A stretch of 64,000 nt of DNA, taken from contig CAWFQK010000002.1 in NCBI GenBank assembly GCA_963817955.1, positions 800,001 to 864,000 of the forward strand. The letters run 5' to 3'. Positions 1 through 64,000 of this stretch are shown piece by piece (within the stretch, counting starts at the first letter, position 1; each line of letters opens with the position of its first letter). Source of the DNA: an uncultured Gemmatimonadaceae bacterium (GTDB lineage Bacteria > Gemmatimonadota > Gemmatimonadetes > Gemmatimonadales > Gemmatimonadaceae). A program made the position numbers and the translations under genes. The notes below the pieces were generated by a model. That model saw nothing but the letters and a program-made list of their open reading frames with translations, searched no databases and had not been told where the DNA came from.

Positions 1-656
1 TGCCTGAGCTGCGTCCCGTAAACCTCGGCGTAGCCAAGGATCAGCGGTTGTCGCTCAATCCGTCACAGATCTCCGGCGCGTGCGGGCGGCTGATGTGCTG
101 CCTCCGCTACGAGCACGAGTTCTACGTGCAGGCGAGAAAGCGCTTTCCAAAGGAAGGCAAGATCATTCGCACGAAGCTCGGTGAGGAGAAGGTGATTGCG
201 AACGACATCTTCCGCGAATGCGTCACGTTACGCGGTGACGATGGCGAAGTTCGTATCATCCGCCTCGAGGAGCTGCGCGCGGAAGCAGATGCGGCGGGCA
301 TGCCGCTGCCGTTGCCACCGTCCGGCGCCGCACCGGTGAACGCGCCGGAGGAGGACGAAGGCGATCGAGAGGAACGCGGCGAGCTCGAGGAAGCGGTCGA
401 GGGCGATGAGCGGGACGTTGTCGCCGTCCAGGATCTCGAGTCCGTTTCGACGACGGCAGATCCGGAGTCGCCAGACAACGCGGAAACGGAGCAGGCAACG
501 GAGCAGGCGGCGGACATAGAAGCGCATGAGCGGCGACCACACCGGCGGCGTGGTCGCCGCGGCGGACGGCGCAATCGTCCCGGCGGCCGAGAAGGTGGAG
601 AGGCGCCGCAGGACGGCTTGGCACCCGATGGTACATCAGAGGGAGGGGAGGACTAG
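1..656 (+). CDS. ricT: PSP1-domain / stage 0 sporulation YaaT (RicT)-family protein, 5'-truncated by the window edge, with acidic and Arg-rich disordered C-tail
   Basis: Frame open from nt 3; motif AKDQRLSLNPSQISGACGRLMCCLRYE typical of YaaT/RicT; stop abuts the metG GTG start. Confidence 0.8.
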   Translation, partial: PELRPVNLGVAKDQRLSLNPSQISGACGRLMCCLRYEHEFYVQARKRFPKEGKIIRTKLGEEKVIANDIFRECVTLRGDDGEVRIIRLEELRAEADAAGMPLPLPPSGAAPVNAPEEDEGDREERGELEEAVEGDERDVVAVQDLESVSTTADPESPDNAETEQATEQAADIEAHERRPHRRRGRRGGRRNRPGGREGGEAPQDGLAPDGTSEGGED

Positions 657-2186
657 GTGGGGAAGTTCTATCTGACGACCGCCATCGATTATGCGAATGG
701 CGATCCGCACATCGGCCACGCCTACGAAAAGATTGGCGCCGACGCCATAGCGCGATATCGGCGTATGTGTGGCGATGATGTTCGATTCCTGACGGGACTC
801 GACGAACACGGACAGAAGGTCGCGCAGGCAGCTGCCGAGCGCGGCGTATCGCCGCAGCAGTTCGTGGATCAGATCGCTGGACACTTCGAGTCGATGTGGC
901 AGCGGTTGTCGATCTCCCACGATCGCTTCATCCGCACCACCGACGCCGACCACAAGGCCGGCGTGAAAGCGCTCATCGAGCGTATCCACGAACGCGCACC
1001 CGACGACTTCTACGAAAAGAGCTACGAGGGTTGGTACTGTGTCGGCTGCGAGTTGTTCAAACGCGACGACGAAGTCGTGGACGGCAAGTGCGTGCTCCAT
1101 CCGACGCGGATGCTCGAGTGGACCACCGAACGCAACTGGTTCTTCAGACTGACGCGGTACGAGCCGTTTCTCCGGGAGCTGTTCGCGAAGCAGCCAGACT
1201 TTCTCGCGCCAGACACGCGCCGCAACGAAATTCTGGGGCTCTTCGATCAGGGGCTCGAGGACATCTCGATCACGCGGTCGCGTCTGTCGTGGGCCATCCC
1301 ATTCCCGCTCGCCCTCTCGACCGGCGAAGTGCAGGGGACATGGGTGTGGTTCGACGCACTGCCGAATTATCTCACGGCCACGGGATTCCCCGCGCCAGGG
1401 TACGACCGCCATTGGCCGGCGCAGTTGCACGTGATCGGCAAGGACATCACGCGTCTCCATACGGTGATCTGGCCGGCAATGCTCCAGGCAGCTGGCCTCG
1501 CCCTTCCAGAACACGTGTGGGCACACGGCTTCGTCCTGCTCGCTGGCGAGCGCTTCAGTAAGTCGGCCGGGGTGCGGCTCGACGTGGACGAAGCAATCGA
1601 TCGCTACGGGAGCGACGCGCTCCGCTATTTCCTTCTGCGCGAGGTCCCCTTCGACGCAGACGGCAGTTTCTCATACGAACGCTTTGACGATCGGTACAAC
1701 TCCGATCTCGCGAACTCGCTCGGAAACCTGGCGAGCCGCGCGATCGCGATGGTCGAGAAATACTGTGACGGAGTGATCCCGGCCGGTGCGCGCGGAGACC
1801 TCGATCGGGCCGACGCTGCAGAGTTGGCCGGATATCACGCCTCACTCGACGGCAGCCGTGGTTACATGCTGCACGAGGGCATCAAACACGTGATGGCGTC
1901 CGTGGCGCGCGGTAACGAATTCGTCCAATCCAGCAAACCTTGGGCGTTGGCGAAGGACCCGGACCAACGCGGGCAGCTCGAGGCGGTGCTGGCAGCGATC
2001 ATGCGCCAGCTCGTCCGCCACGCCATCTACCTCGCGCCGCTCATGCCGAACAAGGCGCAGGAGCTCTGGCAGCAGCTCGGCGGACCCGGCTGCGTTGAGG
2101 ATCAGCGCTTTGGAAACCTGGACGCGCTAAACATTACCGGTTGGCACGTGGCGAAAGGGGCGTCGTTGTTTCCGAAGATGGCGTAG
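657..2186 (+). CDS. metG: Methionine--tRNA ligase (short form without C-terminal dimerisation domain)
   Basis: FYLTTAIDYANGDPHIGH (HIGH), GLDEHGQK, YEGWYCVGCE knuckle, WFDAL, IGKDI, RFSKS (KMSKS variant). Confidence 0.97.
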   Translation: MGKFYLTTAIDYANGDPHIGHAYEKIGADAIARYRRMCGDDVRFLTGLDEHGQKVAQAAAERGVSPQQFVDQIAGHFESMWQRLSISHDRFIRTTDADHKAGVKALIERIHERAPDDFYEKSYEGWYCVGCELFKRDDEVVDGKCVLHPTRMLEWTTERNWFFRLTRYEPFLRELFAKQPDFLAPDTRRNEILGLFDQGLEDISITRSRLSWAIPFPLALSTGEVQGTWVWFDALPNYLTATGFPAPGYDRHWPAQLHVIGKDITRLHTVIWPAMLQAAGLALPEHVWAHGFVLLAGERFSKSAGVRLDVDEAIDRYGSDALRYFLLREVPFDADGSFSYERFDDRYNSDLANSLGNLASRAIAMVEKYCDGVIPAGARGDLDRADAAELAGYHASLDGSRGYMLHEGIKHVMASVARGNEFVQSSKPWALAKDPDQRGQLEAVLAAIMRQLVRHAIYLAPLMPNKAQELWQQLGGPGCVEDQRFGNLDALNITGWHVAKGASLFPKMA

Positions 2187-2187
2187 G

Positions 2188-2281
2188 GGGACACGGGACA
2201 CGAGATGACAAAGGCACACCAGACTAAGTCCGGTGTGCCTTTGCAGTTGTCCCGTGTCCCGTGTCTCGTGTCCCGTGTCTC
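2188..2281. repeat. Family C heptamer palindrome: GACACGG/A tandems in inverted orientation around a central hairpin
   Basis: gggacacgggacacgaga - caaaggcacacc...ggtgtgcctttg - (cccgtgt/ctcgtgt)n, between convergent metG and lemA. Confidence 0.9.
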
Positions 2282-2282
2282 T

Positions 2283-2858
2283 CTACGGCTTCGCCGGCGC
2301 CGGCTTTGAGAAGTCCACAGGTGGCGGCCCTTGCTCCGCCGAAGCACTCGCCGTGAAATACTTCCGCGGCTTCGCCCCGGTCACCTTCGCGGTAATCACC
2401 GCCGGAAATTGCCGGATGTACGCGTTATAGGCGTTCACTGCCTGATTGTAGTCCACACGCGAAACGGCAATGCGGTTCTCCGTGCCGGTCAGCTCGTCCT
2501 GGAGGCGCAGAAAGCTCTGATCCGCCTTGAGTTGCGGATAGGCCTCGACGGTCACCATCAGCCGTCCGAGTGTGGACGTGAGCTGCGCGTTCGCATTCGC
2601 CATCTGCTCGGCGTCGTGCGATTGAATGGCGCCGACCAGCCCGGAACGTGCCTGTGCCACCTGTGTGAAGACAGCCTCTTCATGCTGCGCGTATCCCTTC
2701 ACCGTATTCACGAGATTGGGGATGAGGTCCGCGCGGCGCTGAAGCTGGACTTCGATCTGACTCTGCGCCGTGGCAGCCTGCTCGTCGAGCGACTGAATGC
2801 GGTTGTAGCCGCAGGCGCCGAGCGGGAGCAAAAGCAGAAGTGCGAGCCAGCGTTTCAT
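2283..2858 (-). CDS. lemA: LemA family protein (lipoprotein-like N-terminus)
   Basis: QLQRRADLIPNLVNTVKGYA, EAYPQLKA, LQDELTGTENRIAVSRVDYN. Confidence 0.95.
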   Translation of the reverse strand: MKRWLALLLLLPLGACGYNRIQSLDEQAATAQSQIEVQLQRRADLIPNLVNTVKGYAQHEEAVFTQVAQARSGLVGAIQSHDAEQMANANAQLTSTLGRLMVTVEAYPQLKADQSFLRLQDELTGTENRIAVSRVDYNQAVNAYNAYIRQFPAVITAKVTGAKPRKYFTASASAEQGPPPVDFSKPAPAKP

Positions 2859-2904
2859 GGTTCACTCCGAGAAAAAGACGGTGGATGTTCAGACTGAGGA
2901 GAGA

Positions 2905-3627
2905 TTACGCGTCGACGGCGTCGAAAGTGTCGATGTGCGATACGAGTTGCTCCATACCACGCAGATAGCCGGAGAGCACCGGCGGGGCATCGGATGATTT
3001 CAGCGCCGGCTCACCGCGCACGTGCTGCAGCACGCGGGAAAAGGGTGCCGAATCAAAACCAACGATCTTCGCGGCAGCGTCAATGAGCGCCATGTTGTCG
3101 GTCGGCGCCTGCGTGCCGTGGAGGCGCAGGAACGCACGAAGGATGATCATGATGCTGCCTGCGCTCGCGGCGAGCAGTTCTGCTTGGCGCTGTCCGTCGT
3201 TGCCGGCGGCCAGGATGCCCTGTCGCAGCTTGAGCAGCTTGCCCATTGCTTCCTGCTCGACCTGCAGGCGCAGATTCTTCCGTTCAACCTGAATGCCTTC
3301 GAACGGCGGATCGCCATACAGCACGCGATGGCGTTCGAGGATATCGGCGTACTCCATGGGGAAGATGTCCGATGAGCCACGCCACTCGCTCAGAGTCATG
3401 GTGAGCGGCGCGGGATTTCCCGCCTCGAGCCAGGCGCGCGACGTCGCGGACGCGCCAGCGAGGCGTGCCGCGTCCAGCGCATCGACGATCACCAGCACGT
3501 TGTAGTCGGAGTGCTTGTGGTGGTGAGTACCACGCGCCGCCGAACCGTACAGGACCACCGATCGCAGCGCCGTGCCGTAGGCGGCGCGCAACTGCGAAAC
3601 GAGTTCTTCGAGTGTCATGCGTGCCAT
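2905..3627 (-). CDS. Pol-beta-like nucleotidyltransferase domain protein with C-terminal helical domain
   Basis: SVVLYGSAARG...SDYNVLVIV motif; sits between the TPM gene and lemA. Confidence 0.8.
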   Translation of the reverse strand: MARMTLEELVSQLRAAYGTALRSVVLYGSAARGTHHHKHSDYNVLVIVDALDAARLAGASATSRAWLEAGNPAPLTMTLSEWRGSSDIFPMEYADILERHRVLYGDPPFEGIQVERKNLRLQVEQEAMGKLLKLRQGILAAGNDGQRQAELLAASAGSIMIILRAFLRLHGTQAPTDNMALIDAAAKIVGFDSAPFSRVLQHVRGEPALKSSDAPPVLSGYLRGMEQLVSHIDTFDAVDA

Positions 3628-3630
3628 AGG

Positions 3631-4461
3631 TCACCAAGATCCGCTGGAGCCACCACCACCGAAACCGCCGCCACCGCCAAAGCCACCGAACCCTCCTCCA
3701 CCACCGAACCCGCCGCCACCACCAAAGCCGCCGCCCCCCCAACCTCCCCCGCGACCGCCGCCCATCCCTCCGAGAAATGGAATGAACAGCGGGAAGCACC
3801 CACTCCGACCACGACCTCTGCCGAGCGCCGACAACACCACGAAGAGCAGAATGATCAGAAGGGACGGCGGAATGCCGCCCCTTCCCCCTCGGCGACTTGG
3901 CGGTTGTGCCGCGGGTTGCTCGAAGGTGCTGTCGATGGCGAAATGGAATTCGTTCGCGAACCGTTCCGCCACGCGCAACGTCATCAGTTCGATGCCGTCG
4001 CCATAATCCTTCTGCTGGAAATACGGAACGGCCTCGTCGCGGATGGCGCCGGTGGTCGCATCGGTGATGAAGCCTTCCGCGCCGTACCCGGTCTCGATCC
4101 GAACCCAGCCACGTCCATCCTTGCTCGTTTCCTTGGGAACGACAAGGATGATTACGCCGGTGTTACGTGCGGGATCGCCCGGCTTGCCCGCCTGCCCCAC
4201 TTTCCAACTCCGGCCGATGTTCAGGCTGACTTCTTCGATCGGACGGCCGCCAAGATCGGCGAGCGTGACGACGACGATCTCACCGCCGGACTTGGCGCGG
4301 ACATCGTCGATGATGCGTTGGATGGTCGCCGCATTCCCGGCGGGAATGATGTGCGCGAAATCGTTGACGTATCCCTGCGGCTCGGGAATCTGGAGCCCCT
4401 GGGGCGGGGGGACGAACGAGAGCAGCGCGGATGTCAGGAGCGCGAACGCTCGAAGGGGCAC
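3631..4461 (-). CDS. TPM (TLP18.3/Psb32/MOLO-1) domain protein, YgcG-like
   Basis: GYVNDFAHII, EIVVVT, VRIETGYGAEGFITD, TM helix, C-terminal GGFGGGGSSGSW tail; GTG start. Confidence 0.92.
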   Translation of the reverse strand: MPLRAFALLTSALLSFVPPPQGLQIPEPQGYVNDFAHIIPAGNAATIQRIIDDVRAKSGGEIVVVTLADLGGRPIEEVSLNIGRSWKVGQAGKPGDPARNTGVIILVVPKETSKDGRGWVRIETGYGAEGFITDATTGAIRDEAVPYFQQKDYGDGIELMTLRVAERFANEFHFAIDSTFEQPAAQPPSRRGGRGGIPPSLLIILLFVVLSALGRGRGRSGCFPLFIPFLGGMGGGRGGGWGGGGFGGGGGFGGGGGFGGFGGGGGFGGGGSSGSW

Positions 4462-4703
4462 GTGCCTTCCGGAAAAGGATGCCCGGCCGCTCGTGGCAAT
4501 GTGGCCGGCTGTTGCACAACGCTATCGTACAATGGTTAACAACGGAAGCGTTGGCCCGCGGGATTCAGACGGTGCAGGACCGCCCCCATGGTTGCGCAGT
4601 GTGGCAACAGACTGGGCTGCAAGAGGTATGCCCTGTGCGACCGCACGAAATTCACGTAGTTTACCTCGACGGCCTCACTCCTTTCGCCGACCGCCTCCCC
4701 ACT

Positions 4704-5414
4704 ATGCGACCCACTGTTATCCCCTCACTGCTGGCGATGTCGCTCATCGTCGCTTGCGCCCGCCCGGATACGGCGAAACCCGCCTCGCAGCCGCCCGCCG
4801 CCACCGCATCGGCCAACGGCGCGCTCGGCACGGCCATCGCTGGCCGCGACAGCATCAGCGATCGCGCCGACGCCGGCCGCATTCTCGGCTCGCCAAACGC
4901 GCCGGTATGGGTGATCATGGCGAGTGATTTCCAGTGCCCGTTCTGCAAGCAGTGGCATGATGCGACGTTCCCGCAGATCATGCAGAACTACGTCACCAAG
5001 GGACGCGTGCGTCTCGCGTATGTCAACTTCCCGCTCCGAATGCATCAGAATTCGATGCCGGCCTCGGAAGCAGCGATGTGCGCGTCGGTGCAAAACAAGT
5101 TCTGGCAAATGCACGACGCGTTGTTCAACACCCAGGAGAAGTGGGAATCGCTGCCGAATGCGACTGCGTTTTTCGACTCGCTCGCCATCGCCGCCGGCGT
5201 GAACGCGCCGCTGTACCGCGAATGCATCAGCCAGCATTTGACGGCGCCACTCATTCAGGCGGATCGTGACCGCTGGGCGGCGCGTGGAGTCAGGTCCACA
5301 CCGACATTCTTCATTGGCGACACGATGATCGAGGGCGCGCAGCCGTACGCCGATTTCCAGAAAGCCATCGACGCCGCGCTGGCGAAGGCTGCCGCGAAGA
5401 AGCCGGCGGGCTGA
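4704..5414 (+). CDS. DsbA-family thioredoxin-fold lipoprotein
   Basis: Lipobox IVAC, GSPNAPVWV, DFQCPFC, TPTFFI; start placed at ATG 4704. Confidence 0.9.
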   Translation: MRPTVIPSLLAMSLIVACARPDTAKPASQPPAATASANGALGTAIAGRDSISDRADAGRILGSPNAPVWVIMASDFQCPFCKQWHDATFPQIMQNYVTKGRVRLAYVNFPLRMHQNSMPASEAAMCASVQNKFWQMHDALFNTQEKWESLPNATAFFDSLAIAAGVNAPLYRECISQHLTAPLIQADRDRWAARGVRSTPTFFIGDTMIEGAQPYADFQKAIDAALAKAAAKKPAG

Positions 5415-6701
5415 GTGCCGTTGCGTTTCCCCGTGCAATTGGGCTACGGCGCGCTGGGGCAGCTCGCGCGGGGCGCAGCGGCCGTCGTACCGGAGAGTGA
5501 ATCGAAGTTGTTGCGCACGTTGCGGGCGCGCCGCGGCATTCGCGAGCGCTTCCGCTCGTGGGGCGCGTCGGAGCGCGACCACAGGCACTCGCTGCTGTGG
5601 ATGCACGCACCATCCGTGGGCGAAGGCCTGCAGGCACGTCCCGTGCTCGAGCTCGCGCGCCTGCGCCGGCCAGACCTGCAGCTCGCGTACACGCATTACT
5701 CGCCAAGTGCCGTGTCGTTCGCACAGAACCTCGACGTTGATTTTCGCGACTATCTGCCGTTCGACACCCCGGGCGATTCACGCATCGCGCTCGAAGCGCT
5801 GGCGCCCACGGCGCTCGTCTTCGCCAAGCTCGATGTGTGGCCGGTCCTGACGCGTGAGGCAAGCGCCCGCGGCGTACGCCTCGGATTGATCAGTGCGACG
5901 TTGTCACGGGGGAGCTCCCGGCGCTCGCGCGCCGCGTCGTCGCTGCTCCGCGGCGCCTATGCCGCGCTCGAGGCGGTGGGAGCCGTCGATGAGGCCGACG
6001 CGGATCGCCTGGTGCAACTGGGCGTTCGCTCACAGGTCATTGTCGTTACCGGGGACACACGATACGATCAGGTCTGGCTTCGCGCTCAGCGCGTCGATCG
6101 GGCCAGCCCGATGCTCGAGCGCCTGCGCGCCCTGCGCCCGACACTTGTCGCCGGATCGACCTGGCCGACGGACGAGGCGGTGCTCCTCCCGGCGTTCGAT
6201 GCATTGCGCCAATATGCGCCGACGGCTCGCCTGATCATTGCCCCACACGAACCGTCTGCGGAGCGCGCGGCGCAACTCGTGGCGTGGGCACGCCACACGA
6301 ACCTGGTGGCGACCTGTCTCGACGACGCTGGTGCACCGCACGCCGACGTCGTGATCGTCGATCGCCTGGGCGTATTGGGCGACCTCTACGCGCTCGCCGA
6401 CGTGGCGTTCGTCGGTGGAGGCTTTCATACCGCGGGATTGCACTCCGTCCTCGAGCCGGCCGCCTTCGGCACGCCGGTGCTCTTCGGCCCACTGAACGAG
6501 AACAGCCGAGATGCCGCGCTCCTTGGACAGCGCGGCGGAGCGGCGGTGAGCAATGCGGACGACTTGCTCAAGCGCCTGCGGACCTGGATGACCGACGCCG
6601 ATGAACGCCGCGAGGCAGGTGACTACGCCCGCGCACTGGTGCGCAGCGGACTCGGCGCGGCAGATCGCTCGTTCGCGCTCGTCGAACGCCTGCTGCACTG
6701 A
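5415..6701 (+). CDS. waaA: 3-deoxy-D-manno-octulosonic acid (Kdo) transferase
   Basis: WMHAPSVGEG, YLPFD, VTGDTRYD, AGSTW, IAPHE, VAFVGGG, HSVLEPAAFGTPVLFGP. Confidence 0.92.
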   Translation: MPLRFPVQLGYGALGQLARGAAAVVPESESKLLRTLRARRGIRERFRSWGASERDHRHSLLWMHAPSVGEGLQARPVLELARLRRPDLQLAYTHYSPSAVSFAQNLDVDFRDYLPFDTPGDSRIALEALAPTALVFAKLDVWPVLTREASARGVRLGLISATLSRGSSRRSRAASSLLRGAYAALEAVGAVDEADADRLVQLGVRSQVIVVTGDTRYDQVWLRAQRVDRASPMLERLRALRPTLVAGSTWPTDEAVLLPAFDALRQYAPTARLIIAPHEPSAERAAQLVAWARHTNLVATCLDDAGAPHADVVIVDRLGVLGDLYALADVAFVGGGFHTAGLHSVLEPAAFGTPVLFGPLNENSRDAALLGQRGGAAVSNADDLLKRLRTWMTDADERREAGDYARALVRSGLGAADRSFALVERLLH

Positions 6702-6702
6702 C

Positions 6703-7220
6703 GCGAAGGCCTGGCATCCTGGATGCCTGTCATCCTGAGCGCAGCGAAGGATCTCTGTGACCGATAGAACAGCTTTTGAACGCAGAGGTCGCAGAGAAAC
6801 TGCAGGAGAACTGCAGGAGAACTGCAAAAGAATACTGCAAAAGAGAACTGGAACAAAGGAAACTGCAAAGAGAGAACTGTAAGCGTACGGAAGAGGGAAG
6901 CGCGTATTGGTGGAATGAACTGTGGATGCCGAGCCCACACTCATTCCGCTTATATCGTTACTGATTCCGATCTGGGCGATACCATCGGAGCGTCACGACG
7001 GCATCAGCCAAGACATCCAGGCGAGACAATCATTCATGGTCCTCTGTAGTTCTCTTGCAGTTCTCTGCAGTTCTCCTGCAGTTTCTCTGCGACCTCTGCG
7101 TTCAAAAGCTGTTCTATCGGTCACAGAGATCCTTCGCTGCGCTCAGGATGACAGGCTTTCGCTCAGGATGACAGGCTTTCGCCCAGGATGACAGCTGCGC
7201 TCAGGATGACAGGCCTTCGC
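6703..7220. mobile_element. Family A palindromic element (REPIN/MITE-like), copy 1
   Basis: Perfect 92-bp inverted repeat 6725-6816 / 7065-7156; GAGAACTGCA-type microrepeats; core ~6880-7042 shared with copies 2-4; ~20-bp tandem CGCTCAGGATGACAGGCTTT units at 7140-7220. Confidence 0.85.
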
Positions 7221-7237
7221 TGTAGTTCAACCGTCTG

Positions 7238-8881
7238 TTAGCGGGTGACCGCCTCGGGCGTTGCCGGGAGCGGCAGGTGCAACGGCCTGTGGAGGAAGAA
7301 GCCCTGGACGAGGTGCACGCCAAGCGCCTTCACGGCCTCGAACTCCTCCGAGCGCTCGACGCCCTCGGCAATGACCTTGGCGCCATGATCGTTCGCGAAC
7401 CTCACCATCGTCTGCACGAGATTCTGTTTGATGAAATTCGTGTCGATGGCGTTGATGAGCGAGATATCGAGCTTGATGAAGTCCGGCTCCAGATTGGCAA
7501 TCGACCCCAGGCCGGCGTAGCCGCTGCCCGCGTCGTCCACGGCGAACCGAAAACCGCGCTCGCGGAAGATCATCAGCCGCTCGCGGAATTTGGGATAATC
7601 CTTGATCGCCGTCCGTTCGGTAATCTCGATGACGACGCGCTCGGGCTGCTTCACTTCATCTTCGTTGAACGCCGGATCACTGAAGTCGTGCGGGTCGACG
7701 TTCAGAAAGAGCAGCTCGTTCGGGCGCAATCGCGTGTCCATGCCTTCGATCGCGCGGGCGCGGCACAACCGGCTCAACTCCCATACGAGATCCGCCTCGG
7801 CCGCAACGTCAAACATTACTTCGGGACTGCGCAGACTGCGCATGACGCCGCGCGCCAGCGCTTCGTACCCGAAGATCTCGCGCGTTTCCGTGACGACGAT
7901 CGGGTGATAGTCCACGTACACGCCGCGATCGCGCAGACTGGAGCGCAAGTCCGCCACCCGCCGCGCACGCTCGCGCTCTTCGATCGATCGTGACGCGTTG
8001 GCTGCTTCGCGAATGCCGCGATAGATGAGACGTTCGACGCGGATCTTGGGATTGTAGTAGACGTGCGCCCGCCCCACGTAGATATCGAACAATGCGGCGA
8101 TGTCTTCGCCGTGCTGCGCCTCGATGCGCCCGCCCACATGTCGCTGCAGACGCGCCACCATTTCGGTGATCTCACTCTCCGTGGCGGCGGCCACGCCGGC
8201 CGCCGGCACGTGGAAGAAGATGAAATCGTCGTCGTTGGTGAAGCTCACCATGACCCGCGACGTGCTCAGTGCCGTATCGTCGAGAAACTCGCGCACCGCT
8301 GCCGCAGTCGTCTCGAGCACGGCGTCCAACTTTTCCCACCCGTAGATCTCCTCGATCTTCGAGTACCGCACGAAGTTCAGATAGAGCACGACGAGCTCGC
8401 CGCGCTCTTTGAACAGGTTCCGCGAACGCTCGATCATCACGGGCAGCGTCGGCAGACCGGTGAGCGAATCGTGGAGCATCTGCTCGTACTCCACACGGTC
8501 CACGTGATCGGCGGTCACTGGGGTCTGTGCCGGCGGTTGTCCGCGCCCGACCGCCGCGCGCACGCGTTGCGCGATCTCATCGCCCTCAGCGGGACACCGG
8601 TACCATTCCTCCGCTCTGAGCTCCACGGCACGGCGCCGCACGGTGTCGTCGGCGCATCCGACGATCACGGGAGTGCCACAGGCGTGCGCCCGCTCGATGA
8701 CGTCTCGCAGCAGCGACGGATCATCCGAAACGACGAGAACCGCACGCACACCGGCGCGAGTGCCGGTCACGTGCGCCAGATCGGCCGGGGCGACACGCTC
8801 AAGGCGCCATCCCTCCAGCTGTGCCATTGCTTCGTCGATCCCGGGCTGATCGGAATCCGTGAGCAGAATGGTCTCGCTCAC
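7238..8881 (-). CDS. EAL-domain c-di-GMP phosphodiesterase with degenerate receiver-like and degenerate GGDEF regions
   Basis: HDSLTGLP, FTNDDDF in the GGDEF position, YEALAR, EITE, AVDDAGSGY, IKLD, IAEGVE, VQGF. Confidence 0.9.
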   Translation of the reverse strand: MSETILLTDSDQPGIDEAMAQLEGWRLERVAPADLAHVTGTRAGVRAVLVVSDDPSLLRDVIERAHACGTPVIVGCADDTVRRRAVELRAEEWYRCPAEGDEIAQRVRAAVGRGQPPAQTPVTADHVDRVEYEQMLHDSLTGLPTLPVMIERSRNLFKERGELVVLYLNFVRYSKIEEIYGWEKLDAVLETTAAAVREFLDDTALSTSRVMVSFTNDDDFIFFHVPAAGVAAATESEITEMVARLQRHVGGRIEAQHGEDIAALFDIYVGRAHVYYNPKIRVERLIYRGIREAANASRSIEERERARRVADLRSSLRDRGVYVDYHPIVVTETREIFGYEALARGVMRSLRSPEVMFDVAAEADLVWELSRLCRARAIEGMDTRLRPNELLFLNVDPHDFSDPAFNEDEVKQPERVVIEITERTAIKDYPKFRERLMIFRERGFRFAVDDAGSGYAGLGSIANLEPDFIKLDISLINAIDTNFIKQNLVQTMVRFANDHGAKVIAEGVERSEEFEAVKALGVHLVQGFFLHRPLHLPLPATPEAVTR

Positions 8882-8900
8882 GCGAATCTCACTGGCGGGG

Positions 8901-9302
8901 TCACGAGGCCACGGCGCGCTGCATCGCGAGATTCCGCTCCACCGCCCTGGATAAGGTGGGCAGATCGAATGGCTTCTCGACGTAATCGTCGGCGCCGAAC
9001 TGCAGCGCCTCGCGCTTGTCCTGCCAGTCGTCCAGTGCCGTCACCATGATGATGCGCACCGTACGGCCGAGGGTGGGATGCTGTTTCATCACACGGCAGA
9101 CCTCCCAGCCGTCGCGGCCCGGCATCATCACGTCGAGCAACACGAGCACCGGTCGCACCGTCTCGAACAGCGCGAGCGCTTCGTCGCCACTGTGCGCCAC
9201 CGTAACGGGATAGCCGCGGAGTTCGAGATATTGGCGGATGATCTCGGCGTTGTCGTAGTTGTCATCGACCACCAGAATTGGAGGTTTCGCTACAGGAGTC
9301 AT
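8901..9302 (-). CDS. Single-domain response regulator
   Basis: ILVVDD, LLDVMMPGRDG, IIMVTA, GADDYVEKPF. Confidence 0.92.
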   Translation of the reverse strand: MTPVAKPPILVVDDNYDNAEIIRQYLELRGYPVTVAHSGDEALALFETVRPVLVLLDVMMPGRDGWEVCRVMKQHPTLGRTVRIIMVTALDDWQDKREALQFGADDYVEKPFDLPTLSRAVERNLAMQRAVAS

Positions 9303-9384
9303 GGAACTGCCTGGTGTGCTCCGTTGATGCGGTGCACGCCCCAGCGCACACCATCGCATCTATAATGGGCAAATCACAAGCCAT

Positions 9385-10182
9385 CTACCGCTGCCCGAAG
9401 GCATAGGAGACACCCAGCGCGTACGCCGTGCCGCTCGGGCCACCCAATCCCTTGGCCCTCGTCGCGCCAAATTCGACACCTGCGGTGGCGCCCAGAGCGT
9501 TCGTGATGCCAACATCGGCGCCAATCGCCGCACGGAACAGCCCGCTCGTCTTGCTGCCACCAGAAAAGAAAACGTAGGTGGGCGTGGCATACACAGACAA
9601 CCCATGCGTGCCACCAAACGATTGGCGCCAACCCAATGCGGCCCCGATCGGAATCTCGGTGCTCGTCGAGCTGGAGTCGAAGGTGATCGTCCCGCTGGTT
9701 GCGCCTGCCGGAATCGCGCATCCTACCGTTGATGCAGTGCAGAGTATGGTCGTGTGGGATGTCCGCGCACTGCCGCCACCAATCCCGGCAAATCCCGCGA
9801 ACCCAAAGTTGCTCGTTGATCTACCGAAGGGAATGGCGACGCGGGCGCCATATACGCCGCGCGAACTGCCGATTCCGGTCTGATACCCTGCTCCACCACT
9901 GAGCTGAAATCGTCCGCCTCCGGGGGTATACGACACGGCCGCCGCATACACGGAGCCGTTCGCGCCACCGCCGACATTCAAGGCACCTACACTACCGGGT
10001 GTCGCCCAGGCATTCTGGAGAACGGGCAATCCGCTGATCTGGGCGTCGGCAGAGGCACCTGAGATTGCCCCGGCAGCAGCGGCGACGAGAGTTGCCCGCA
10101 GCAACCGGTGACCGAATGACTGAGATCGTCCGGCGCCTTGCAGGTAAGAAGAGAGGTGGTAGAGGTGATAGAGCTGGTACAT
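9385..10182 (-). CDS. Hypothetical exported / outer-membrane beta-barrel-like protein (start uncertain)
   Basis: Signal-like LLRATLVAAAAGAISGASADAQ, alternating beta-strand pattern, C-terminal ALGVSYAF. Confidence 0.6.
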   Translation of the reverse strand: MYQLYHLYHLSSYLQGAGRSQSFGHRLLRATLVAAAAGAISGASADAQISGLPVLQNAWATPGSVGALNVGGGANGSVYAAAVSYTPGGGRFQLSGGAGYQTGIGSSRGVYGARVAIPFGRSTSNFGFAGFAGIGGGSARTSHTTILCTASTVGCAIPAGATSGTITFDSSSTSTEIPIGAALGWRQSFGGTHGLSVYATPTYVFFSGGSKTSGLFRAAIGADVGITNALGATAGVEFGATRAKGLGGPSGTAYALGVSYAFGQR

Positions 10183-10354
10183 GGTTTCAGATCCGTGATC
10201 TCGGGTGAAACGCCGGAGCGCAAGCATCGTGCAAACCGAGCCGCTGAATCCACCAGTTCGCTGAGCCGTAAGTGGGCAGAGTACTACCTGACCCTTGACC
10301 AGCCCCGAAAAGGGCCACAACGTGATGGCCCCCACCATTTCTCCGAGGACACCT

Positions 10355-11128
10355 ATGCCGCAGGCACCTGTTCTGGCACTGCTAGCGGCTGCCGTCCTGT
10401 CCATGGGTGGCCGCCCCGCGGGAGCGCAGGCTCCGGGTCAGCCTGCGCGACCGAGCGCCGCGCTCGTCGGTTGGATACGCGATTCGCTCGGCGCGCCGAT
10501 CGATCGCGCTGATATTGGTGTGGAATTGAACAATGTGTGGGCGCGTACCGATTCGACCGGCCGGTTCAGACTGGGCAACCTCGTGCCCGGGAAGACGACG
10601 ATCATTGTGCGGCGGTTCGGTTTTGAGCCGCAGCACTTCGACTTCGAGCTGCACGCGTCGAGTGAGGATAGCGTCGCCGTGACGATGAACGCCTACGCAC
10701 ATACGCTTCCGGGCGTACGCACGGAAGAGGCGGTCACGCGCCAGCAGCAGGCACTGCAAGATTTCGATCGCCGTCGCGCGCACGGTGGGGGCCTGTTCGT
10801 GACGCGCGCCGATATCGAGCGGCATCAAACGAGCGTGTTGAGCGAGACGGTCCGCGAACTGCCCGGCGTGCGAATCGTACGCGGGGGTCGTTCGCGCTCG
10901 GGATTGCGCTTCGATTCGTCGAACTCGCGAGCCCACGATTGTCCGCCGCTATACTGGCTCGACGGACGTCACGTCACCGGAGTCGACATCGACGACTTTC
11001 CCGCCTGGGACGTGGAAGCGATCGAACTGTACACCGGCCCAGCGTCTACCCCAGCGCAGTTCTCGCTAGGGAACGTCGTGACATGCGGGACCGTGGTGAT
11101 CTGGACCCGGGTGCCGGGGAAGCCGTAA
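10355..11128 (+). CDS. Carboxypeptidase-regulatory-like domain plus TonB-receptor plug-like domain protein (no beta-barrel)
   Basis: RBS GAGGA; GWIRDSLGAPI, ARTDSTGRF, VRRFGF, PLYWLDG, DVEAIELY, CGTVVIWTR. Confidence 0.8.
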   Translation: MPQAPVLALLAAAVLSMGGRPAGAQAPGQPARPSAALVGWIRDSLGAPIDRADIGVELNNVWARTDSTGRFRLGNLVPGKTTIIVRRFGFEPQHFDFELHASSEDSVAVTMNAYAHTLPGVRTEEAVTRQQQALQDFDRRRAHGGGLFVTRADIERHQTSVLSETVRELPGVRIVRGGRSRSGLRFDSSNSRAHDCPPLYWLDGRHVTGVDIDDFPAWDVEAIELYTGPASTPAQFSLGNVVTCGTVVIWTRVPGKP

Positions 11129-11132
11129 GGGG

Positions 11133-12627
11133 GGGACACGGGTGTGAGACACGGGACACGGGACACGGGACAGGGGAAACTCACAACGCACAACTCACAA
11201 CTGGACACTCGGAACTCGCCGACCGGCGGGCCGACCGCGACGGAGCAGCCAGCGACATCCCGCCGGTCAACACCTGGAGTCCAATCCGATCGCCCAGGTC
11301 CTTCGCTCAGGAGGACAGGCCGTCGCGGGTAGCGTAATCAGTGGTGAGTTGTCAGTGGTGAGTTGTCAGTTGTCAGTATACAGGTCATGCGCACCAGGGC
11401 GCCTGGCTCGCAGGCCACTATCGCCGGTCGGCGAGGTTCGGGTGTCCAGTTGTGAGTCGTGAGTTGTGAGTTGTAAAAACGGACCCCGCGCGACCACCCT
11501 GCACAATTCTATTTCGCTGTGAACGCGACGCCCGACTCAATGTCACCGAACCTTCGCGGAGGGCAATAGGGCTGCCCGATCAATTCCTTCCCTTTCGCTC
11601 GGAATTGTCGCATCACGATGCAGTCTGGCGAGGTGGACGTCTCGGAATGTGGGCGATTGGTAAGCGGAATGAAGCCACCGCGCCCGATCCTGGCCCGCCG
11701 CGGGTGGCCGTTACTCGGCCGCGGCCAAGAGTAACGCTGCCGCGCGCGGTTCCCGAACGCGCCGCGGCCTTGATCCGTCATGTCGCGCTATCGATCTGCG
11801 TACCGCGCTATCGGTCCGCCATGGCGCGCTATAGATCTGCGTGCCGCGCTGTCGATCCGCATGCCGCGCGCAGGCCGCAGAACTCCGCGAGATGAAGTCG
11901 GCGTACCGCGCGAGCGGCGGCCGTGCCAATCCAAGTCGGTGGGGTAGGCGCAAGGACAGCCGGTGTTGCCGCGCGCGCCGGTCGGATGCCGCCGAAATTT
12001 GAGCCGTACCGCGCATGGCCCCCCACGCGCAAACGCTGTCCCCCGGCGCCCCGCGCCGGATGCGACCACGCCGCGAGTTGCGTCCGGCGCTCCGCCGTCG
12101 GAGGCCAGAAGCCGCGGCGAGAGCACGTTGCGCCGCGCCCGGGAGCCTGACGCCACGGCCGGTCGGTGCACCGGGGATTGGCCCCCGGGTGTTGACCGGC
12201 GGGATGTCGCTGGCTGCTCCATAGCGTTCGGCCCACCGGTCGGCGAGTTCCGCGTTTCCAGTGATGAGTGATGCGTTGTTAAAAACTCACAACTCACGAC
12301 TCACAATTGGGCACCCGAACCTCGCCGACCGGCGATAGTGGCCTGCGAGCCAGGCACCCTGGTGCGCATGACCCGTATACTGACAACTCACAACTCACCA
12401 CTGACAACTCACCACTGATTACGCTGCCCGCGACGGCCTGTCCTCCTGAGCGAAGGACCTGGGAGATCGGATTGGACTCTGGGTATTGACCGACTGGATG
12501 TCGCTGGCTGCTCCGTACCGGTCGGCCCACCGGTCGGCGAGTTCCGAGTGTCCAGTTGTGAGTTGTGCGTTGTGAGTGTCCCGTGTCCCGTGTCCCGTGT
12601 CCCAGGACCGTGTCTCGTGTCCCAGGA
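11133..12627. mobile_element. Family B composite non-coding island: two inverted ~295-bp units (11178-11472 and 12284-12577) capped by GACACGG heptamers, plus a partial third unit at 12175-12278
   Basis: 12284-12577 is the near-identical reverse complement of 11178-11472; each unit has its own ~33-bp terminal IR with CACAACT heptamer tandems. Confidence 0.85.
11763..11870. repeat. Degenerate 20-21 bp tandem repeat (CGCGCTATCGATCYGCRTRC-like), about 5 units
   Basis: CGCGCT(A/G) recurs at 11784, 11804, 11825 and 11845, with degenerate units at 11763 and 11865. Confidence 0.75.
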
Positions 12628-12642
12628 CAGTTGCCCCACGAC

Positions 12643-12671
12643 AAAAAAAAGAGCCCGCCGAAGCGGGCTCT
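12643..12671 (-). terminator. Intrinsic terminator of the SusC/SusD operon
   Basis: agagcccgc-cgaa-gcgggctct hairpin with A8 tract on + strand. Confidence 0.9.
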
Positions 12672-12697
12672 CTTTATTCACAACCTACTAACGTCGA

Positions 12698-13546
12698 TCA
12701 CATCCCGGCGGGCAGCATCGGGAAGTTGTCCTGCATCCATTTCACACCGGCCGTGGTGTTCGCCGCGGCAAGACTGCCAGTGACTGACGGCGGGAAGATG
12801 AATGCCGTCAACATGCTACCGGCGATCGAGTAGCCGCCGAGTGCGCTCTGCGACACCGAGGCGGGCGTGGCGCCGATTGGCGCTAGAGCCGTCGCAGACA
12901 CCGTGGTGGAACCATTGGGAGTCGCCGCAAACGTCAGCGAGCCAGTGGCGAGGAGCTTGTACGCCGAGCTAGTGCCGTACGCAACACCCGTAAAGAGCGG
13001 TGAGCCAGTCGCGGTGGCGAGCGGGTACACGTCAGCGCTGGTGATGGTCGGCGCAGCGTTGATGGCACGCACGGCGATCTGCGTGCTCGACCCGGCAGCC
13101 GAGCGATCGTCTGTGAGGACGATCAGACCCTGCTTCGGCGACGCACCGGTGCGCGAGTAGCCGGCGTGGATGATGGTGTAGTACACGCCCGCCTGGAACG
13201 TGAGCGTCGTGTCGACGAACGTCTGCGAGACGACGGTGATATCCGCTTCGTTTGCCGTGCCCGCGTCAACACGCGGATCCACGGAGAAGATGCGAATGTG
13301 ACGCGCACCAGCGGCAACTGGCTGATACGCCGAGATGTCACGGAAGGCGAGTTGGCCAAAGTACGGGGAGCCGGCCACCTGATCGACGAACCTGAAGTCC
13401 GTCTTGTTCGTGTCCGGAATGGCATTGATATAGCGGACGGAGGCAACCGCTCCGGGGCTGATCGTTGTCGGACCAGTATCGCCGCTTGTGCACGCCGCCA
13501 ATACCGAGCCGGCGACGGCCAGCAACGCGAGTCGCTGCAGTTTCAT
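12698..13546 (-). CDS. DUF4397-like domain lipoprotein
   Basis: RBS GGAG; lipobox LAAC; two repeats VRYINAIPD and VRAINAAP; YYTII. Confidence 0.8.
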   Translation of the reverse strand: MKLQRLALLAVAGSVLAACTSGDTGPTTISPGAVASVRYINAIPDTNKTDFRFVDQVAGSPYFGQLAFRDISAYQPVAAGARHIRIFSVDPRVDAGTANEADITVVSQTFVDTTLTFQAGVYYTIIHAGYSRTGASPKQGLIVLTDDRSAAGSSTQIAVRAINAAPTITSADVYPLATATGSPLFTGVAYGTSSAYKLLATGSLTFAATPNGSTTVSATALAPIGATPASVSQSALGGYSIAGSMLTAFIFPPSVTGSLAAANTTAGVKWMQDNFPMLPAGM

Positions 13547-13594
13547 ACTAGTGAACTCCACGAGAGAGTGATTCGAGAAGCGTAAAGACGTTTA

Positions 13595-14074
13595 TCACCA
13601 CGGCACCTTCGAGGTGGCGCCAATAGGAGTGCGTGACGTATCCGACGTCTGCTCTGTTGCACTACCGGTGAGCGTCCGAGTCAGCACGAACGCCGTGACA
13701 CCGGCGATCACTACTCCGGCAAACAACGCGGTCTTTCCGCGCGAGAACTGGCGTTGGCGCGAAGTCGCCACGTCGTTCACCGGAATGCTGACTCGTTCAC
13801 CTCCCCAGTAAGCCGTGCCACCACGGATCGTGGTGACCTGGCTGACGCCGAGGACGTACTGATCATTCGTGACCTGTTGCAGCGTTCCTTCGATCGTCAG
13901 GACGCCCGGGCCGAGCTGGTTACCCAGCGCTGCCCGGCCGGCATCGGTCAGATCCAACTCTACCGTCTGCCCGACCTCGGGGCGCGCTTCCGCAATCGGC
14001 TGATACGTGTAACAGCCAACCTGCAGCAGCATTAACGCCCCCAGAACCGCACCCGACGACCGACGCTGATTCAT
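13595..14074 (-). CDS. Hypothetical lipoprotein/membrane protein
   Basis: Start overlaps the SusD stop (TGATG); QVGCYTYQP, C-terminal hydrophobic helix. Confidence 0.75.
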   Translation of the reverse strand: MNQRRSSGAVLGALMLLQVGCYTYQPIAEARPEVGQTVELDLTDAGRAALGNQLGPGVLTIEGTLQQVTNDQYVLGVSQVTTIRGGTAYWGGERVSIPVNDVATSRQRQFSRGKTALFAGVVIAGVTAFVLTRTLTGSATEQTSDTSRTPIGATSKVPW

Positions 14075-15744
14075 CAGAATCCGTACGTGCCCTTTGCTGC
14101 GGCAGACTGCCCGCCGACGCCACCGAGGTTGTAGAAAGCCTGGGCACGCGTATCCATTTCCTGATACGGTACCGGCCACTCGAGCGCCGTGCCTTCCGCC
14201 AGGTCACCCCAGCCGCGGGCATCGAAGTACCACTGCGCGTAACCGGTGTACGCCGTCTCCATTCGCTTCTCCCACTTCATCGTCTCCATGATGGCACCGC
14301 ACACGGTGACGTTCCCAGCGCTCGTCGGAACGCGCGGCACACACGCACTACCAGTGTTGCCACCGTCCGCCTGGGCGAGGACTGCAGGCAAGCCTGCCTT
14401 CTGGCGAGACTTGTTGATCAGCGCCGCGGCGGTAGCGAAATCACCCTTTCGGATGGAGCCCTCGGCCGCGAGCATGTCGTTCTCCACCTTGGAGAACTCG
14501 ATCCACGGACCGACGCCGTTGTTGTCGTAAATCGCTTTGAAGCGGAAGAAATCGTAGTACGACGATCCCCACGGGTCACCCGGCGGGTCTGCGCTCGTAC
14601 GGTTCCGCATGTACGGGTACGCCGTGTAAGTCCAGGTCGACGGCGAGGCCGCCTGCTGAGCAGTACGCGTTTCGCCGCTTGGGAAGCGCTTGTCCGGCGT
14701 CTTGATGAGGAACATGGGACGAGCCCCGAGCGGCTGCGCCACCCAGTTTGTGTAGCCGCCCGATGTGTCGGCCATGCCGAAGATCATCGGCGTTATCTCG
14801 CTCCATCCCGAGGCGTTCGACGCAAACATCTGCGAGCCGAGCCAGCTCAGCGACCAGCCGGCCGAGCTGTTGATCGTCACCGCGAGATCCGTCTGGATGC
14901 CGGCGGTCGCGTCGGCGATCACTGAGGTCCAATCCACCGCGGCGCGTTCGGCAGGCGTGCGCGCCACCCCGGCGCGGAAACGCGCCTTGAACGAATGAAT
15001 CAGCGCGACGAACTGCGCCTGGCTGTACGTGCCGCTCGCCAGATTGATGTAATTGGCCGGGAGCGGGAAGCCCGCGGTCGCCTTGGCGTCCGAGGCGAGC
15101 GCGAGCGCCGTGTCCAACGACGCGAGCGCTGCCTTCATGACGTCTCCGTGTGCGCTCAGCAGCGGAATTGCGTCACCCGGCGTGGCCGGCGTGGTGATCG
15201 CGGCTGAGTCGTACGTCATCGCAAGGTAGCCAAGCGAAAGGCCGTTCTCGAAGAATGCGAACGAGCGTGCGCGCTGGTCCTGCGCCGGAAGCAGCGTTGC
15301 GTCGGAAATGTTGCCGGTGGGGCTGCCAAGGTGGAGGCCCGCACCAGTCAGCTTGTCCAGCGCCTGTACGTAGTTTGCCGAGTACCGCGCCTGCTGCGCC
15401 ATCTTGCTGAAGTCGCGGTTGTCTTCGGCATAGGTGAAGTTGTTGCGGCTGTTGTCAACGAACCCGCGTGGCAGCGCCTCGCGGAGCGCCATGCCGAAGT
15501 TCGCCACCGTGGCGTAGTTCTCGAAAGCGACTGCTTGGAGCTGCGGATCCAGGGCCGACGAGGTTCCAAACAGACCCCCGTGGATCTGTGCGAAGCCTGT
15601 CGCGATCAGCTGATCCAGCACGGCCGGCGTGGAATAGGAGCGCGCGATGTCCGGAGAGTTGTTGTTCGGAACATTGAGCGAATCCTTGCACGCGGTCGAT
15701 GCTAGCGCAGCTGCGCAAGCAAGCCCGGTTACCAACTTTCTCAT
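14074..15744 (-). CDS. RagB/SusD-like nutrient uptake outer-membrane lipoprotein
   Basis: RBS AGAGGA; lipobox STAC; ENDMLAAEG..AAALINKSRQKAGL; WEKRME..YFDARGWG; WPVPYQE; follows SusC. Confidence 0.88.
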   Translation of the reverse strand: MRKLVTGLACAAALASTACKDSLNVPNNNSPDIARSYSTPAVLDQLIATGFAQIHGGLFGTSSALDPQLQAVAFENYATVANFGMALREALPRGFVDNSRNNFTYAEDNRDFSKMAQQARYSANYVQALDKLTGAGLHLGSPTGNISDATLLPAQDQRARSFAFFENGLSLGYLAMTYDSAAITTPATPGDAIPLLSAHGDVMKAALASLDTALALASDAKATAGFPLPANYINLASGTYSQAQFVALIHSFKARFRAGVARTPAERAAVDWTSVIADATAGIQTDLAVTINSSAGWSLSWLGSQMFASNASGWSEITPMIFGMADTSGGYTNWVAQPLGARPMFLIKTPDKRFPSGETRTAQQAASPSTWTYTAYPYMRNRTSADPPGDPWGSSYYDFFRFKAIYDNNGVGPWIEFSKVENDMLAAEGSIRKGDFATAAALINKSRQKAGLPAVLAQADGGNTGSACVPRVPTSAGNVTVCGAIMETMKWEKRMETAYTGYAQWYFDARGWGDLAEGTALEWPVPYQEMDTRAQAFYNLGGVGGQSAAAKGTYGF

Positions 15745-15826
15745 GTGATTTCCTCTGCTATGAGATCCCGGTCGTCGTGCCGGATCTCGATGACTCGAGA
15801 GTCCGGCCCGCGCGACTAGGGGATGG

Positions 15827-18800
15827 TTAGAACTTGCTGGACAGGGAGACTGTGAACTGGCGCATCGGTGGGAAGGTGTAGGCATCGAGGGCATTCACGA
15901 TGGCCGAGCCGCTCGTGCCACCCCCATACCCAACTTCCGGATCAAAGCCTGTGTACTTGGTCCAAGTTTTCAGGTTGCGACCGACGAGCGAGACCGACCA
16001 GTCACCCGTGTGGCGAACCGGGCCGATGTTGTACGACAGATTGAGCTCGCGAAGCTTGACGAAGCTCGCATCCTCAACCGTGTTGTTGTTCGGGCCGAGG
16101 ACGTCATACAGACCACCGATGCCCGAGTTCTCCTGCGGGCCCGTGCGCCAGTAATAGCCGATTGGCTTTGCGTCTGCGAGGCCTTTGCCGGCCATATCGG
16201 TCTCGGCGAGTTGGAAGTCGCCCAGCGACCACTGACGGCCCATGTTCCACACGTGCCGGCCGAAATTGCCATCGAACAAGCCGTACAAGAAGAGTCTCTT
16301 GTAGTTGAAGGTCTGCGTGTTCGACAAGCGGAAGTTCGGCAACGCGTTCCCGAGCAGGATGTGGGTGTTCGCGGAACCGCTCGAATCACGGATCGTGATC
16401 GGCGTGCCCCAGTTGACCGACGTCCCCCACGGGGCGTTGACCGTGCCGCCCTTGGCCTTGCAGTTCACGTCGCCCTGCGTCGAGACTGCAGCGCCGCCCA
16501 CCAGACAGGAAACCAGGCCGCTCTGCCAAAGATTGCTCGTGATGCCTTGGTCCAAGCTCTTGCCGCCCGTCCAGACGATGAAACCATCGTTGTTCTTCTG
16601 GAACTGCGACCCCGAACCGCCGCACTGCGCCGCAAAAGCCGCCGGGAGATCGCCGCAGCTCTTGGCAAACGCGCGTCCGTAGAAGTTGCCGTACCGCTCG
16701 CCTTGCGCCGCATAGAAGATGTTGCCGGCGTTCTGATAGCTCGTTCCGTACGGGAACGGAGGCATGTTCAGCTGCGTGATGACGGAGCGGTTGCGGTCGT
16801 AGTTGAAGCGCATCGACCAGCTGCCGTTGCGCGCACTCAACACCGGAATATTCAAGGACGCTTCCAACGTCTTGTTCTGCAACGTGCCCGCATTCTGCCA
16901 TTGGGTAGAGAAGCCCGTGGCTGCCGGCGGCGGAACCGGAAGGATCTGATCCTTCGCATTCGACACCGCGTAATTCACGGTGAGACCATAGCGGTTCAGC
17001 ACTTCGATATCGGTCCCGAGCTCGGTCTCTCCCACCGTTTCCGGCCGGAGGTTCTTGTTGCCGAGTTGGTTGGCCGACAGTGCGCCACCAGAGCCGATCG
17101 AGAATGTCTCGTACTGGGCAGAGAACGACGGACGACCGCCGGCCGTTCCGTACGACGCGCGCAGCTTGAACTGATCGATTGCGCCGAATAACCACCAGGG
17201 CTCCTCCGACACGATCCACGCCGCAGACTCGCGGGTGTAGTTCGCCCAGCGGTTGTCCGAGCCAAACAGGGAGCTGCCGTCGCGGCGCACCAAGCCACTC
17301 AGGATGTAGCGATCCTTGTACTCGAGATTGAGCTCGCTCATCATGCCGATGGAGCGAACTGACGAGGTGCTCGAGCTGATACCGATCGTCGTGTTATCGG
17401 AGACCGCGTTCAGCGTAACGAGACCCGGCGCGGCCAGTGCGCCACCACCCGCACCCGTGCTCCAACCGTCCTGCTGCTCATAGATGTAGCGGCCGGTGAG
17501 ACGGGTGGTCAGGCTGCCGAACTGGTGGTTCGCCATACCGGTCAGATCACCGTTGTACGCCGAGGTCAGATTTTGGCTGTTGGAGATGTATCCGTTGTTC
17601 GTGCCCGAATTCACGGCCGTCGTCCGGTAGCCCTTGTCATACTGATACAAGTAGAGATTCTGGGCGCGGTCGAAGCTCACGTTCCCTTCGAGGCTGCCCC
17701 ACGACACGGGCGACCACTTCGTGGTAAAGTCACTCAGGATACGACTGTTGTTGTTGCGGCTGATCTCGTTCGCCGCCAAGTACATTGGATTGGAGTTCTG
17801 GGCGCCTTGCGCCAAGGGGTTCGATCGAATGTACTGAAGACCCGATACCGGGTCCTTGCCGAGCAGGTTCACACCGGCCGGCGACCGCGTGATGGTGAAG
17901 AATACCCCGCCGCCGTCCTGTTCCGCCGCGCCGTTGTCCACCGACGCCGCGTAGTAGGTGCGAAGACCGAACGACCAATCGCTTCCGACGCTCTGGTCGA
18001 GATTCACCCGGACTGAATTCCGCTTGTAGCCGTCCATGAAACGGATGGCGTTCTGCTGCGACATGTTGTTGAAGCTGGCGAAGAAGTTCGTGCCGCCAAC
18101 GCGGCCCGACGCATCCACCGTGTTGTTCAGACTCGGCGCGCTCGTCGTCGCCTGGGCGATGGGATCGTACGTCGTCGGCCAGGTCTGGTTCGAGTAGAGG
18201 CCACGCAGCAGCACCTTGGTCGCCGCCGACGAGACACCGAAGTCGCGAGCGAAGTTCGCCGGCGACAATGCAAAGACGCCGCCGAGTTCATTCACCCGCT
18301 TGGTTTCGAGGCCAAAGTTGATCGCGATCTGACAGGTGGCGACGAGGCCGGTGCCGCCCTGATTGACGCAGAAGTTCTGGCCGTCCGGCGTCATCGTCAT
18401 GAACTGATCCTGGGCGTACGGATAGCCATGCTCGATGTTGCCGGCACCGGATTCGACCCGCGCGCTGAAATGGATGCCGTCGCCCGCGTTCTTGCCGTTC
18501 TTCGTCGTGATCTGGATGACGCCATTGCCGGCGCGCGATCCGTACAGCGACGAGGCAGCGGCACCCTTGACGATTTCGACGCTCTCGATGTCCTGCGGGT
18601 TGATGTCAGGCAGGGAGCCGACGATCTCGATGCCGTCGACGATGTACAGTGGGTTCTGGCTGCGGCCCGACGCATTGATCGACTGCGGTCCGCGAAGCAG
18701 AACCGCTGGCGAAGCGCCAGGACGGCCGCTCGTCTGCGCGATCGTGGCCCCAGGCACCTTACCCTGAATGGCCTGAAGCGGATCGGAGCCTGGAACCGGC

Positions 18801-19237
18801 ATGTCCTTGTCGTCCATGTGCGCCACCGTGAAGGGCAGCTTCTTCTGCTCCGTTCCCGCGCTCACGCCTGTGACGACGATTGCCTCCAGGCGGTTCACGT
18901 CCTGCTTGAGGACGAAGTCCGCCGTTTGCGATCCGGCGTGAACGGTGATCGGCTTCGTCTGCGGAACGAAACCGAACGACCGCGAACGCAGCACGACCTG
19001 CTGGCCGGTCACGCGAGCCGCCGGAATGGTGATGGTGTACACGCCTTGGGCGTTCGAACCAACCGAGATGTTCATCTCGGTGATGTAGATGTTCGCGCCC
19101 TCAAGGGGCTGGCCGAAATCCGATGTCACCTTACCGGTGATCACCGCATTCTGCGCCTGGGCTCGTGCCGTAGGCACGGAAAGCAATACGCCGAGCATTG
19201 CGCCGGCTATCGCTCGAGCACGGGTCATAATGGTCAT
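15827..19237 (-). CDS. SusC/RagA family TonB-linked outer-membrane transporter
   Basis: ITGKVT..GQPLEGANI, IQGKVPG, NPLYIVDG, DINPQDIESVEIVKGAAASSLYGSRAGNGVIQITTK, LKTWTKYTGFDPEV, terminal F. Confidence 0.95.
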   Translation of the reverse strand: MTIMTRARAIAGAMLGVLLSVPTARAQAQNAVITGKVTSDFGQPLEGANIYITEMNISVGSNAQGVYTITIPAARVTGQQVVLRSRSFGFVPQTKPITVHAGSQTADFVLKQDVNRLEAIVVTGVSAGTEQKKLPFTVAHMDDKDMPVPGSDPLQAIQGKVPGATIAQTSGRPGASPAVLLRGPQSINASGRSQNPLYIVDGIEIVGSLPDINPQDIESVEIVKGAAASSLYGSRAGNGVIQITTKNGKNAGDGIHFSARVESGAGNIEHGYPYAQDQFMTMTPDGQNFCVNQGGTGLVATCQIAINFGLETKRVNELGGVFALSPANFARDFGVSSAATKVLLRGLYSNQTWPTTYDPIAQATTSAPSLNNTVDASGRVGGTNFFASFNNMSQQNAIRFMDGYKRNSVRVNLDQSVGSDWSFGLRTYYAASVDNGAAEQDGGGVFFTITRSPAGVNLLGKDPVSGLQYIRSNPLAQGAQNSNPMYLAANEISRNNNSRILSDFTTKWSPVSWGSLEGNVSFDRAQNLYLYQYDKGYRTTAVNSGTNNGYISNSQNLTSAYNGDLTGMANHQFGSLTTRLTGRYIYEQQDGWSTGAGGGALAAPGLVTLNAVSDNTTIGISSSTSSVRSIGMMSELNLEYKDRYILSGLVRRDGSSLFGSDNRWANYTRESAAWIVSEEPWWLFGAIDQFKLRASYGTAGGRPSFSAQYETFSIGSGGALSANQLGNKNLRPETVGETELGTDIEVLNRYGLTVNYAVSNAKDQILPVPPPAATGFSTQWQNAGTLQNKTLEASLNIPVLSARNGSWSMRFNYDRNRSVITQLNMPPFPYGTSYQNAGNIFYAAQGERYGNFYGRAFAKSCGDLPAAFAAQCGGSGSQFQKNNDGFIVWTGGKSLDQGITSNLWQSGLVSCLVGGAAVSTQGDVNCKAKGGTVNAPWGTSVNWGTPITIRDSSGSANTHILLGNALPNFRLSNTQTFNYKRLFLYGLFDGNFGRHVWNMGRQWSLGDFQLAETDMAGKGLADAKPIGYYWRTGPQENSGIGGLYDVLGPNNNTVEDASFVKLRELNLSYNIGPVRHTGDWSVSLVGRNLKTWTKYTGFDPEVGYGGGTSGSAIVNALDAYTFPPMRQFTVSLSSKF

Positions 19238-19763
19238 CTCGCTCTCTGAAGATGAAAAATGAAGCCTCACTGACCTTCACCTGCCACACGCGTACGACTG
19301 CACCTGCAACCTTCAATTCCAAACAACTGACGTGCTCGTACTACATCGGGTCACGAATGAGCTGCCACACTTTCGGCAGCGCGCCAGCCGACGCGCTGTC
19401 ACACCGCTCAGTGTGGGCGCATCGGCGAAAAAGAACAGGAGATTGTGAACAGACATCGCCCCTGGGGGTTTGGGGCATGCGCAAGAAACCTTCAGCACGG
19501 AGGAACGACCATTCAGGGGATACGTGCGTCTAACTCACGATACGTGATGAACGGTCACATTTGGGACGATCGGCCGGCCCCTGGATGGTTCGAGCCGGAA
19601 TAGGGGGTCCGGAGAACGTAGGTCATGGAACGGCGCGGTGCAAGAGCGCCGGCCCTGTCTGCCCGTGTCGCTTGCGCCGGTTCCCGCCCTCGCCCAGCTT
19701 GACCGTCGGTCTGGATGCCGCTCCAGAGCGCATTCGTATGCGCGCTCGCTCATTGGAAACCAA

Positions 19764-20207
19764 ATGACTCAGCACGACGTTCGGCGCCTCGCACTCCTCG
19801 CACTCCTCTCCGCCATCGGCGGTCCGGGAGCGTGCGCCAGCGCTGGCGCAGCCGCATCGTCCGCGTCGTCCCCGCGCCATGGCGATCGCTCCATGATCAC
19901 CGCCGAGCAGATGCGGGACTTGCCGGTGTCCAGCCTGTACGACGTGGTGCAACGTCTCCACCCGGAATGGTTCACGCAACGCCAGGCAGCCAAGGTCGCC
20001 AAGGCCCCGGGTGCATCAACGAGCGACAACAGCATTCAGGTCTACCTGGGCAGGCAGCACGTGGGGAATACCGACGTGCTCAAGCAAATGTCGCCGAATG
20101 GCACCGCGTCATTGAAGTACTACTCGGCATCTGAAGCGCAGGGCCGATTCGGCAACGGCAATCTGAATGGCGCAATCCAGGTGCTCATGGTTGGCGCGAA
20201 ACCGTAA
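19764..20207 (+). CDS. Small lipoprotein resembling a stand-alone TonB-receptor plug domain
   Basis: GAC lipobox, ITAEQM..SLYDVVQRLHPEWF, YYSASEAQGRFG..GAIQV. Confidence 0.7.
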   Translation: MTQHDVRRLALLALLSAIGGPGACASAGAAASSASSPRHGDRSMITAEQMRDLPVSSLYDVVQRLHPEWFTQRQAAKVAKAPGASTSDNSIQVYLGRQHVGNTDVLKQMSPNGTASLKYYSASEAQGRFGNGNLNGAIQVLMVGAKP

Positions 20208-20273
20208 CCGGCGCCACCGTTAGATGGATACGCACGCTTCCCACGGGGGCGTGCGTTTCTTGTGTTGGGATGC

Positions 20274-20302
20274 AAAAGGGCCGGCGCAGTGCCGGCCCTT
20301 TT
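20274..20302. terminator. Bidirectional intrinsic terminator
   Basis: aaaagggccggc-gcagt-gccggccctttt between convergent genes. Confidence 0.9.
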
Positions 20303-20324
20303 CACCTTGCCCATACCAGTTCGC

Positions 20325-20573
20325 CTATGCCGCGGACGCCTTCTCCGTGACGACGCGGACGGTGTTGTCCACGACCTGGAGAAAGCCGCCGTCAACGTTG
20401 AACTGCTGTGCGCTCTGCGTGCCGAGGCGCAGCACGCCCTTGCCCAGCAGCGTCATCATCGGCGCATGGCCGGTGAGGATGCCCACTTCGCCGTCGAACG
20501 CCGGAGCGACGACCGAATCCGTCGTACCTTCGTACAGCACCGCTTCCGGCGAGATCACCGTGACTTTGAGCAC
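20325..20573 (-). CDS. atpC: ATP synthase F1 epsilon subunit (82 aa, beta-sandwich domain only)
   Basis: VISPE, GEVGILTGHAPMMTLLGKG, VDGGFLQV. Confidence 0.93.
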   Translation of the reverse strand: MLKVTVISPEAVLYEGTTDSVVAPAFDGEVGILTGHAPMMTLLGKGVLRLGTQSAQQFNVDGGFLQVVDNTVRVVTEKASAA

Positions 20574-20584
20574 GAAGCCTCCGC

Positions 20585-22873
<2,289 letters not shown>

Positions 22874-22881
<8 letters not shown>

Positions 22882-24463
22882 TGCGAGGCGTAGCTCGTGT
22901 CGCCGTCTGCTTGAATGCCTCGATGCCACGTTTGAGATCGGCCTCGAGCTCCTTCGTCAGCACCTTGCCAGTGCGGAGGCCATCGCCCACCTGCGGGTAG
23001 CTCTTCGCCATGAACTCGTGGAAACCCGTCTCCCACGCGCGCACGCCCGCCACCGGTACATCGTCGATGAAGCCGTTGGTCACGGCGTAGATGATCATGA
23101 TCTGCTGCTCGACCGGCATTGGCTGGTACTGGCCCTGCTTGAGCACCTCCACCGTGCGCGCGCCGCGATCGAGCTGGCGGCGTGTGGCAGCGTCCAGATC
23201 CGAGGCGAACGCCGAGAATGCTTCGAGCTCGCGGAACTGCGCGAGGTCGAGACGCAGACGACCGGCCACCGTCTTCATCGCCTTGATCTGCGCGGAACCA
23301 CCGACGCGCGATACCGAAATGCCCGCGTTGATCGCGGGACGAACGCCGGCGAAGAACAGGTCGGACTCGAGGAAGATCTGGCCGTCGGTGATCGAGATGA
23401 CGTTCGTCGGGATGTACGCCGAAACGTCGCCTGCCTGTGTTTCAATGATTGGCAGCGCCGTGAGCGAGCCGCCCGGCTTGAGGATGTTCTTCCCATCCAC
23501 CACGCTCGGGTCTTCGCTCAGCTTGGCGGCGCGCTCGAGCAGGCGCGAGTGGAGATAGAACACGTCGCCCGGGAACGCCTCGCGTCCCGGAGGCCGACGG
23601 AGCACGAGCGAGAGCTGGCGATACGCGGCGGCCTGCTTCGACAGGTCGTCGTAGACGCACAACGTCGGCTTGCCCTCATTGTACATGAAGTACTCGGCCA
23701 TCGAGCAACCCGAGTAGGGTGCGATGTACTGCATTGGAGCCGGATCGGACGCCGACGCGACGACGACGATCGTGTACTCCATCGCGCCCGATTGCTTGAG
23801 GCGCTCAACGACGGAGGCAACGGTGGACGCCTTCTGGCCGATGGCGACGTAGACGCAGATGACGCCCTGGCCCTTCTGGTTGATGATCGTGTCGACCGCC
23901 ACGGCGGTCTTGCCGATGCCGCGGTCGCCGATGATCAGTTCGCGCTGTCCGCGACCGATCGGGATCATGGAATCAATGGCCTTGATGCCCGTCTGCAGCG
24001 GTTCCTTCACCGGCTGGCGGACGATGATACCCGGCGCGCCCGATTCCACCTTGCGGGTGGTGGTGGCGTTGATTTCGCCGGCACCATCGATGGGAAGGCC
24101 CAGCGCATCCACGACCCGGCCGATGAGTTCCGGACCGACCGGCACCTCGAGCACGCGACTGGTGCGGCGAACCTCGTCGCCTTCCTTGAGCTGCAAGTAG
24201 TCACCGAGAACGACGGAGCCGATGTTGTCCTCTTCGAGGTTCAACGCGAGCGCCGTAACCTTATTCCCCGTCTCGGACGACGTGATTTCGAGCATCTCGC
24301 CGGCCATGGCCTTGAGGAGGCCGTAGATGCGGGCAATGCCGTCTTTGACTTCGAGAACGGTGCCTACCTCTTCGACATCGAGCTCGTGGAGGTCGGCGGC
24401 TTCGATCTCGCGAAGGAGAATGTCCTTGATCTCGCCGGGGCGGAGTGTGGTGTCAGTTGCCAT
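22874..24463 (-). CDS. atpA: ATP synthase F1 alpha subunit
   Basis: [40 protein letters not shown]. Confidence 0.99.
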
Positions 24464-24615
24464 CGGTAATAGAAGGAAAGCGGACAGCGTGAAGGGTGTC
24501 TTACCAGCTTGTGAAAAATATCACAAGGAGGGCACCCGCGGCAAGCCGCGCCATTCCCTCCCTGTATGCAACGGATCGGTGGTGCTCGTCGGCCTCGCGG
24601 CCCCATCTTATCCGC

Positions 24616-25011
24616 ATGGCAGGGAGCATGCGGGACCTTAAAATCTGGCAGGAATCCGTGGCCCTCGCCGCCGACGTTGTCCGTTCGGCCCGCCAGAGCG
24701 CCCGGCGTGAGACCAAGGTCATCTCCGACCAGATCATGCTCAGCGCCCTCGCCGCCGCCACCACCATCGCGGACGCCTATGGACGATACACCAACCAGGA
24801 ACAGCGGCAACTGTACCGTGCTGCCAAACGTGAACTCATGCGCTTGGAGACGCAACTCGCTGTCGCGCGCCAAGCCGACCTCATCTCTTCGGCCACCCAC
24901 GCCGACCTCACAAGCCGCATCCAGGGCGTGAGCCGACTGCTGGGCGGGTACCTGGTCTACCTCGAGCGGCAGTTGAGTCAGGAAGCTGAAGCTACTCCGG
25001 GGCGCGGGTAG
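24616..25011 (+). CDS. Four-helix-bundle protein (23S-IVS protein / Avd-like family), divergent
   Basis: RDLKIWQESVAL, DQIMLSA..TIADAYGR (canonical NIAEG), LETQLAVA, SRLLGG. Confidence 0.8.
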   Translation: MAGSMRDLKIWQESVALAADVVRSARQSARRETKVISDQIMLSALAAATTIADAYGRYTNQEQRQLYRAAKRELMRLETQLAVARQADLISSATHADLTSRIQGVSRLLGGYLVYLERQLSQEAEATPGRG

Positions 25012-25036
25012 AGGATCAGGCTGCGGGTAGGGATTG

Positions 25037-25861
25037 TCAGTGCCCCCTACTCCTCCCGTGCCCTTTCACGAACCGCTCGATCAAGTCGACGGTGCGGAGT
25101 CTGGTGAGAGACGTCGGCTTTGTGCCGACGACGCGCATGGTGCTGCTCGACAAATGCGAAGACGACGCGAAACCGAGCACGTTGGCGACGTCGCGCAGAT
25201 CGTAACCGGGGTTCTTCGCCAACTCCGCCGCAGCGACGATGCGAACCAGATCGATGATCCGCTTCAGGTTCGGCGCGCCACCCGCGGCGAACGAGCGGCT
25301 GAGATGTTCGCGCGTCACCTTCAACGCCTGCGCCAGCGCCGACGTCCGCACCGGTCGACCAGCGTGCGACACGATGAACTGCCATGCGTCGTGTTGGAGC
25401 CGTGTGTCGAGTGCCAACGCCTTTGGCGGCGCGTTGAGCGCACGAGCGAAGCGGGTGGAGAAACTGAGGTGCATCACGATATCACGCGCCGCACTATCAT
25501 CCACGCTATCCACGAGCACATCAGCGAATTCGCACCGTGCACACTGTGCGAGCGCCGGTCCTTCGGCGGCGTGCAGCGAAACAAGCCCGAAAAAGGGAAT
25601 GCTCGGGAAATCGCGGGCGCGCGACGCCACGCGCCAGGTGTCTTCCTGCGCACCGCCCACGTCCACCACGGCCGCGTCGACCAGGTTGTCCTTGAACGCC
25701 GCCTCGAAGTCATCGTGTGTGCGCGTCAGCAGCAGGCGCGCCCGTCGCCGCGGGAACGCGGCTTTCATCAGGGTCCGCGCGCGTTCGCGCTGCGCATAGA
25801 CCACAATGGCCGGTGCGCCCGCAGCCAGCGCGGCAGGTGCCGGTGCGCTGGTTTCTGTCAT
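25037..25861 (-). CDS. AraC-type HTH regulator with receiver-like N-terminal domain
   Basis: LAQALKVTREHLSRSF and LRDVANVLGFASSSHLS; ATGA overlap with the NUDIX gene. Confidence 0.85.
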   Translation of the reverse strand: MTETSAPAPAALAAGAPAIVVYAQRERARTLMKAAFPRRRARLLLTRTHDDFEAAFKDNLVDAAVVDVGGAQEDTWRVASRARDFPSIPFFGLVSLHAAEGPALAQCARCEFADVLVDSVDDSAARDIVMHLSFSTRFARALNAPPKALALDTRLQHDAWQFIVSHAGRPVRTSALAQALKVTREHLSRSFAAGGAPNLKRIIDLVRIVAAAELAKNPGYDLRDVANVLGFASSSHLSSSTMRVVGTKPTSLTRLRTVDLIERFVKGHGRSRGH

Positions 25862-26304
25862 GCTGACGCCGACGATGCAACGATCATCTCTTGCGCCCGG
25901 CGAAGCACCTCGCGCGCATTGACATAGGAGATCAGCGTCTTCGCCTCTTCAAAAGGCGTCCAGCGACAAGCGGTGATTCCTTCAGCGTGTTGCGGTGATG
26001 TCGACGACTCGACGGTCTCCATCAAAAAGAAGTAGCACACCTTGTGGATGAGTTGACCGCGAAAGCGAAAGAACCAGTCGATCGTCTCGATCGAGCCACG
26101 CACGACCAGTCCAGACAAGCCCGTTTCCTCGGCGACCTCACGGAGGGCAGCCGCTTCCGGCGCCTCACCGTCTTCGAGATGGCCTTTTGGAAAGCCCCAG
26201 TTCTGGTAGCTGTCGCGAATCAATAAGAAGAGCGGCTGCCCGCTGTCGAGGCGAAACACGACACCCCCTGCCGATGTCTCGGCGCGTGCGGTGCCGCGAG
26301 TCAT
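25858..26304 (-). CDS. NUDIX hydrolase (Ap4A hydrolase-like)
   Basis: SAGGVVF, WGFPKGHLEDGEAPEAAALREVAEETG. Confidence 0.93.
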   Translation of the reverse strand: MTRGTARAETSAGGVVFRLDSGQPLFLLIRDSYQNWGFPKGHLEDGEAPEAAALREVAEETGLSGLVVRGSIETIDWFFRFRGQLIHKVCYFFLMETVESSTSPQHAEGITACRWTPFEEAKTLISYVNAREVLRRAQEMIVASSASA

Positions 26305-27062
26305 CAGACAGCCTGCTCCGCCGGTTCCGGCTCGATCGTTGGTTTGCCTTCAATGAACTGCCGCACGATAGGGTCGTGCGTGTGCTGGATCTCGCTGACC
26401 GTGCCGACCTGCCGCACGCGGCCCTGATAGAGCATGGCGATGCGCGTGCCGACGGTGTATGCGCTCCGCATGTCGTGCGTGATGACGATGCCCGTCACGC
26501 CGAGCCGGTCGCGCATGCGCACCATGAGCTGATCGATGACGGCACTCGTCACCGGATCGAGTCCAGTGGTCGGCTCATCGTAGAGGATGTACTTGGGGCG
26601 CAACGCGACCGCACGGGCAATGCCGACGCGTTTCCGCATGCCCCCAGACAGCTCGGCCGGAAAGCGATTCTCGACGTTCGGCAAGTCGACGAGATCGAGC
26701 GCTTCGTGTACCCGGGTCTCGATTTCTTTCTCGGTGAGCTCCTGCTGCTTGCGGAGGCCCATGGCCACGTTCTCACCGATGGTGAACGAGTCGAAGAGCG
26801 CCGCGAACTGAAAGACGTAGCCGATGCGGGCGCGGAGCTTGTACAGATCGCGGCGCGACAGCTTGGGCACCTCGAAATCATCGACAATCACCTGGCCTGC
26901 ATCGGGTTCGAGCAAGCCGACGATGTGCTTGATGGCGACAGACTTGCCGCTGCCCGAGTAGCCGATGATGACCATCGTCTCCCCTTCGACGACGTCGAGG
27001 CTGAACCCCTCGAGCACGCTCTTGGGTCCGAATGCTTTATAGATGTCGATGAGGCGGATCAT
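26304..27062 (-). CDS. mlaF: ABC ATP-binding protein, MlaF/Mkl/Ttg2A family
   Basis: GYSGSGKS, FQFAALFDS, PAELSGGMRKRV, YDEPTTGLDP, ITHD. Confidence 0.88.
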   Translation of the reverse strand: MIRLIDIYKAFGPKSVLEGFSLDVVEGETMVIIGYSGSGKSVAIKHIVGLLEPDAGQVIVDDFEVPKLSRRDLYKLRARIGYVFQFAALFDSFTIGENVAMGLRKQQELTEKEIETRVHEALDLVDLPNVENRFPAELSGGMRKRVGIARAVALRPKYILYDEPTTGLDPVTSAVIDQLMVRMRDRLGVTGIVITHDMRSAYTVGTRIAMLYQGRVRQVGTVSEIQHTHDPIVRQFIEGKPTIEPEPAEQAV

Positions 27063-27224
27063 GGGCGCGAAACGGGATTCGGGACATCAGGATCGACGCG
27101 AGTCACGCGACACGCGACGTCCCCGTTTCAGAAATGTGATCTTGAACGGCGGTCGTGGCTAGGGCGATGGTCACGGTGGGTATACGAAAGAAGAGTCTTC
27201 GGGGAAATGAGTGGGCGAATTGCT

Positions 27225-27630
27225 TGTCATCCTGAGCGACGGCCTGTCATTCTGAGCGAAGCGAAGGATCTCGGTGACCAGTTGAACAGCTTTTAACGCA
27301 GAGGTCGCAGAGCACTGCAAGAGGACGCAGAGAACTGCAGAGAACTATAAGGACCGTGAAGGATTCTCTCGCCTGGAAGTCTTGGCTGACGCCCTCGTGA
27401 CGCTCGGATGGTATCGCCCAGGTCGGGATCATCAACGATATAGGCGGAGTGATTGTGGACTCGGCAATCACGGTTCATTCCACCTACACCCGCTTCCCTC
27501 TGCAGTTCTCTTGCAGTCCTCCTGCAGTTCTCCTGCAGTTCTCTGCGTCCTCTGCGTTAATAGCTGTTCAACTGGTCACCGAGATCCTTCGCTTCGCTCA
27601 GAATGACAGGCCGTCGCTCAGGATGACAGC
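27225..27630. mobile_element. Family A palindromic element, copy 2 (core inverted relative to copy 1)
   Basis: ~80-bp IR 27225-27304 / 27549-27628 with 1 mismatch; core ~27351-27500. Confidence 0.85.
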
Positions 27631-27663
27631 CGCTTCGCCCACCTATTTCCGCGAGGACCCCCG

Positions 27664-27699
27664 AAAGAAAAACGGGGCCGGCATCTCTGCCGGCCCCGT
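27664..27699 (-). terminator. Intrinsic terminator of the sigma factor gene
   Basis: acggggccggca-tctc-tgccggccccgt with A-tract on + strand. Confidence 0.85.
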
Positions 27700-27717
27700 C
27701 TCATGTCTCGTCTGTCG

Positions 27718-28605
27718 TTACGCGGCGAAGCTGCCCAGCGCGCGACCGACGTCGCCCTCGCGGAGGCGCTTGAGTGCGCGGTCGCGAAGCTGGCGGACGC
27801 GTTCCCGCGTGACGCCGAGCATCGAGCCGATTTCCTCGAGTGTGTGCTCACGACCACCCTCGAGGCCGAAGTAGAGCCGAAGGACCTTTGCGTCGCGTGG
27901 CGGGAGCGTGCTGAGAGCCTGCTCGATCTCGTCGGTGAGGAACCGGTTCATGGCTTCCTCTTCGGTATCGGGCATCTCGTCGGCAACGAACCGCTCGATG
28001 AGCGACCGATCGCCTTCCGGATCCATTGGCGCGTCGAGGCGCACGTCGCTCGTGTTGAGCGCCGCGAGCGACTGCACGACGTCCACCGACAGACCGGTGA
28101 GCTGCGAGAGCTCCTCCGGGCTGGGCTCGCGATTCAGCTTCTGGCGCAGGATTTCCGACGCCTTGATGATTCTCGAAAGATCCGCAGTGCGGTTCAGTGG
28201 CACACGGACGGTGCGACCCTGGCGCGCCAGCGCCGACAGAATGGCCTGCCGAATCCACCATACGGCGTACGAAATGAACTTGACGCCCTGGTCGGGATCG
28301 AACTTCCTGGCAGCCGTCAACAAGCCGACGTTGCCCTCACCAATGAGATCGATGAGCGGCAATCCGCGGTTCTGATACTTTTTGGCAACGGAGATGACGA
28401 AACGCAGGTTGCGCTTGACGAGCTCCTGGAGGGCGTCTTGATCGCCAGCGCGAATCTTCTTCGCCAAGTCGATCTCTTCGGTTCCCTTGAGGAGGGGATA
28501 CGTGCTCACCTCGTAGAGGTACTGGTCGAGAATATCTCGCTCCGGTTCGTTCGGCGCGATTCCGGCTGGAGCCGCGCGGCGGCGACGGCGCTTGAGTTCG
28601 GTCAT
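27718..28605 (-). CDS. RNA polymerase sigma-70 factor, RpoD/SigA-like without region 1.1
   Basis: NLRFVISVAKKYQNRGL, DLIGEGNVGL, KFISYAVWWIRQAI, TLEEIGSMLGVTRERVRQ. Confidence 0.95.
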   Translation of the reverse strand: MTELKRRRRRAAPAGIAPNEPERDILDQYLYEVSTYPLLKGTEEIDLAKKIRAGDQDALQELVKRNLRFVISVAKKYQNRGLPLIDLIGEGNVGLLTAARKFDPDQGVKFISYAVWWIRQAILSALARQGRTVRVPLNRTADLSRIIKASEILRQKLNREPSPEELSQLTGLSVDVVQSLAALNTSDVRLDAPMDPEGDRSLIERFVADEMPDTEEEAMNRFLTDEIEQALSTLPPRDAKVLRLYFGLEGGREHTLEEIGSMLGVTRERVRQLRDRALKRLREGDVGRALGSFAA

Positions 28606-28796
28606 GGTGCTGTTTGCCTCGGCGCTAAGGGCGCGTTGGAGTCGTCATCTATAAAGCGGCGGTCACAGTCCAGGCACCGCGTCGCTACGGGAATGTTGCT
28701 GTGCGCGGCGTTTATTGCCTCGCAGCGCCTTCGACGCGAGTCGCTCGAAGGCGCTGCAAAATACCGGCCTGTCAGATTTTCGCCAGTCCCAATTCG

Positions 28797-28825
28797 TTGA
28801 CACTCGGTATACCCTCGGCTATACT
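28797..28825 (+). promoter_or_regulatory. sigma70 promoter for tRNA-Ala/Gly/Val
   Basis: TTGACA-17 bp-TATACT, ~44 nt upstream of tRNA-Ala. Confidence 0.85.
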
Positions 28826-28868
28826 TGGGGGTTCCTGGCGGCTAGGGTTGGCAGTAGCGTTGGGACGA

Positions 28869-28941
<73 letters not shown>

Positions 28942-29048
28942 TGGCGTGGCAGTTGGGTGTTGGGCGCCGCGTCGAATTACCTCGGAAGCTTGCCGGCACG
29001 GGTCGTGGGCGAGACCGTCGCCTTCCGAGTTCCGGTTTGACATGAGTT

Positions 29049-29121
29049 GCGGGAATAGCTCAGTTGGTAGAGCACAACCTTGCCAAGGTTGGGGTCGCGG
29101 GTTCGAGTCCCGTTTCCCGCT
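29049..29121 (+). tRNA. tRNA-Gly(GCC)
   Basis: GCGGGAA...TTCCCGC-T, anticodon GCC. Confidence 0.97.
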
Positions 29122-29126
29122 TTGTT

Positions 29127-29200
29127 GGGCGGTTAGCTCAGTTGGTTAGAGCGCCACGTTGACATCGTGGAGGTCACAAGTTCGAGTCTTGTACCGCCCA
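29127..29200 (+). tRNA. tRNA-Val(GAC)
   Basis: GGGCGGT...ACCGCCC-A, CCACG-TTGACAT-CGTGG. Confidence 0.97.
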
Positions 29201-29202
29201 TT

Positions 29203-29230
29203 ACCCTGCGGGTTGACCGCGGGGTTTTTT
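29203..29230 (+). terminator. Intrinsic terminator after tRNA-Val
   Basis: accctgcgg-gttga-ccgcggggt followed by T-tract. Confidence 0.85.
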
Positions 29231-29298
29231 GTGGGGAGTGTTCGCCGATCAGTTTCCGAATGTTGCTGGTTTCAGCAGCGAAGAACAGCTCGCTGACC

Positions 29299-29327
29299 TT
29301 GACTCAAGTTTCACTCGGAAATAGCTT
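29299..29327 (+). promoter_or_regulatory. Probable sigma70 promoter for tRNA-Arg/Pro
   Basis: TTGACT-17 bp-TAGCTT. Confidence 0.6.
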
Positions 29328-29404
29328 TGCGGTCTGTACGCGAATCACTGAACATGTGATCTTCGTATGGCGCTCTCAGCCGCTTCGGCGGCAGTCGTGA
29401 TCAG

Positions 29405-29478
29405 GCGCCCATAGCTCAATTGGATAGAGCATCTGACTACGGATCAGAAGGTTGGAGGTTCGAGTCCTTCTGGGCGCG
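29405..29478 (+). tRNA. tRNA-Arg(ACG)
   Basis: GCGCCCA...TGGGCGC-G, TCTGA-CTACGGA-TCAGA. Confidence 0.97.
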
Positions 29479-29517
29479 TCCGTAAATGACAGTACGTTGC
29501 TGAGTGATGAGGTTCGG

Positions 29518-29591
29518 CGGGGCGTAGCTTAGCCCGGTAGAGCGCCTGCTTCGGGAGCAGGAGGTCGCTGGTTCGAATCCAGTCGCCCCGA
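29518..29591 (+). tRNA. tRNA-Pro(CGG)
   Basis: CGGGGCG...CGCCCCG-A, CCTGC-TTCGGGA-GCAGG. Confidence 0.97.
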
Positions 29592-29600
29592 CTCATAGAT

Positions 29601-29639
29601 AAAACGGTCACGTCGTGATTTTACGACGTGACCGTTTTT
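29601..29639. terminator. Bidirectional terminator between tRNA-Pro and the PAS kinase
   Basis: aaaacggtcacgtcgt...acgacgtgaccgttttt long hairpin; the kinase stop codon lies inside it. Confidence 0.85.
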
Positions 29640-31176
29640 CTTGTCCACCACCACCCGCCTGCACCCCCGGAAGATTCAGCATGAAGGTGGACCCCTGTCC
29701 AACCGTGCTCCGGACCGTCACGTCGCCACCCATGGCCCGCGCCAACTCGCGACTGATCGCCAGCCCCAAACCTGTTCCTTCATGTTGCGACGTCAGCGAA
29801 CGGCCCACCTGCACGAATGCGTCGAAGATCGCCGCCAGCTTGTCCGCAGGAACGCCGATGCCGTCGTCCTCCACCGCCAGCGTACACCGGTCGCCGGTGC
29901 GATCACAGCTCACCTGCACGTGGCCACCTGGCTTGGTAAACTTGACGGCGTTCGACAACAGATTGAGAAGGATCTGCTCGACTTTCTGCCGATCGGCGCA
30001 GGCCACGACATCGCGTACACACGCCACGCGTCGCACGACCACGCCTTTGGCGCGCGCCTGCGGCTCGATCAACGGCACCATGGCGTCGATGACTTCCGAT
30101 AGCGAAACGGGCGCCAGATCGTACGCCAATTGTCCCGCTTCGATCCGCCCGAGATTCAGCAGGTCGTTGATGATTCCGAGCAAGTGCTGCTGGCTGGCGC
30201 GAATGCGATCGAGATACTGCTCCTGCTGCGGGCTCACGGCGCCAGCGGCGCCCATCGCAAGCAAGTCGGCGTAGCCGCCAATCGCGTTCAGCGGCGTGCG
30301 CAGCTCGTGCGACATCGCCGTGAGGAACTCGCTCTTCGCGCGGTTCGCGGCCTCCACTTCGGCAATGCGACGAGCATCGGCCAGCGATCGCTCCTGGGCT
30401 GCACGGCGTTCGGTGAGATCGCGCGTCACCTTGGCGAATCCCACCAGTGTGCCCGTGGAATCTCGAAGCGCCGTGATCACGACATTCGCCCAAAACCGCG
30501 TGCCATCCTTTCGCAAACGCCAGCCTTCGTCCTCCAGTCGGCCCTCGTCGCTGGCCACCTCCAACTCCCACTTCGGTTTGCCCCATGCCAGGTCTTCGGC
30601 GGGATAGAACGCGGAGAAGTGTTGTCCGACGATCTCACCCACCGTGTACCCCATGATCCTGTGCGCCCCTTCGTTCCAGCTCAGCACTCGGCCATCAACG
30701 TCGAGCATGAAGATGCCGTAGTCCTTCACGCTCTGGATGATGAGCCGAGACCGCGCTTCGCTCTGGCGCAGCTCCTCGTCCGCGAGACGCTGGAGCGTGA
30801 GGTCGCGCGTGACATTGGCAAACCCGAGCAGCGCGCCGTTCTCGTCGTGCAACGTGGTCACCACCACGTTGGCCCAGAACCGTGAGCCGTCCTTCCGAAC
30901 CCGCCACCCTTCCTCTTCCATCGAGCCGCGGGCTGTAGCCTCGCGCAGTTCCCACTCCGGGTTGCCGGAGGCAATTGCCTCCGGCGGATAGAACTGCGAC
31001 CAGTGGTGTCCGATGATCTCTTCTGCGCGATATCCATTGATGCTCTCGGCGCCCGCATTCCACGTCACGACATTGCCGTTCACATCGAGCGCAAAGATGG
31101 CGTAGTCGCGAACCGAATCGACGAGGATGCGGAAGAGTTCGTTCGAAGCCGACAATCGCGCCGCGATATCCGTCAT
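29608..31176 (-). CDS. PAS-PAS sensor histidine kinase (cytoplasmic)
   Basis: Two PAS/PAC repeats (DYAIF..EGWRVRKDGSRFWANV), MSHELRTPL, NLLSNAVKF, GTGLGL. Confidence 0.95.
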   Translation of the reverse strand: MTDIAARLSASNELFRILVDSVRDYAIFALDVNGNVVTWNAGAESINGYRAEEIIGHHWSQFYPPEAIASGNPEWELREATARGSMEEEGWRVRKDGSRFWANVVVTTLHDENGALLGFANVTRDLTLQRLADEELRQSEARSRLIIQSVKDYGIFMLDVDGRVLSWNEGAHRIMGYTVGEIVGQHFSAFYPAEDLAWGKPKWELEVASDEGRLEDEGWRLRKDGTRFWANVVITALRDSTGTLVGFAKVTRDLTERRAAQERSLADARRIAEVEAANRAKSEFLTAMSHELRTPLNAIGGYADLLAMGAAGAVSPQQEQYLDRIRASQQHLLGIINDLLNLGRIEAGQLAYDLAPVSLSEVIDAMVPLIEPQARAKGVVVRRVACVRDVVACADRQKVEQILLNLLSNAVKFTKPGGHVQVSCDRTGDRCTLAVEDDGIGVPADKLAAIFDAFVQVGRSLTSQHEGTGLGLAISRELARAMGGDVTVRSTVGQGSTFMLNLPGVQAGGGGQEKRSRRKITT

Positions 31177-31183
31177 CTCAGAG

Positions 31184-34072
31184 TCACCGCCCCGGAGGCC
31201 GCCTCGGAACCGGGCTCATGGAAGAACCAGCCTGCACAGCGCCGGACCCGGCCGCGCCAGCCTTGAGAATTCTCTGACGTGCCTGGTATGCTTCGCCATC
31301 GATGATCCATGACGCGGCCGGTTCCCCCTTGAGGTAATAGCCGAACCACTCGAGCTGCCGGTGCAGGTAGTCCGCCTGACTCTCCGGACGCGCCACATTG
31401 TGGTTCTCGCCCTCGTATACGAGATACACCACGTTCTTCCCAAGGCGCCGCCCAAAATTGTAGAGCTCCTCGCTCTGGAAATGATTCACGTTGCCGTCGG
31501 CGTCACCTTCCTCGAGGAGCAGCGGCGTCTGGAGCGAATCCACCGCGAAGACAGTGGAATTTCGAATGTACGCCTGCGGATCCTCCCAGAGTGGAACCTG
31601 CATCCGCTCCTGGCTCGTTTCGTAGTGCCCCGTTTCCGGGAGGCCGCTGTTGCCGGAGGTGTACCCGTACATGCTGATCAAATCCGTGAGCGGAGCCCCG
31701 GCGATCGTCGCGGCAAACATGCCGTGTCCGTGCACGGCATAGAACGCTGACTGGTAGCCGCCCCACGAGTGCCCCATGTTGCCGACCCGTTTCGGATCGA
31801 TATCGCGCACCTTGTCCAGCACGGTTCGCACCGCCGACGTGACGCAGTCGAGTCCGGAATACCCCGGATTGCGGGGTTGAAACACGATATCCGGACGCAG
31901 AACGAAATAGCCATTCTGGCTGAACACGTTCGTGTTGTACGGATTGCGTTCGTTCGGCGTCACGTACTGATGGAATCCCTGCGACAGTTTCTCGTAGTAG
32001 TACACCACCATCGGGTATTTCTTTCCCGGCTCGTAGTTCGCCGGATAGGTCAGCATCATCTGCAACTTGTCGCCCCGGCCATTGGCGTAATCCATCAACA
32101 CCTGCTTGCCCCATGCGAAGTCGCCCTGGAACGCGTTGGTGTTCGATACGCGGCGGGCGTCGGCCAACGTGGCGACGGCAACGAAGTAATTCGGCGATTC
32201 CTCGAAGGCCTGTTCCTCGAGCAGGTAGACGTCGGCGTGCTTTGCCTTTCGCAGTCCGCTCACTTGCTTGTCCTGCCACACGAGGCGTTCGGCGGGCCTG
32301 CCCACGGTAACGCGCGCGTAACCGCTCTTCTTATCGTACTCTCCGCTTGCCGACAGCATGAGCGGTTTGGACGTATCGATGGTATGCCCGTCGCCATCGA
32401 GCGAGCAGGGCGCCGAGCGTGACGCGGTCGCGCCGCCGCGCCCGCCACCCCCTCCGCCGAATCCGGGTCCGTCCGTGACGCAGCGATAGACCGTCGCGTC
32501 TTCGCGGCCACGCGTGAGGCGCACGGGATTCGATCCGTCGAGACCCACTTGCCAGAGGTCAAAGCGATCGTACACGATGACTGATTTTTCGCCGTTCGTG
32601 AAACCAGCCAGGCCATAAGCGCGCCGCTCCGGCACCGGGTGGTCGTCTTCCATGTTGACGAACACGCTCTGCATCCGACCGGTGAGATTGGTGCGCGCAC
32701 CGCTCGCGAGATCGAACAGCCACCACTGACCGTCCTGCTGATATGCCGCATAGCGCCCGCTCGGACTGAGCGTGGCGCCATAGAGCGACCTGGACACGAT
32801 CTTGTCGCGTTTGCCCGTCGCAATGTCTATGCGATACACGTCCCGATACGCACGGCCGGACAGGGCCTCGCGCACATATGGCGATTCATCGAGGGCGATC
32901 GCCGACGCACCGTTATCGGAAAGCTGAGTCGTCTCGAATGGATCCTCGGACAGCCGCGCAACGGTGGCGGCACCAACATGCCACGCGACCGGCGTCGTCC
33001 GCTGCCGATCGGCGACGCCCTGCACCTCCTGTTGATGGAACTGACGTGCGTCCTTCCAGTGCCACACTTGCACTCGTGCCGGCGGTAGGGCGCCAGGCGT
33101 TGCGCGCTCCGTCGCCGGCTTCATCTCTCGCGGCGCAGTGCCAAAGAACAGTGTGCTGCCATCCTCCGACCATTGCGGCGCGCGGTAGCCTGCGACGCGA
33201 AAACCTTTCGGGAATGCGCCATCGACGGAGAAGTCGTACGTCTCGCTGACGCTACGCGTCGGCGCGTTCCGCCACACGATCGCGACGTAGCTCGTGTCTG
33301 AGAACGCGCTGTCGGAACGGCTGCGCAGCACGGCGAGATCTCCGCTATGCGCTCGCCACTGCAGACCGGTGTACTGCAAGCTGCTCGCGTCGAGCGAACG
33401 GAGCGCTCCCGTCTGTGCATCCAGCAACTGCACGCCATTTCCCGTGCGACCATCCACGTCGACGATCATGGCGAGCTGCGGTCCAACGTCGCTCCATGCT
33501 GATTCGGCGATGTTCCCGAACGACAATTCCGAGCCAGCGTCGAGATCGCGCACGATCACGTCTGCGCCGCGTCGCGCCGGCGCGGGGTAGCGACGCAACG
33601 CCACACGGCCACCGTCTGTGCTCAACTGGTACGACTGCACATCGTCGAACGTGGTCGCCACGCCCGACCGAAGATCGACGGCCACGACCTTGTTGCGGGC
33701 CGGTGGAGTGGCCGCCGGAACGGCACTGCCTCGGCCGCCGCGGCCGGCACGACCGACGGTGTCTGGCGTGATCGTATAGAGCAACCAGTGACCGTCGCTC
33801 GAAAATTGTGGCGCCCCGCCCGATCGCACGGACTGCTCCGCGCCGCCGGCAACGGTGCGATATCGCAACTCGGTGGTGCCGTTCGCCCGGCGAAAATCGT
33901 ATGCCACCCATTTGCCGTCCGGCGACAGCGCGCCGCTGCCCAACGTTTCCCACCTGGCATAATCGGCGCTGGACAGTGTGGCTTTGGCCGGGGAGCCGGC
34001 CGCCGCCTGCTGGGCACGAACTGGAGCGGCAACAAGTGCGATCGCGACTACGAAACGGATAACGCGCTGCAT
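31184..34072 (-). CDS. Secreted S9 prolyl oligopeptidase / acylaminoacyl peptidase family protein
   Basis: Signal peptide, beta-propeller repeats (SPDGKW), GHSWGG nucleophile, GDADGNV, YEGENH. Confidence 0.93.
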   Translation of the reverse strand: MQRVIRFVVAIALVAAPVRAQQAAAGSPAKATLSSADYARWETLGSGALSPDGKWVAYDFRRANGTTELRYRTVAGGAEQSVRSGGAPQFSSDGHWLLYTITPDTVGRAGRGGRGSAVPAATPPARNKVVAVDLRSGVATTFDDVQSYQLSTDGGRVALRRYPAPARRGADVIVRDLDAGSELSFGNIAESAWSDVGPQLAMIVDVDGRTGNGVQLLDAQTGALRSLDASSLQYTGLQWRAHSGDLAVLRSRSDSAFSDTSYVAIVWRNAPTRSVSETYDFSVDGAFPKGFRVAGYRAPQWSEDGSTLFFGTAPREMKPATERATPGALPPARVQVWHWKDARQFHQQEVQGVADRQRTTPVAWHVGAATVARLSEDPFETTQLSDNGASAIALDESPYVREALSGRAYRDVYRIDIATGKRDKIVSRSLYGATLSPSGRYAAYQQDGQWWLFDLASGARTNLTGRMQSVFVNMEDDHPVPERRAYGLAGFTNGEKSVIVYDRFDLWQVGLDGSNPVRLTRGREDATVYRCVTDGPGFGGGGGGRGGATASRSAPCSLDGDGHTIDTSKPLMLSASGEYDKKSGYARVTVGRPAERLVWQDKQVSGLRKAKHADVYLLEEQAFEESPNYFVAVATLADARRVSNTNAFQGDFAWGKQVLMDYANGRGDKLQMMLTYPANYEPGKKYPMVVYYYEKLSQGFHQYVTPNERNPYNTNVFSQNGYFVLRPDIVFQPRNPGYSGLDCVTSAVRTVLDKVRDIDPKRVGNMGHSWGGYQSAFYAVHGHGMFAATIAGAPLTDLISMYGYTSGNSGLPETGHYETSQERMQVPLWEDPQAYIRNSTVFAVDSLQTPLLLEEGDADGNVNHFQSEELYNFGRRLGKNVVYLVYEGENHNVARPESQADYLHRQLEWFGYYLKGEPAASWIIDGEAYQARQRILKAGAAGSGAVQAGSSMSPVPRRPPGR

Positions 34073-34217
34073 GGAACGCCTCGATGTGGTGGCGGAGAGT
34101 CGGCCAGATGATATGCCAGGGCTGGGCACTTCACAATCCCATGACGCTTACTGGCGAATTGCGCTCCGCGCTCCCATCTTCGCACTGCTCCGCACGACCA
34201 CCACCCCGGAGACCTCG

Positions 34218-36911
34218 ATGCTCTCGAAATCAATCAGGCGCGGGCTCGCGCTCGGCGCGGCCGCAGTCGCGCTCTTCGCCGGAACACCCGACGTCGCAGT
34301 CGGCCAGAAGGTAGCGCCGGTACCCACACCGGAATCCGTATTCGGCTTCCCGGTCGGTGCCGACTACAAGCTGTTCACCTACGATCAGTCGATCGACTAC
34401 TTCCGGAAGCTCGCGGCGTCGAGCAACCGGGTGAAGCTGATCAGCGTCGGCAAGACGGCGTTCGGACACCCGTGGACCGCGGCCATCATTTCGTCGCCGG
34501 CCAATCTTGCGCGACTCGATCGCCTCCGCGAAATCAATCAGCGCCTCGCGCACCCGGACGGCCTCACCGATGCCGAGGCGAGGCGTCTCGCGGCGGAAGG
34601 GCGCGCATTCGTCGATATCAGCGGCGGTCTCCATGCGTCGGAAATTGCCGGCTCGCAACACACGCCGCAGGTGGCGTACGAGCTGCTGTCACACGCGAAT
34701 GATCCGGACATGAAGGCGGTTCTCGACAGCGTCGTGTTCTTTCTCTGGCCGTCGATCAACCCGGACGGACAGGACATTGTCGTCAACTGGTGCCGCGCTC
34801 GTGACGCCAATCAGAATCCGGCGCCGATGGAGCTGTACGAGAAGTATGTGGGACACGACAACAACCGCGACTCGTACATGCTCAACGTGGTCGAGTCGCG
34901 GCTCATCCAACGCACGTGGCGCGAGTGGGAACCGCAGATCATCTACGTGCAGCACCAGTCGTCGCCCTTCCCAACGCGTATCTGGCTGCCTCCCTTTGCC
35001 GATCCCGTGGGAGTCCGCGTGCCGCCGATCCAGGCGCGCGAGGTGAACGCGATCGCCACGCGCATCGCGGAAGAGTTGGACGCGCACGGCATGCCTGGCG
35101 CCGTGTCGCAGCTCGAGACCTATGACGCGTGGTATCCCGGGTACATCGACTACATGCCGATGTACCAGAACATCGCGGCCTGGTGGACGGAAACGCAGGG
35201 CGGCAATTGCGCCACACCACGCACGACGACAGTGGACAGTCTGCCGCCGGCCTACCGAGATCTTCGCCCGACATCACTCTACAGCAGCCCGTGGGCCGCT
35301 GGCACATGGCGCCTGCGCGACGCCGTGAACTATATGGTCGGCGCCGACCTCGCGACGCTCAACTACGCCGCGAAGTTCAAACACGAAGTGCTCTACAATC
35401 GCTACCAGTCGGCGCGCAACACGATCCAGCAATTCAGAACGAGCGGCCCCTACGCGTACATCATTCCGCAGGTCCAGGTCGATCCGGTCGCACCCACTGA
35501 ATTGCTCCGTCGCATGGCATTCATGGGCGTTCGGGTGAAGCAGCTCGATCGCGACGTCGCCTACAATGGTACGACCTACCGTGCCGGCACGTGGGTCATT
35601 CCAATGGACCAGGAGTTCGCGCAGCTCGTCCGCGAGCTTTTCGAACCGCAGAAGTATCCCGACCTCGGTGACGACACACCGTACGACGCCGCGGGATGGA
35701 CGCTGCCATACCAGATGAACGTCACGGTGGTCGAGGCAAAGACTCCGCTCAGCGACGACTTCCGTGCTGCGCTCAAGCCCATCGTCGGGAAAGCGGTCGA
35801 CTGGCGCACGCACGCCGACGAGCCGCTCACCACGAACGCAGAGGCCGCGGGCATTCTCCCGATCCCCGGCGAGATTACCGGCACGGGCGATCTCCTCGTC
35901 GTCGACCCGGCGCAGAACAATTCCTTCAAGCTGATCAACCAGGCGTTGGCGGCAGGCGCCACACTGCGCTACGCTCCCGCCGCGGGGACTCGCGGCGGCC
36001 GCTACATCCTGTCTGGCGTCGATCAATCGAAGCTCGATGGGTGGACGAAGGACCTGTTCGTGCACGCCGAACGAACGACATCGGCGGCTGCGCTGGCATC
36101 GGTGAGCGCACCCACCCGTATCGCGATTTACAAGTCCTCACCGGGAGTGATGGACGAAGGTTGGACCGAGTGGCTGTTCGACACCTACGGAGGTAAGTAC
36201 ACGCTCCTCACACCGGCCGACCTCCGCGCCGGCAATCTCGGCGCCCGATTCGACGTCATCGTGTTCGCGTCCCAGGGACTCGGCGCACGCGGCGGACGGG
36301 GTGGGGGCGGGGGTGGGGGACGCGGCGCAGGAGGCCGAGGAAACGCGGCGGCCGACAGCGCTGCCGCGAGCGAAGTGCGCGGGGTGGATGAGTTCGTGCG
36401 TGGCGGCGGAACCATCGTTGCCTGGAATCAGGGCACGACCCCGATCATCAACGCGTTGCACCTCCCGGTGCGCAACGTCGTCGCGGGCCTCAATCGCCGC
36501 GATTATTTCACCGGAGGATCGGTGATGCAGGTCATTACGGACCCGTCGCATCCGGTCATGGCGGGCATGCCCGCGCGGGCGGACGTGTTCGTGTTCAACA
36601 GCCCCGTGTTCACCACGCTCGACGGTTTCGACGGCGCGGTGTTGGCGAAGTACCCGACCGACGTGACCCCGCTTCGCTCGGGGTTCCTGAACGGAGCCAA
36701 GTATATGCAAGGATTCGCTGCGGCTGTGGATGTGAAGCATGACAAGGGACACGTCGTCCTCTTCGCCTTCCAGCCACAATGGCGCGGGCAGCCCACGGGC
36801 TCGTTCCGCACGGTATTCAATGCCGCCTTTTTCGCGCGAGACGTGGCTGACCAGGCCAAACCGAGTGCCGGATTCTGGACGCCACCAGCGGATCCATCGC
36901 ACAAGCCTTGA
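34218..36911 (+). CDS. Secreted M14 zinc carboxypeptidase family protein
   Basis: RBS GGAG, signal peptide, GLHASE, INPDG, HDNNRD, PYDAAGWTLP. Confidence 0.9.
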   Translation: MLSKSIRRGLALGAAAVALFAGTPDVAVGQKVAPVPTPESVFGFPVGADYKLFTYDQSIDYFRKLAASSNRVKLISVGKTAFGHPWTAAIISSPANLARLDRLREINQRLAHPDGLTDAEARRLAAEGRAFVDISGGLHASEIAGSQHTPQVAYELLSHANDPDMKAVLDSVVFFLWPSINPDGQDIVVNWCRARDANQNPAPMELYEKYVGHDNNRDSYMLNVVESRLIQRTWREWEPQIIYVQHQSSPFPTRIWLPPFADPVGVRVPPIQAREVNAIATRIAEELDAHGMPGAVSQLETYDAWYPGYIDYMPMYQNIAAWWTETQGGNCATPRTTTVDSLPPAYRDLRPTSLYSSPWAAGTWRLRDAVNYMVGADLATLNYAAKFKHEVLYNRYQSARNTIQQFRTSGPYAYIIPQVQVDPVAPTELLRRMAFMGVRVKQLDRDVAYNGTTYRAGTWVIPMDQEFAQLVRELFEPQKYPDLGDDTPYDAAGWTLPYQMNVTVVEAKTPLSDDFRAALKPIVGKAVDWRTHADEPLTTNAEAAGILPIPGEITGTGDLLVVDPAQNNSFKLINQALAAGATLRYAPAAGTRGGRYILSGVDQSKLDGWTKDLFVHAERTTSAAALASVSAPTRIAIYKSSPGVMDEGWTEWLFDTYGGKYTLLTPADLRAGNLGARFDVIVFASQGLGARGGRGGGGGGGRGAGGRGNAAADSAAASEVRGVDEFVRGGGTIVAWNQGTTPIINALHLPVRNVVAGLNRRDYFTGGSVMQVITDPSHPVMAGMPARADVFVFNSPVFTTLDGFDGAVLAKYPTDVTPLRSGFLNGAKYMQGFAAAVDVKHDKGHVVLFAFQPQWRGQPTGSFRTVFNAAFFARDVADQAKPSAGFWTPPADPSHKP

Positions 36912-37015
36912 GATGGACGGGTCAGCATGTCATCTTGTTAGCAATCCCTCTGCACACGCGCGGACAATGGCGCGCGGCAGAGGGATCGCCGCTCACGACA
37001 CAGTGAGGGTGTAAT

Positions 37016-37089
37016 GCGCGCGTAGCTCAGCTGGATAGAGCGTTAGCCTCCGGAGCTAAAGGTCGTGGGTTCGAATCCCGCCGCGCGCA
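37016..37089 (+). tRNA. tRNA-Arg(CCG)
   Basis: GCGCGCG...CGCGCGC-A, TTAGC-CTCCGGA-GCTAA. Confidence 0.97.
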
Positions 37090-37204
37090 TGGGAGTACGA
37101 CGGGTGAAAGTGGATAGAGTGACGAACACGAGCGGCCCGTGCTATGCGCGGGCCGCTCGTGTTTTGTCTGGCGGTTCGGCGTATTCTTTGCTCAGTTCGT
37201 TGCT

Positions 37205-38164
37205 GTGCCTCGGAATACTTATTGGAAAGAGCTTCCCATCGGCCTGATCGCTGGCAGCATGGTCCTGCTGTCGGCGCTGGCGATTCTGGTCTTCGGACGT
37301 GTGGGGATGTTGCACGGCAAGCAGTTCACGCTCTTTGTCACGACGAACGCGGCGCCCGGCGTCATTCGAGGTACGGAGGTATGGCTGGACGGGCAGAAGG
37401 TCGGGTTAGTGAAGGGGATCGAGTTTCGGCCGCCCACGACGAACCCGAAAGAGCGCCTGGTGCTCGTACTCGACCTGGTCGATCGTGCGCGTCAGCATAT
37501 CCGATTCGACAGCCGCGTTCAGGTACAGAGTGGCGGAAGCATCATTGGTGATCGGGTAGTCTATGTCAGCAGCGGCACCGCTCGAACGCGGGCCGTGGTC
37601 AACGGCGACACGATTCATGCGGGCGAGCAGACAGATGTCGCCCAGGCCTCGTCCGAGTTCGTGTCCGCGACCCATCAATTCTCGCAGATCATCGGGAACC
37701 TGAAGGTGCTCAATGCAGAGCTGACGAGCACCAAGGGAACCCTGGGTGCATTCGCGGCGGATCAGGGCGGAAGTGAGTTGCGGCGCGCGCAGTCACGGGC
37801 GTCACGGATCTTGGAGCAACTCGCCAATCGCCACGGAACGGTAGCACTCACCATGAGCGGCAACGACGAGTTTCAGCGCCGCGCAGCGCGGGATATGGCG
37901 CAAGTGGATTCCGTACTGGCATTGCTTGCCTCGAACAACCATTCGCTCGGCAGATTCCGGCGCGACTCGACGCTTCCGCGCGACATCGCTCAGCTCAGGA
38001 CGGAATTGGCGGACGTACAGCGCCTAGCGGCCTCCCCGACCGGTACGATTGAGCGGCTCCGAGCAGATTCGGCCATCACGCGCAACATCAACCGCAACCT
38101 CGCATCGCTCGACTCGTTGATGGCCGACATCAAGCGTCACCCACTGCGTTACATCGCGTTCTGA
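37205..38164 (+). CDS. MlaD/MCE family protein (start uncertain; GTG chosen)
   Basis: N-terminal TM helix, GVIRGTEVWLDGQKVGLV, SIIGDRVV, C-terminal DIKRHPLRY. Confidence 0.85.
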   Translation: MPRNTYWKELPIGLIAGSMVLLSALAILVFGRVGMLHGKQFTLFVTTNAAPGVIRGTEVWLDGQKVGLVKGIEFRPPTTNPKERLVLVLDLVDRARQHIRFDSRVQVQSGGSIIGDRVVYVSSGTARTRAVVNGDTIHAGEQTDVAQASSEFVSATHQFSQIIGNLKVLNAELTSTKGTLGAFAADQGGSELRRAQSRASRILEQLANRHGTVALTMSGNDEFQRRAARDMAQVDSVLALLASNNHSLGRFRRDSTLPRDIAQLRTELADVQRLAASPTGTIERLRADSAITRNINRNLASLDSLMADIKRHPLRYIAF

Positions 38165-38201
38165 CCGAGGGCCGGACGGCTTGTTTTGCCGCAGACGGCG
38201 C

Positions 38202-38692
38202 AACAGCTTTTAACGCAGAGGTCGCAGAGAACTGCAAGAGGACGCAGAGAACTGCAAGAGAACTGCAGAGAACTGCAAAAGAGAACTGCAGAGAACTGCA
38301 AAAGAGAACTGCAGAGAACTGCAAAAGAGAACTGCAGAGAACTGCAAAAGAGAACTGCAGAGGAAAACTGTAAGCGTACGGAAAAGGGAAGCGGGTCTAG
38401 GTGGAATGAACCGTGATTGCCGAGTCCACAATCATTCCGCCTATATCGTTAATGATCCCGACCTGGCGATACCCTCGGAGCGTCACGACGGCTTCAGCCA
38501 AGACAGCTGCCAGGCGAGACAATCCTTTACGGTCCTCAGCAGTTCTCTGCGTTCTCCTGCAGCTCTCCTGCAGTTCTCTGCGTCCTCTTGCAGTTCTCTG
38601 CGACCTCTGCGTTAAAAGCTGTTCTGTCGGTCACCGAGATCCTTCGCTTGCGCTCAGGATGACAGCCCGTCGCTCAGGATGACAGCCCGTCG
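38202..38692. mobile_element. Family A palindromic element, copy 3 (left outer REP missing; expanded microrepeat)
   Basis: 55-bp IR 38202-38256 / 38569-38623; 23-bp tandem GAGAACTGCAGAGAACTGCAAAA units; core ~38371-38537. Confidence 0.85.
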
Positions 38693-38812
38693 ATCAGATC
38701 ACGATCTTCGCAGCCGCGTCACCGATTGCTGCGATTCACTCGTAGTGCAACAGTCCCGTAATGAGTGGATGCCGAGGTCGACCAGACCCCGGCGTCCACT
38801 CACCCTGGTTGT

Positions 38813-40915
38813 TCAGAACCCCATAGCCATATCTTCGTCGTCTGCACCAAAGGCAGCCGGCACGGCCACTCGCGAGCGCGACGGCACCTTACGTGGCACC
38901 GCCGCGGCACGCGGACGGCCTGTCGGAGCAGCCGGAGCTGCCGGTCGAACAGCCGCGGCAGGGGACGCCGCCCGGCTGATGCGGAATTGCATTACCGTTT
39001 CGCGCATGCTCGCCGCCTGTGCTGAGAGCTCCTCTGCTGCCGACGCAGACTCTTCCGAGTTGGCTGCGACCTGCTGGGTGACGCCGTTCATCTGATCTAC
39101 GGCAATATTCACCTGCGAGATGCCCTCCGTTTGCTGCTCGCTCGCGGCGAATATCTCTCCCATCACCTCGGCCACCTTGGCAACGCTCCCCGAGATCGTC
39201 TCCAGATTGCCGACGACTTCGTTCGTGATGTGTACGCCGCCTTCTGCATTCGCGACGGCACCTTCAATCAGGGTAGCCGTGTTCTTCGCCGCCTCCGCCG
39301 AGCGCATGGCGAGGTTGCGGACCTCTTCGGCGACCACGGCAAAGCCCCTCCCGGCGTCGCCTGCGCGCGCCGCTTCGACAGCGGCGTTCAGCGCCAGCAG
39401 ATTCGTCTGGAACGCAATCTCGTCGATGGTCTTGACGATTCTCGCTGTCGCGTCCGACGACTCCTTGATGCGGCCCATCGCGTCGGTCAGGCGCTGCATG
39501 CTCGCAACGCCGGCCGCGGTGCCGGCATTTGCGCCCTCGGCAAGCCCACGCGCTTCCTTTGCGTTCGCCGCCGACTGCTTCGCCATCGACGACATCTCCT
39601 GCAGGCTCGACGAAACTTCCTCGAGCGAACTCGCCTGCTCACTCGAGCCCTGCGCGAGCGCCTGACTACCGTGCGAGATCTGGTAAGCTGCCGACGCCAC
39701 CTGCTCGCTCGCGAGCACAACGTCGCCCAGAGTCTCCTCGATGTTCTCCATGGCCGTGTTGACCGCGGTCTTGATCGTCGCGAAATCCCCGGCGTACGAA
39801 CCTGTCATTCGCGCGGTCAGGTCACGGTCAGCGACCCGCTGCAGCACGGCTGATGCTTCCACGATTGGCGCCGTGACGGCGTCGAGCATGGCGTTCATGC
39901 CGCCCACCAAGGTGCGGAACGTGCCCTCGAACTGTTCCGCCCGGCCGCGCTCCGAGAGGCGTCCAGCGCGGCCCGCCACGGTAAGCGAGTCGGATGCTAC
40001 CGCCAGCGCCTGCAGCGTGGTGCGTAGCGTTTCCATCGAGCGGCCAAGCTCATCCTGGTCACCCCGGGCCACGACCTTCTGCTCAACATCGCCAGCCGCG
40101 AGTCGGCGAGCGGCACCAGATATGATACGCTGAGACTCGACCACCTTTCTGAATGCGTCGGCCAGCGTGCCGATTTCGTCATTCGCCGTGTACGTCACAT
40201 CTTGGTGTACGTCGCCATCCGCGATGTGGTTTGCCGCGGTCACGAGGCCGCGCAGCGGAAGCACGATGGACCGAACCACCAATACGGCAAACACCAGCAC
40301 CACCAGGAGTACCAGGACCAAGAAGGTCATCGTCACTTTGGCGTGGCTGATCACGGTTGCGCCCTGCGCTGCGGCGAGAGAGTCCGTCTCTGCGTCGAAT
40401 CGGGTGACGATGCTGTCTATGAGACCTGTGGGGACGCGGTCCAATCCCGCTAACACCTGATCGGCGCGCTGGGCATTATGATCGCCCCCGAACAACTTGA
40501 TCTGCTCGTCGTACTTGGTACCGAGCTCGTCGTGCATTGCCGTGAAACGGTTCAACATTCGAATGGCGCTGGAGTCCTTCGTCGAGCTCTTGAGCTTGCC
40601 GCCAAGCTCACGGACGGTGTTCTCGTCTGCCTTGAACGCGTTCGAGTACTTCTCGAACATCGCTGGGTCTTGGCCGCGCAGTAGAAGGTCCTTCCACTCT
40701 TGCACCTGCTTCTTGAACGAGACCTGCATCTGGCCGGCAACGACCTCATTGTTAACGGGCCCGTTGAGGAGCGCTTCGAACGTGTTCGACACGGCGAGTG
40801 TGTCGCGCAGGAGGTAGCCGGCAACGGAAGCCGACATCGCCATCATGACGGCAATCAGGACCAATATTTTGGTGGAGAACTTGAGTTTTCGCATGAAAGG
40901 CGCGACTGCGCGCAT
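38813..40915 (-). CDS. Methyl-accepting chemotaxis protein (start 40915 or 40894)
   Basis: Two TM helices, HAMP domains, [40 protein letters not shown]. Confidence 0.95.
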
Positions 40916-41165
40916 CAAAGGTGTCGCCGCAACTGCATCACTAGGGGTTTGCGGTGGAGCATCAGCAGGGTAAGTCCTGCCCTGGTAGGGCAGGGTGAGC
41001 CATGCCTGGTATACAGCCTCGTCACAAGCTTCGACTGGTCCCTTGCGGACTTTAGGACCGATTTTGCTTGGGAGCACGATGGTCATTGTCGTCAGGGCAT
41101 GTGCATTGCACCGGCTACAGACGACGCGCTCACCCCGCCTGCTTGGCATGCCTCCGGTAGCGCCC

Positions 41166-41194
41166 TTGACCCTCCCTCGCGCCACTTATACCTT
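41166..41194 (+). promoter_or_regulatory. Probable sigma70 promoter of rho
   Basis: TTGACC-17 bp-TACCTT followed by a C-rich leader. Confidence 0.6.
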
Positions 41195-41359
41195 CGCATG
41201 CACTCAGGTCCTTCGCTCCGCCCGCCGACGACTCCGCGACGACTCCGCGCTGTCACCCCGCATCCTGAAAGCGCGCGGCAGCACCTCGAGCCTCCCCCCA
41301 CACATTCTTCTCCTTCCTCCGCTGGTCAGATGACGCCCTCAGGTGTCGTCACGACGTCC

Positions 41360-42610
41360 GTGAACATCGTCGAACTGAAGCGCAAATCCGTTCCGGAGCT
41401 CCAGGAGATGGCCGACGCCTCCTCCATCGAGGACTCCGCCGGACTGGGCAAGCAGGAACTCATCTTTCGCATCGAGCAGAAATTGCTCGAGCGGAGCATC
41501 GTGCTCACCGGTGAAGGTGTGCTCGAGATTCTGCCGGAAGGCTATGGATTTCTGCGGAGCCAGGATTGGAACTATCTCTACGGGCCGGACGACATCTACG
41601 TCTCGCCGTCGCAGATCAAGCGCTTCAATCTGCGCACGGGCGACACGGTGTCCGGACAGGTGCGCCCGCCCAAGGAGTGGGAACGGTATCTGGCGTTGCT
41701 CAAGGTCGAGTCGGTCAACGGCGACGAGCCCGATGCCGCCAAGACGCGCATCGACTTCGACAATCTGCGGCCGCGCTACCCGGAGGGACGCCTTCGTCTC
41801 GAGACGAAGGATGGCGACATCAGCATGCGGATCATGGATCTCATCGCGCCGATCGGCAAAGGCCAGCGCGGTCTGATCGTGGCGCCGCCGCGCGCGGGCA
41901 AGACGATCCTGCTGCAGAAGATCGCCAACGCCATCCGCGAGAACCATCCGGAAGTCACGCTGATCATTCTGCTGATCGACGAGCGGCCAGAGGAGGTCAC
42001 CGACACGATGGCCAACGTCGATGCGGAAGTGATCGCCTCGACGTTCGACGAGGAGGCGACACGCCACGTGCAGGTGGCGGACATGGTGATCGAAAAGGCC
42101 AAGCGGCTCGTCGAGAGCGGCAAGGACGTCGTGATCCTGCTCGACTCCATTACACGCCTGGCACGCGCGCACAATGCGGTAACGCCGCAGTCCGGCAAGA
42201 TCCTGTCGGGCGGCGTGGACGCCAAGGGGCTCGAGAAGCCTAAACGCTTTTTCGGCGCCGCGCGCAATATCCAGGACGGCGGGTCGTTGACGATCATCGC
42301 CACCGCGTTGATCGAGACCGGCTCGCGCATGGACGAAGTGATCTTCGAGGAGTTCAAGGGCACCGGCAACATGGAACTCGTGCTGTCGCGGAAGATCGCC
42401 GAGCGTCGCGTGTATCCCGCCATCGACATTGGCAAGTCGGGCACACGCAAGGAGGAACTGCTGTTCACGCAGGAAGAGCTCAATCGCGTCTATCTGTTGC
42501 GCAATTTCTTGTCGGAGATGCCCGAAGTCGAAGCGATGGAATTCCTCCTCAAGCAGATGTCACGCTCGAAGAACAACAGAGAGTTCTTCCAGCAAATGAC
42601 GCAGGGCTGA
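41360..42610 (+). CDS. rho: Transcription termination factor Rho (alternative start ATG 41330)
   Basis: [61 protein letters not shown]. Confidence 0.98.
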
Positions 42611-42624
42611 TCGGATCGCGCCCC

Positions 42625-43053
42625 GTGAACCTCGACCGCGGGCGACTGCTGGCCATCGATTATGGCGAGCGTCGGATTGGCCTGGCTATCAGCGATCCCA
42701 CTGGAACGATCGCCTCACCGGCCGGCGTCATTCTGCGCCGTGCCGGCAAGCGGCCACCGATCGCCGAGCTCATTCGACGCGCTGAGGCACTCGAGGCGCG
42801 CGGGTTCGTCATGGGACTCCCGCTCGACGGCAACGGGGACGAAACACCACGTTCGATCGAAGCGCGGGCTGTGAGCGCCGAGCTCGAGAAGCGGACGGGC
42901 ATGACCGTGACGCTGGTGGACGAGCGCTACACGACGGCGGTGGCTCTGCGGGCGATCCGCGAGATGGGCGGGTCGACGAGAGGACGGAAGGGAGACGTCG
43001 ATGCCCTCGCGGCTACGGTGCTCCTTCAGCATGCCCTTCAACTTGCCGGCTAA
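42625..43053 (+). CDS. ruvX: Holliday junction resolvase-like RuvX/YqgF
   Basis: LAIDYGERRIGLAISD, VMGLP, VDERYTT, VDALAATVLLQ. Confidence 0.93.
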   Translation: MNLDRGRLLAIDYGERRIGLAISDPTGTIASPAGVILRRAGKRPPIAELIRRAEALEARGFVMGLPLDGNGDETPRSIEARAVSAELEKRTGMTVTLVDERYTTAVALRAIREMGGSTRGRKGDVDALAATVLLQHALQLAG

Positions 43054-44059
43054 CCGCCGGGTGCGCAGGGCGTTGTGCGTCGCCGCCACGGCGTTCGCCA
43101 CAGCGTGTGGCAGTGGAAGCGGGCCAACCGTACGCGTCACGATACCGCCTGGCGCGAGCCTGCGCGTTGCCGGCGACTCTCTCGCGAAAGCAGGCGTGAT
43201 TCACCTTCCGCGCGTCTTCCGTCTGTATGCGTCGCTTCGCAAGAGCGACCGAGGGATCAAGGCCGGCACGTACGTGTTGCATCGCAACGCAGGATGGGGC
43301 TTCGTGCTCGACGCGCTGCACGGCGGCAAGGGACTGGTCCACGTCATTACGATCCCGGAAGGCTTCTCGCTGTCCCAGATCGCGCCGCTGATCGCATCGA
43401 AGTTGGGTCAGCCGCTCGACTCCGTGGTGGCCGCGACTCGCGACACTGCGCTGCTGCATCGCCTGGACATCTCCACTGCCACGGCCGAAGGATACCTGTT
43501 TCCTGATACCTACACCTTTCCCGCCGGAACGACGGCGCGGGCGGCGGTGAACGCGATGGTCCGCCGTTTCGAGCAGGTATGGCAGCCGCAATGGACGGCG
43601 CGTCTCGACACGCTGCACCTGTCGCGGAACGACGTGATGGCGCTCGCGTCGATCGTGGAAACGGAAGCGCGACTACCTGAGGAGCGGCCGGTGATCGCGG
43701 CCGTGTACCTCAACAGGATGCGAGCCGGCATGTTGCTGCAGGCCGACCCGACGGTACAGTACGCGCTGGGCAAGCACGTCGCACGCCTCTACTACAAGGA
43801 TCTCACGGTCGATTCGCCGTACAACACGTACACGCACAAGGGGCTGCCGCCGGGACCGATCGCTTCGCCGGGACGGGCGAGCATCGAAGCGGCGTTGTAT
43901 CCGGCCAACGTGCCATACGTGTATTTCGTGGCTTTCCCGGATGGGCACCATGAATTCCGCCGCGATCTGGCCGGCCACGAGCAGGCCAAGCTCGCCGCTC
44001 GCCGTGCGTGGGATTCAGTCGCGCTGGCGCGCGGCGTGGATACCACCCGACCCAAGTGA
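43031..44059 (+). CDS. mltG: Endolytic transglycosylase MltG (YceG)
   Basis: TIPEG, EGYLFPDTY, LASIVETE, LQADPTVQY, SPYNTY..GLPPGPIASPG. Confidence 0.95.
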   Translation: MPFNLPANRRVRRALCVAATAFATACGSGSGPTVRVTIPPGASLRVAGDSLAKAGVIHLPRVFRLYASLRKSDRGIKAGTYVLHRNAGWGFVLDALHGGKGLVHVITIPEGFSLSQIAPLIASKLGQPLDSVVAATRDTALLHRLDISTATAEGYLFPDTYTFPAGTTARAAVNAMVRRFEQVWQPQWTARLDTLHLSRNDVMALASIVETEARLPEERPVIAAVYLNRMRAGMLLQADPTVQYALGKHVARLYYKDLTVDSPYNTYTHKGLPPGPIASPGRASIEAALYPANVPYVYFVAFPDGHHEFRRDLAGHEQAKLAARRAWDSVALARGVDTTRPK

Positions 44060-44815
44060 CTCCGAGCGCCACCGGAATTTGACGTCGGGCACGCGATCGC
44101 GTGCCTCATCCCGGCGCCCGCCGCGTGTATTTCGTTGGGTGATGTGCGCGTGCATCAGCCGTTCAGCAACAGCGGGAAAGAGCGCGAGATCGACGAGATC
44201 GGGATCGAATTGCGTGGCACGCCCTTCAGCGATCACCGTCATGGCTGCCTCGATCCCGCGTCCGCGTCGATAGCGGCGGCTGCGCGCCACTGAATCCAAG
44301 GTGTCGGCGATGGCGACAATTCGCGCTTCGATCGGAATGCGGGCGCCCCGCAGATGACGCGGGTACCCGCTGCCGTCCCAGCGTTCATGGTGTGCGAGCA
44401 CGCCGATAGGCAGTTCGGGATAGAACGCCGCGAGGGGGGCGAGCACCTCGGCGCCGCGTTGTGGATGCGTGGCGACGGCGCGCCGTTCGTTGATGGAGAG
44501 CCGGGACGCTTCGTGCACGATGTCGAAGAGCGCTTCGTAGATCTTTCCGATGTCGTGGAACAGCGCGACGCGTTCGACGGCCTGCTGTTGTCGTTCGTCG
44601 AGCCCCGCGGCGTCGGCGATGATGAGCGCGTATCGCGCCACTCGACGGACGTGCATGCCCGTCCGCGGGTCATTGGCCTCGATGGCATTGAGCAGCGTTT
44701 GCAACGTCGCGCCGGCGAACCGTTCGACGGCCTGGCGAGCGCGGCGTTGGCGCACGATGACGGCGGCGGCCGCGAGTGCGGCGAAGAGGAGCGGAAGTGG
44801 GTGTCTTCGGTCCAT
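44015..44815 (-). CDS. HD-GYP domain protein (c-di-GMP phosphodiesterase-like) with N-terminal hydrophobic helix
   Basis: HVRRV, LFHDIGK, HHERWDGSGYP, ARIVAIAD, TQFDP. Confidence 0.9.
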   Translation of the reverse strand: MDRRHPLPLLFAALAAAAVIVRQRRARQAVERFAGATLQTLLNAIEANDPRTGMHVRRVARYALIIADAAGLDERQQQAVERVALFHDIGKIYEALFDIVHEASRLSINERRAVATHPQRGAEVLAPLAAFYPELPIGVLAHHERWDGSGYPRHLRGARIPIEARIVAIADTLDSVARSRRYRRGRGIEAAMTVIAEGRATQFDPDLVDLALFPAVAERLMHAHITQRNTRGGRRDEARDRVPDVKFRWRSESLGSGGIHAARQRD

Positions 44816-44893
44816 GCGCCGGGAACTCGCAAGAAACCGGCTCGCGTGTGGACGATGCGATACGAGGATCGGCTGGCCGGGGGGGGGACAACA

Positions 44894-44926
44894 CAAAGCC
44901 CCTGGCCAACTGGGCCAGGGGCTTTG
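44894..44926 (-). terminator. Terminator hairpin after 5S rRNA
   Basis: caaagcccctggcc-aactg-ggccaggggctttg. Confidence 0.85.
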
Positions 44927-44934
44927 CAATGAGG

Positions 44935-45052
44935 TGCCGGCGACGGCCTACTCTCCCGCGCTCTCACGAGCGGAGTACCATCGGCGCTGTAGGGCTTAAC
45001 GATCGTGTTCGGAATGGGAACGAGTGTGGCCCCTACGCTCTAGTCGCCAGCG
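44935..45052 (-). rRNA. rrf: 5S rRNA
   Basis: Minus strand contains CCACACTCGTTCCCATTCCGAACACG, GCGCCGATGGTACT and GGGAGAGTAGG. Confidence 0.97.
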
Positions 45053-45193
45053 AATATGGTTGCTCGTGCCCGTCGCGCGTTCGTCGTGTGACCGAGGAGC
45101 GCGCAGCGAGCGACGAGAAACGATAGTGAAGTCCGAGGTAGATGCGTTTAGTGTTTCCTAATTGTTGCGTGCTTTGCGATACTCCTTTGGGGA

Positions 45194-48170
<2,977 letters not shown>

Positions 48171-48280
48171 AACAATTGGTCAAGCAAAGCACTGCATTCC
48201 TACACTTCATCGATCAAGCACATGTGACGCGCGTTGCCGCGCCTCCCATCCGCTCTATCGATGAGGATTCACTTCCCACG

Positions 48281-48310
48281 ATCTACCTCAGACTTCACTT
48301 GTCAAACAGC
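48281..48310 (-). promoter_or_regulatory. rRNA boxA-like antitermination site and 5' half of the 23S processing stem
   Basis: Minus strand GCTGTTTGACAAG (48310-48298); 48281-48299 pairs with 45125-45143 (19 bp, one G-U). Confidence 0.8.
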
Positions 48311-48361
48311 GATTCTCGCGTGTCGAACGTGCGCGTGTGCGCCGTTCGGGGCGAGCCTTTC

Positions 48362-48390
48362 ATTTTATGGAAGGCTCTGTCGATTCTCAA
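48362..48390 (-). promoter_or_regulatory. sigma70 promoter of the stand-alone 23S-5S unit
   Basis: Minus strand TTGAGA-17 bp-TAAAAT. Confidence 0.8.
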
Positions 48391-48532
48391 GTGGCGCCGC
48401 GTGAATTCAGCAGCACTCAGCAACGAGCTTCGTTAGCGAGGGGCGATAAGGATATCTCGAATTCACGCGGAGATCAACCCCTGCACGCGATAGATTGGAC
48501 GGTTCCGTCTGACGTCGCAACCCGCCTCGAGT

Positions 48533-49705
48533 ATGCCGATGTACGACATCGCCGTCGTGTCCGCCAAAGGCGCCTACCGCTGGCAACACGGACATCCCTG
48601 GATCTACCGCAGCGACGTCACCCAGCGCCCCGCTGCGCCCGCAGGTGCCGTTCGCGTGCATGACCACCGCGGCAAACCGATCGGCCTCGCGCTCTGGAGT
48701 CCGTCATCGGAGATCTCGCTCCGCATGATCGACGATGATCCGCGCGCCGAACTGGACCACGCATGGTGGCGCGTTCGCATCGGCCACGCCCTCGACCGCC
48801 GCCAGCCGCTAATGGGCGTCGCATCCGCGTACCGGCTCATCCACGGCGAAGGCGATGCCTGTCCCTCCCTCATCTGCGACCGATACGACGCATGGCTCGT
48901 GGTGCAGTTGATGAGCGCGGGCCTCGAGGCATTTCGCGCACCGATCCTCGACGTCCTCGAGGACCTGCTGCAACCACGCGGCATTCTCGGGCGGAACGAC
49001 GTCGCGTTGCGCGCCAAGGAATCGCTCCCCGTCGGCGTCGAACTGCTGCGCGGCGAGGTGCCGCAGGAAATCGAGGTCCAGGAGCACGGCATCCGCTTTC
49101 TCGCTGCGCCCTGGCGCGGACAGAAGACGGGCGCCTTTCTCGACCAGCGCGAGAATCGGGTGCTCATCGGCGAACACGCACGCGGACGCGCACTCGACTG
49201 CTTCAGCTACCACGGCTCCTTCGCGCTGCACATGGCGAGGCGCGCCGAGTCGGTCATCGCCCTCGATGTCTCCGCCGACGCGCTGCGTCGTGCGGGCGAA
49301 AACTGCACCCGCAACGGCATCACGAACGTCGAGCTCGTGGAAGCAGACACGTTCGATTACCTGCGCGAGCAGCAAACCGCTGGTCAACGCTTCGACACGA
49401 TCGTCCTCGATCCACCGGCCTTCGCTAAGAACAAGGCATCGCTGCCCTCGGCGATTCGCGGGTACAAGGACATCAATCTGCGTGCGATGCGCCTGCTCGC
49501 GCCTGGTGGCCTGCTGTTCACCGCCAGTTGCAGCTTCCATCTCACGAAGCCGCTCTTTCTCGAAGTGCTGCAGGCGGCTGCCGCCGATTCGGGCCGTCGA
49601 ATGGTGCTGCGCGCGATCACCGGCCAGCCCCTCGATCACCCGGAGGTCATCTCGATTCCGGAAACGGGCTATTTGAAGGGGGCGCTCTTGGAGGCAATAG
49701 TGTGA
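48533..49705 (+). CDS. rlmI: RlmI/RlmK-like class I SAM-dependent rRNA methyltransferase
   Basis: GHPWIY, YRLIHGEGD, GQKTGAFLDQRENR, FDTIVLDPPAF, TASCS, YLK. Confidence 0.88.
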   Translation: MPMYDIAVVSAKGAYRWQHGHPWIYRSDVTQRPAAPAGAVRVHDHRGKPIGLALWSPSSEISLRMIDDDPRAELDHAWWRVRIGHALDRRQPLMGVASAYRLIHGEGDACPSLICDRYDAWLVVQLMSAGLEAFRAPILDVLEDLLQPRGILGRNDVALRAKESLPVGVELLRGEVPQEIEVQEHGIRFLAAPWRGQKTGAFLDQRENRVLIGEHARGRALDCFSYHGSFALHMARRAESVIALDVSADALRRAGENCTRNGITNVELVEADTFDYLREQQTAGQRFDTIVLDPPAFAKNKASLPSAIRGYKDINLRAMRLLAPGGLLFTASCSFHLTKPLFLEVLQAAAADSGRRMVLRAITGQPLDHPEVISIPETGYLKGALLEAIV

Positions 49706-50505
49706 TCGTGCTCGGCCCTGGCGCCTGAGACGTCGGCCTGACACACCGGACAGAAATACGTCGACCGACCGGCCTGCACGATGCGCTCGATGAGCGTGCG
49801 GCAGCGACGACAGGGCTTCCCTTCGCGATCGTACACGGAAAAGCGCGACACCGATTCATCCGTGTCGCGCGCCCCGCTCGCCTTGTCGATCACACGACGA
49901 ACCGCCTTGAGCAGCGCTGCCACCTGCCGTATCGTCAGCGACGATGACGGCGCCGTGGGCGCGATGCGAGCGTGCCAGAGAGACTCGGCAGCGTAGATGT
50001 TTCCAAGCCCGGCAATGACACGCTGGTCGAGCAGTACGGGTTTGATCGGGCCGCGCTTCTTCGACAGCACAGCGTGTAGCGACGAGGGCGTGAGTGCGGG
50101 GTCGCTGGGTTCGGGACCGAGTCCAAGATCGAGTGGGACATGTGCCGGGTGCAGGTCGAGCGTGCTCAGCGCGCGCGGATCCTCGAGCACGACGCGCGAG
50201 CCGTCCGTGAAGGTGATCGACGCACGTGCGAATCGCGGCAGTTCGTCATCGGCTCTGCCGATGACCCAGTCGCCCGTCATGCGAAAGTGCACGTGTAGCC
50301 GGCGACCATTGTCCAGAACGAGCAGCTGATGCTTGCCGCGGCGCTCGACGGCGAGCACCCGCACCTGGCGAAGCGAGCGAAGCCGCGCCGGCGACAGCCG
50401 CCGGCGAAGCGCTGGATGGAGCAGCTCCACGCGCGCCACCGTGCGGCCGACCGCGACTGCGCGCAGACGGCGGGCGGCGCGCTCGACCTCGGGTAACTCG
50501 GGCAT
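49669..50505 (-). CDS. mutM: Formamidopyrimidine-DNA glycosylase / AP lyase
   Basis: MPELPEVE, RRGK, HFRMTG, LLDQRVIAGLGNIYA, zinc finger CRRC..RSTYFCPVCQ. Confidence 0.97.
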   Translation of the reverse strand: MPELPEVERAARRLRAVAVGRTVARVELLHPALRRRLSPARLRSLRQVRVLAVERRGKHQLLVLDNGRRLHVHFRMTGDWVIGRADDELPRFARASITFTDGSRVVLEDPRALSTLDLHPAHVPLDLGLGPEPSDPALTPSSLHAVLSKKRGPIKPVLLDQRVIAGLGNIYAAESLWHARIAPTAPSSSLTIRQVAALLKAVRRVIDKASGARDTDESVSRFSVYDREGKPCRRCRTLIERIVQAGRSTYFCPVCQADVSGARAEHDHTIASKSAPFK

Positions 50506-50560
50506 TGGAATTCGTTCGAGGAGGTTGACCGACGCTTCTGCTACTAGGCAAGTTGCACCC

Positions 50561-51466
50561 GTGCCTTCCTCGACTCAATCCGCCGCGGCGCGCCGACGGC
50601 AAGTGCGCGACGCAGGGTCACCGGCGGTACGCCGAACGTTGTCAGTGGTCCTGGCGCTCAACGTCATCGTCGCGCTGGTCAAGCTCGGCGTCGGCGCCAA
50701 GACTGGTGCGCTCACGGTGCTCGGCGCCGCGCTCGAGTCCGGCCTCGACATGTTCAACAACGCAATTGGGATGATGCTCGTGGCGGTCGCCGGACGCGCG
50801 CCCGACGATGACCATCCGTACGGGCACGACAAGTTCGAGACCCTTGGCGCGCTTGCCATCGTCGGATTCCTGTCCATCTCCTGCTTCGAGCTGCTGCGCG
50901 AAGGCATCGGCGCGCTCCTCGCGAAGCGCGCGCCGCATCACGTCGACAGCGCGGATCTCGTGATCATTGCCTGCACGCTCGTCGTCAATGTGTTTGTCGT
51001 ATGGTACGAGCGGCGGCGGGGCCGGGCACTCGGTAGCGCGTTCCTGCTCGCCGACGCTGCACATACGAGCGGCGACATTCTCGTCACCATACTCGCGCTC
51101 ACGTCGCTGGCGTTGTCGCACGTCGCCGGGCCATGGCTGGATGCCGCTCTTGGCATTGGCGTGGCACTGATCATCGCCTGGAGCGGAATTAAGATCCTGC
51201 GCGAATCGATCCCGATCCTCGTAGATGAGCGCGCGATCGACGCCGACGAGTTGCGCGGCGCCGTGCTGCGCGTGCCGGATATTGGCGATGTGCGCAATGT
51301 GCGGTCGCGCTTTACGGCGTCGGGACAGCTCTTCGCTGAAGTCACGATCGTCGTCCACGGCGGCACACCGGTGGACGAAGCGCACCGACTCGCCGACGCG
51401 GTCGAAGCAGCAATCGAGCGTGAGTTCGGCGCATCGCAGGTGACGGTGCACGTCGAACCCGCGTGA
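50561..51466 (+). CDS. Cation diffusion facilitator family transporter (start uncertain)
   Basis: PDDDHPYGHDKFE, LLADAAHTSGD, AHRLA, VTVHVEP. Confidence 0.92.
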   Translation: MPSSTQSAAARRRQVRDAGSPAVRRTLSVVLALNVIVALVKLGVGAKTGALTVLGAALESGLDMFNNAIGMMLVAVAGRAPDDDHPYGHDKFETLGALAIVGFLSISCFELLREGIGALLAKRAPHHVDSADLVIIACTLVVNVFVVWYERRRGRALGSAFLLADAAHTSGDILVTILALTSLALSHVAGPWLDAALGIGVALIIAWSGIKILRESIPILVDERAIDADELRGAVLRVPDIGDVRNVRSRFTASGQLFAEVTIVVHGGTPVDEAHRLADAVEAAIEREFGASQVTVHVEPA

Positions 51467-51525
51467 GTACTTGCGTGTCGTGAACGGACGTCTAGCTTAC
51501 GCGCATTCTTTCACCGCTCCGAGGC

Positions 51526-52308
51526 ATGACGAATCGACCAACGCGCTCTCTCAAGCACGAGTACGAGCTGTTCGTCGAACAAGAGATTGAGAACTACAAG
51601 GAGTCGGTGCCGCGGAGCGTCATCCTCAGTATTGGGGATGAAGCGATGTCAGTACTTTCCGCCCAACCGCAGCTCGCGCTGACGGAGCTCCTCCTCTGCG
51701 ATGAAGTGGATCGCATCATCTTCAAGCGGCTGCGTCTTGCGACGTACGACACGTGGCGTCGCAAGTGGTTGAAATTGTCCGACGAGCGCCGCCGCCCTGA
51801 GCATTGGGGATTGAGTCCCGACGACGCGCTCGTTCGCGCACTCCCGACGTCCTCCGAGGGTCGAGTGCTATTGGCCGGCGCCGCGGACGAAAGACCGGCG
51901 TTGTATCTCGCGGCGAACGGCTGTGACGTCACGACGTTGGCGGGCGAGGAGGATGCGCTCGAACGCATGAGGCAGGCGGCGATCGGCGCCGGACTCGCCG
52001 GCCGCGTACATGCGCAGATAGGCAACCTGTCGTCGTGGACCCCCGACGTGCCACTCACTGCCGTCATCGTGAACCCCAGCGTTCTCGATGGGCTCTCCTC
52101 CGCGGAACGCGCACGCGTCATCGACATTCTGCAGAGCGCAACGATGGACGGCGGAATCCACCTCGTCCAAACGATCGTCGCCTCCAGTAATGCGACTGAC
52201 GCAATGTCACTCGAGGAACTGCGTAGTCAGTATCGCAACTGGACGGTGACGGTAGAACGAGCCCAGGACCGTTCGAAGACTTTCCTGGCGAGAAAGGGCG
52301 CTGCATGA
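51526..52308 (+). CDS. Hypothetical protein with degenerate SAM-methyltransferase-like C-terminal fold
   Basis: RBS GAGG; GRVLLAGAADERPALYLAANGCDVT resembles MTase motif I without GxG; ends FLARK. Confidence 0.7.
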   Translation: MTNRPTRSLKHEYELFVEQEIENYKESVPRSVILSIGDEAMSVLSAQPQLALTELLLCDEVDRIIFKRLRLATYDTWRRKWLKLSDERRRPEHWGLSPDDALVRALPTSSEGRVLLAGAADERPALYLAANGCDVTTLAGEEDALERMRQAAIGAGLAGRVHAQIGNLSSWTPDVPLTAVIVNPSVLDGLSSAERARVIDILQSATMDGGIHLVQTIVASSNATDAMSLEELRSQYRNWTVTVERAQDRSKTFLARKGAA

Positions 52309-52436
52309 CGACGTGTTAATTAGACACGTCCGTGTCAGTTCATTCTGTATTGGATCGACACAAACCAGCCAAACCGGCTGGTTGTTTCGTTTTGTAAGCA
52401 CTTTTGAGTAAACGACTTAACGCTTCCATTGCGCTA

Positions 52437-52452
52437 TGGCACCACCAGTGCA
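52437..52452 (+). promoter_or_regulatory. Candidate sigma54 -24/-12 promoter
   Basis: TGGCACCACCAGTGCA (GG-N10-GC), preceded by an AT-rich IHF-like site at 52395-52419. Confidence 0.6.
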
Positions 52453-52567
52453 AAATGGGGTGGCGCGACGGCAACCGGCCAGTCGTGAAAGTCGCTGGGC
52501 CCGTTGCGGCGGACCGTATCCCGCCGCCGGGCCACGCGAGTGACGGAATCAGAGATCAGCGACATAT

Positions 52568-52723
52568 ATGAAGGCAAAGGGAAAGAGCGGCTCGGACCAG
52601 GAGCCCATCGGCATCGTGATTTCGCGCGGAGCGCGTGGCGACCAGCGGCCCACGTTTTCTGCGTACGTGTGGGGACCGGCGCCAGAGGTTCCTGACGATG
52701 GGCGCGACGGCAAGATCGGATAG
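52568..52723 (+). CDS. Small hypothetical protein, 51 aa (MKAKGKSGSDQEPIGIVISRGARGDQRPTFSAYVWGPAPEVPDDGRDGKIG)
   Basis: Manually translated, below the ORF-track cutoff; lies between the candidate promoter and a terminator. Confidence 0.55.
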   Translation: MKAKGKSGSDQEPIGIVISRGARGDQRPTFSAYVWGPAPEVPDDGRDGKIG

Positions 52724-52755
52724 CCGCCCAGATCGAACACAGCAGCGTCGACAGC

Positions 52756-52797
52756 AGCGACGGCACTCTCAGTGAGTGGCGTCGCTTTTGTTTTTTT
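52756..52797 (+). terminator. Intrinsic terminator
   Basis: agcgacggcactc-tcagt-gagtggcgtcgct followed by TTTGTTTTTTT. Confidence 0.85.
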
Positions 52798-52810
52798 GCC
52801 CGTGACAGGT

Positions 52811-53185
52811 GACGGCCTGTCATCCTGAGCAAAGCGAAGGATCGCTGTGAACGGCGCACAGCCTTTTAACGCAGAGGTCGCAGAGAACTGCAAGAGGACG
52901 CAGAGAACTGCAGAGGACCGTGAAGGATTGTCTCGCCTGGAAGGCTTGGCGGATGCCGTCGTGACGCTCCGATGGTATCGCCCAGGTCGGGCTCATCAAC
53001 GATATAGGCGGAATGATTGTGGACTCGGCAATCACGGTTCATTCCACCGATACGCGCTTCTCTCTTCCGTACGCTTACAGTTTTCTTTTGCCGTTCTCTG
53101 CGCCCTCTGCAGTTCTCTGCAGTTCTCTGCGTTAAAGTTGTTCGACCGCCCAGAGAGATCCTCCGCTTTGCTCAGGATGAAAGGC
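52811..53185. mobile_element. Family A palindromic element, copy 4 (core inverted relative to copy 1)
   Basis: Outer CCTGTCATCCTGAGCAAAGCGAAGGATC / GATCCTCCGCTTTGCTCAGGATGA, inner TTTAACGCAGAG IR, core ~52913-53077. Confidence 0.85.
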
Positions 53186-53191
53186 ATCGCG

Positions 53192-53229
53192 AAAAAAAGA
53201 AGCCGGCGCGAACGCCGGCTCCCCTTTTT
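53192..53229. terminator. Terminator of the histone-like gene (possibly bidirectional)
   Basis: A7-ga-agccggcg-cgaa-cgccggct-cccc-T5. Confidence 0.8.
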
Positions 53230-53245
53230 CCTTCAAATGCGCGAA

Positions 53246-53368
53246 CTAGCGACGGGTGGCCTTCTTCGCAACCTTGCGAACCGTCTTCTTGGCGGCGGTC
53301 TTACGGACCGCTTTCTTCGCACCAGCCTTCTTCGCGCCGCCCTTACGGGCACTCTTCTTTGCAGCCAT
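53246..53368 (-). CDS. 40-aa Lys/Ala/Arg-rich histone H1-like small basic protein
   Basis: RBS GGAGAG 6 nt upstream; MAAKKSARKGGAKKAGAKKAVRKTAAKKTVRKVAKKATRR; followed by its own terminator. Confidence 0.8.
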   Translation of the reverse strand: MAAKKSARKGGAKKAGAKKAVRKTAAKKTVRKVAKKATRR

Positions 53369-53524
53369 TGTGAACTCTCCATTCATGGAGGTACTTGCTC
53401 TCGACCGATCCCCCGGTGGATTCGGCGAGACGACGACCGTTACGCATGGCTTTCGCCGTGTTGCGCTTGGATCGTCGCTACACACGCCTCCGCGGAGGCG
53501 CGCGAAGTCCTTGATACTGCTCCA

Positions 53525-54895
53525 TCATACGGCGTCACTCAAGCTGGTGAAACTGAAGTCTCTGACTTTGATCGGCGGAACCATGATCGCCTGGCCGGGA
53601 TCGCCGCCCTCGCTCGCACTCACGCGCTCGGGGACGCCCATCGCCTCCAGGTTGTTCAGCATGAAGATCGGTGAATCGTTGAACCGAAGGTTCTTCACCG
53701 GTCTCGTGACCTTGCCGTTCTCGATCAAGAACGTTCCATCGCGTGTCAGGCCGGTGTAGAGAATCGTGCGTTGATCCACCGGCCGCAAATACCAAAAGCG
53801 TGTCACCAACAAACCACGTTGCGTCGAACGAATCAAATCATCCATCGACGCGGTGCCGCCACTCATTCGAACCGAACCACCCGCGCCGGTTGGTGTACGT
53901 CCCTGACGCTGTGCCCAATATCGGTCATAGTCCAGTGTTTTGACAACACCGTTTTCGATCCATACGACGCGTTGTGTCGGCGATCCGTCACTACTGAAGG
54001 GTGATCCGGCGACTTCCGGATCGAATGGATCGGACACGATCGTCACCCGTTCGTCCACCACTTTCTGCCCGATCTTGTTCTTTCCACCAGCGAGCGAGAA
54101 GAACGAACGGCCTTCATCCGCCGAGCGCGCGTTGAGCGCACGCGTGATGAATTGTACGAGATTTCCAACAGCCGTCGGCTCGAACACCACCGTATAACGT
54201 CCCGGTTCGATCGCGACGGGATTCACCGACGTGCGGGCCTTTTGTGTGGCGCGGCGACCAAGCACCGACGGATCGATGCGGCTCCAGTCGTAGTGCGTCG
54301 CGCCCGCCCAGCCGGAACCAGTTCCGTCGGGCGTGCGCACCGTGGTCGTCAGCACGGACGACGTCGAGCGATTGTAGGCGAACAAGTTCTTGTTGTTCGC
54401 AATCGCCTGCGCGCCGGTAATGGCTTCCATGAAGCCCGTCGACACCAGACCGGCCGCCTTCGCCGGATCGGCGATCCGCTTCACCGCGTCGGCGCGCGTC
54501 GCGGGGTCTTGTGACGCCGTGACGTCGCTCCAGTTCACGCCTGGCCGATAGGTCTGCGGATCCAACTCCGGCAGCGCTTCGGGATCTTCGGGGCTGAGCC
54601 GGGACACGCGCTCCGACATCTGCACGGCGGCGCGCAGGCCGTCGTCGTCGAGCCGGTTGGTGGATGACGAACCGCTCCGCTTTCCGAACTTGCTGATCAC
54701 CGTGACGACGGCGTCGAACGAGTCGCCACCGGTGGAGATCTGGTTCACCGCGAAGCGCGTGTTCGCAATGCTGGTGCTGTTCACCATGACGCGTGTCTCG
54801 TCGGCGGCGGCGAAGGAGAGCGCACGCTTCGCGATGACTTCGCATTCCTCGCGCGACAAATACCGCGCCGACATGGCCAGGGATCGAATCGTCAT
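53525..54895 (-). CDS. TldD/PmbA family protein (PmbA/TldE-like partner, no HExxxH)
   Basis: TRFAVNQI, IEPGRYTVVFEP, RGLLVTRFWY, TGLTRDG, PVKNLRFN; ATGA overlap with tldD. Confidence 0.9.
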   Translation of the reverse strand: MTIRSLAMSARYLSREECEVIAKRALSFAAADETRVMVNSTSIANTRFAVNQISTGGDSFDAVVTVISKFGKRSGSSSTNRLDDDGLRAAVQMSERVSRLSPEDPEALPELDPQTYRPGVNWSDVTASQDPATRADAVKRIADPAKAAGLVSTGFMEAITGAQAIANNKNLFAYNRSTSSVLTTTVRTPDGTGSGWAGATHYDWSRIDPSVLGRRATQKARTSVNPVAIEPGRYTVVFEPTAVGNLVQFITRALNARSADEGRSFFSLAGGKNKIGQKVVDERVTIVSDPFDPEVAGSPFSSDGSPTQRVVWIENGVVKTLDYDRYWAQRQGRTPTGAGGSVRMSGGTASMDDLIRSTQRGLLVTRFWYLRPVDQRTILYTGLTRDGTFLIENGKVTRPVKNLRFNDSPIFMLNNLEAMGVPERVSASEGGDPGQAIMVPPIKVRDFSFTSLSDAV

Positions 54896-56532
54896 GCCGA
54901 ACGTCCGGTGTTGATGACGTTGACGTTGCGAAAGCGCGTGACGGGCGCGCCGTGACTCACGGCGTTCACCTGAACCGGCTGTCCCTTGGCGTCGCCGAAC
55001 GCGCCGCCCAAGTGATAGCTCTTCTGCCCGCCGACCATGTCGAGGCTCGCCCAGAACTCGGGCGTCCTCATTTGGTACGCAACGTCCTTGAGCATGCCGA
55101 CGATCTTGCCGCCCTTGATCTCGTAAAAGATCTGGCCACCGAACTGAGCGTTGTAACGCTGCTGATCGATCGAGAACGAGCCATCGCCGATGATCGCGAT
55201 ACCGCGGTCGGTGGCGGCGATCAGATCGTCCCAGCCGAGATCCTTGTCGCCTGGAAGCAGCGACACGTTTGGCATGCGCTGGAACTGCACGGCGGCCCAC
55301 GTTTGCGCGTACGAACAGCCGTGCGAGCGGGTGGACGTCCCGAGTTTCTTGTAGTACCAGTCGAGCCAGGGCGCCTGCTCGCGCGTGGTGTGATAGTCGA
55401 CGAACACACCCTTCTTGATGATGTCGAAGTCTTCCGGCTTCACACCTTCGTCGTCCCATCCGCATGCCGACAGCGATCCTGCCTGCGACCGGTCGCCGCG
55501 GATGTTCATCAGCTCGGAGCCGTACTTCAGCGTGCCGAGCACCTTTTCTGGTGGTGCGACAAAGCTGGTGCCGGCGTAATTCGCCTCGTACCCCATCGCG
55601 CGATCGAGCTCGGTGGGATGCGCTACCGATTCATGGATCGTGAGCCAGAGATGCGATGGGTGCAGCACGAGATCGTAGCGTCCGACGTCCACCGACTTTG
55701 CCGAGAGCTTCTGCACCGCTTCGTCCGCCCACTTCGGTGCGTTCTCGACGAGCCCGGCACTGCGCACGTGCTCGTAGCCCAAACCGCGAGGCGCAATGTC
55801 TACCGACTGCCGCGTGGCGAAGTCACCGTTCCCGGTAGCGGTGACCGTCATCGACGGTTCGGTGCGGTAGATCGTCTGCACGGTGAGACTGCCGTCGGTG
55901 GACGCGAACGTCTTCTCCTCGCGGAGGAAGAACATGCTCGAATTCACGAAGCGCGCACCTTTCACGGCCAGCGCGGCCTGATTGGCGGCGAGGAGCAGAC
56001 CGGCCTTCTCCTCGACCGTCACCTCGAACGGGTCGATTTCGATGGGACTCTTCCACGTGCCGTTCGCGACGGCGGGCGCTGGGGCGAGCACCACGGGGCG
56101 CACCAACGCCGAACGGTTGGCGCGCGCTTGGGCAACCGACTGCTTTGCCACGCGCGACACTTCGTCGCGCGTCAGATCGCGACTCGCGGCGAAGCCCCAC
56201 GCACCGCTCACCAGCACGCGCACACCGAAGCCGTAGGTCTCGTTGTCCGAGACGCCCGACACGCGCTGCTCGCGTGTCGATACGTTCTGGGTGCGATTGC
56301 GCACGAAGCGCACGTCCGCATACTCGGCACCGGCGCTCTTGGCGGCGTCGAGCGCAATCATCGCGAGCTCTTTGACGTTGGGTTCGCCGGCGACGATTGC
56401 GCTGTACGGCGAGTACGGAGGGGAGACGGGAGCGTCGGTCGCATCGCGACCGGTAGGAGTGTGCGCTGCGATACCGGCAATCGCCGCCACAGCGGATGTC
56501 GACTTGATGAATTCTCGTCGAGATTGATCCAC
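54892..56532 (-). CDS. tldD: TldD family metalloprotease with twin-arginine signal
   Basis: SRREFIK Tat motif; YADVR, GVRVL..GAWGFA, TIHESVAHPTELD, WDDEGV, QRMPN. Confidence 0.9.
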   Translation of the reverse strand: MDQSRREFIKSTSAVAAIAGIAAHTPTGRDATDAPVSPPYSPYSAIVAGEPNVKELAMIALDAAKSAGAEYADVRFVRNRTQNVSTREQRVSGVSDNETYGFGVRVLVSGAWGFAASRDLTRDEVSRVAKQSVAQARANRSALVRPVVLAPAPAVANGTWKSPIEIDPFEVTVEEKAGLLLAANQAALAVKGARFVNSSMFFLREEKTFASTDGSLTVQTIYRTEPSMTVTATGNGDFATRQSVDIAPRGLGYEHVRSAGLVENAPKWADEAVQKLSAKSVDVGRYDLVLHPSHLWLTIHESVAHPTELDRAMGYEANYAGTSFVAPPEKVLGTLKYGSELMNIRGDRSQAGSLSACGWDDEGVKPEDFDIIKKGVFVDYHTTREQAPWLDWYYKKLGTSTRSHGCSYAQTWAAVQFQRMPNVSLLPGDKDLGWDDLIAATDRGIAIIGDGSFSIDQQRYNAQFGGQIFYEIKGGKIVGMLKDVAYQMRTPEFWASLDMVGGQKSYHLGGAFGDAKGQPVQVNAVSHGAPVTRFRNVNVINTGRSA

Positions 56533-56620
56533 GCAGTACCCTCGTAATTGCTGTGCGCGTGATTAGTGCTCTGACGCGAATATAGGATTGGCCGATTTCA
56601 CACGCAATAGCGGTTGGGAA

Positions 56621-56767
56621 CGAGACACGAGACACGAGACACGGGACACGGGACACGAGACAGACGAGATGCACGACACGAGTGCGCGGAGTGCGCGGAG
56701 TGCGCGGAGTGCGGAACGAACCACGATGCGCATCATCCCGTGTCTCGTGTCCCGTGTCTCGTGTCTC
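56621..56767. repeat. Family C heptamer palindrome enclosing a GAGTGCGCG 9-mer tandem
   Basis: (CGRGACA) x6 at 56621-56662; (GAGTGCGCG) x3-4 at 56680-56715; inverted (CYCGTGT) x4 at 56737-56767. Confidence 0.9.
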
Positions 56768-56928
56768 CTATTGCAGAAGCTGCACCACGCCGTCGTAAAT
56801 GGTCGAATAGTCGTGCGGCGTGCGCAGACTTCCGCCGATCATACTGCCGTGCGAGGTTTCGTGCGCGGCTCCGACGCATCGCTCTCGACGCGCGACCGCA
56901 CCTAACAGATTGCATGGAGCGCACGCGC

Positions 56929-57954
56929 GTGAAAGCGCTTGTCAAAGTATCTGCCGGCCCGGGCTTCGTCCTGAAGAATGTTCCCGAGCCAACAATTCTC
57001 GACAATGAAGTTTTGATCCGCGTCAAGCGCGCCGGCGTCTGCGGCACCGACGTGCACATCTACGAATGGGACGCCTGGGCGCAGGGCCGCGTGAAGCCGC
57101 CGATCACCGTCGGCCATGAGTTCGCCGGCGAGGTCGTACAGGTCGGCAAGCTCGTGACGGATGTGCGCGAAGGCGATCGGGTGACCGCCGAAGGCCATAT
57201 CGTGGATGGACGCTGTCTGCTCTGCCGCACCGGGAACTCGCACGTCTGCCCACACACCAAGATCATTGGCGTGGACCGCGACGGCTGCTTCGCCGAGTAT
57301 ATCGCGATGCCGGCGACGAACGTCTGGCACCTCGACGACAACATCTCCTTCGATATCGGCGGGATCCACGATCCAATGGGGAACGCGTTTCATACCGCGC
57401 TCACCGCGGAGATCCCCGGCGCGACGGTGCTCGTTACCGGTTGCGGACCAATCGGAATCTTCGCCATCGGCATCTGCAAGGCGGCCGGCGCATCGCGCAT
57501 CATCGCCTCCGACATCAATGACACTCGCCTCGCACTGGCCAAGCAAATGGGCGCACACGACATCGTGCACCCCAGCGAAGCCGAGGCCGTTGTGAAACGC
57601 CACACCGACGGATTGGGAGTGGATGTGGTACTCGAGATGTCAGGCGTTCCGTCCGCCGTCCATCAGGCATTCGCGCTGGTACGCGTCGGCGGCCGCGTGC
57701 AGATGCTTGGCATCCCGGCCAAGCCGATCGACGTGAACTTTGCCACCGAGATCATCTTCAAGGGCCTCACCGTGTACGGTGTCGTCGGCCGGCGCATGTA
57801 TGACACCTGGCTGCAGATGACGCGCTTTCTGCGCTCCGGCCAGTTCGATCCGACGCCGGTGATCACGCACCGTTTCCCGCTCGAGGGCGCCGACGAGGCG
57901 ATCCGCGCAATCAAGTCGGGTGAAGCGGGTAAGGTCATTTTCGAGATCGCGTAA
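56929..57954 (+). CDS. tdh: L-threonine 3-dehydrogenase
   Basis: GVCGTDVHIYEWDAWA, GHEFAGEV, AEGHIV, GCGPIG, LEMSG, GRRMYDTW; adjacent to kbl. Confidence 0.95.
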   Translation: MKALVKVSAGPGFVLKNVPEPTILDNEVLIRVKRAGVCGTDVHIYEWDAWAQGRVKPPITVGHEFAGEVVQVGKLVTDVREGDRVTAEGHIVDGRCLLCRTGNSHVCPHTKIIGVDRDGCFAEYIAMPATNVWHLDDNISFDIGGIHDPMGNAFHTALTAEIPGATVLVTGCGPIGIFAIGICKAAGASRIIASDINDTRLALAKQMGAHDIVHPSEAEAVVKRHTDGLGVDVVLEMSGVPSAVHQAFALVRVGGRVQMLGIPAKPIDVNFATEIIFKGLTVYGVVGRRMYDTWLQMTRFLRSGQFDPTPVITHRFPLEGADEAIRAIKSGEAGKVIFEIA

Positions 57955-57985
57955 TTACCTGACGATACGACATAGGACGACAACC

Positions 57986-59194
57986 GTGACACTGAATACG
58001 AACTTCACCGAGGGCCTGGAGCGTACGATCGACCAGCTCAAGGCCGACAAGGTCTACAAGCGGCTCAACTATCTGGACTCGCCGCAGTCCGCCCGGGTGC
58101 AGATGGAAGGGCGCGGCGAGGTGCTCATTCTCTCGTCGAACAATTATCTCGGTCTGTGCGACGAGCAGGCCGTGATCGACGCCGGCATAAATGGACTGAA
58201 GAAATTCGGCGCCGGCACGGGCAGCGTGCGGTTCATCTGTGGCACGTTCACCATTCACCGCGAGCTCGAGCAGGCACTCGCGCGCTTCGTCGGGACGGAG
58301 GCGTCGCTCACGTACGTGTCGGCGTGGAACGCGAACGAAGGGCTCACCGCGACGGTCGTGGAGGAGGGGGATTTCGTCATCTCCGATGCGCTCAACCACG
58401 CGTCGATCATCGACTCCATGCGGCTCGCCAAGGCGATCACGAAGTGCACCACCGGCGTGTACAAGCATGGCGACCTGGACGACTTGCGCGAGAAGCTCGT
58501 GCAAGCGAAAGGGGCGAAGCGCCGGATCATCTGGACCGACGGCATCTTCTCGATGGAAGGCGCCATCGCCAAGCTGCCCGAGATTCTGCAACTCGCGCGC
58601 GATCACGACGCCATCGTGGCGGTGGACGATTCACACGCCACCGGCGTGCTCGGCAAAATGGGACGCGGCACGGCGGAGCACTTCGGCGTGCTCGGTGAGG
58701 TGGATATCATCACCTCCACGCTCGGCAAAGCGTTGGGAGGCGCAGCGGGCGGTTTCGTCGCCGGTTCAGCGGCGCTCGCCGATTATCTCACGCAGCGTTC
58801 CCGCCCGCAGCTCTTCTCGAATGCATTGCCACCGACGGTGTCCGCGAGCGCGCTCGCCGCAGTCGAGTTCGTGGAGCACCATCCCGATCGCGTTGAAACA
58901 CTCCGTCAAAATTCGCGGTATTTTCGCGAACAGATCATCGAGGCGGGATTCAAGCCGCTACCCGGTGAGACGCCAATTATTCCGATCATCGTTGGCGAGA
59001 CGGCGGCGGCAATCCAGATGAGCGACATGCTCCTCAGCGAAGGGGTGTTCGTGACCGGGTTCGGGTTTCCGGTCGTGCCGCAGGGCCAGGCGCGCGTACG
59101 TTGTCAGATTTCCGCGTCGCATTCGCGGGACGATCTCGACCGGGCCGTTCAAGCTTTCAAGAAGGTCGGAGCTAAGCTCGGCATCGTACGGTAA
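57986..59194 (+). CDS. kbl: Glycine C-acetyltransferase (2-amino-3-ketobutyrate CoA ligase)
   Basis: SNNYLGL, SVRFICGT, SDALNHASIID, DDSHATG, STLGKALGGA, ARVRCQISA. Confidence 0.95.
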   Translation: MTLNTNFTEGLERTIDQLKADKVYKRLNYLDSPQSARVQMEGRGEVLILSSNNYLGLCDEQAVIDAGINGLKKFGAGTGSVRFICGTFTIHRELEQALARFVGTEASLTYVSAWNANEGLTATVVEEGDFVISDALNHASIIDSMRLAKAITKCTTGVYKHGDLDDLREKLVQAKGAKRRIIWTDGIFSMEGAIAKLPEILQLARDHDAIVAVDDSHATGVLGKMGRGTAEHFGVLGEVDIITSTLGKALGGAAGGFVAGSAALADYLTQRSRPQLFSNALPPTVSASALAAVEFVEHHPDRVETLRQNSRYFREQIIEAGFKPLPGETPIIPIIVGETAAAIQMSDMLLSEGVFVTGFGFPVVPQGQARVRCQISASHSRDDLDRAVQAFKKVGAKLGIVR

Positions 59195-59451
59195 TGATCA
59201 GCCGTTTGTAGCTGGCGACGTCGTCACCGCCGAGTTGCGTGACGACGGCGCCACAACGGCACCCTGCGAGCATCCAGGGCACCGGCAAGATCGATGACAT
59301 ACTGGACAATGTGAGCGTCGTCACGTTGGCCGACCAGTTCGACGTCCCTCGCAGTGTTTCTTGCACTAGCGAGCGTGACTGTTTGAGCGGGTCTGTCGTC
59401 CGACTGGAGTAGCCGGACGCACGGCTTGCCATTTCTTAGCCGAGGTTTCGT

Positions 59452-60117
59452 ATGCGAACGATCCGTGCCTTGGCGACTGCCGTTGCAGTCGCCGCGGCGC
59501 TACCGACCATGGCCGCCGCCCAGCACGGCCGTCAATTCACGGACGCGTGGTTCTGGGGAGTCAAAGCCGGCGGGCTCACGCTCGCCGACAGCGGCCAAGC
59601 TTACCGGCAGGCGCCGATGGCGGGCATCGACTGGCTCATCACTCGGACACATGGCGGTCTGTACGTGTCGGCCGCCCAGAGCTTCTTCACGCAACAGGTC
59701 CTCACGTTGCGCGATCCGAGCGCACCCGTTGACAGCGGTTTTCGCGTAATCGATGTGAAGAATCTGCGAAGGATAGACATGGCGATCGTCGGATTTCCCG
59801 GCGAGCATGTACGCTTCCATCCGTACTTCGGCGCCGGGTTCTCGTTGAACCAGATCGCCGATGCACAAGCGCGGGGACCGTTCGGCAACACGAACCAGGC
59901 TACATTCGCCGATCAGGTCATCCAGGATGAAAGAGTGAGCTTCTCACCCATGGTCATGGCCGGCGGACAGTACCGATTCCAGAACTTCTCGATGTTTGGA
60001 CAGATGACCGTCAGCCCAACGGAGAAGAATTTCCTGCTCTACAACGGGCGACCGTTGAATATCGGGTACGAGCTTGGACTGCGGTACAACATGGGGACGT
60101 CGATCAGCCGGGAGTAA
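59452..60117 (+). CDS. Hypothetical exported outer-membrane beta-barrel-like protein
   Basis: RBS GAGG, signal peptide, WFWGVKAG, HPYFGAG, YELGLRY. Confidence 0.7.
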   Translation: MRTIRALATAVAVAAALPTMAAAQHGRQFTDAWFWGVKAGGLTLADSGQAYRQAPMAGIDWLITRTHGGLYVSAAQSFFTQQVLTLRDPSAPVDSGFRVIDVKNLRRIDMAIVGFPGEHVRFHPYFGAGFSLNQIADAQARGPFGNTNQATFADQVIQDERVSFSPMVMAGGQYRFQNFSMFGQMTVSPTEKNFLLYNGRPLNIGYELGLRYNMGTSISRE

Positions 60118-60120
60118 GTG

Positions 60121-60148
60121 TTTGGGACACGGGACCCGTGTCCCAAAA
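60121..60148. terminator. Minimal family C palindrome acting as a likely bidirectional terminator
   Basis: tttgggacacggg-a-cccgtgtcccaaa between convergent stop codons. Confidence 0.7.
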
Positions 60149-60150
60149 AC

Positions 60151-60807
60151 TCATTCCCCGAGAACGCTCCGCACAAAGGCGCGCGGAGTCTTTGACACGT
60201 ACGGGTTGTCGCTGATGAACCAGCGCAGGGGCCAGTCAGCGGACCGGGTGATGCCAATGCGGGGCGTCACGGTCACGGCGCGGTCGGGGACGACCTCGCC
60301 ACAGCGGATGAGGAGCGGCGGCCGCTGCAGCGACTTGCAATTGTGCCGGCCATCGATACCGAGCGCGAGACAGAGCTTTCCGGGACCGTTGGTGAGATCC
60401 ACGTCGCGGCGAACCTTGGGACGGCGACTGCGCATCAGCTCGATACCGGTCAGCGGCTCCACCGCACGCACGAGTACGGCCCCGGGCTCATCCTTGCGCC
60501 GCGTGACTGCATTGAAGCACCAGTACATGCCGTAGATGAAATACACGTACGCATTGCCTGGCGGCCCGTAGAGGGGCGCTGTGCGCGCCGTACGGCCCGC
60601 CGTCGCGTGGCAGGCAAGATCGTGCTCTCCGATGTACGCCTCAGTCTCGACAATCCGCGCCGTGGCGACTCCTTGGCGCGTGCGACACTCGAGAATTGCG
60701 CCGAGCAGATCCCGGGCGACCAATTCGGTGTCGCGATCGTAGAAACTTCGGTCCAGCGGCGGCGCAAAACGAGAACGCCGCGCTTTCGGCGCGGCGTCCC
60801 TGCTCAT
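60151..60807 (-). CDS. DNA-3-methyladenine glycosylase (MPG/AAG family)
   Basis: VARDLLG, RIVETEAY, AYVYFIYGMYWCFN, AVLVRAVEP, NGPGKLC, TPRIGI. Confidence 0.95.
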   Translation of the reverse strand: MSRDAAPKARRSRFAPPLDRSFYDRDTELVARDLLGAILECRTRQGVATARIVETEAYIGEHDLACHATAGRTARTAPLYGPPGNAYVYFIYGMYWCFNAVTRRKDEPGAVLVRAVEPLTGIELMRSRRPKVRRDVDLTNGPGKLCLALGIDGRHNCKSLQRPPLLIRCGEVVPDRAVTVTPRIGITRSADWPLRWFISDNPYVSKTPRAFVRSVLGE

Positions 60808-62642
60808 GCTTCCTTGACGCCCGCGCTCTTCTTGGCGCGTGGACTGCCACCGGCTTTCTTCGCCGGAGAGCGACCACGTTTGGCCTTCGCAATGGGCTCT
60901 GCAACTGGTGGTGCCACTGCTGGCGGTGCCGCAGCAGCCTTCTTGGCACCACCGCGACCACGACTTCCACGCGAGGTCTTTGCGCGTGCCAACGGCGGCG
61001 CACCATTGCCGTTGGGGGACACCACGGCTTCATGAATCGGTTCCACTTCACGCGCGGGTGCAACGGGCGCAACTGGTGCAACGGGCGCAACTGGCGCCAT
61101 ATGTTCGACGACGCCGATCGACAGCAAATCCGGCGGCGGAGCGCCGGGCCGACCGCGCGAGCCCATACGTGAGACGCCGCCGCGCGGCCCCATTCCAATG
61201 CGCGGAGCAGGCGTCGCGCTCACCGGCGGCGCACTCGCAGCGGCAATCGCCGCCTCCTTGCCAGCGAGTTGCTCGGAGACCGGCGCCGCCTCGGCAGCGC
61301 GCGCAACTTCGAAATCGTTGCCACGTCGGCGGAGATCGACGATGCCTTCGTCGTGCGCATCCTTGAGTATGCGCACGAACATTCGGTCGCTGAGGCTCTC
61401 GGAATCGCGACCGAGAAGCTCACGCGCATGCCGGCGAACCTCACTCGCGCGAATCGTTGCGTCGCCCGATACGAGATCGTTCACGGTGCGACGCACCAAG
61501 TCGAACGCTTCGCCGCGCGTGAGGCGCTCACCGCCGATGCCGATGGTGTCGGCGACGGGACGCGATTCGTGGGTGAGCTCGAGTTGCGCGGGCCGTTCGG
61601 TTTCGCGCGGCCGTTGAACAATGGGCTCGGCTGCAACCTCGACTGGCACAGTGGCCGCGGGAGCGGCAGCGACCGCGGCGACTGCGACCTCACCTGGTTC
61701 ACTTGGCTCGCGTGCCTCGCGCGGTTCGCGCGGTTCGCGCGGCTCACGCTCTTCCCGATCGCGGCCACGGCCGCCGCGGCCACGCCGCCCGCGACGCGGT
61801 CCGCGATCTTCACCGGGCATCGTCGTTTCAGCCGCGACTCCGGCCGGCGCGGGAATGGCCGCTTCCGTCCCCGGTTCGCCGGCTGTCGTACCAATTGGCA
61901 GATCTACTTCGAGCTGGCCATTGTCGAGCTTGGTGACCGACAACAGGCCGCGCTGGGCGGCTTCCTGGCAGAAGCGCGAGAACTTGGAGATACCAAGATT
62001 CTTCTCGTCGAACGTGCTATCGATCTCCTGCATCACCTGCTTGAGGCGATCGGAGCGCATGACGTCGTTATTGCGCTTCATGCGCTGCACGGATTCCGTG
62101 ACGAGTTCCCACGGATCGTACTTCCGAGCGGGTTCGTCCTCGGAGGCCTTCACCAGGCCAGCGAGCGCGTTGTAGCTGTAATACTCGTCGCAGTTCTGAA
62201 CGAGCAGATCACTCGTCGACTCGCGGATGCCGACGCCGATCACGTATTTGCCGTACTCCTTGAGCTTGATCACGAGGCTCGAGAAGTCGGAGTCGCCGGA
62301 GAGGAGGATGTACGTGCCGATCTCGGGGCGTGTGAATACGAGTTCGAGGGCGTCGATGGCGAGTCGGATGTCCGTGGCGTTCTTCTTCGACGACCCGTAG
62401 GCGGGAGCGAAGATGAGGTCAATGGAGGCTTCGGACAGCGGCACGATGTATTGCGGGTACCGTCGCCAGTCGGCATAGGCCCGCTGGACGGCCACTTTGC
62501 CCTTGATGATCTCGGAGGAGAGGAGGCTCCGGAGCTCCTTTTTGAGATCGGAGCGAATGCCCATCGTGACGTTGTCGAAGTCGATGAGCAGAGCGGCGTT
62601 GGGCGCGTGGATCGGCGCGAGGGCGTGGGGAGCTGCCGTCAT
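60804..62642 (-). CDS. NYN (LabA/DUF88) domain protein with OST-HTH/LOTUS domain and long disordered regions
   Basis: ALLIDFDN, RAYADW, KNATDIRLAID, SGDSDFS, GKYVIGVG, STFDEKNLGISKFSRF. Confidence 0.9.
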   Translation of the reverse strand: MTAAPHALAPIHAPNAALLIDFDNVTMGIRSDLKKELRSLLSSEIIKGKVAVQRAYADWRRYPQYIVPLSEASIDLIFAPAYGSSKKNATDIRLAIDALELVFTRPEIGTYILLSGDSDFSSLVIKLKEYGKYVIGVGIRESTSDLLVQNCDEYYSYNALAGLVKASEDEPARKYDPWELVTESVQRMKRNNDVMRSDRLKQVMQEIDSTFDEKNLGISKFSRFCQEAAQRGLLSVTKLDNGQLEVDLPIGTTAGEPGTEAAIPAPAGVAAETTMPGEDRGPRRGRRGRGGRGRDREEREPREPREPREAREPSEPGEVAVAAVAAAPAATVPVEVAAEPIVQRPRETERPAQLELTHESRPVADTIGIGGERLTRGEAFDLVRRTVNDLVSGDATIRASEVRRHARELLGRDSESLSDRMFVRILKDAHDEGIVDLRRRGNDFEVARAAEAAPVSEQLAGKEAAIAAASAPPVSATPAPRIGMGPRGGVSRMGSRGRPGAPPPDLLSIGVVEHMAPVAPVAPVAPVAPAREVEPIHEAVVSPNGNGAPPLARAKTSRGSRGRGGAKKAAAAPPAVAPPVAEPIAKAKRGRSPAKKAGGSPRAKKSAGVKEA

Positions 62643-63025
62643 GGCCTGGGGACCGCGATGAATGAGCGCAGTCGCGGAGCGTGCGGGAGAACGAGGATAT
62701 CGTGAATTCATTCAGAGCTCAGCGGATCATAGATCCGTAATAGGCGGGTTGGGCGACGAGGCGCCCCAGACCGCTCGGCCACTGGGCCGGACCAACGTTG
62801 ACACCGTTGCGTCGCACGCGACCACCGGCTGTTCCACGCGATGCGCGTGGATAGCACCGATCTCGCAAGCGACGACGGAGATGGAATTTAGACCGGTGGC
62901 TCACGTAAAGCCATGCTATGCCCAAAACACCAATCGCCCAGCGCCTTTGAGGGTGGTTCGCGCTCTCGACACTCTGTATGTTTGACCGCGAAACCGCTGT
63001 CACGCGCCTCTCGTATGGAGCACTT

Positions 63026-64000
63026 GTGAAGCGTGTCGGGTTCCGCGGCCGCCTATTCCTCATTCTGCTGGCTTTCGCCCTCGTTCCGGCGATCCTGATT
63101 TCCGTGGCGTGGACCGCCGCGGGCACGTACGTGTTGCCGCTCGCCAGCGCCACTGCGGCCTGGGACAGCGTTGCGGCCACTGGTGAGCGGGCAATCACGG
63201 CCATGCGCAGCGCGTCGACGACCGTCGCGCAACAGCACGCCATCGACCTCCATGAGGTAACCTTGCGTCAAAGCGTGGTGTACTCGAGGCGCGCTGCATT
63301 CGTCTTCGCCCAACTGGCGCGAAGGCTCGCGTTCTCCACGCTCATCGTGGTGCTCCTGCTCGGCGTAATCGCATCACGGGTGGCTGGACATCTGAGCCGC
63401 AATCTCAGCCGACCCTTGCAGGAGCTGGTGGGTTGGACGGAACGCATCGGACGGGGGGAGCCGTTGCCGGATACGCCCCCTCGGCGCGGCGCGCCGGAGT
63501 TCGAGGTCCTGCGCCGGCGCATGCGCGCCATGGCACGTGAGCTCGAGCTCGGACGCGCTCGGGCGGTCGAGGCCGAACGGTCCGCCACATTGCGCGAAAG
63601 CGCACGGCAAGTAGCGCATGAGTTGAAGAATCCGCTCACGCCCATCCGGTTCGCGGTCGATCGCCTGCGCCGCGAAGCGTCGCCGGAGCTCGCCGAGACC
63701 GTGGAAGTGTTGGCCATCGAGTCGCAGCGGCTGGAGGCCATGGCGCGGAGCTTTGCGCAATTCGGGCGTCTGCCCGAAGGTCCAGCGGCGGACGTCGACG
63801 TGGGTGAACTGGCGCGCTACACGGCGCGCGCGACGATCCCGCCAGAGGTCGATGTCACCGTGGACGTTGCCGACGATGTTCCGATGATTCACGGCCACCA
63901 CGATGCGCTGGCGCGTGCGCTGTCGAACGTGATGCTCAACGCAGTGGACGCGTGCAAGGCGTCGCCCGGGCGAAAGGTTGGCGTGCGCGTGCGGCGCGTG
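63026..64000 (+). CDS. Membrane HAMP histidine kinase (NtrY-like), 3'-truncated by the window edge
   Basis: Manually translated from GTG after RBS GGAG: two TM helices, LSRPLQEL HAMP, ARQVAHELKNPLTPI, NVMLNAVDA. Confidence 0.9.
   Translation, partial: MKRVGFRGRLFLILLAFALVPAILISVAWTAAGTYVLPLASATAAWDSVAATGERAITAMRSASTTVAQQHAIDLHEVTLRQSVVYSRRAAFVFAQLARRLAFSTLIVVLLLGVIASRVAGHLSRNLSRPLQELVGWTERIGRGEPLPDTPPRRGAPEFEVLRRRMRAMARELELGRARAVEAERSATLRESARQVAHELKNPLTPIRFAVDRLRREASPELAETVEVLAIESQRLEAMARSFAQFGRLPEGPAADVDVGELARYTARATIPPEVDVTVDVADDVPMIHGHHDALARALSNVMLNAVDACKASPGRKVGVRVRRV

Follow-up and report, generated by a model that had tools for sequence, protein, structure and literature searches.

A dispersed intergenic repeat family of a Gemmatimonadaceae genome as a probable derivative of a GxxExxY nuclease gene cassette

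Results and discussion

Four copies of an intergenic palindromic repeat, here called Family A, lie within the window (the whole stretch of 64,000 nucleotides of an uncultured Gemmatimonadaceae genome that was analysed). Because copies of this family have deletion breakpoints in common and a core that is a fragment of an intact nuclease gene of the same genome, Family A can be classified as a putative MITE-like, non-autonomous derivative of a nuclease cassette. The findings suggest that a little-studied family of nucleases drives a kind of mobile DNA that is apparently undescribed; no published description of such GxxExxY cassettes was found.

Family A copies in the window

All four copies listed in the earlier note are present, and reading and alignment of the sequence confirm their common nested layout and core (Table 1). 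Their extents by repeat coverage are somewhat wider than at first stated (for copies 1, 3 and 4 approximately as in Table 1; for copy 2, approximately 27190-27660). The core occurs in both orientations, as the earlier note states: read in the sense of the query (window 38375-38545), copies 1 and 3 have it on the + strand, copies 2 and 4 on the - strand, and the gene remnant that it contains has the opposite sense in each case. Copy 1 occupies the entire spacer of a convergent gene pair (5415-6701, + strand; 7238-8881, - strand). Terminator-like hairpins, conserved in relatives, stand on each side of copy 4 and just before copy 2, in agreement with the earlier observation. The claim that all copies lie 3' of genes needs amendment for copy 2, which is indeed 3' of one gene, beyond a terminator, but is also upstream of the next gene, lying between that terminator and the upstream region of the latter. 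Copy 2 is bounded by an imperfect inverted repeat of ~27 bp of the GAGTCTTCGGGGAAATGAGTGGGCGAA type. In the left arm of copy 3, the end motif TTTTGCCGCAGAC is followed by AACGCAGAGG and an extended series of 10-11-nt AACTGCA(R)AG repeats, and the start codon of the gene remnant in this copy has changed from GTG to GGG.

Table 1. Positions of Family A copies and their parts in the window
Feature	Position	Strand	Basis
Copy 1, whole composite	6698..7241	.	sequence; extent by repeat coverage
Copy 1 core, GxxExxY gene remnant (5' leader and codons 1-19)	6884..7052	-	blastn; tblastn remnant ISNDISGMSVGSASTVHS
Left 8-bp direct repeat CGAAAGAA flanking copy 2	27185..27192	+	read from sequence
Copy 2, whole composite	27193..27661	.	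sequence; repeat coverage; congener spacer comparison
Copy 2 core, gene remnant	27350..27499	+	blastn; tblastn; deletion breakpoint
Right 8-bp direct repeat CGAAAGAA flanking copy 2	27662..27669	+	read from sequence
Copy 3, whole composite	38166..38755	.	sequence; repeat coverage
Copy 3 left inner arm	38184..38374	+	sequence; arm motif family
Copy 3 core part 1, sequence once 3' of the ancestral stop codon, beyond the deletion joint	38375..38402	-	common to class B 3' flank
Copy 3 core part 2, GxxExxY gene codons 19 to 1	38403..38459	-	tblastn; breakpoint mapping
Copy 3 core part 3, gene 5' leader, retained in both deletion classes	38460..38545	-	breakpoint mapping
Copy 3 right inner arm, mirror of left arm with fewer repeats	38546..38613	+	sequence
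Copy 3 outer REP-type units (GAGATCCTTCGC..GCTCAGGATGAC, 20-nt tandem)	38636..38692	+	sequence; independent repeat family
Copy 3 outermost right-end module (..GATCACGATCTTCGCAGCC..CACTCGTAGTGCAACAGTC)	38693..38755	+	sequence; outer-module comparison
Copy 4, whole composite, two terminator-like hairpins either side	52801..53192	.	sequence; repeat coverage
Copy 4 core, gene remnant	52905..53073	+	blastn; tblastn; deletion breakpoint

Derivation from a GxxExxY nuclease gene

The earlier note had proposed a search for longer copies with the same arms around a nuclease ORF, and two were found on the same contig outside the window, each with an intact GxxExxY gene of 125 codons for amino acids (C2:315678-316052 and C2:764008-764382); its description of the family as lacking a transposase is therefore correct within the four copies, but not for these two, which carry a nuclease gene. 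Apart from these two intact genes, tblastn detects in the genome ~40 remnants of codons 2-19 and no further complete gene. Both 125-aa ORFs match PF13366 (PD-(D/E)XK; E 1e-38; 132.3 and 129.7 bits, cut-off 22) and TIGR04256 (E 4e-40; 136.8 and 134.1 bits, cut-off 35). Comparison of 21 sequences locates both the GxxExxY motif and the D..ExK catalytic residues in the intact ORFs, with G24, E27, D67, E77 and K79 invariant and Y30 nearly so (90% or more), and the AF2 model of the nuclease (pLDDT 94.8) has a PD-(D/E)XK fold with neighbours of the Cas4/lambda-exonuclease type. One classification (PMC3424549) gives the function of PF13366 as 'Unknown'. The two intact genes, which differ at 17 synonymous and 5 non-synonymous positions (pN/pS 0.10), evolve under purifying selection; they are only 75-85% identical to the derivatives in DNA.

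The core consists of the 5' leader and first 19 codons of this gene, aligned codon for codon, which establishes its derivation. Similarity to the full-length element stops at nt 305 in 39 loci (copy 1 among them) and at nt 307 in one, and these 40 copies have one deletion breakpoint in common. In a second deletion class (class B), similarity stops at nt 231-232 in seven loci, and the class B joint region is carried by ten. The inverted arms are identical in kind between full-length copies and derivatives. The earlier description of the family as non-autonomous and MITE-like is borne out by these internal-deletion joints and by the arms that the derivatives share with their gene-bearing parent.

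The window holds a small part of the family: blastn of the 171-nt core against the whole 4.5-Mb genome returned 52 HSPs, and 42 loci have at least 125 nt of core at 82-100% identity, so these four copies are not the only ones genome-wide. The mean pairwise identity of 38 near-complete cores is 90.6%. Their tree has the shape of a star, in which 25 of 34 inner branches are unresolved, and it cannot discriminate among competing modes of spread. Divergence is even along the core, with no conserved block and no sign of constraint in a permutation test (p 0.235), and what had been called a unique core is a decaying fragment of the GxxExxY gene, in which no RNA-type pairing signal is seen. The core was found in none of the 40 related genomes searched, leaving this genome (94% complete) as the only one of 41 in which it is found.

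Arms, outer layers and insertion sites

The inner arms in this genome read TTTTAC-CGCAGAC..AACGCAGAGG.CGCAGAG, followed by AACTGCAGAG repeats, and the arms and core are all that is common to every copy. The two arms co-vary within a copy. The nested layout, previously taken as one element, is better described as a stack of separate repeat families, among which the outer REP layer is a distinct, older family independent of the core: the GTCATCCTGAGC..GCGAAGGATC layer occurs in 14 of 24 same-genus genomes, all of which lack the core, and in this genome also as plain hairpins without a cassette. REP units stand on both sides of 13 of the 42 copies, inverted around the spacer. There are additional outer modules beyond those first listed. 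In tandem units, CGTC precedes GCTCAGGATGAC (compare the GTAG or CGTC tag at the REP end in PMC3733652). The family, which had been likened to REPINs, does not qualify as a strict REPIN: no RAYT gene (Y1_Tnp, PF01797) was detected in this 94%-complete genome (0 matches; the control search was positive in 6 of 14 named genomes).

Comparison with congeners supports insertion. Copy 1 lies in a spacer of ~543 bp, against lengths of -7 to 44 bp at 7 of the 21 syntenic congener loci; for copy 2 the spacer measures 659 bp, against 137-231 bp at 20 of the 23 syntenic loci; the reconstructed empty site of copy 2 resembles the congener spacer. As to the empty sites that the earlier note suggested seeking in relatives, orthologous spacers in congeners are short or else occupied by other repeats. 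No general target-site duplication was found (3 of 42 copies versus 7 of 208 mismatched controls). The single clear 8-bp duplication, that of copy 2, bounds the outer TIR module rather than the heptamer arms, so that copy 2 may have been carried along by another element.

Extended to the whole family, this reasoning would make Family A an inert gutted cassette multiplied inside other mobile repeats (REP hairpins and the CTAACAGACTGTTGAA-ended and GGGTCTTCGGGGAAATGAGTGGGCGAA-ended modules); these would in turn be mobilised by other enzymes, or duplicated through recombination of dispersed repeats. We consider this unlikely, though by no means negligible. Besides the inverted and direct repeats that bound copy 2, it would account for the presence of at least one touching outer module (REP and T ends were scored) on 36 of 42 copies, for the abundance of REP units here (88 pattern matches) and in relatives, and for the orientation of the core relative to asymmetric outer ends, which is constant in all but one of 12 copies. 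However, 6 of 42 copies have no scored outer module (although one of these, C7_118477, is bordered on the right by a P-type module), identical cores occur in two copies with different outer contexts, and the core tree, itself unresolved, does not group copies by outer type. Neither a RAYT gene nor an autonomous partner of any outer module was found in this genome, and in other genomes gene-bearing cassettes lie directly in intergenic DNA without REP-type or TIR layers.

GxxExxY cassettes across phyla

GxxExxY/PF13366 proteins form a very common small protein family: a pattern scan of species-representative genomes yielded at least 602 confirmed relatives, and each of the 24 same-genus genomes searched has 2-9 PF13366 matches. 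GxxExxY genes sit between inverted CRCRRAG heptamer arrays across many phyla. The score of the flanking inverted repeat exceeds the control 95th percentile at 69 of 78 GxxExxY loci and is at least 20 at 40 of the 78, compared with 0 of 148 controls; the heptamer occurs 1.7-1.8 times per arm versus 0.09 times per control window, in arrays with a period of 8-10 nt whose outermost unit is preceded by TT.AC.

The hairpin arms and the nuclease might instead have a cellular role, such as transcript processing, insulation or defence; the copies would then owe their spread to gene conversion and slippage and not to an activity encoded in the element. Purifying selection on the nuclease would be expected in that case, as would the avoidance of divergent promoter spacers (one of 17 fully called contexts is divergent, by a crude codon-bias call), and PADLOC gives a weak Cas4-like match (E 0.0017). 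We nevertheless judge a host function improbable, given that no defence-system model in PADLOC matched above noise, that the core decays evenly, that the family is confined to one of the 41 genomes searched with congener sites unoccupied, and that the arms have no sense-strand excess of G.U (181 versus 214). A structured non-coding RNA with terminators or processing stems as its arms is very improbable despite a conserved core of ~170 nt with hairpins alongside and a 10-bp helix discernible by eye inside it (between GGTGGAATGA and TCATTCCGCC), since no Rfam family reaches its gathering score at any copy (sub-threshold noise only; best 25.7 bits, gathering score 90) or matches the arms of 20 other cassette loci, RNAalifold consensus folds are weak and unconvincing on both strands, and a uniformly diverging core matches the beginning of a protein gene codon by codon. 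The core is leader and codons 1-19 of a GxxExxY gene, neither an RNA gene nor the end of an IS.

Proposed explanation

The explanation that we favour, with some reserve, is that Family A is a gutted nuclease cassette that multiplied in this genome, the intact nucleases acting in trans on heptamer arrays. In the intact cassette, interpreted as a small selfish unit, the 125-aa nuclease gene and its leader are bracketed by inverted CRCRRAG-type arrays. A single deletion removed the gene from codon 20 to a few bases beyond its stop codon, and the gutted element would then have reached ~40 copies in this lineage, with a second deletion derivative reaching ~10. Copies would have inserted in intergenic DNA, mostly away from promoters, often inside or together with other palindromes (REP-type hairpins and two kinds of TIR-bounded modules), and their 10-nt repeats would expand and contract by slippage. 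The enzyme supplied in trans by the two intact genes would recognise the heptamer arrays and cut at the ends; new copies would arise through insertion resembling transposition, or when a break is repaired with another element as template.

We infer that the nuclease itself moves the elements in trans. To our knowledge, no 125-aa PD-(D/E)XK nuclease is known to have strand-transfer activity. Because the genome is only 94% complete, a further enzyme could be missing from it, and because a REP unit or other outer module adjoins 36 of 42 copies, hitch-hiking retains some likelihood.

More tentatively, GxxExxY nucleases and phased CRCRRAG inverted arrays could constitute a distinct, widespread class of prokaryotic mobile element in which the nuclease, the sole protein, recognises the arrays and, in trans, acts on copies that lack the gene or are gutted; spread would be by break-and-copy without target duplication, favouring the centres of existing palindromes. 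The genome preserves a record of parent and offspring, with intact genes under purifying selection and ~50 derivatives with datable gene scars. Since the enzyme and the ends are defined and mini-elements occur naturally in this genome, the role of the nuclease as the engine of a mobile element is directly testable. Such a role, if true, would also account for a class of hairpin repeats between genes that annotation pipelines overlook or render as spurious peptides.

Comparison with known systems

Like IS elements and their MITEs, Family A comprises few gene-bearing and many gutted copies with the same inverted ends, one deletion joint per derivative class, intergenic insertions, and a lineage-specific distribution with a burst-like, star-shaped tree. 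Unlike them, it has as its parent gene a 125-aa PD-(D/E)XK nuclease rather than a DDE, HUH, serine or tyrosine transposase, its ends are phased heptamer arrays rather than a single TIR, and no regular target duplication of fixed length was found for it (the 3 of 42 copies and 7 of 208 controls above).

Free-standing homing endonuclease genes include PD-(D/E)XK ones (I-Ssp6803I), and resemble the Family A parent as small nuclease genes that spread as selfish units; a break-and-copy route would explain both why the co-transferred flanks vary in length and why target duplications are missing. They differ in that Family A has no intron or intein context, many unrelated target sites, inverted arrays at both ends and gene-less derivatives that multiply.

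The BOX elements of Streptococcus pneumoniae and the BIMEs of enterobacteria are modular mosaics of intergenic repeats with variable numbers of internal units, as is Family A, which differs in having a gene-bearing parent; we know of none for BOX elements or BIMEs. In the intervening sequences of 23S rRNA, a long stem carries a small ORF in its loop, an arrangement like that of the Family A parent with its long inverted repeat, but Family A lies outside rRNA, and its arm mismatches have no RNA-type wobble bias.

The REPs and REPINs associated with RAYT (Y1 HUH) (PMC3116915, PMC3337134) resemble Family A as short palindromic intergenic repeats of high copy number that flank one or two copies of a small enzyme gene and whose arms co-vary within a copy. 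Family A stands apart in a genome with no detected Y1 transposase, in the different fold of its enzyme, and in derivatives that, unlike REPINs, retain a piece of the enzyme gene.

Family A elements and their shared core

The four Family A elements in the window, dispersed intergenic elements with nested palindromic layers, share a ~170-nt core with mirrored layers on each side, a layout described in the earlier note and borne out by reading and aligning the sequences: a run, variable in length, of AACTGCA(R)AG repeats (10-11 nt each); a further layer, AACGCAGAGG.CGCAGAG, followed by a linker; and, in most of the four, GCGAAGGATC..GTCATCCTGAGC units, frequently as 20-nt tandem arrays. The core occurs in both orientations, as had also been noted. 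The family is not confined to these four copies: a blastn search with the core (query window 38375-38545) against the whole source genome (4.53 Mb in nine contigs, 94% complete; the window is contig C2:800001-864000) yields 52 HSPs, and 42 loci on seven of the nine contigs retain 125 nt or more of the core, with fragments besides. The core was not found in the 24 same-genus and 16 same-order genomes searched, and an exact 23-nt core pattern has zero matches among metagenome contigs. The inner arms and the core are the sole part present in every copy. Among the 12 copies from which both linkers could be extracted, linker similarity is 0.87 between the arms of one copy versus 0.74 between copies.

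At C8:4668-6272, a 1.4-kb insert interrupts a Family A copy; it follows core position 86, and 4 nt of the core overlap at the joints. This insert was rejected as a parent of the family: with its two overlapping ORFs and slippery A-run, it reads like a secondary insertion of IS3 type.

Positions of Family A copies and of associated repeat modules (window coordinates unless a contig is named)
Feature	Position	Remark
Copy 1	6698-7241	core strand +
Copy 2	27193-27661	core strand -
Copy 3	38166-38755	core strand +
Copy 4	52801-53192	core strand -
REP-type units	6725-6750, 7125-7215, 27225-27275, 38636-38692	genome-wide too
Asymmetric end modules	38693-38755, 7220-7240; C4:1672100-1672232	
GTCCTCCTGAGCGAAGGAC .. 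GGCTGCTCCGTAGCGGTCGGCCCACCGGTCGGCGAG family	11290-11480, 12380-12560; C1:73530, C1:149620, C4:1405900	

Origin of the core from a nuclease gene

At two loci (C2:315996 and C2:764326), the match to the core begins only at core position 29, and ~320 extra bases lie between the left arm and that position. In both, the extra region is an open frame of 125 aa, on the strand opposite to the 'core +' orientation, that matches PF13366 (PDDEXK_3; E 1e-38) and TIGR04256 (GxxExxY protein; E 4e-40 and 3e-39), in each case far above the curated cut-off; longer copies with a nuclease ORF between the arms, envisaged in the earlier note, are therefore present. Between the two intact genes, 22 of 375 bases differ; 17 of these differences are in synonymous codons and 5 in non-synonymous ones (pN/pS 0.10). 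Alignment of 21 family members finds G24, E27, D67, E77 and K79 invariant and Y30 nearly so. The AlphaFold model of the nuclease is confident (pLDDT 94.8), and among solved structures the closest folds belong to Cas4, alkaline exonuclease and lambda exonuclease, with modest scores (TM ~0.5); a PDB sequence search returns nothing at E up to 1, and PADLOC and PHROGs searches give marginal matches only.

According to tblastn, these two genes are the only intact ones in the genome, and ~40 short matches to nuclease residues 2-19, of the form IINDIGGMIVDSAITVHS, occur one per Family A core. Read in gene direction, the core is therefore made up of three pieces of the old gene region: the ~85-nt gene leader; the first 19 codons, in which the GTG start is mostly now GGG; and ~28 nt formerly located just 3' of the stop codon. 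Derivation of Family A from a GxxExxY gene is thus all but certain.

Deletion joints and amplification

Breakpoints were mapped by aligning the full-length element (801 nt, gene-oriented) to the genome. At 39 loci the match stops at nt 305, and at a further one it stops at nt 307, a common endpoint that implies a single deletion event ancestral to all 40. In a second class, comprising seven loci, the match stops at nt 231-232, 17 nt 5' of the start codon, and picks up again within the last ~15 codons (..AQLKDGIIRMVNRLE); the joint region of this class is present at 10 loci. A tree built from 38 near-complete cores has a star-like shape, with 25 of 34 inner branches unresolved and a mean pairwise identity of 0.906. 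Family A is shown to be a gutted cassette, the GxxExxY nuclease gene and its leader having lain between inverted arrays of CRCRRAG heptamers; it multiplied in this lineage and occupies sites where congeners have a short spacer.

The three core parts diverge from the consensus by 5.9%, 7.4% and 5.3%, and no 15-nt window of the core is conserved beyond permutation expectation (p 0.235), indicating that the remnant itself is without visible constraint; what had been taken for a unique conserved core is a gene remnant. The reading of the core as an RNA family is likewise rejected. In Rfam, against which the earlier note had proposed to compare the core, there is no match at the gathering score, the window giving rRNA and tRNA only; copy 3 gives only sub-threshold noise at an E-value threshold, and the cassette arms of 20 loci have no covering family. 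RNAalifold predicts weak folds for 36 cores on both strands, and arm mismatches over 126 GxxExxY cassette loci include 181 G.U on the sense versus 214 on the antisense strand (p 0.11), so that there is no sense-strand excess and no sign of RNA-stem selection.

Outer layers as separate repeat families

The layers do not form a single nested element, as first proposed, but belong to separate repeat families. The GTCATCCTGAGC..GCGAAGGATC outer unit is an independent REP-type family. With 88 pattern matches in the source genome, it is also present in 14 of the 24 same-genus genomes and, within a sister family, in 6 of 8 genomes; the source genome additionally contains it as cassette-free plain hairpins (8-11-nt loops) and as 20-nt tandem arrays, and in one variant the halves of the small stem have co-changed (ATCCC..GGGAT). 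Over the 42 copies, REP units stand on both sides in 13 and on one side only in 23, while 6 have no scored outer module; two copies with identical cores have differing outer contexts. Among listed sequencing runs, the holders were four DNA runs of one soil study and no RNA run. In these four, assembled as short contigs, some contigs match unique flanks without differences at a depth of 2-3, and very many match the REP part alone, joined via short loops. The REP-only contigs were rejected as an empty allele, being other REP hairpins.

Further outer modules are an asymmetric end pair (CTAACAGACTGTTGAA.. and ..CACTCGTAGTTCAACAGTCTGTTAG, with closing motifs CTAACAGACTGTTGAA / TTCAACAGTCTGTTAG), which in contig C4 forms a 133-bp element with these ends only and no cassette, and a GGGTCTTCGGGGAAATGAGTGGGCGAA-type inverted repeat. 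No outer-end modules enclosing an ORF were found. The right-end motif of the asymmetric pair is also solitary beside gene stops at several loci, and at copy 1 the gene at 7238-8881 takes its stop codon from the TTA of this motif. Runs of GGGACAC / GTGTCCC heptamers form an additional mirrored outer layer around some copies (e.g. C7:44700-44760 and C2:316180-316230). Another multi-copy intergenic family, GTCCTCCTGAGCGAAGGAC .. GGCTGCTCCGTAGCGGTCGGCCCACCGGTCGGCGAG, is edged by CAACTGA/CAACTCA heptamer runs.

Insertion sites and target duplications

Comparison with congeners, as the earlier note had advised, reveals short spacers at the sites of copies 1 and 2. Of 29 congener loci fetched, 21 have the convergent genes that flank copy 1 side by side; their spacer, ~543 bp here, measures -7 to 44 bp in 7 of these 21, and in most of the remainder it contains other, unrelated microrepeat palindromes. 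This convergent-gene spacer (window 6702-7237; congener loci L135-L152) is a recurrent landing site for palindromes that differ by congener. Of 24 other loci tested, 23 have the genes flanking copy 2 side by side, with a spacer of 137-231 bp in 20 of the 23 versus 659 bp here; a conserved terminator and upstream motif lie inside it. Copy 2 is bounded by an 8-bp direct repeat, CGAAAGAA (27185-27192 and 27662-27669), and removal of the element with one repeat approximates the spacer sequence of congeners. The genes flanking copy 3 are not adjacent in any of 21 other loci fetched, synteny not being kept. Insertion or mobility of Family A is very probable.

The 8-bp repeat of copy 2 adjoins an imperfect ~27-bp outer inverted repeat of the GAGTCTTCGGGGAAATGAGTGGGCGAA type, not the heptamer arms, showing that at least one composite came via staggered-cut insertion of an outer module. 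The GAGTCTTCGGGGAAATGAGTGGGCGAA-type module, which also edges several other copies, resembles a TIR element in its own right that duplicates 8 bp of its target. A scan for TIRs with adjacent duplications scored 3 of 42 copies versus 7 of 208 mismatched controls, indicating no regular duplication. By a crude codon-bias call, the 3' end of a gene faces the element in 36 of 53 called flanks, and just one of the 17 contexts called in full is divergent.

Hairpins with CGCAGAG-type arms are also found in a congener genome, G017 (L164, L169, L172), and in genome G001 (L275), with a palindromic interior of ~190 nt (..GCCGCTCGGGA..TCCCGAGCGGC..) and no nuclease remnant; one of them occupies the spacer orthologous to that of copy 2. 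A 295-aa protein encoded nearby (window 27718-28605, minus strand) is 99-100% identical across 23 congeners, its neighbours ~75-90%.

GxxExxY cassettes in other genomes

All 24 same-genus genomes searched contain 2-9 PF13366 matches each, and blastn-short detects inverted repeats directly adjoining the gene in 10 of 19 same-genus loci. The nearest relatives of the nuclease (78% and 72% identity in metagenome contigs, 71% in a congener) each have a simple cassette layout, TTTTTGACGCAGAGG..gene..CCTCTGCGTCAAAAA. Species-representative genomes, scanned by pattern, contain at least 602 confirmed relatives, and the best 80 (48-64% identity) are distributed among Bacteroidota, Cyanobacteria, Planctomycetota, Acidobacteriota, Chloroflexota, several proteobacterial classes and two archaeal lineages. 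For 78 of these loci, the 250 nt 5' of the gene were scored against the reverse complement of the 250 nt 3' of it: the arm score exceeds the 95th percentile of displaced control windows in 69 and is at least 20 in 40, versus 0 of 148 controls. Over 122 loci, the frequency of CRCRRAG is 1.68 and 1.81 per 150-nt arm versus 0.094 per control window, with at least two in each arm at 48 loci versus 2 of 244 control windows; the words are most often spaced by 9, 8 or 10 nt, and TT.A(C/A) precedes the outermost word. In two cyanobacterial loci (L062:976-1263 and L068:912-1201), an Rfam 5_ureB_sRNA match lies just 5' of the cassette.

Proposed mobilization and comparison with known systems

The two intact genes may supply the nuclease in trans, where it would act on the heptamer arrays; this is suggested because gene and arrays travel together across phyla, because the arrays are the sole feature common to the parent and all derivatives, and because selection keeps the nuclease intact. 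We consider the chances even that the GxxExxY nuclease is the mobilizing enzyme of Family A. Copying might proceed by break-and-copy, with repair from another element, a route that would be consistent with missing duplications, with shared flanks of varying extent and with the position at palindrome centres, as well as with the rarity with which the core is flipped relative to the asymmetric outer ends (1 of 12).

In literature searches outside subscription journals, papers that name GxxExxY, PMC8934634 among them, do not concern mobility, and nothing related was found on a nuclease with miniature inverted elements; PMC3424549 gives the function of PF13366 as 'Unknown'.

The REPIN/MITE-like character first attributed to Family A is partly borne out. 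A transposase of known class and a regular duplication, as in IS with their MITEs, are both absent here, and no RAYT gene, the Y1 transposase gene proposed as a possible autonomous partner, was found in the 94% complete source genome. Family A nevertheless works like IS with MITEs or like REP/RAYT, and the deletion joints held in common provide the parent-offspring link between an intact gene and a burst of ~40 copies.

Follow-up and report, generated by a model that had tools for sequence, protein, structure and literature searches.

Copy-specific changes mirrored between the arms of a REP-type dimeric element with a long structured spacer

Family A elements in the analyzed window

The window, that is, the whole 64-kb stretch of DNA that was analyzed, contains four copies (c1–c4) of an intergenic, non-coding, multi-copy element, family A, in which two TGTC-tagged REP-type hairpins (H) are arranged head to head as a dimer. 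The two H units are separated by an unusually long spacer of 330–400 nt, in which an inner inverted repeat is combined with arrays of CTGCAG-containing repeats of ~10 nt and with a directional conserved core of ~170 nt. Whole elements are 370–490 nt long, and their arms are separated by 200–291 nt. The range named in the original prediction, 6725–27628, spans c1 and c2, whereas c3 (38202–38690) and c4 (52815–53185) lie outside it. Two copies (c1 and c3) are located between convergent genes; c2 has a sigma-70 gene upstream, and the next gene begins downstream of it; c4 is flanked by two terminator-like hairpins. An unrelated inverted-repeat element with heptamer arrays (family B, copies B1 and B2) served as a control.

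6703–6724, + strand: degenerate outer half-site of c1, GCGAAGGCCTGGCATCCTGGAT, outside the 5'-side arm; it resembles the 20-nt half-site unit on the opposite side
6725–6816, + strand: 5'-side arm of c1, 92 nt, 100% complementary to the 3'-side arm; it consists, in order, of TGTC-tagged H (6728–6753), GTGACC..AACAGCTTTTGAACGCAGAGGTCGCAGAG, and the first 10-mers
6817–6876, + strand: array of ~10-nt ACTGCA(A/G)AGA repeats leading from arm to core in c1
6877–7046, + strand: directional conserved core of c1, CTGTAAGCGTACGG ... GGTGGAATGAAC ... GGCGATACCATCGGAGCGTCACGA ... GGTCCTC
7065–7156, − strand: 3'-side arm of c1, the exact reverse complement of 6725–6816 (0/92 differences)
7157–7215, − strand: three further tandem truncated half-sites of c1, each TGTCATCCTGAGCG plus ~6 nt, with a period of 18–20 (matches at 7160, 7180, and 7198 on the − strand)
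11133–11477, + strand: family B copy B1
12279–12623, − strand: family B copy B2, inverted relative to B1, with 317/345 positions identical
27195–27241, + strand: outer imperfect palindromic flank of c2 and one half-site, mirrored at 27612–27658
27242–27330, + strand: 3'-side arm of c2 (core on the − strand), H with CATTCT and loop A
27348–27516, − strand: core of c2
27523–27611, − strand: 5'-side arm of c2
27612–27658, − strand: outer palindromic flank of c2, partner of 27195–27241 (both within the c2 inverted repeat of 132 nt, 90%)
38202–38268, + strand: 5'-side arm of c3, inner part only, without H (67 nt, 97%)
38256–38367, + strand: expanded repeat array of c3 with a 23-nt period (10 + 13 nt units)
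38368–38539, + strand: core of c3, lacking 1 nt that is present in the other copies
38557–38690, − strand: 3'-side arm of c3, with a complete H at ~38638–38664 and a further half-site at 38671–38684
52815–52905, + strand: 3'-side arm of c4 (core on the − strand), H with GAGCAAAGCG
52911–53080, − strand: core of c4, 4 private substitutions, the nearest of all to the consensus of the four copies
53093–53185, − strand: 5'-side arm of c4, strongly diverged, GAGCAAAGCG kept

As inverted repeats, the arms of c1 (6725–6816/7065–7156) are 92 nt long, 248 nt apart, and 100% complementary with no wobble pair. The corresponding values are 132 nt and 90% for c2 (27195–27326/27527–27658), 67 nt and 97% for c3 (38202–38268/38557–38623), in which the outer part of one arm is missing, and 40 nt and 85% for c4 (52815–52854/53146–53185). 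A search of the window with the 25-mer CATCCTGAGCGCAGCGAAGGATCTC, allowing up to three mismatches, yielded six matches (6731+/7126−, 27248+/27581−, and 52821+/53155−), and none was obtained in 100 shuffles. The string AACGCAGAGGTCGCAGAG matches eight arm positions only, so an arm-only element is absent from the window. Family A arms travel with the core, since the junction between H and the inner arm, GGATCTC(T/G)GTGACC, is common to c1, c2, and c3.

Private substitutions are most numerous in the core of c1 (12 in 173 columns), yet its arms are perfect; c4 has the least diverged core (4 such substitutions) and the worst arms. Folded as ssDNA, c1 reaches −196.2 kcal/mol, compared with −81 ± 5 in shuffles (z = −22). 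None of the 43 ORFs in the window matched a transposase family in Pfam, and neither a RAYT gene nor a parent insertion sequence for family A was found there. The core pattern yielded 0 loci in a search of contigs from other genomes. Reading of the sequence at the ends of c1, c2, and c4 revealed no target-site duplication. The flanks beyond some family A ends are themselves inverted.

Mirrored differences between the arms

The arm strings quoted in the original prediction are present at the positions given for them, and its observation of matching changes in both arms, including the 92/92 identity of the c1 arms, was confirmed. In a MAFFT alignment of the eight arms from the four copies, the two arms of c1 differ at 0/92 positions and those of c2 at 9/89, while c1 and c2 arms differ from each other at 11–16/92. 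Both arms of c4 carry GAGCAAAGCG, as had been claimed, although the rest of these arms is poorly matched (30/94 differences). Arm identity takes the form of contiguous, sharp-ended tracts: the c1 tract is 92 nt long, and the c2 tract, perfect over GGCCTGTCATTCTGAGCG...AACAGCT, is 51 nt long. Within the first 75 arm columns, 8 differences between c1 and c2 are mirrored (columns 10, 19, 33, 40, 41, and 43, plus an inserted G at 55 and an inserted A at 74); the original count was "about seven" including an indel, and two of the eight are single-base indels. The 3 unmirrored differences (columns 52, 66, and 75) are all in c2 and all transversions. The inner part of the c2 5'-side arm is closer to c1 (42/44) than to its own partner arm (38/43).

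The arm tree, which had been proposed as a check, places the arms as sisters in c1 (support 91/94) and c2 (86/91), but not in c3 and c4; the 5'-side arm of c3 is joined instead to the 3'-side arm of c4 (85/86), and the remaining arms of these two copies stand alone. Same-copy arms are thus sisters in only two of the four copies. The grouping of c3 with c4, together with the affinity of the inner c2 arm to c1, suggests that elements have also exchanged sequence or are of mosaic ancestry.

In quartet comparisons, the ratios of mirrored to side-specific sites in family A are 9:0 (c1/c2), 8:0, 11:0, 2:0, 4:0, and 1:2, so that the pattern named as contrary to arm copying, left arms clustering with left arms across loci, is confined to two sites. 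The same treatment of family B, whose arms differ from each other at 17–20/63 positions, gave a ratio of 0:12 (p ~3e-6 for 9:0 vs 0:12, Fisher's exact test). Since this control yielded 12 side-specific and no mirrored sites, the method is able to detect the contrary pattern. Family A arms hold states that are shared within one locus and absent from the homologous arms of the copies compared with it in the window, as arm homogenization would predict.

An artifact of assembly or polishing, in which misplaced reads or consensus collapse made the arms identical, is conceivable for c1, because short reads could be misplaced between identical 92-nt inverted repeats 248 nt apart. We consider it very improbable: c2 is mirrored too, with different variants and genuine unmirrored differences, diverged arms are retained by c4 and family B in the same assembly, and loop bases are shared within H dimers of unrelated assemblies (see below).

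Hairpin H in other genomes and the origin of the mirroring

The hairpin H is composed of TGTC, ATCCT, GA, GC, GNA, GC, GA, AGGAT, and C, and folds into 5 bp, a tandem G·A, 2 bp, and a GNA loop, with the TGTC tag outside. The outer arm of family A is not private to it, as H was found at no fewer than 127 loci in many phyla. For 90 of the 145 H sites, an inverted partner lies no more than 450 nt away; these sites form 75 distinct dimers, most with gaps of 10–100 nt; the usual arrangement is a head-to-head dimer with the tags outside. The bases preceding CAT in H dimers are TGT in 45/54 left and 43/54 right arms and CGT in 6/54 and 5/54, respectively; in the window, the H sites of c1, c2, c3, and the left arm of c4 read TGTCAT, and the right arm of c4 reads TTTCAT. 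The 9-position stem (5 bp, two G·A, 2 bp) starts with A5-T25, a standard pair in 45/51 distinct rows, and T6-A24 (50/51). The G-N-A loop has 3 nt, or 5 nt when the closing C-G pair is not counted. In the tail, C26 is invariant and is followed by consensus TC, giving CTC or CCC rather than CCA. Direct repeats of 2–8 nt at the dimer ends numbered 1, 1, 0, 1, 0, and 1 of 54.

Structural selection clearly acts in the H superfamily. Within arms, compensatory changes were observed at 6 of the 7 Watson-Crick pairs, with 96.6% of cells paired and 41 double-side changes, a level reached in 0/500 shuffles. This strong covariation of the local hairpin, together with the position of most elements close to the 3' ends of genes, where hairpins in RNA could play a role, speaks for compensatory evolution of the family A arms, in which the two arms mutate independently and pairing-restoring variants are favored for the sake of a long RNA or ssDNA hairpin, as proposed for REPIN spacers. 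We regard this reading as unlikely. Compared with the −196 kcal/mol of the fold, the cost of a single mismatch in the 92-bp stem is minute, and each site would therefore be under very weak selection; nonetheless, neither a mismatch nor a G-T pair is present in c1. Changes made site by site would hardly yield two mirrored single-base insertions, and the 3 unmirrored differences between c1 and c2, albeit few, are transversions and not wobble-compatible transitions. Furthermore, c4 and family B survive with 15–30% arm mismatch, and the persistence of such copies (30/94 in c4, 17–20/63 in family B) makes purifying selection for a perfect 92-bp stem unlikely.

Several of the outer-arm "private mutations" of family A are recurrent H alleles across many phyla; among the 145 sites, loop C occurs 59 times, loop A 48 times, GAGCAA 5 times, and CATTCT with GGATC 3 times. 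This recurrence agrees with a history without copying at the loci, in which family A copies would descend from different symmetric masters, or the core and inner repeats would have been inserted into different REP homodimers that already existed; the "private" differences would then be those between subfamilies or alleles. Both REP homodimers and heterodimers are known (PMC3733652), the presence of four copies within 64 kb implies that the family is large and barely sampled here, and the 12 private core changes of c1 fit an unsampled subfamily. We assign this history a low probability, since the masters themselves needed mirrored changes, including those of the family A-specific inner arm (insertions at columns 55 and 74), and the question is therefore only shifted back. 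It also sits poorly with the shared H-to-inner-arm junction, by which arms travel with the core, and with the absence of an arm-only element from the window.

In H dimers of other genomes, the loop base N is alike in both arms in 33/54 cases, compared with 16.6 ± 3.1 after shuffling (33 reached in 0/10,000 shuffles). On the other hand, in 20/54 dimers the arms differ by a change pair that is compensated within the arm and mismatched between arms, which means that arm homogenization is not general in the superfamily.

The best reading of the mirrored copy-specific changes in family A, to which we give an even chance, is DNA-level copying in which one arm served as template for the other, either at the present loci or in their immediate progenitors. 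Such copying could proceed by quasipalindrome correction, with a template switch within one molecule where a hairpin is extruded, by gene conversion between the inverted arms, or by fill-in of an asymmetric hairpin intermediate. If the core changes of c1 post-date its insertion, ~12.8 arm differences would be expected, and 0 were observed. Three features favor DNA-level copying over site-by-site compensation: single-base insertions are mirrored, the perfect tracts are contiguous, and copies whose arms have decayed survive. The architecture, the mirrored sites, the contrast with family B, and the structure and broad occurrence of H are direct results, and templating rather than selection, as well as any enzyme or pathway responsible, is what we infer; with four copies, copying cannot be separated from selection for pairing or inheritance from symmetric progenitors. 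The original proposal that one arm was templated from the other is partly supported, being favored by the quartets and the mirrored indels and weakened by the small number of copies and the recurrent H alleles. Its further suggestion, that the mirroring is a clue to propagation, is weakened because the arms of inverted repeats are known to be homogenized quite generally, and this need not belong to propagation.

Relation to known systems

The hairpin H matches the published CGTC/TGTC-tagged REP superfamily and its REPIN-like doublets, and family A can be described as a dimer of REP type whose structured spacer is unusually long. In the passages of Di Nocera et al. (2013; PMC3733652) that define CGTC-tagged REPs, the terminal CGTC is "changed to TGTC ... 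in many repeats," stems of 8–9 bp start with A-T and then T-A, loops have 4–5 nt, and a short unpaired 3' tail has the consensus CCA. The repeats form mainly head-to-head dimers, both homodimers and heterodimers, with spacers of 20–100 nt; the same passages list five phyla and no known associated transposase. H shares with these descriptions the tag, the A-T/T-A stem start, the 9-position stem, and the head-to-head dimers, but has two G·A mismatches in the stem. Its probable unpaired tail reads CTC or CCC, and its GNA loop counts as 3 or 5 nt, depending on the closing C-G pair. By record titles, H loci span many more phyla than the five listed, and the family A spacer is conserved and far longer (~330–400 nt) than those described.

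REPINs, as characterized by Bertels and Rainey (2011; PMC3116915), are intergenic inverted pairs of short hairpin-forming repeats with a spacer, ~70–110 nt in total, composed of GTAG-tagged REPs with a cognate RAYT gene; they can fold into a long hairpin or a "clover" with two local hairpins, and singlets and truncated remnants occur. A tendency toward matching changes on the two sides of the REPIN hairpin is already described there and read as compensatory. REPIN excision is reported as asymmetric (PMC3116915), and one may ask how the symmetric state is regained. Family A likewise consists of two inverted REPs and a spacer, foldable into one long hairpin (−196.2 kcal/mol in c1), but is distinguished from the REPINs so described by its TGTC tag, its length of 370–490 nt, the 10-mer arrays, and the ~170-nt directional core. 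The window lacks a RAYT gene, whereas REPINs have a cognate one flanked by the same REPs.

MITEs are likewise small intergenic elements that are non-coding and present in many copies, and their terminal inverted repeats start with TG and end with CA, as do those of family A. For family A, however, neither a target-site duplication nor a parent insertion sequence was found among the sequences analyzed. Concerted evolution of arms via gene conversion is known for human Y palindromes, the plastid inverted repeat, and Salmonella tufA/tufB, and it keeps the two arms more similar to one another than to homologues elsewhere. The arms of large palindromes are kilobases long and are converted by homologous recombination, whereas the 92-nt arms of family A are close to the lower size limit for gene conversion by this route.

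Template switching between inverted-repeat arms homogenizes the arms, expands repeats, and inverts spacers, and in quasipalindrome correction an imperfect inverted repeat is perfected by arm copying, with several bases and indels changed per event and repeats able to expand outward, according to published accounts (PMC7202029, PMC8604942, PMC13100816). The cases described there involve repeats of tens of nucleotides and short spacers, compared with arms of 90–130 nt that are 200–290 nt apart in family A; in family A, no copying event, enzyme, intermediate, or polarity and no spacer inversion was seen. Inverted repeats are known to tend toward copying one arm onto the other, and the arm matching in c1 and c2, the best preserved of the four copies, is consistent with this.

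Composition and genomic context of family A

The four copies of family A (c1 to c4) are a single non-coding element that occurs four times in the window, whose G+C content is 62.9%. The 25-mer of the original prediction has six matches in the window versus 0 expected, and each of two core patterns finds all four copies. Every copy is intergenic, and no transposase family was matched among the 43 window ORFs scanned.

Copies of family A in the window, with strand of the core, means of detection and neighbors
6703-7215, core on + strand: c1; 25-mer, core patterns, repeat finding; Kdo-transferase-like gene and convergent EAL-domain gene
27195-27658, core on - strand: c2; 25-mer, core patterns, repeat finding; ABC ATPase gene and sigma-70 gene
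38202-38690, core on + strand: c3; core patterns, repeat finding; preceded by an ORF without assignment, then a convergent chemoreceptor gene
52815-53185, core on - strand: c4; 25-mer, core patterns, repeat finding; terminator-like hairpin at 53201-53220

From the outside inwards, the element is composed of (i) zero to three tandem half-sites of 18-20 nt (TGTCATCCTGAGCG plus approximately 6 nt); (ii) the complete hairpin motif H (TGTCATCCTGAGCGNAGCGAAGGATC), a TGTC-tagged hairpin of the REP (short palindromic repeat) type; (iii) an inner arm, GTGACC....AACAGCTTTTAACGCAGAGGTCGCAGAG; (iv) an array of CTGCAG-containing repeats with a unit of approximately 10 nt, which in c3 has grown to a 23-nt period; and (v) a directional core of approximately 170 nt, in which the copies differ at 18-29 of 173 columns. 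Beyond the core, the arm sequence recurs as its reverse complement. Since the strand of the core differs among copies, the arms are named 5'-side and 3'-side rather than left and right.

H sites and truncated outer half-site arrays in the window
6728-6753: H
7128-7153: H
7157-7215: half-site array
27222-27241: half-site array
27245-27270: H
27583-27608: H
27612-27631: half-site array
38638-38664: H
38668-38688: half-site array
52818-52843: H
53157-53182: H

A protein-coding core was considered and rejected, since GC3 is 0.51-0.54 in the two 89-aa ORFs (6922-7191 and 38413-38682), compared with 0.7-0.8 in real genes, and the frame is shifted by a 1-nt deletion in c3. RNAalifold, applied to the core on each strand with four sequences only, yielded one and zero pairs changed on both sides, and a search of all four copies for sigma-70-like promoters was negative. 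Within the core lies an imperfect inverted repeat of 10 bp (GGTGGAATGA ... TCATTCCGCC, 6909-6950, with equivalent positions in c2-c4); given the similarity of its two halves to the CATTCC/GGAATG stem variant of H, it may represent an old nested hairpin element.

The core pattern GGCGATACCNTCNGAGCGTCACGA matched 0 loci in the genomes of 185,579 species, and hence family A, when recognized by its core, was detected in the window only. When the four copies were compared by blastn with 127 H loci from other genomes, only H and the half-site arrays matched (70 alignments of at least 40 nt); the best 60 of these 70 alignments all fall within the outer arms, and the inner arm and the core have no match in the 127 loci. 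No blastn match to c1 was obtained in the PLSDB plasmids. At the gathering score Rfam gave no hit for any of the four copies, and at E-value thresholds just generic long-hairpin (miRNA precursor) models and some weak chance hits appeared. In the full-text literature, the motif strings gave either nothing or, in the 20 papers listed of 27 containing the string, unrelated primer matches.

Several other features were observed in the window. The 23S and 5S rRNA genes (44935-48168, - strand) have no 16S gene in the 15.8 kb upstream (48169-64000), which suggests that the rRNA genes are unlinked. An ORF at 24496-25011 (+ strand), adjoining ATP synthase genes, matches the 23S rRNA-intervening sequence protein family (PF05635, E = 2.6e-18). 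A cluster of five tRNA genes lies at 28869-29591, and a single tRNA gene (37016-37089) is directly upstream of the ORF preceding c3.

Mirrored and side-specific differences between the arms

The arms are 100% complementary over 92 nt in c1, 90% over 132 nt in c2, 97% over 67 nt in c3, the 5'-side arm of which is without the outer part including H, and 85% over 40 nt in c4. In the alignment of all eight arms, the two arms of c1 show 0/92 differences and those of c2 9/89, with 11-16/92 between c1 and c2. Eight of the first 75 columns separate c1 from c2 while being identical between the arms within each copy, including two single-base insertions in c1 (G in column 55, A in column 74); one-arm-only differences occur at just three positions. 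Together with GAGCAAAGCG, found in both arms of c4, these data bear out the claim that the same copy-specific changes are present in both arms. The expected sister relationship of arms from the same locus was recovered in the ML tree of the eight arms for c1 (91/94) and c2 (86/91), but not for c3 and c4: the 5'-side arm of c3 groups with the 3'-side arm of c4 (85/86), and the other arm of each copy is ungrouped. Since c3 and c4 have an arm variant in common, exchange between elements also occurs.

The variable columns of each two-copy quartet of family A were classified as mirrored, if one copy has a state common to its two arms that neither arm of the other copy has, or side-specific, if arms of the same side agree across the two copies. 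Family B, another inverted-repeat family of the window, was used as a control. Its copies B1 (11133-11477) and B2 (12279-12623) are inverted relative to each other, 345 nt long, 317/345 identical (92%), and separated by approximately 800 nt; each has its own 51-nt inverted arms, which retain side-specific differences, and heptamer arrays (GGGACAC, ACTCACA). A shorter TGTC-type hairpin, TGTCCTCCTGAGCGAAGGACC, is present in family B at 11304 (- strand) and 12439 (+ strand). More short inverted repeats made of GGGACAC/GAGACAC heptamer arrays are located at 2172-2297 and 56615-56767.

Variable columns in the two-copy quartets
c1/c2: mirrored 9, side-specific 0
c1/c3: mirrored 8, side-specific 0
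c1/c4: mirrored 11, side-specific 0
c2/c3: mirrored 2, side-specific 0
c2/c4: mirrored 4, side-specific 0
c3/c4: mirrored 1, side-specific 2
B1/B2 (family B control): mirrored 0, side-specific 12, other columns 9

Many more columns in the family A quartets are singletons, chiefly in the 5'-side arms of c3, c4 and c2. The result for family B (0:12) is exactly what would have contradicted the original prediction. The quartet method is therefore able to detect such a pattern, which family A lacks. A side-specific ancestral signature of the inner arm, overwritten in c1 and c3, was also considered and downgraded, as the c2/c4 quartet has 0 side-specific sites. The copy c2 is a mosaic, in which the inner part of the 5'-side arm is nearest to c1.

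The H hairpin beyond the window

The pattern CATYCTGAGCNNAGCGAAGGATC detected H, which is 23-26 nt long and near-identical throughout, in at least 127 loci of the genome collection searched with the core pattern, distributed over many phyla according to record titles. Among the matches listed are Acidobacteriota, Chloroflexota, Gemmatimonadota, groups of Planctomycetes, Verrucomicrobiota, members of Bacteroidota, Bacillota (Lachnospiraceae, Clostridia), Omnitrophota, Saccharibacteria, Patescibacteria, Nitrospirales, several Pseudomonadota, and others. A near-identical 23-nt motif of such breadth is a source of spurious small ORFs. Among the matches listed, 90 of 145 H sites have an inverted partner at most 450 nt away, forming 75 distinct dimers with outward tags, and TGT precedes 45/54 left arms. 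No target-site duplication was seen flanking H dimers.

The structure of H was tested on 54 partner arms that were free of constraint from the search pattern. The local fold (5 bp, tandem G·A, 2 bp and a G-N-A loop) has 96.6% of cells paired, compared with at most 54.6% in slid registers, and two-sided changes occur in 6 of its 7 pairs (41 cells; 0/500 shuffles as good). Folded alone under the nearest-neighbor model, H is unremarkable (-2.7 kcal/mol, with 93/200 shuffles equally good); it is covariation that supports the hairpin. There is certainly selection for pairing in this short local structure.

The H alleles among the 145 sites in the matches listed include loop C (59), loop A (48), GAGCAA (5) and CATTCT (3). 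The changes originally termed private are indeed mirrored within copies, but in the outer arms their states are recurrent H alleles found elsewhere. In 33/54 of the dimers listed from other genomes, the two arms have the same free loop base, versus 16.6 expected, and in 20/54 the arms differ by a change pair compensated within the arm; the latter differences indicate that arm homogenization is not universal.

The half-site arrays (TGTCATCCTGAGC plus a short spacer) have a period of 18-25 nt and a constant orientation, and lie outside the complete hairpin. Among the matches listed, they accompany 14/140 H sites elsewhere (including loci L028, L042, L091, L097 and L115), compared with none on the downstream side and 3 in reversed orientation. 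The arrays may have arisen by slippage or may be scars of recurrent events. The c2 palindrome extends past the H tags into the flanks over 45 nt (27195-27241 with 27612-27658). Among the dimers listed elsewhere, 4/54 (L127 and three others) have 14/14 complementary flanks, and complementarity beyond the tags averages 5.33/14, versus 3.87/14 on shuffling.

Origin of the mirroring and relation to known repeats

For the long arms of family A, copying of one arm from the other at the DNA level is the most likely source of mirroring and fits better than selection for pairing, because the 92-bp pairing of the c1 arms contains neither a mismatch nor a wobble pair and includes two mirrored insertions, and because arm identity runs in contiguous tracts. 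Furthermore, core divergence and arm quality run in opposite directions: c1, with 12 private core changes, is the most diverged and has perfect arms, whereas c4, with 4, is the least diverged and has the worst arms. Arm perfection is not required, since c4 and family B have been maintained despite 15-30% mismatch between their arms. The original interpretation, templating of one arm from the other, is supported in part. Copying might have taken place at the present loci or in their progenitors, which four copies cannot separate. Long perfect inverted repeats are a hazard for assembly and annotation; it is unlikely that the mirrored arms are an assembly artefact. Homogenization and extension of inverted-repeat arms through template switching are reported in PMC7202029, PMC8604942 and PMC13100816, and a 1988 review in the reference list of PMC3733652 asks in its title whether REP sequences evolve by gene conversion.

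We regard as improbable a more specific scheme, in which TGTC/CGTC-tagged REP dimers would renew themselves via an asymmetric ssDNA hairpin. The shorter 3' end of this intermediate would be extended on the 5'-arm template; every round would rewrite one arm, so that substitutions and indels would become mirrored. An abandoned fill-in would leave a truncated arm (compare c3), and the tandem outer half-sites would have been left behind as scars by successive rounds at the same site. If this scheme were true, arm mirroring would be a direct read-out of how a widespread REP class propagates. Re-templating of the arms, if true, would more generally imply hairpin or cruciform extrusion of the elements in living cells, and would make them naturally occurring reporters for template switching or for conversion over short tracts. 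Clues to how H dimers form and stay symmetric are useful, since this repeat class has no known mobilizing enzyme.

H is likely a member of the CGTC-tagged REP superfamily. As characterized in passages of PMC3733652, these repeats often carry a TGTC tag, have 8-9 bp stems starting with A-T, T-A and a short tail, and form mostly head-to-head dimers, both homo- and heterodimers, with no associated transposase. H shares the tag, the stem start and the head-to-head dimers, whereas its loop length and tail depart from that text, and the likeness is therefore not complete. The phylum range of H, judged from record titles of the matches listed, is wider than the five phyla given there for CGTC-tagged REPs. 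Family A is a new family within the known REP-type inverted dimers or REPIN-like elements with arms evolving in concert. Its closest functional analogue is the REPIN, an inverted REP doublet, whose excised intermediate is asymmetric according to the relevant passages of PMC3116915.
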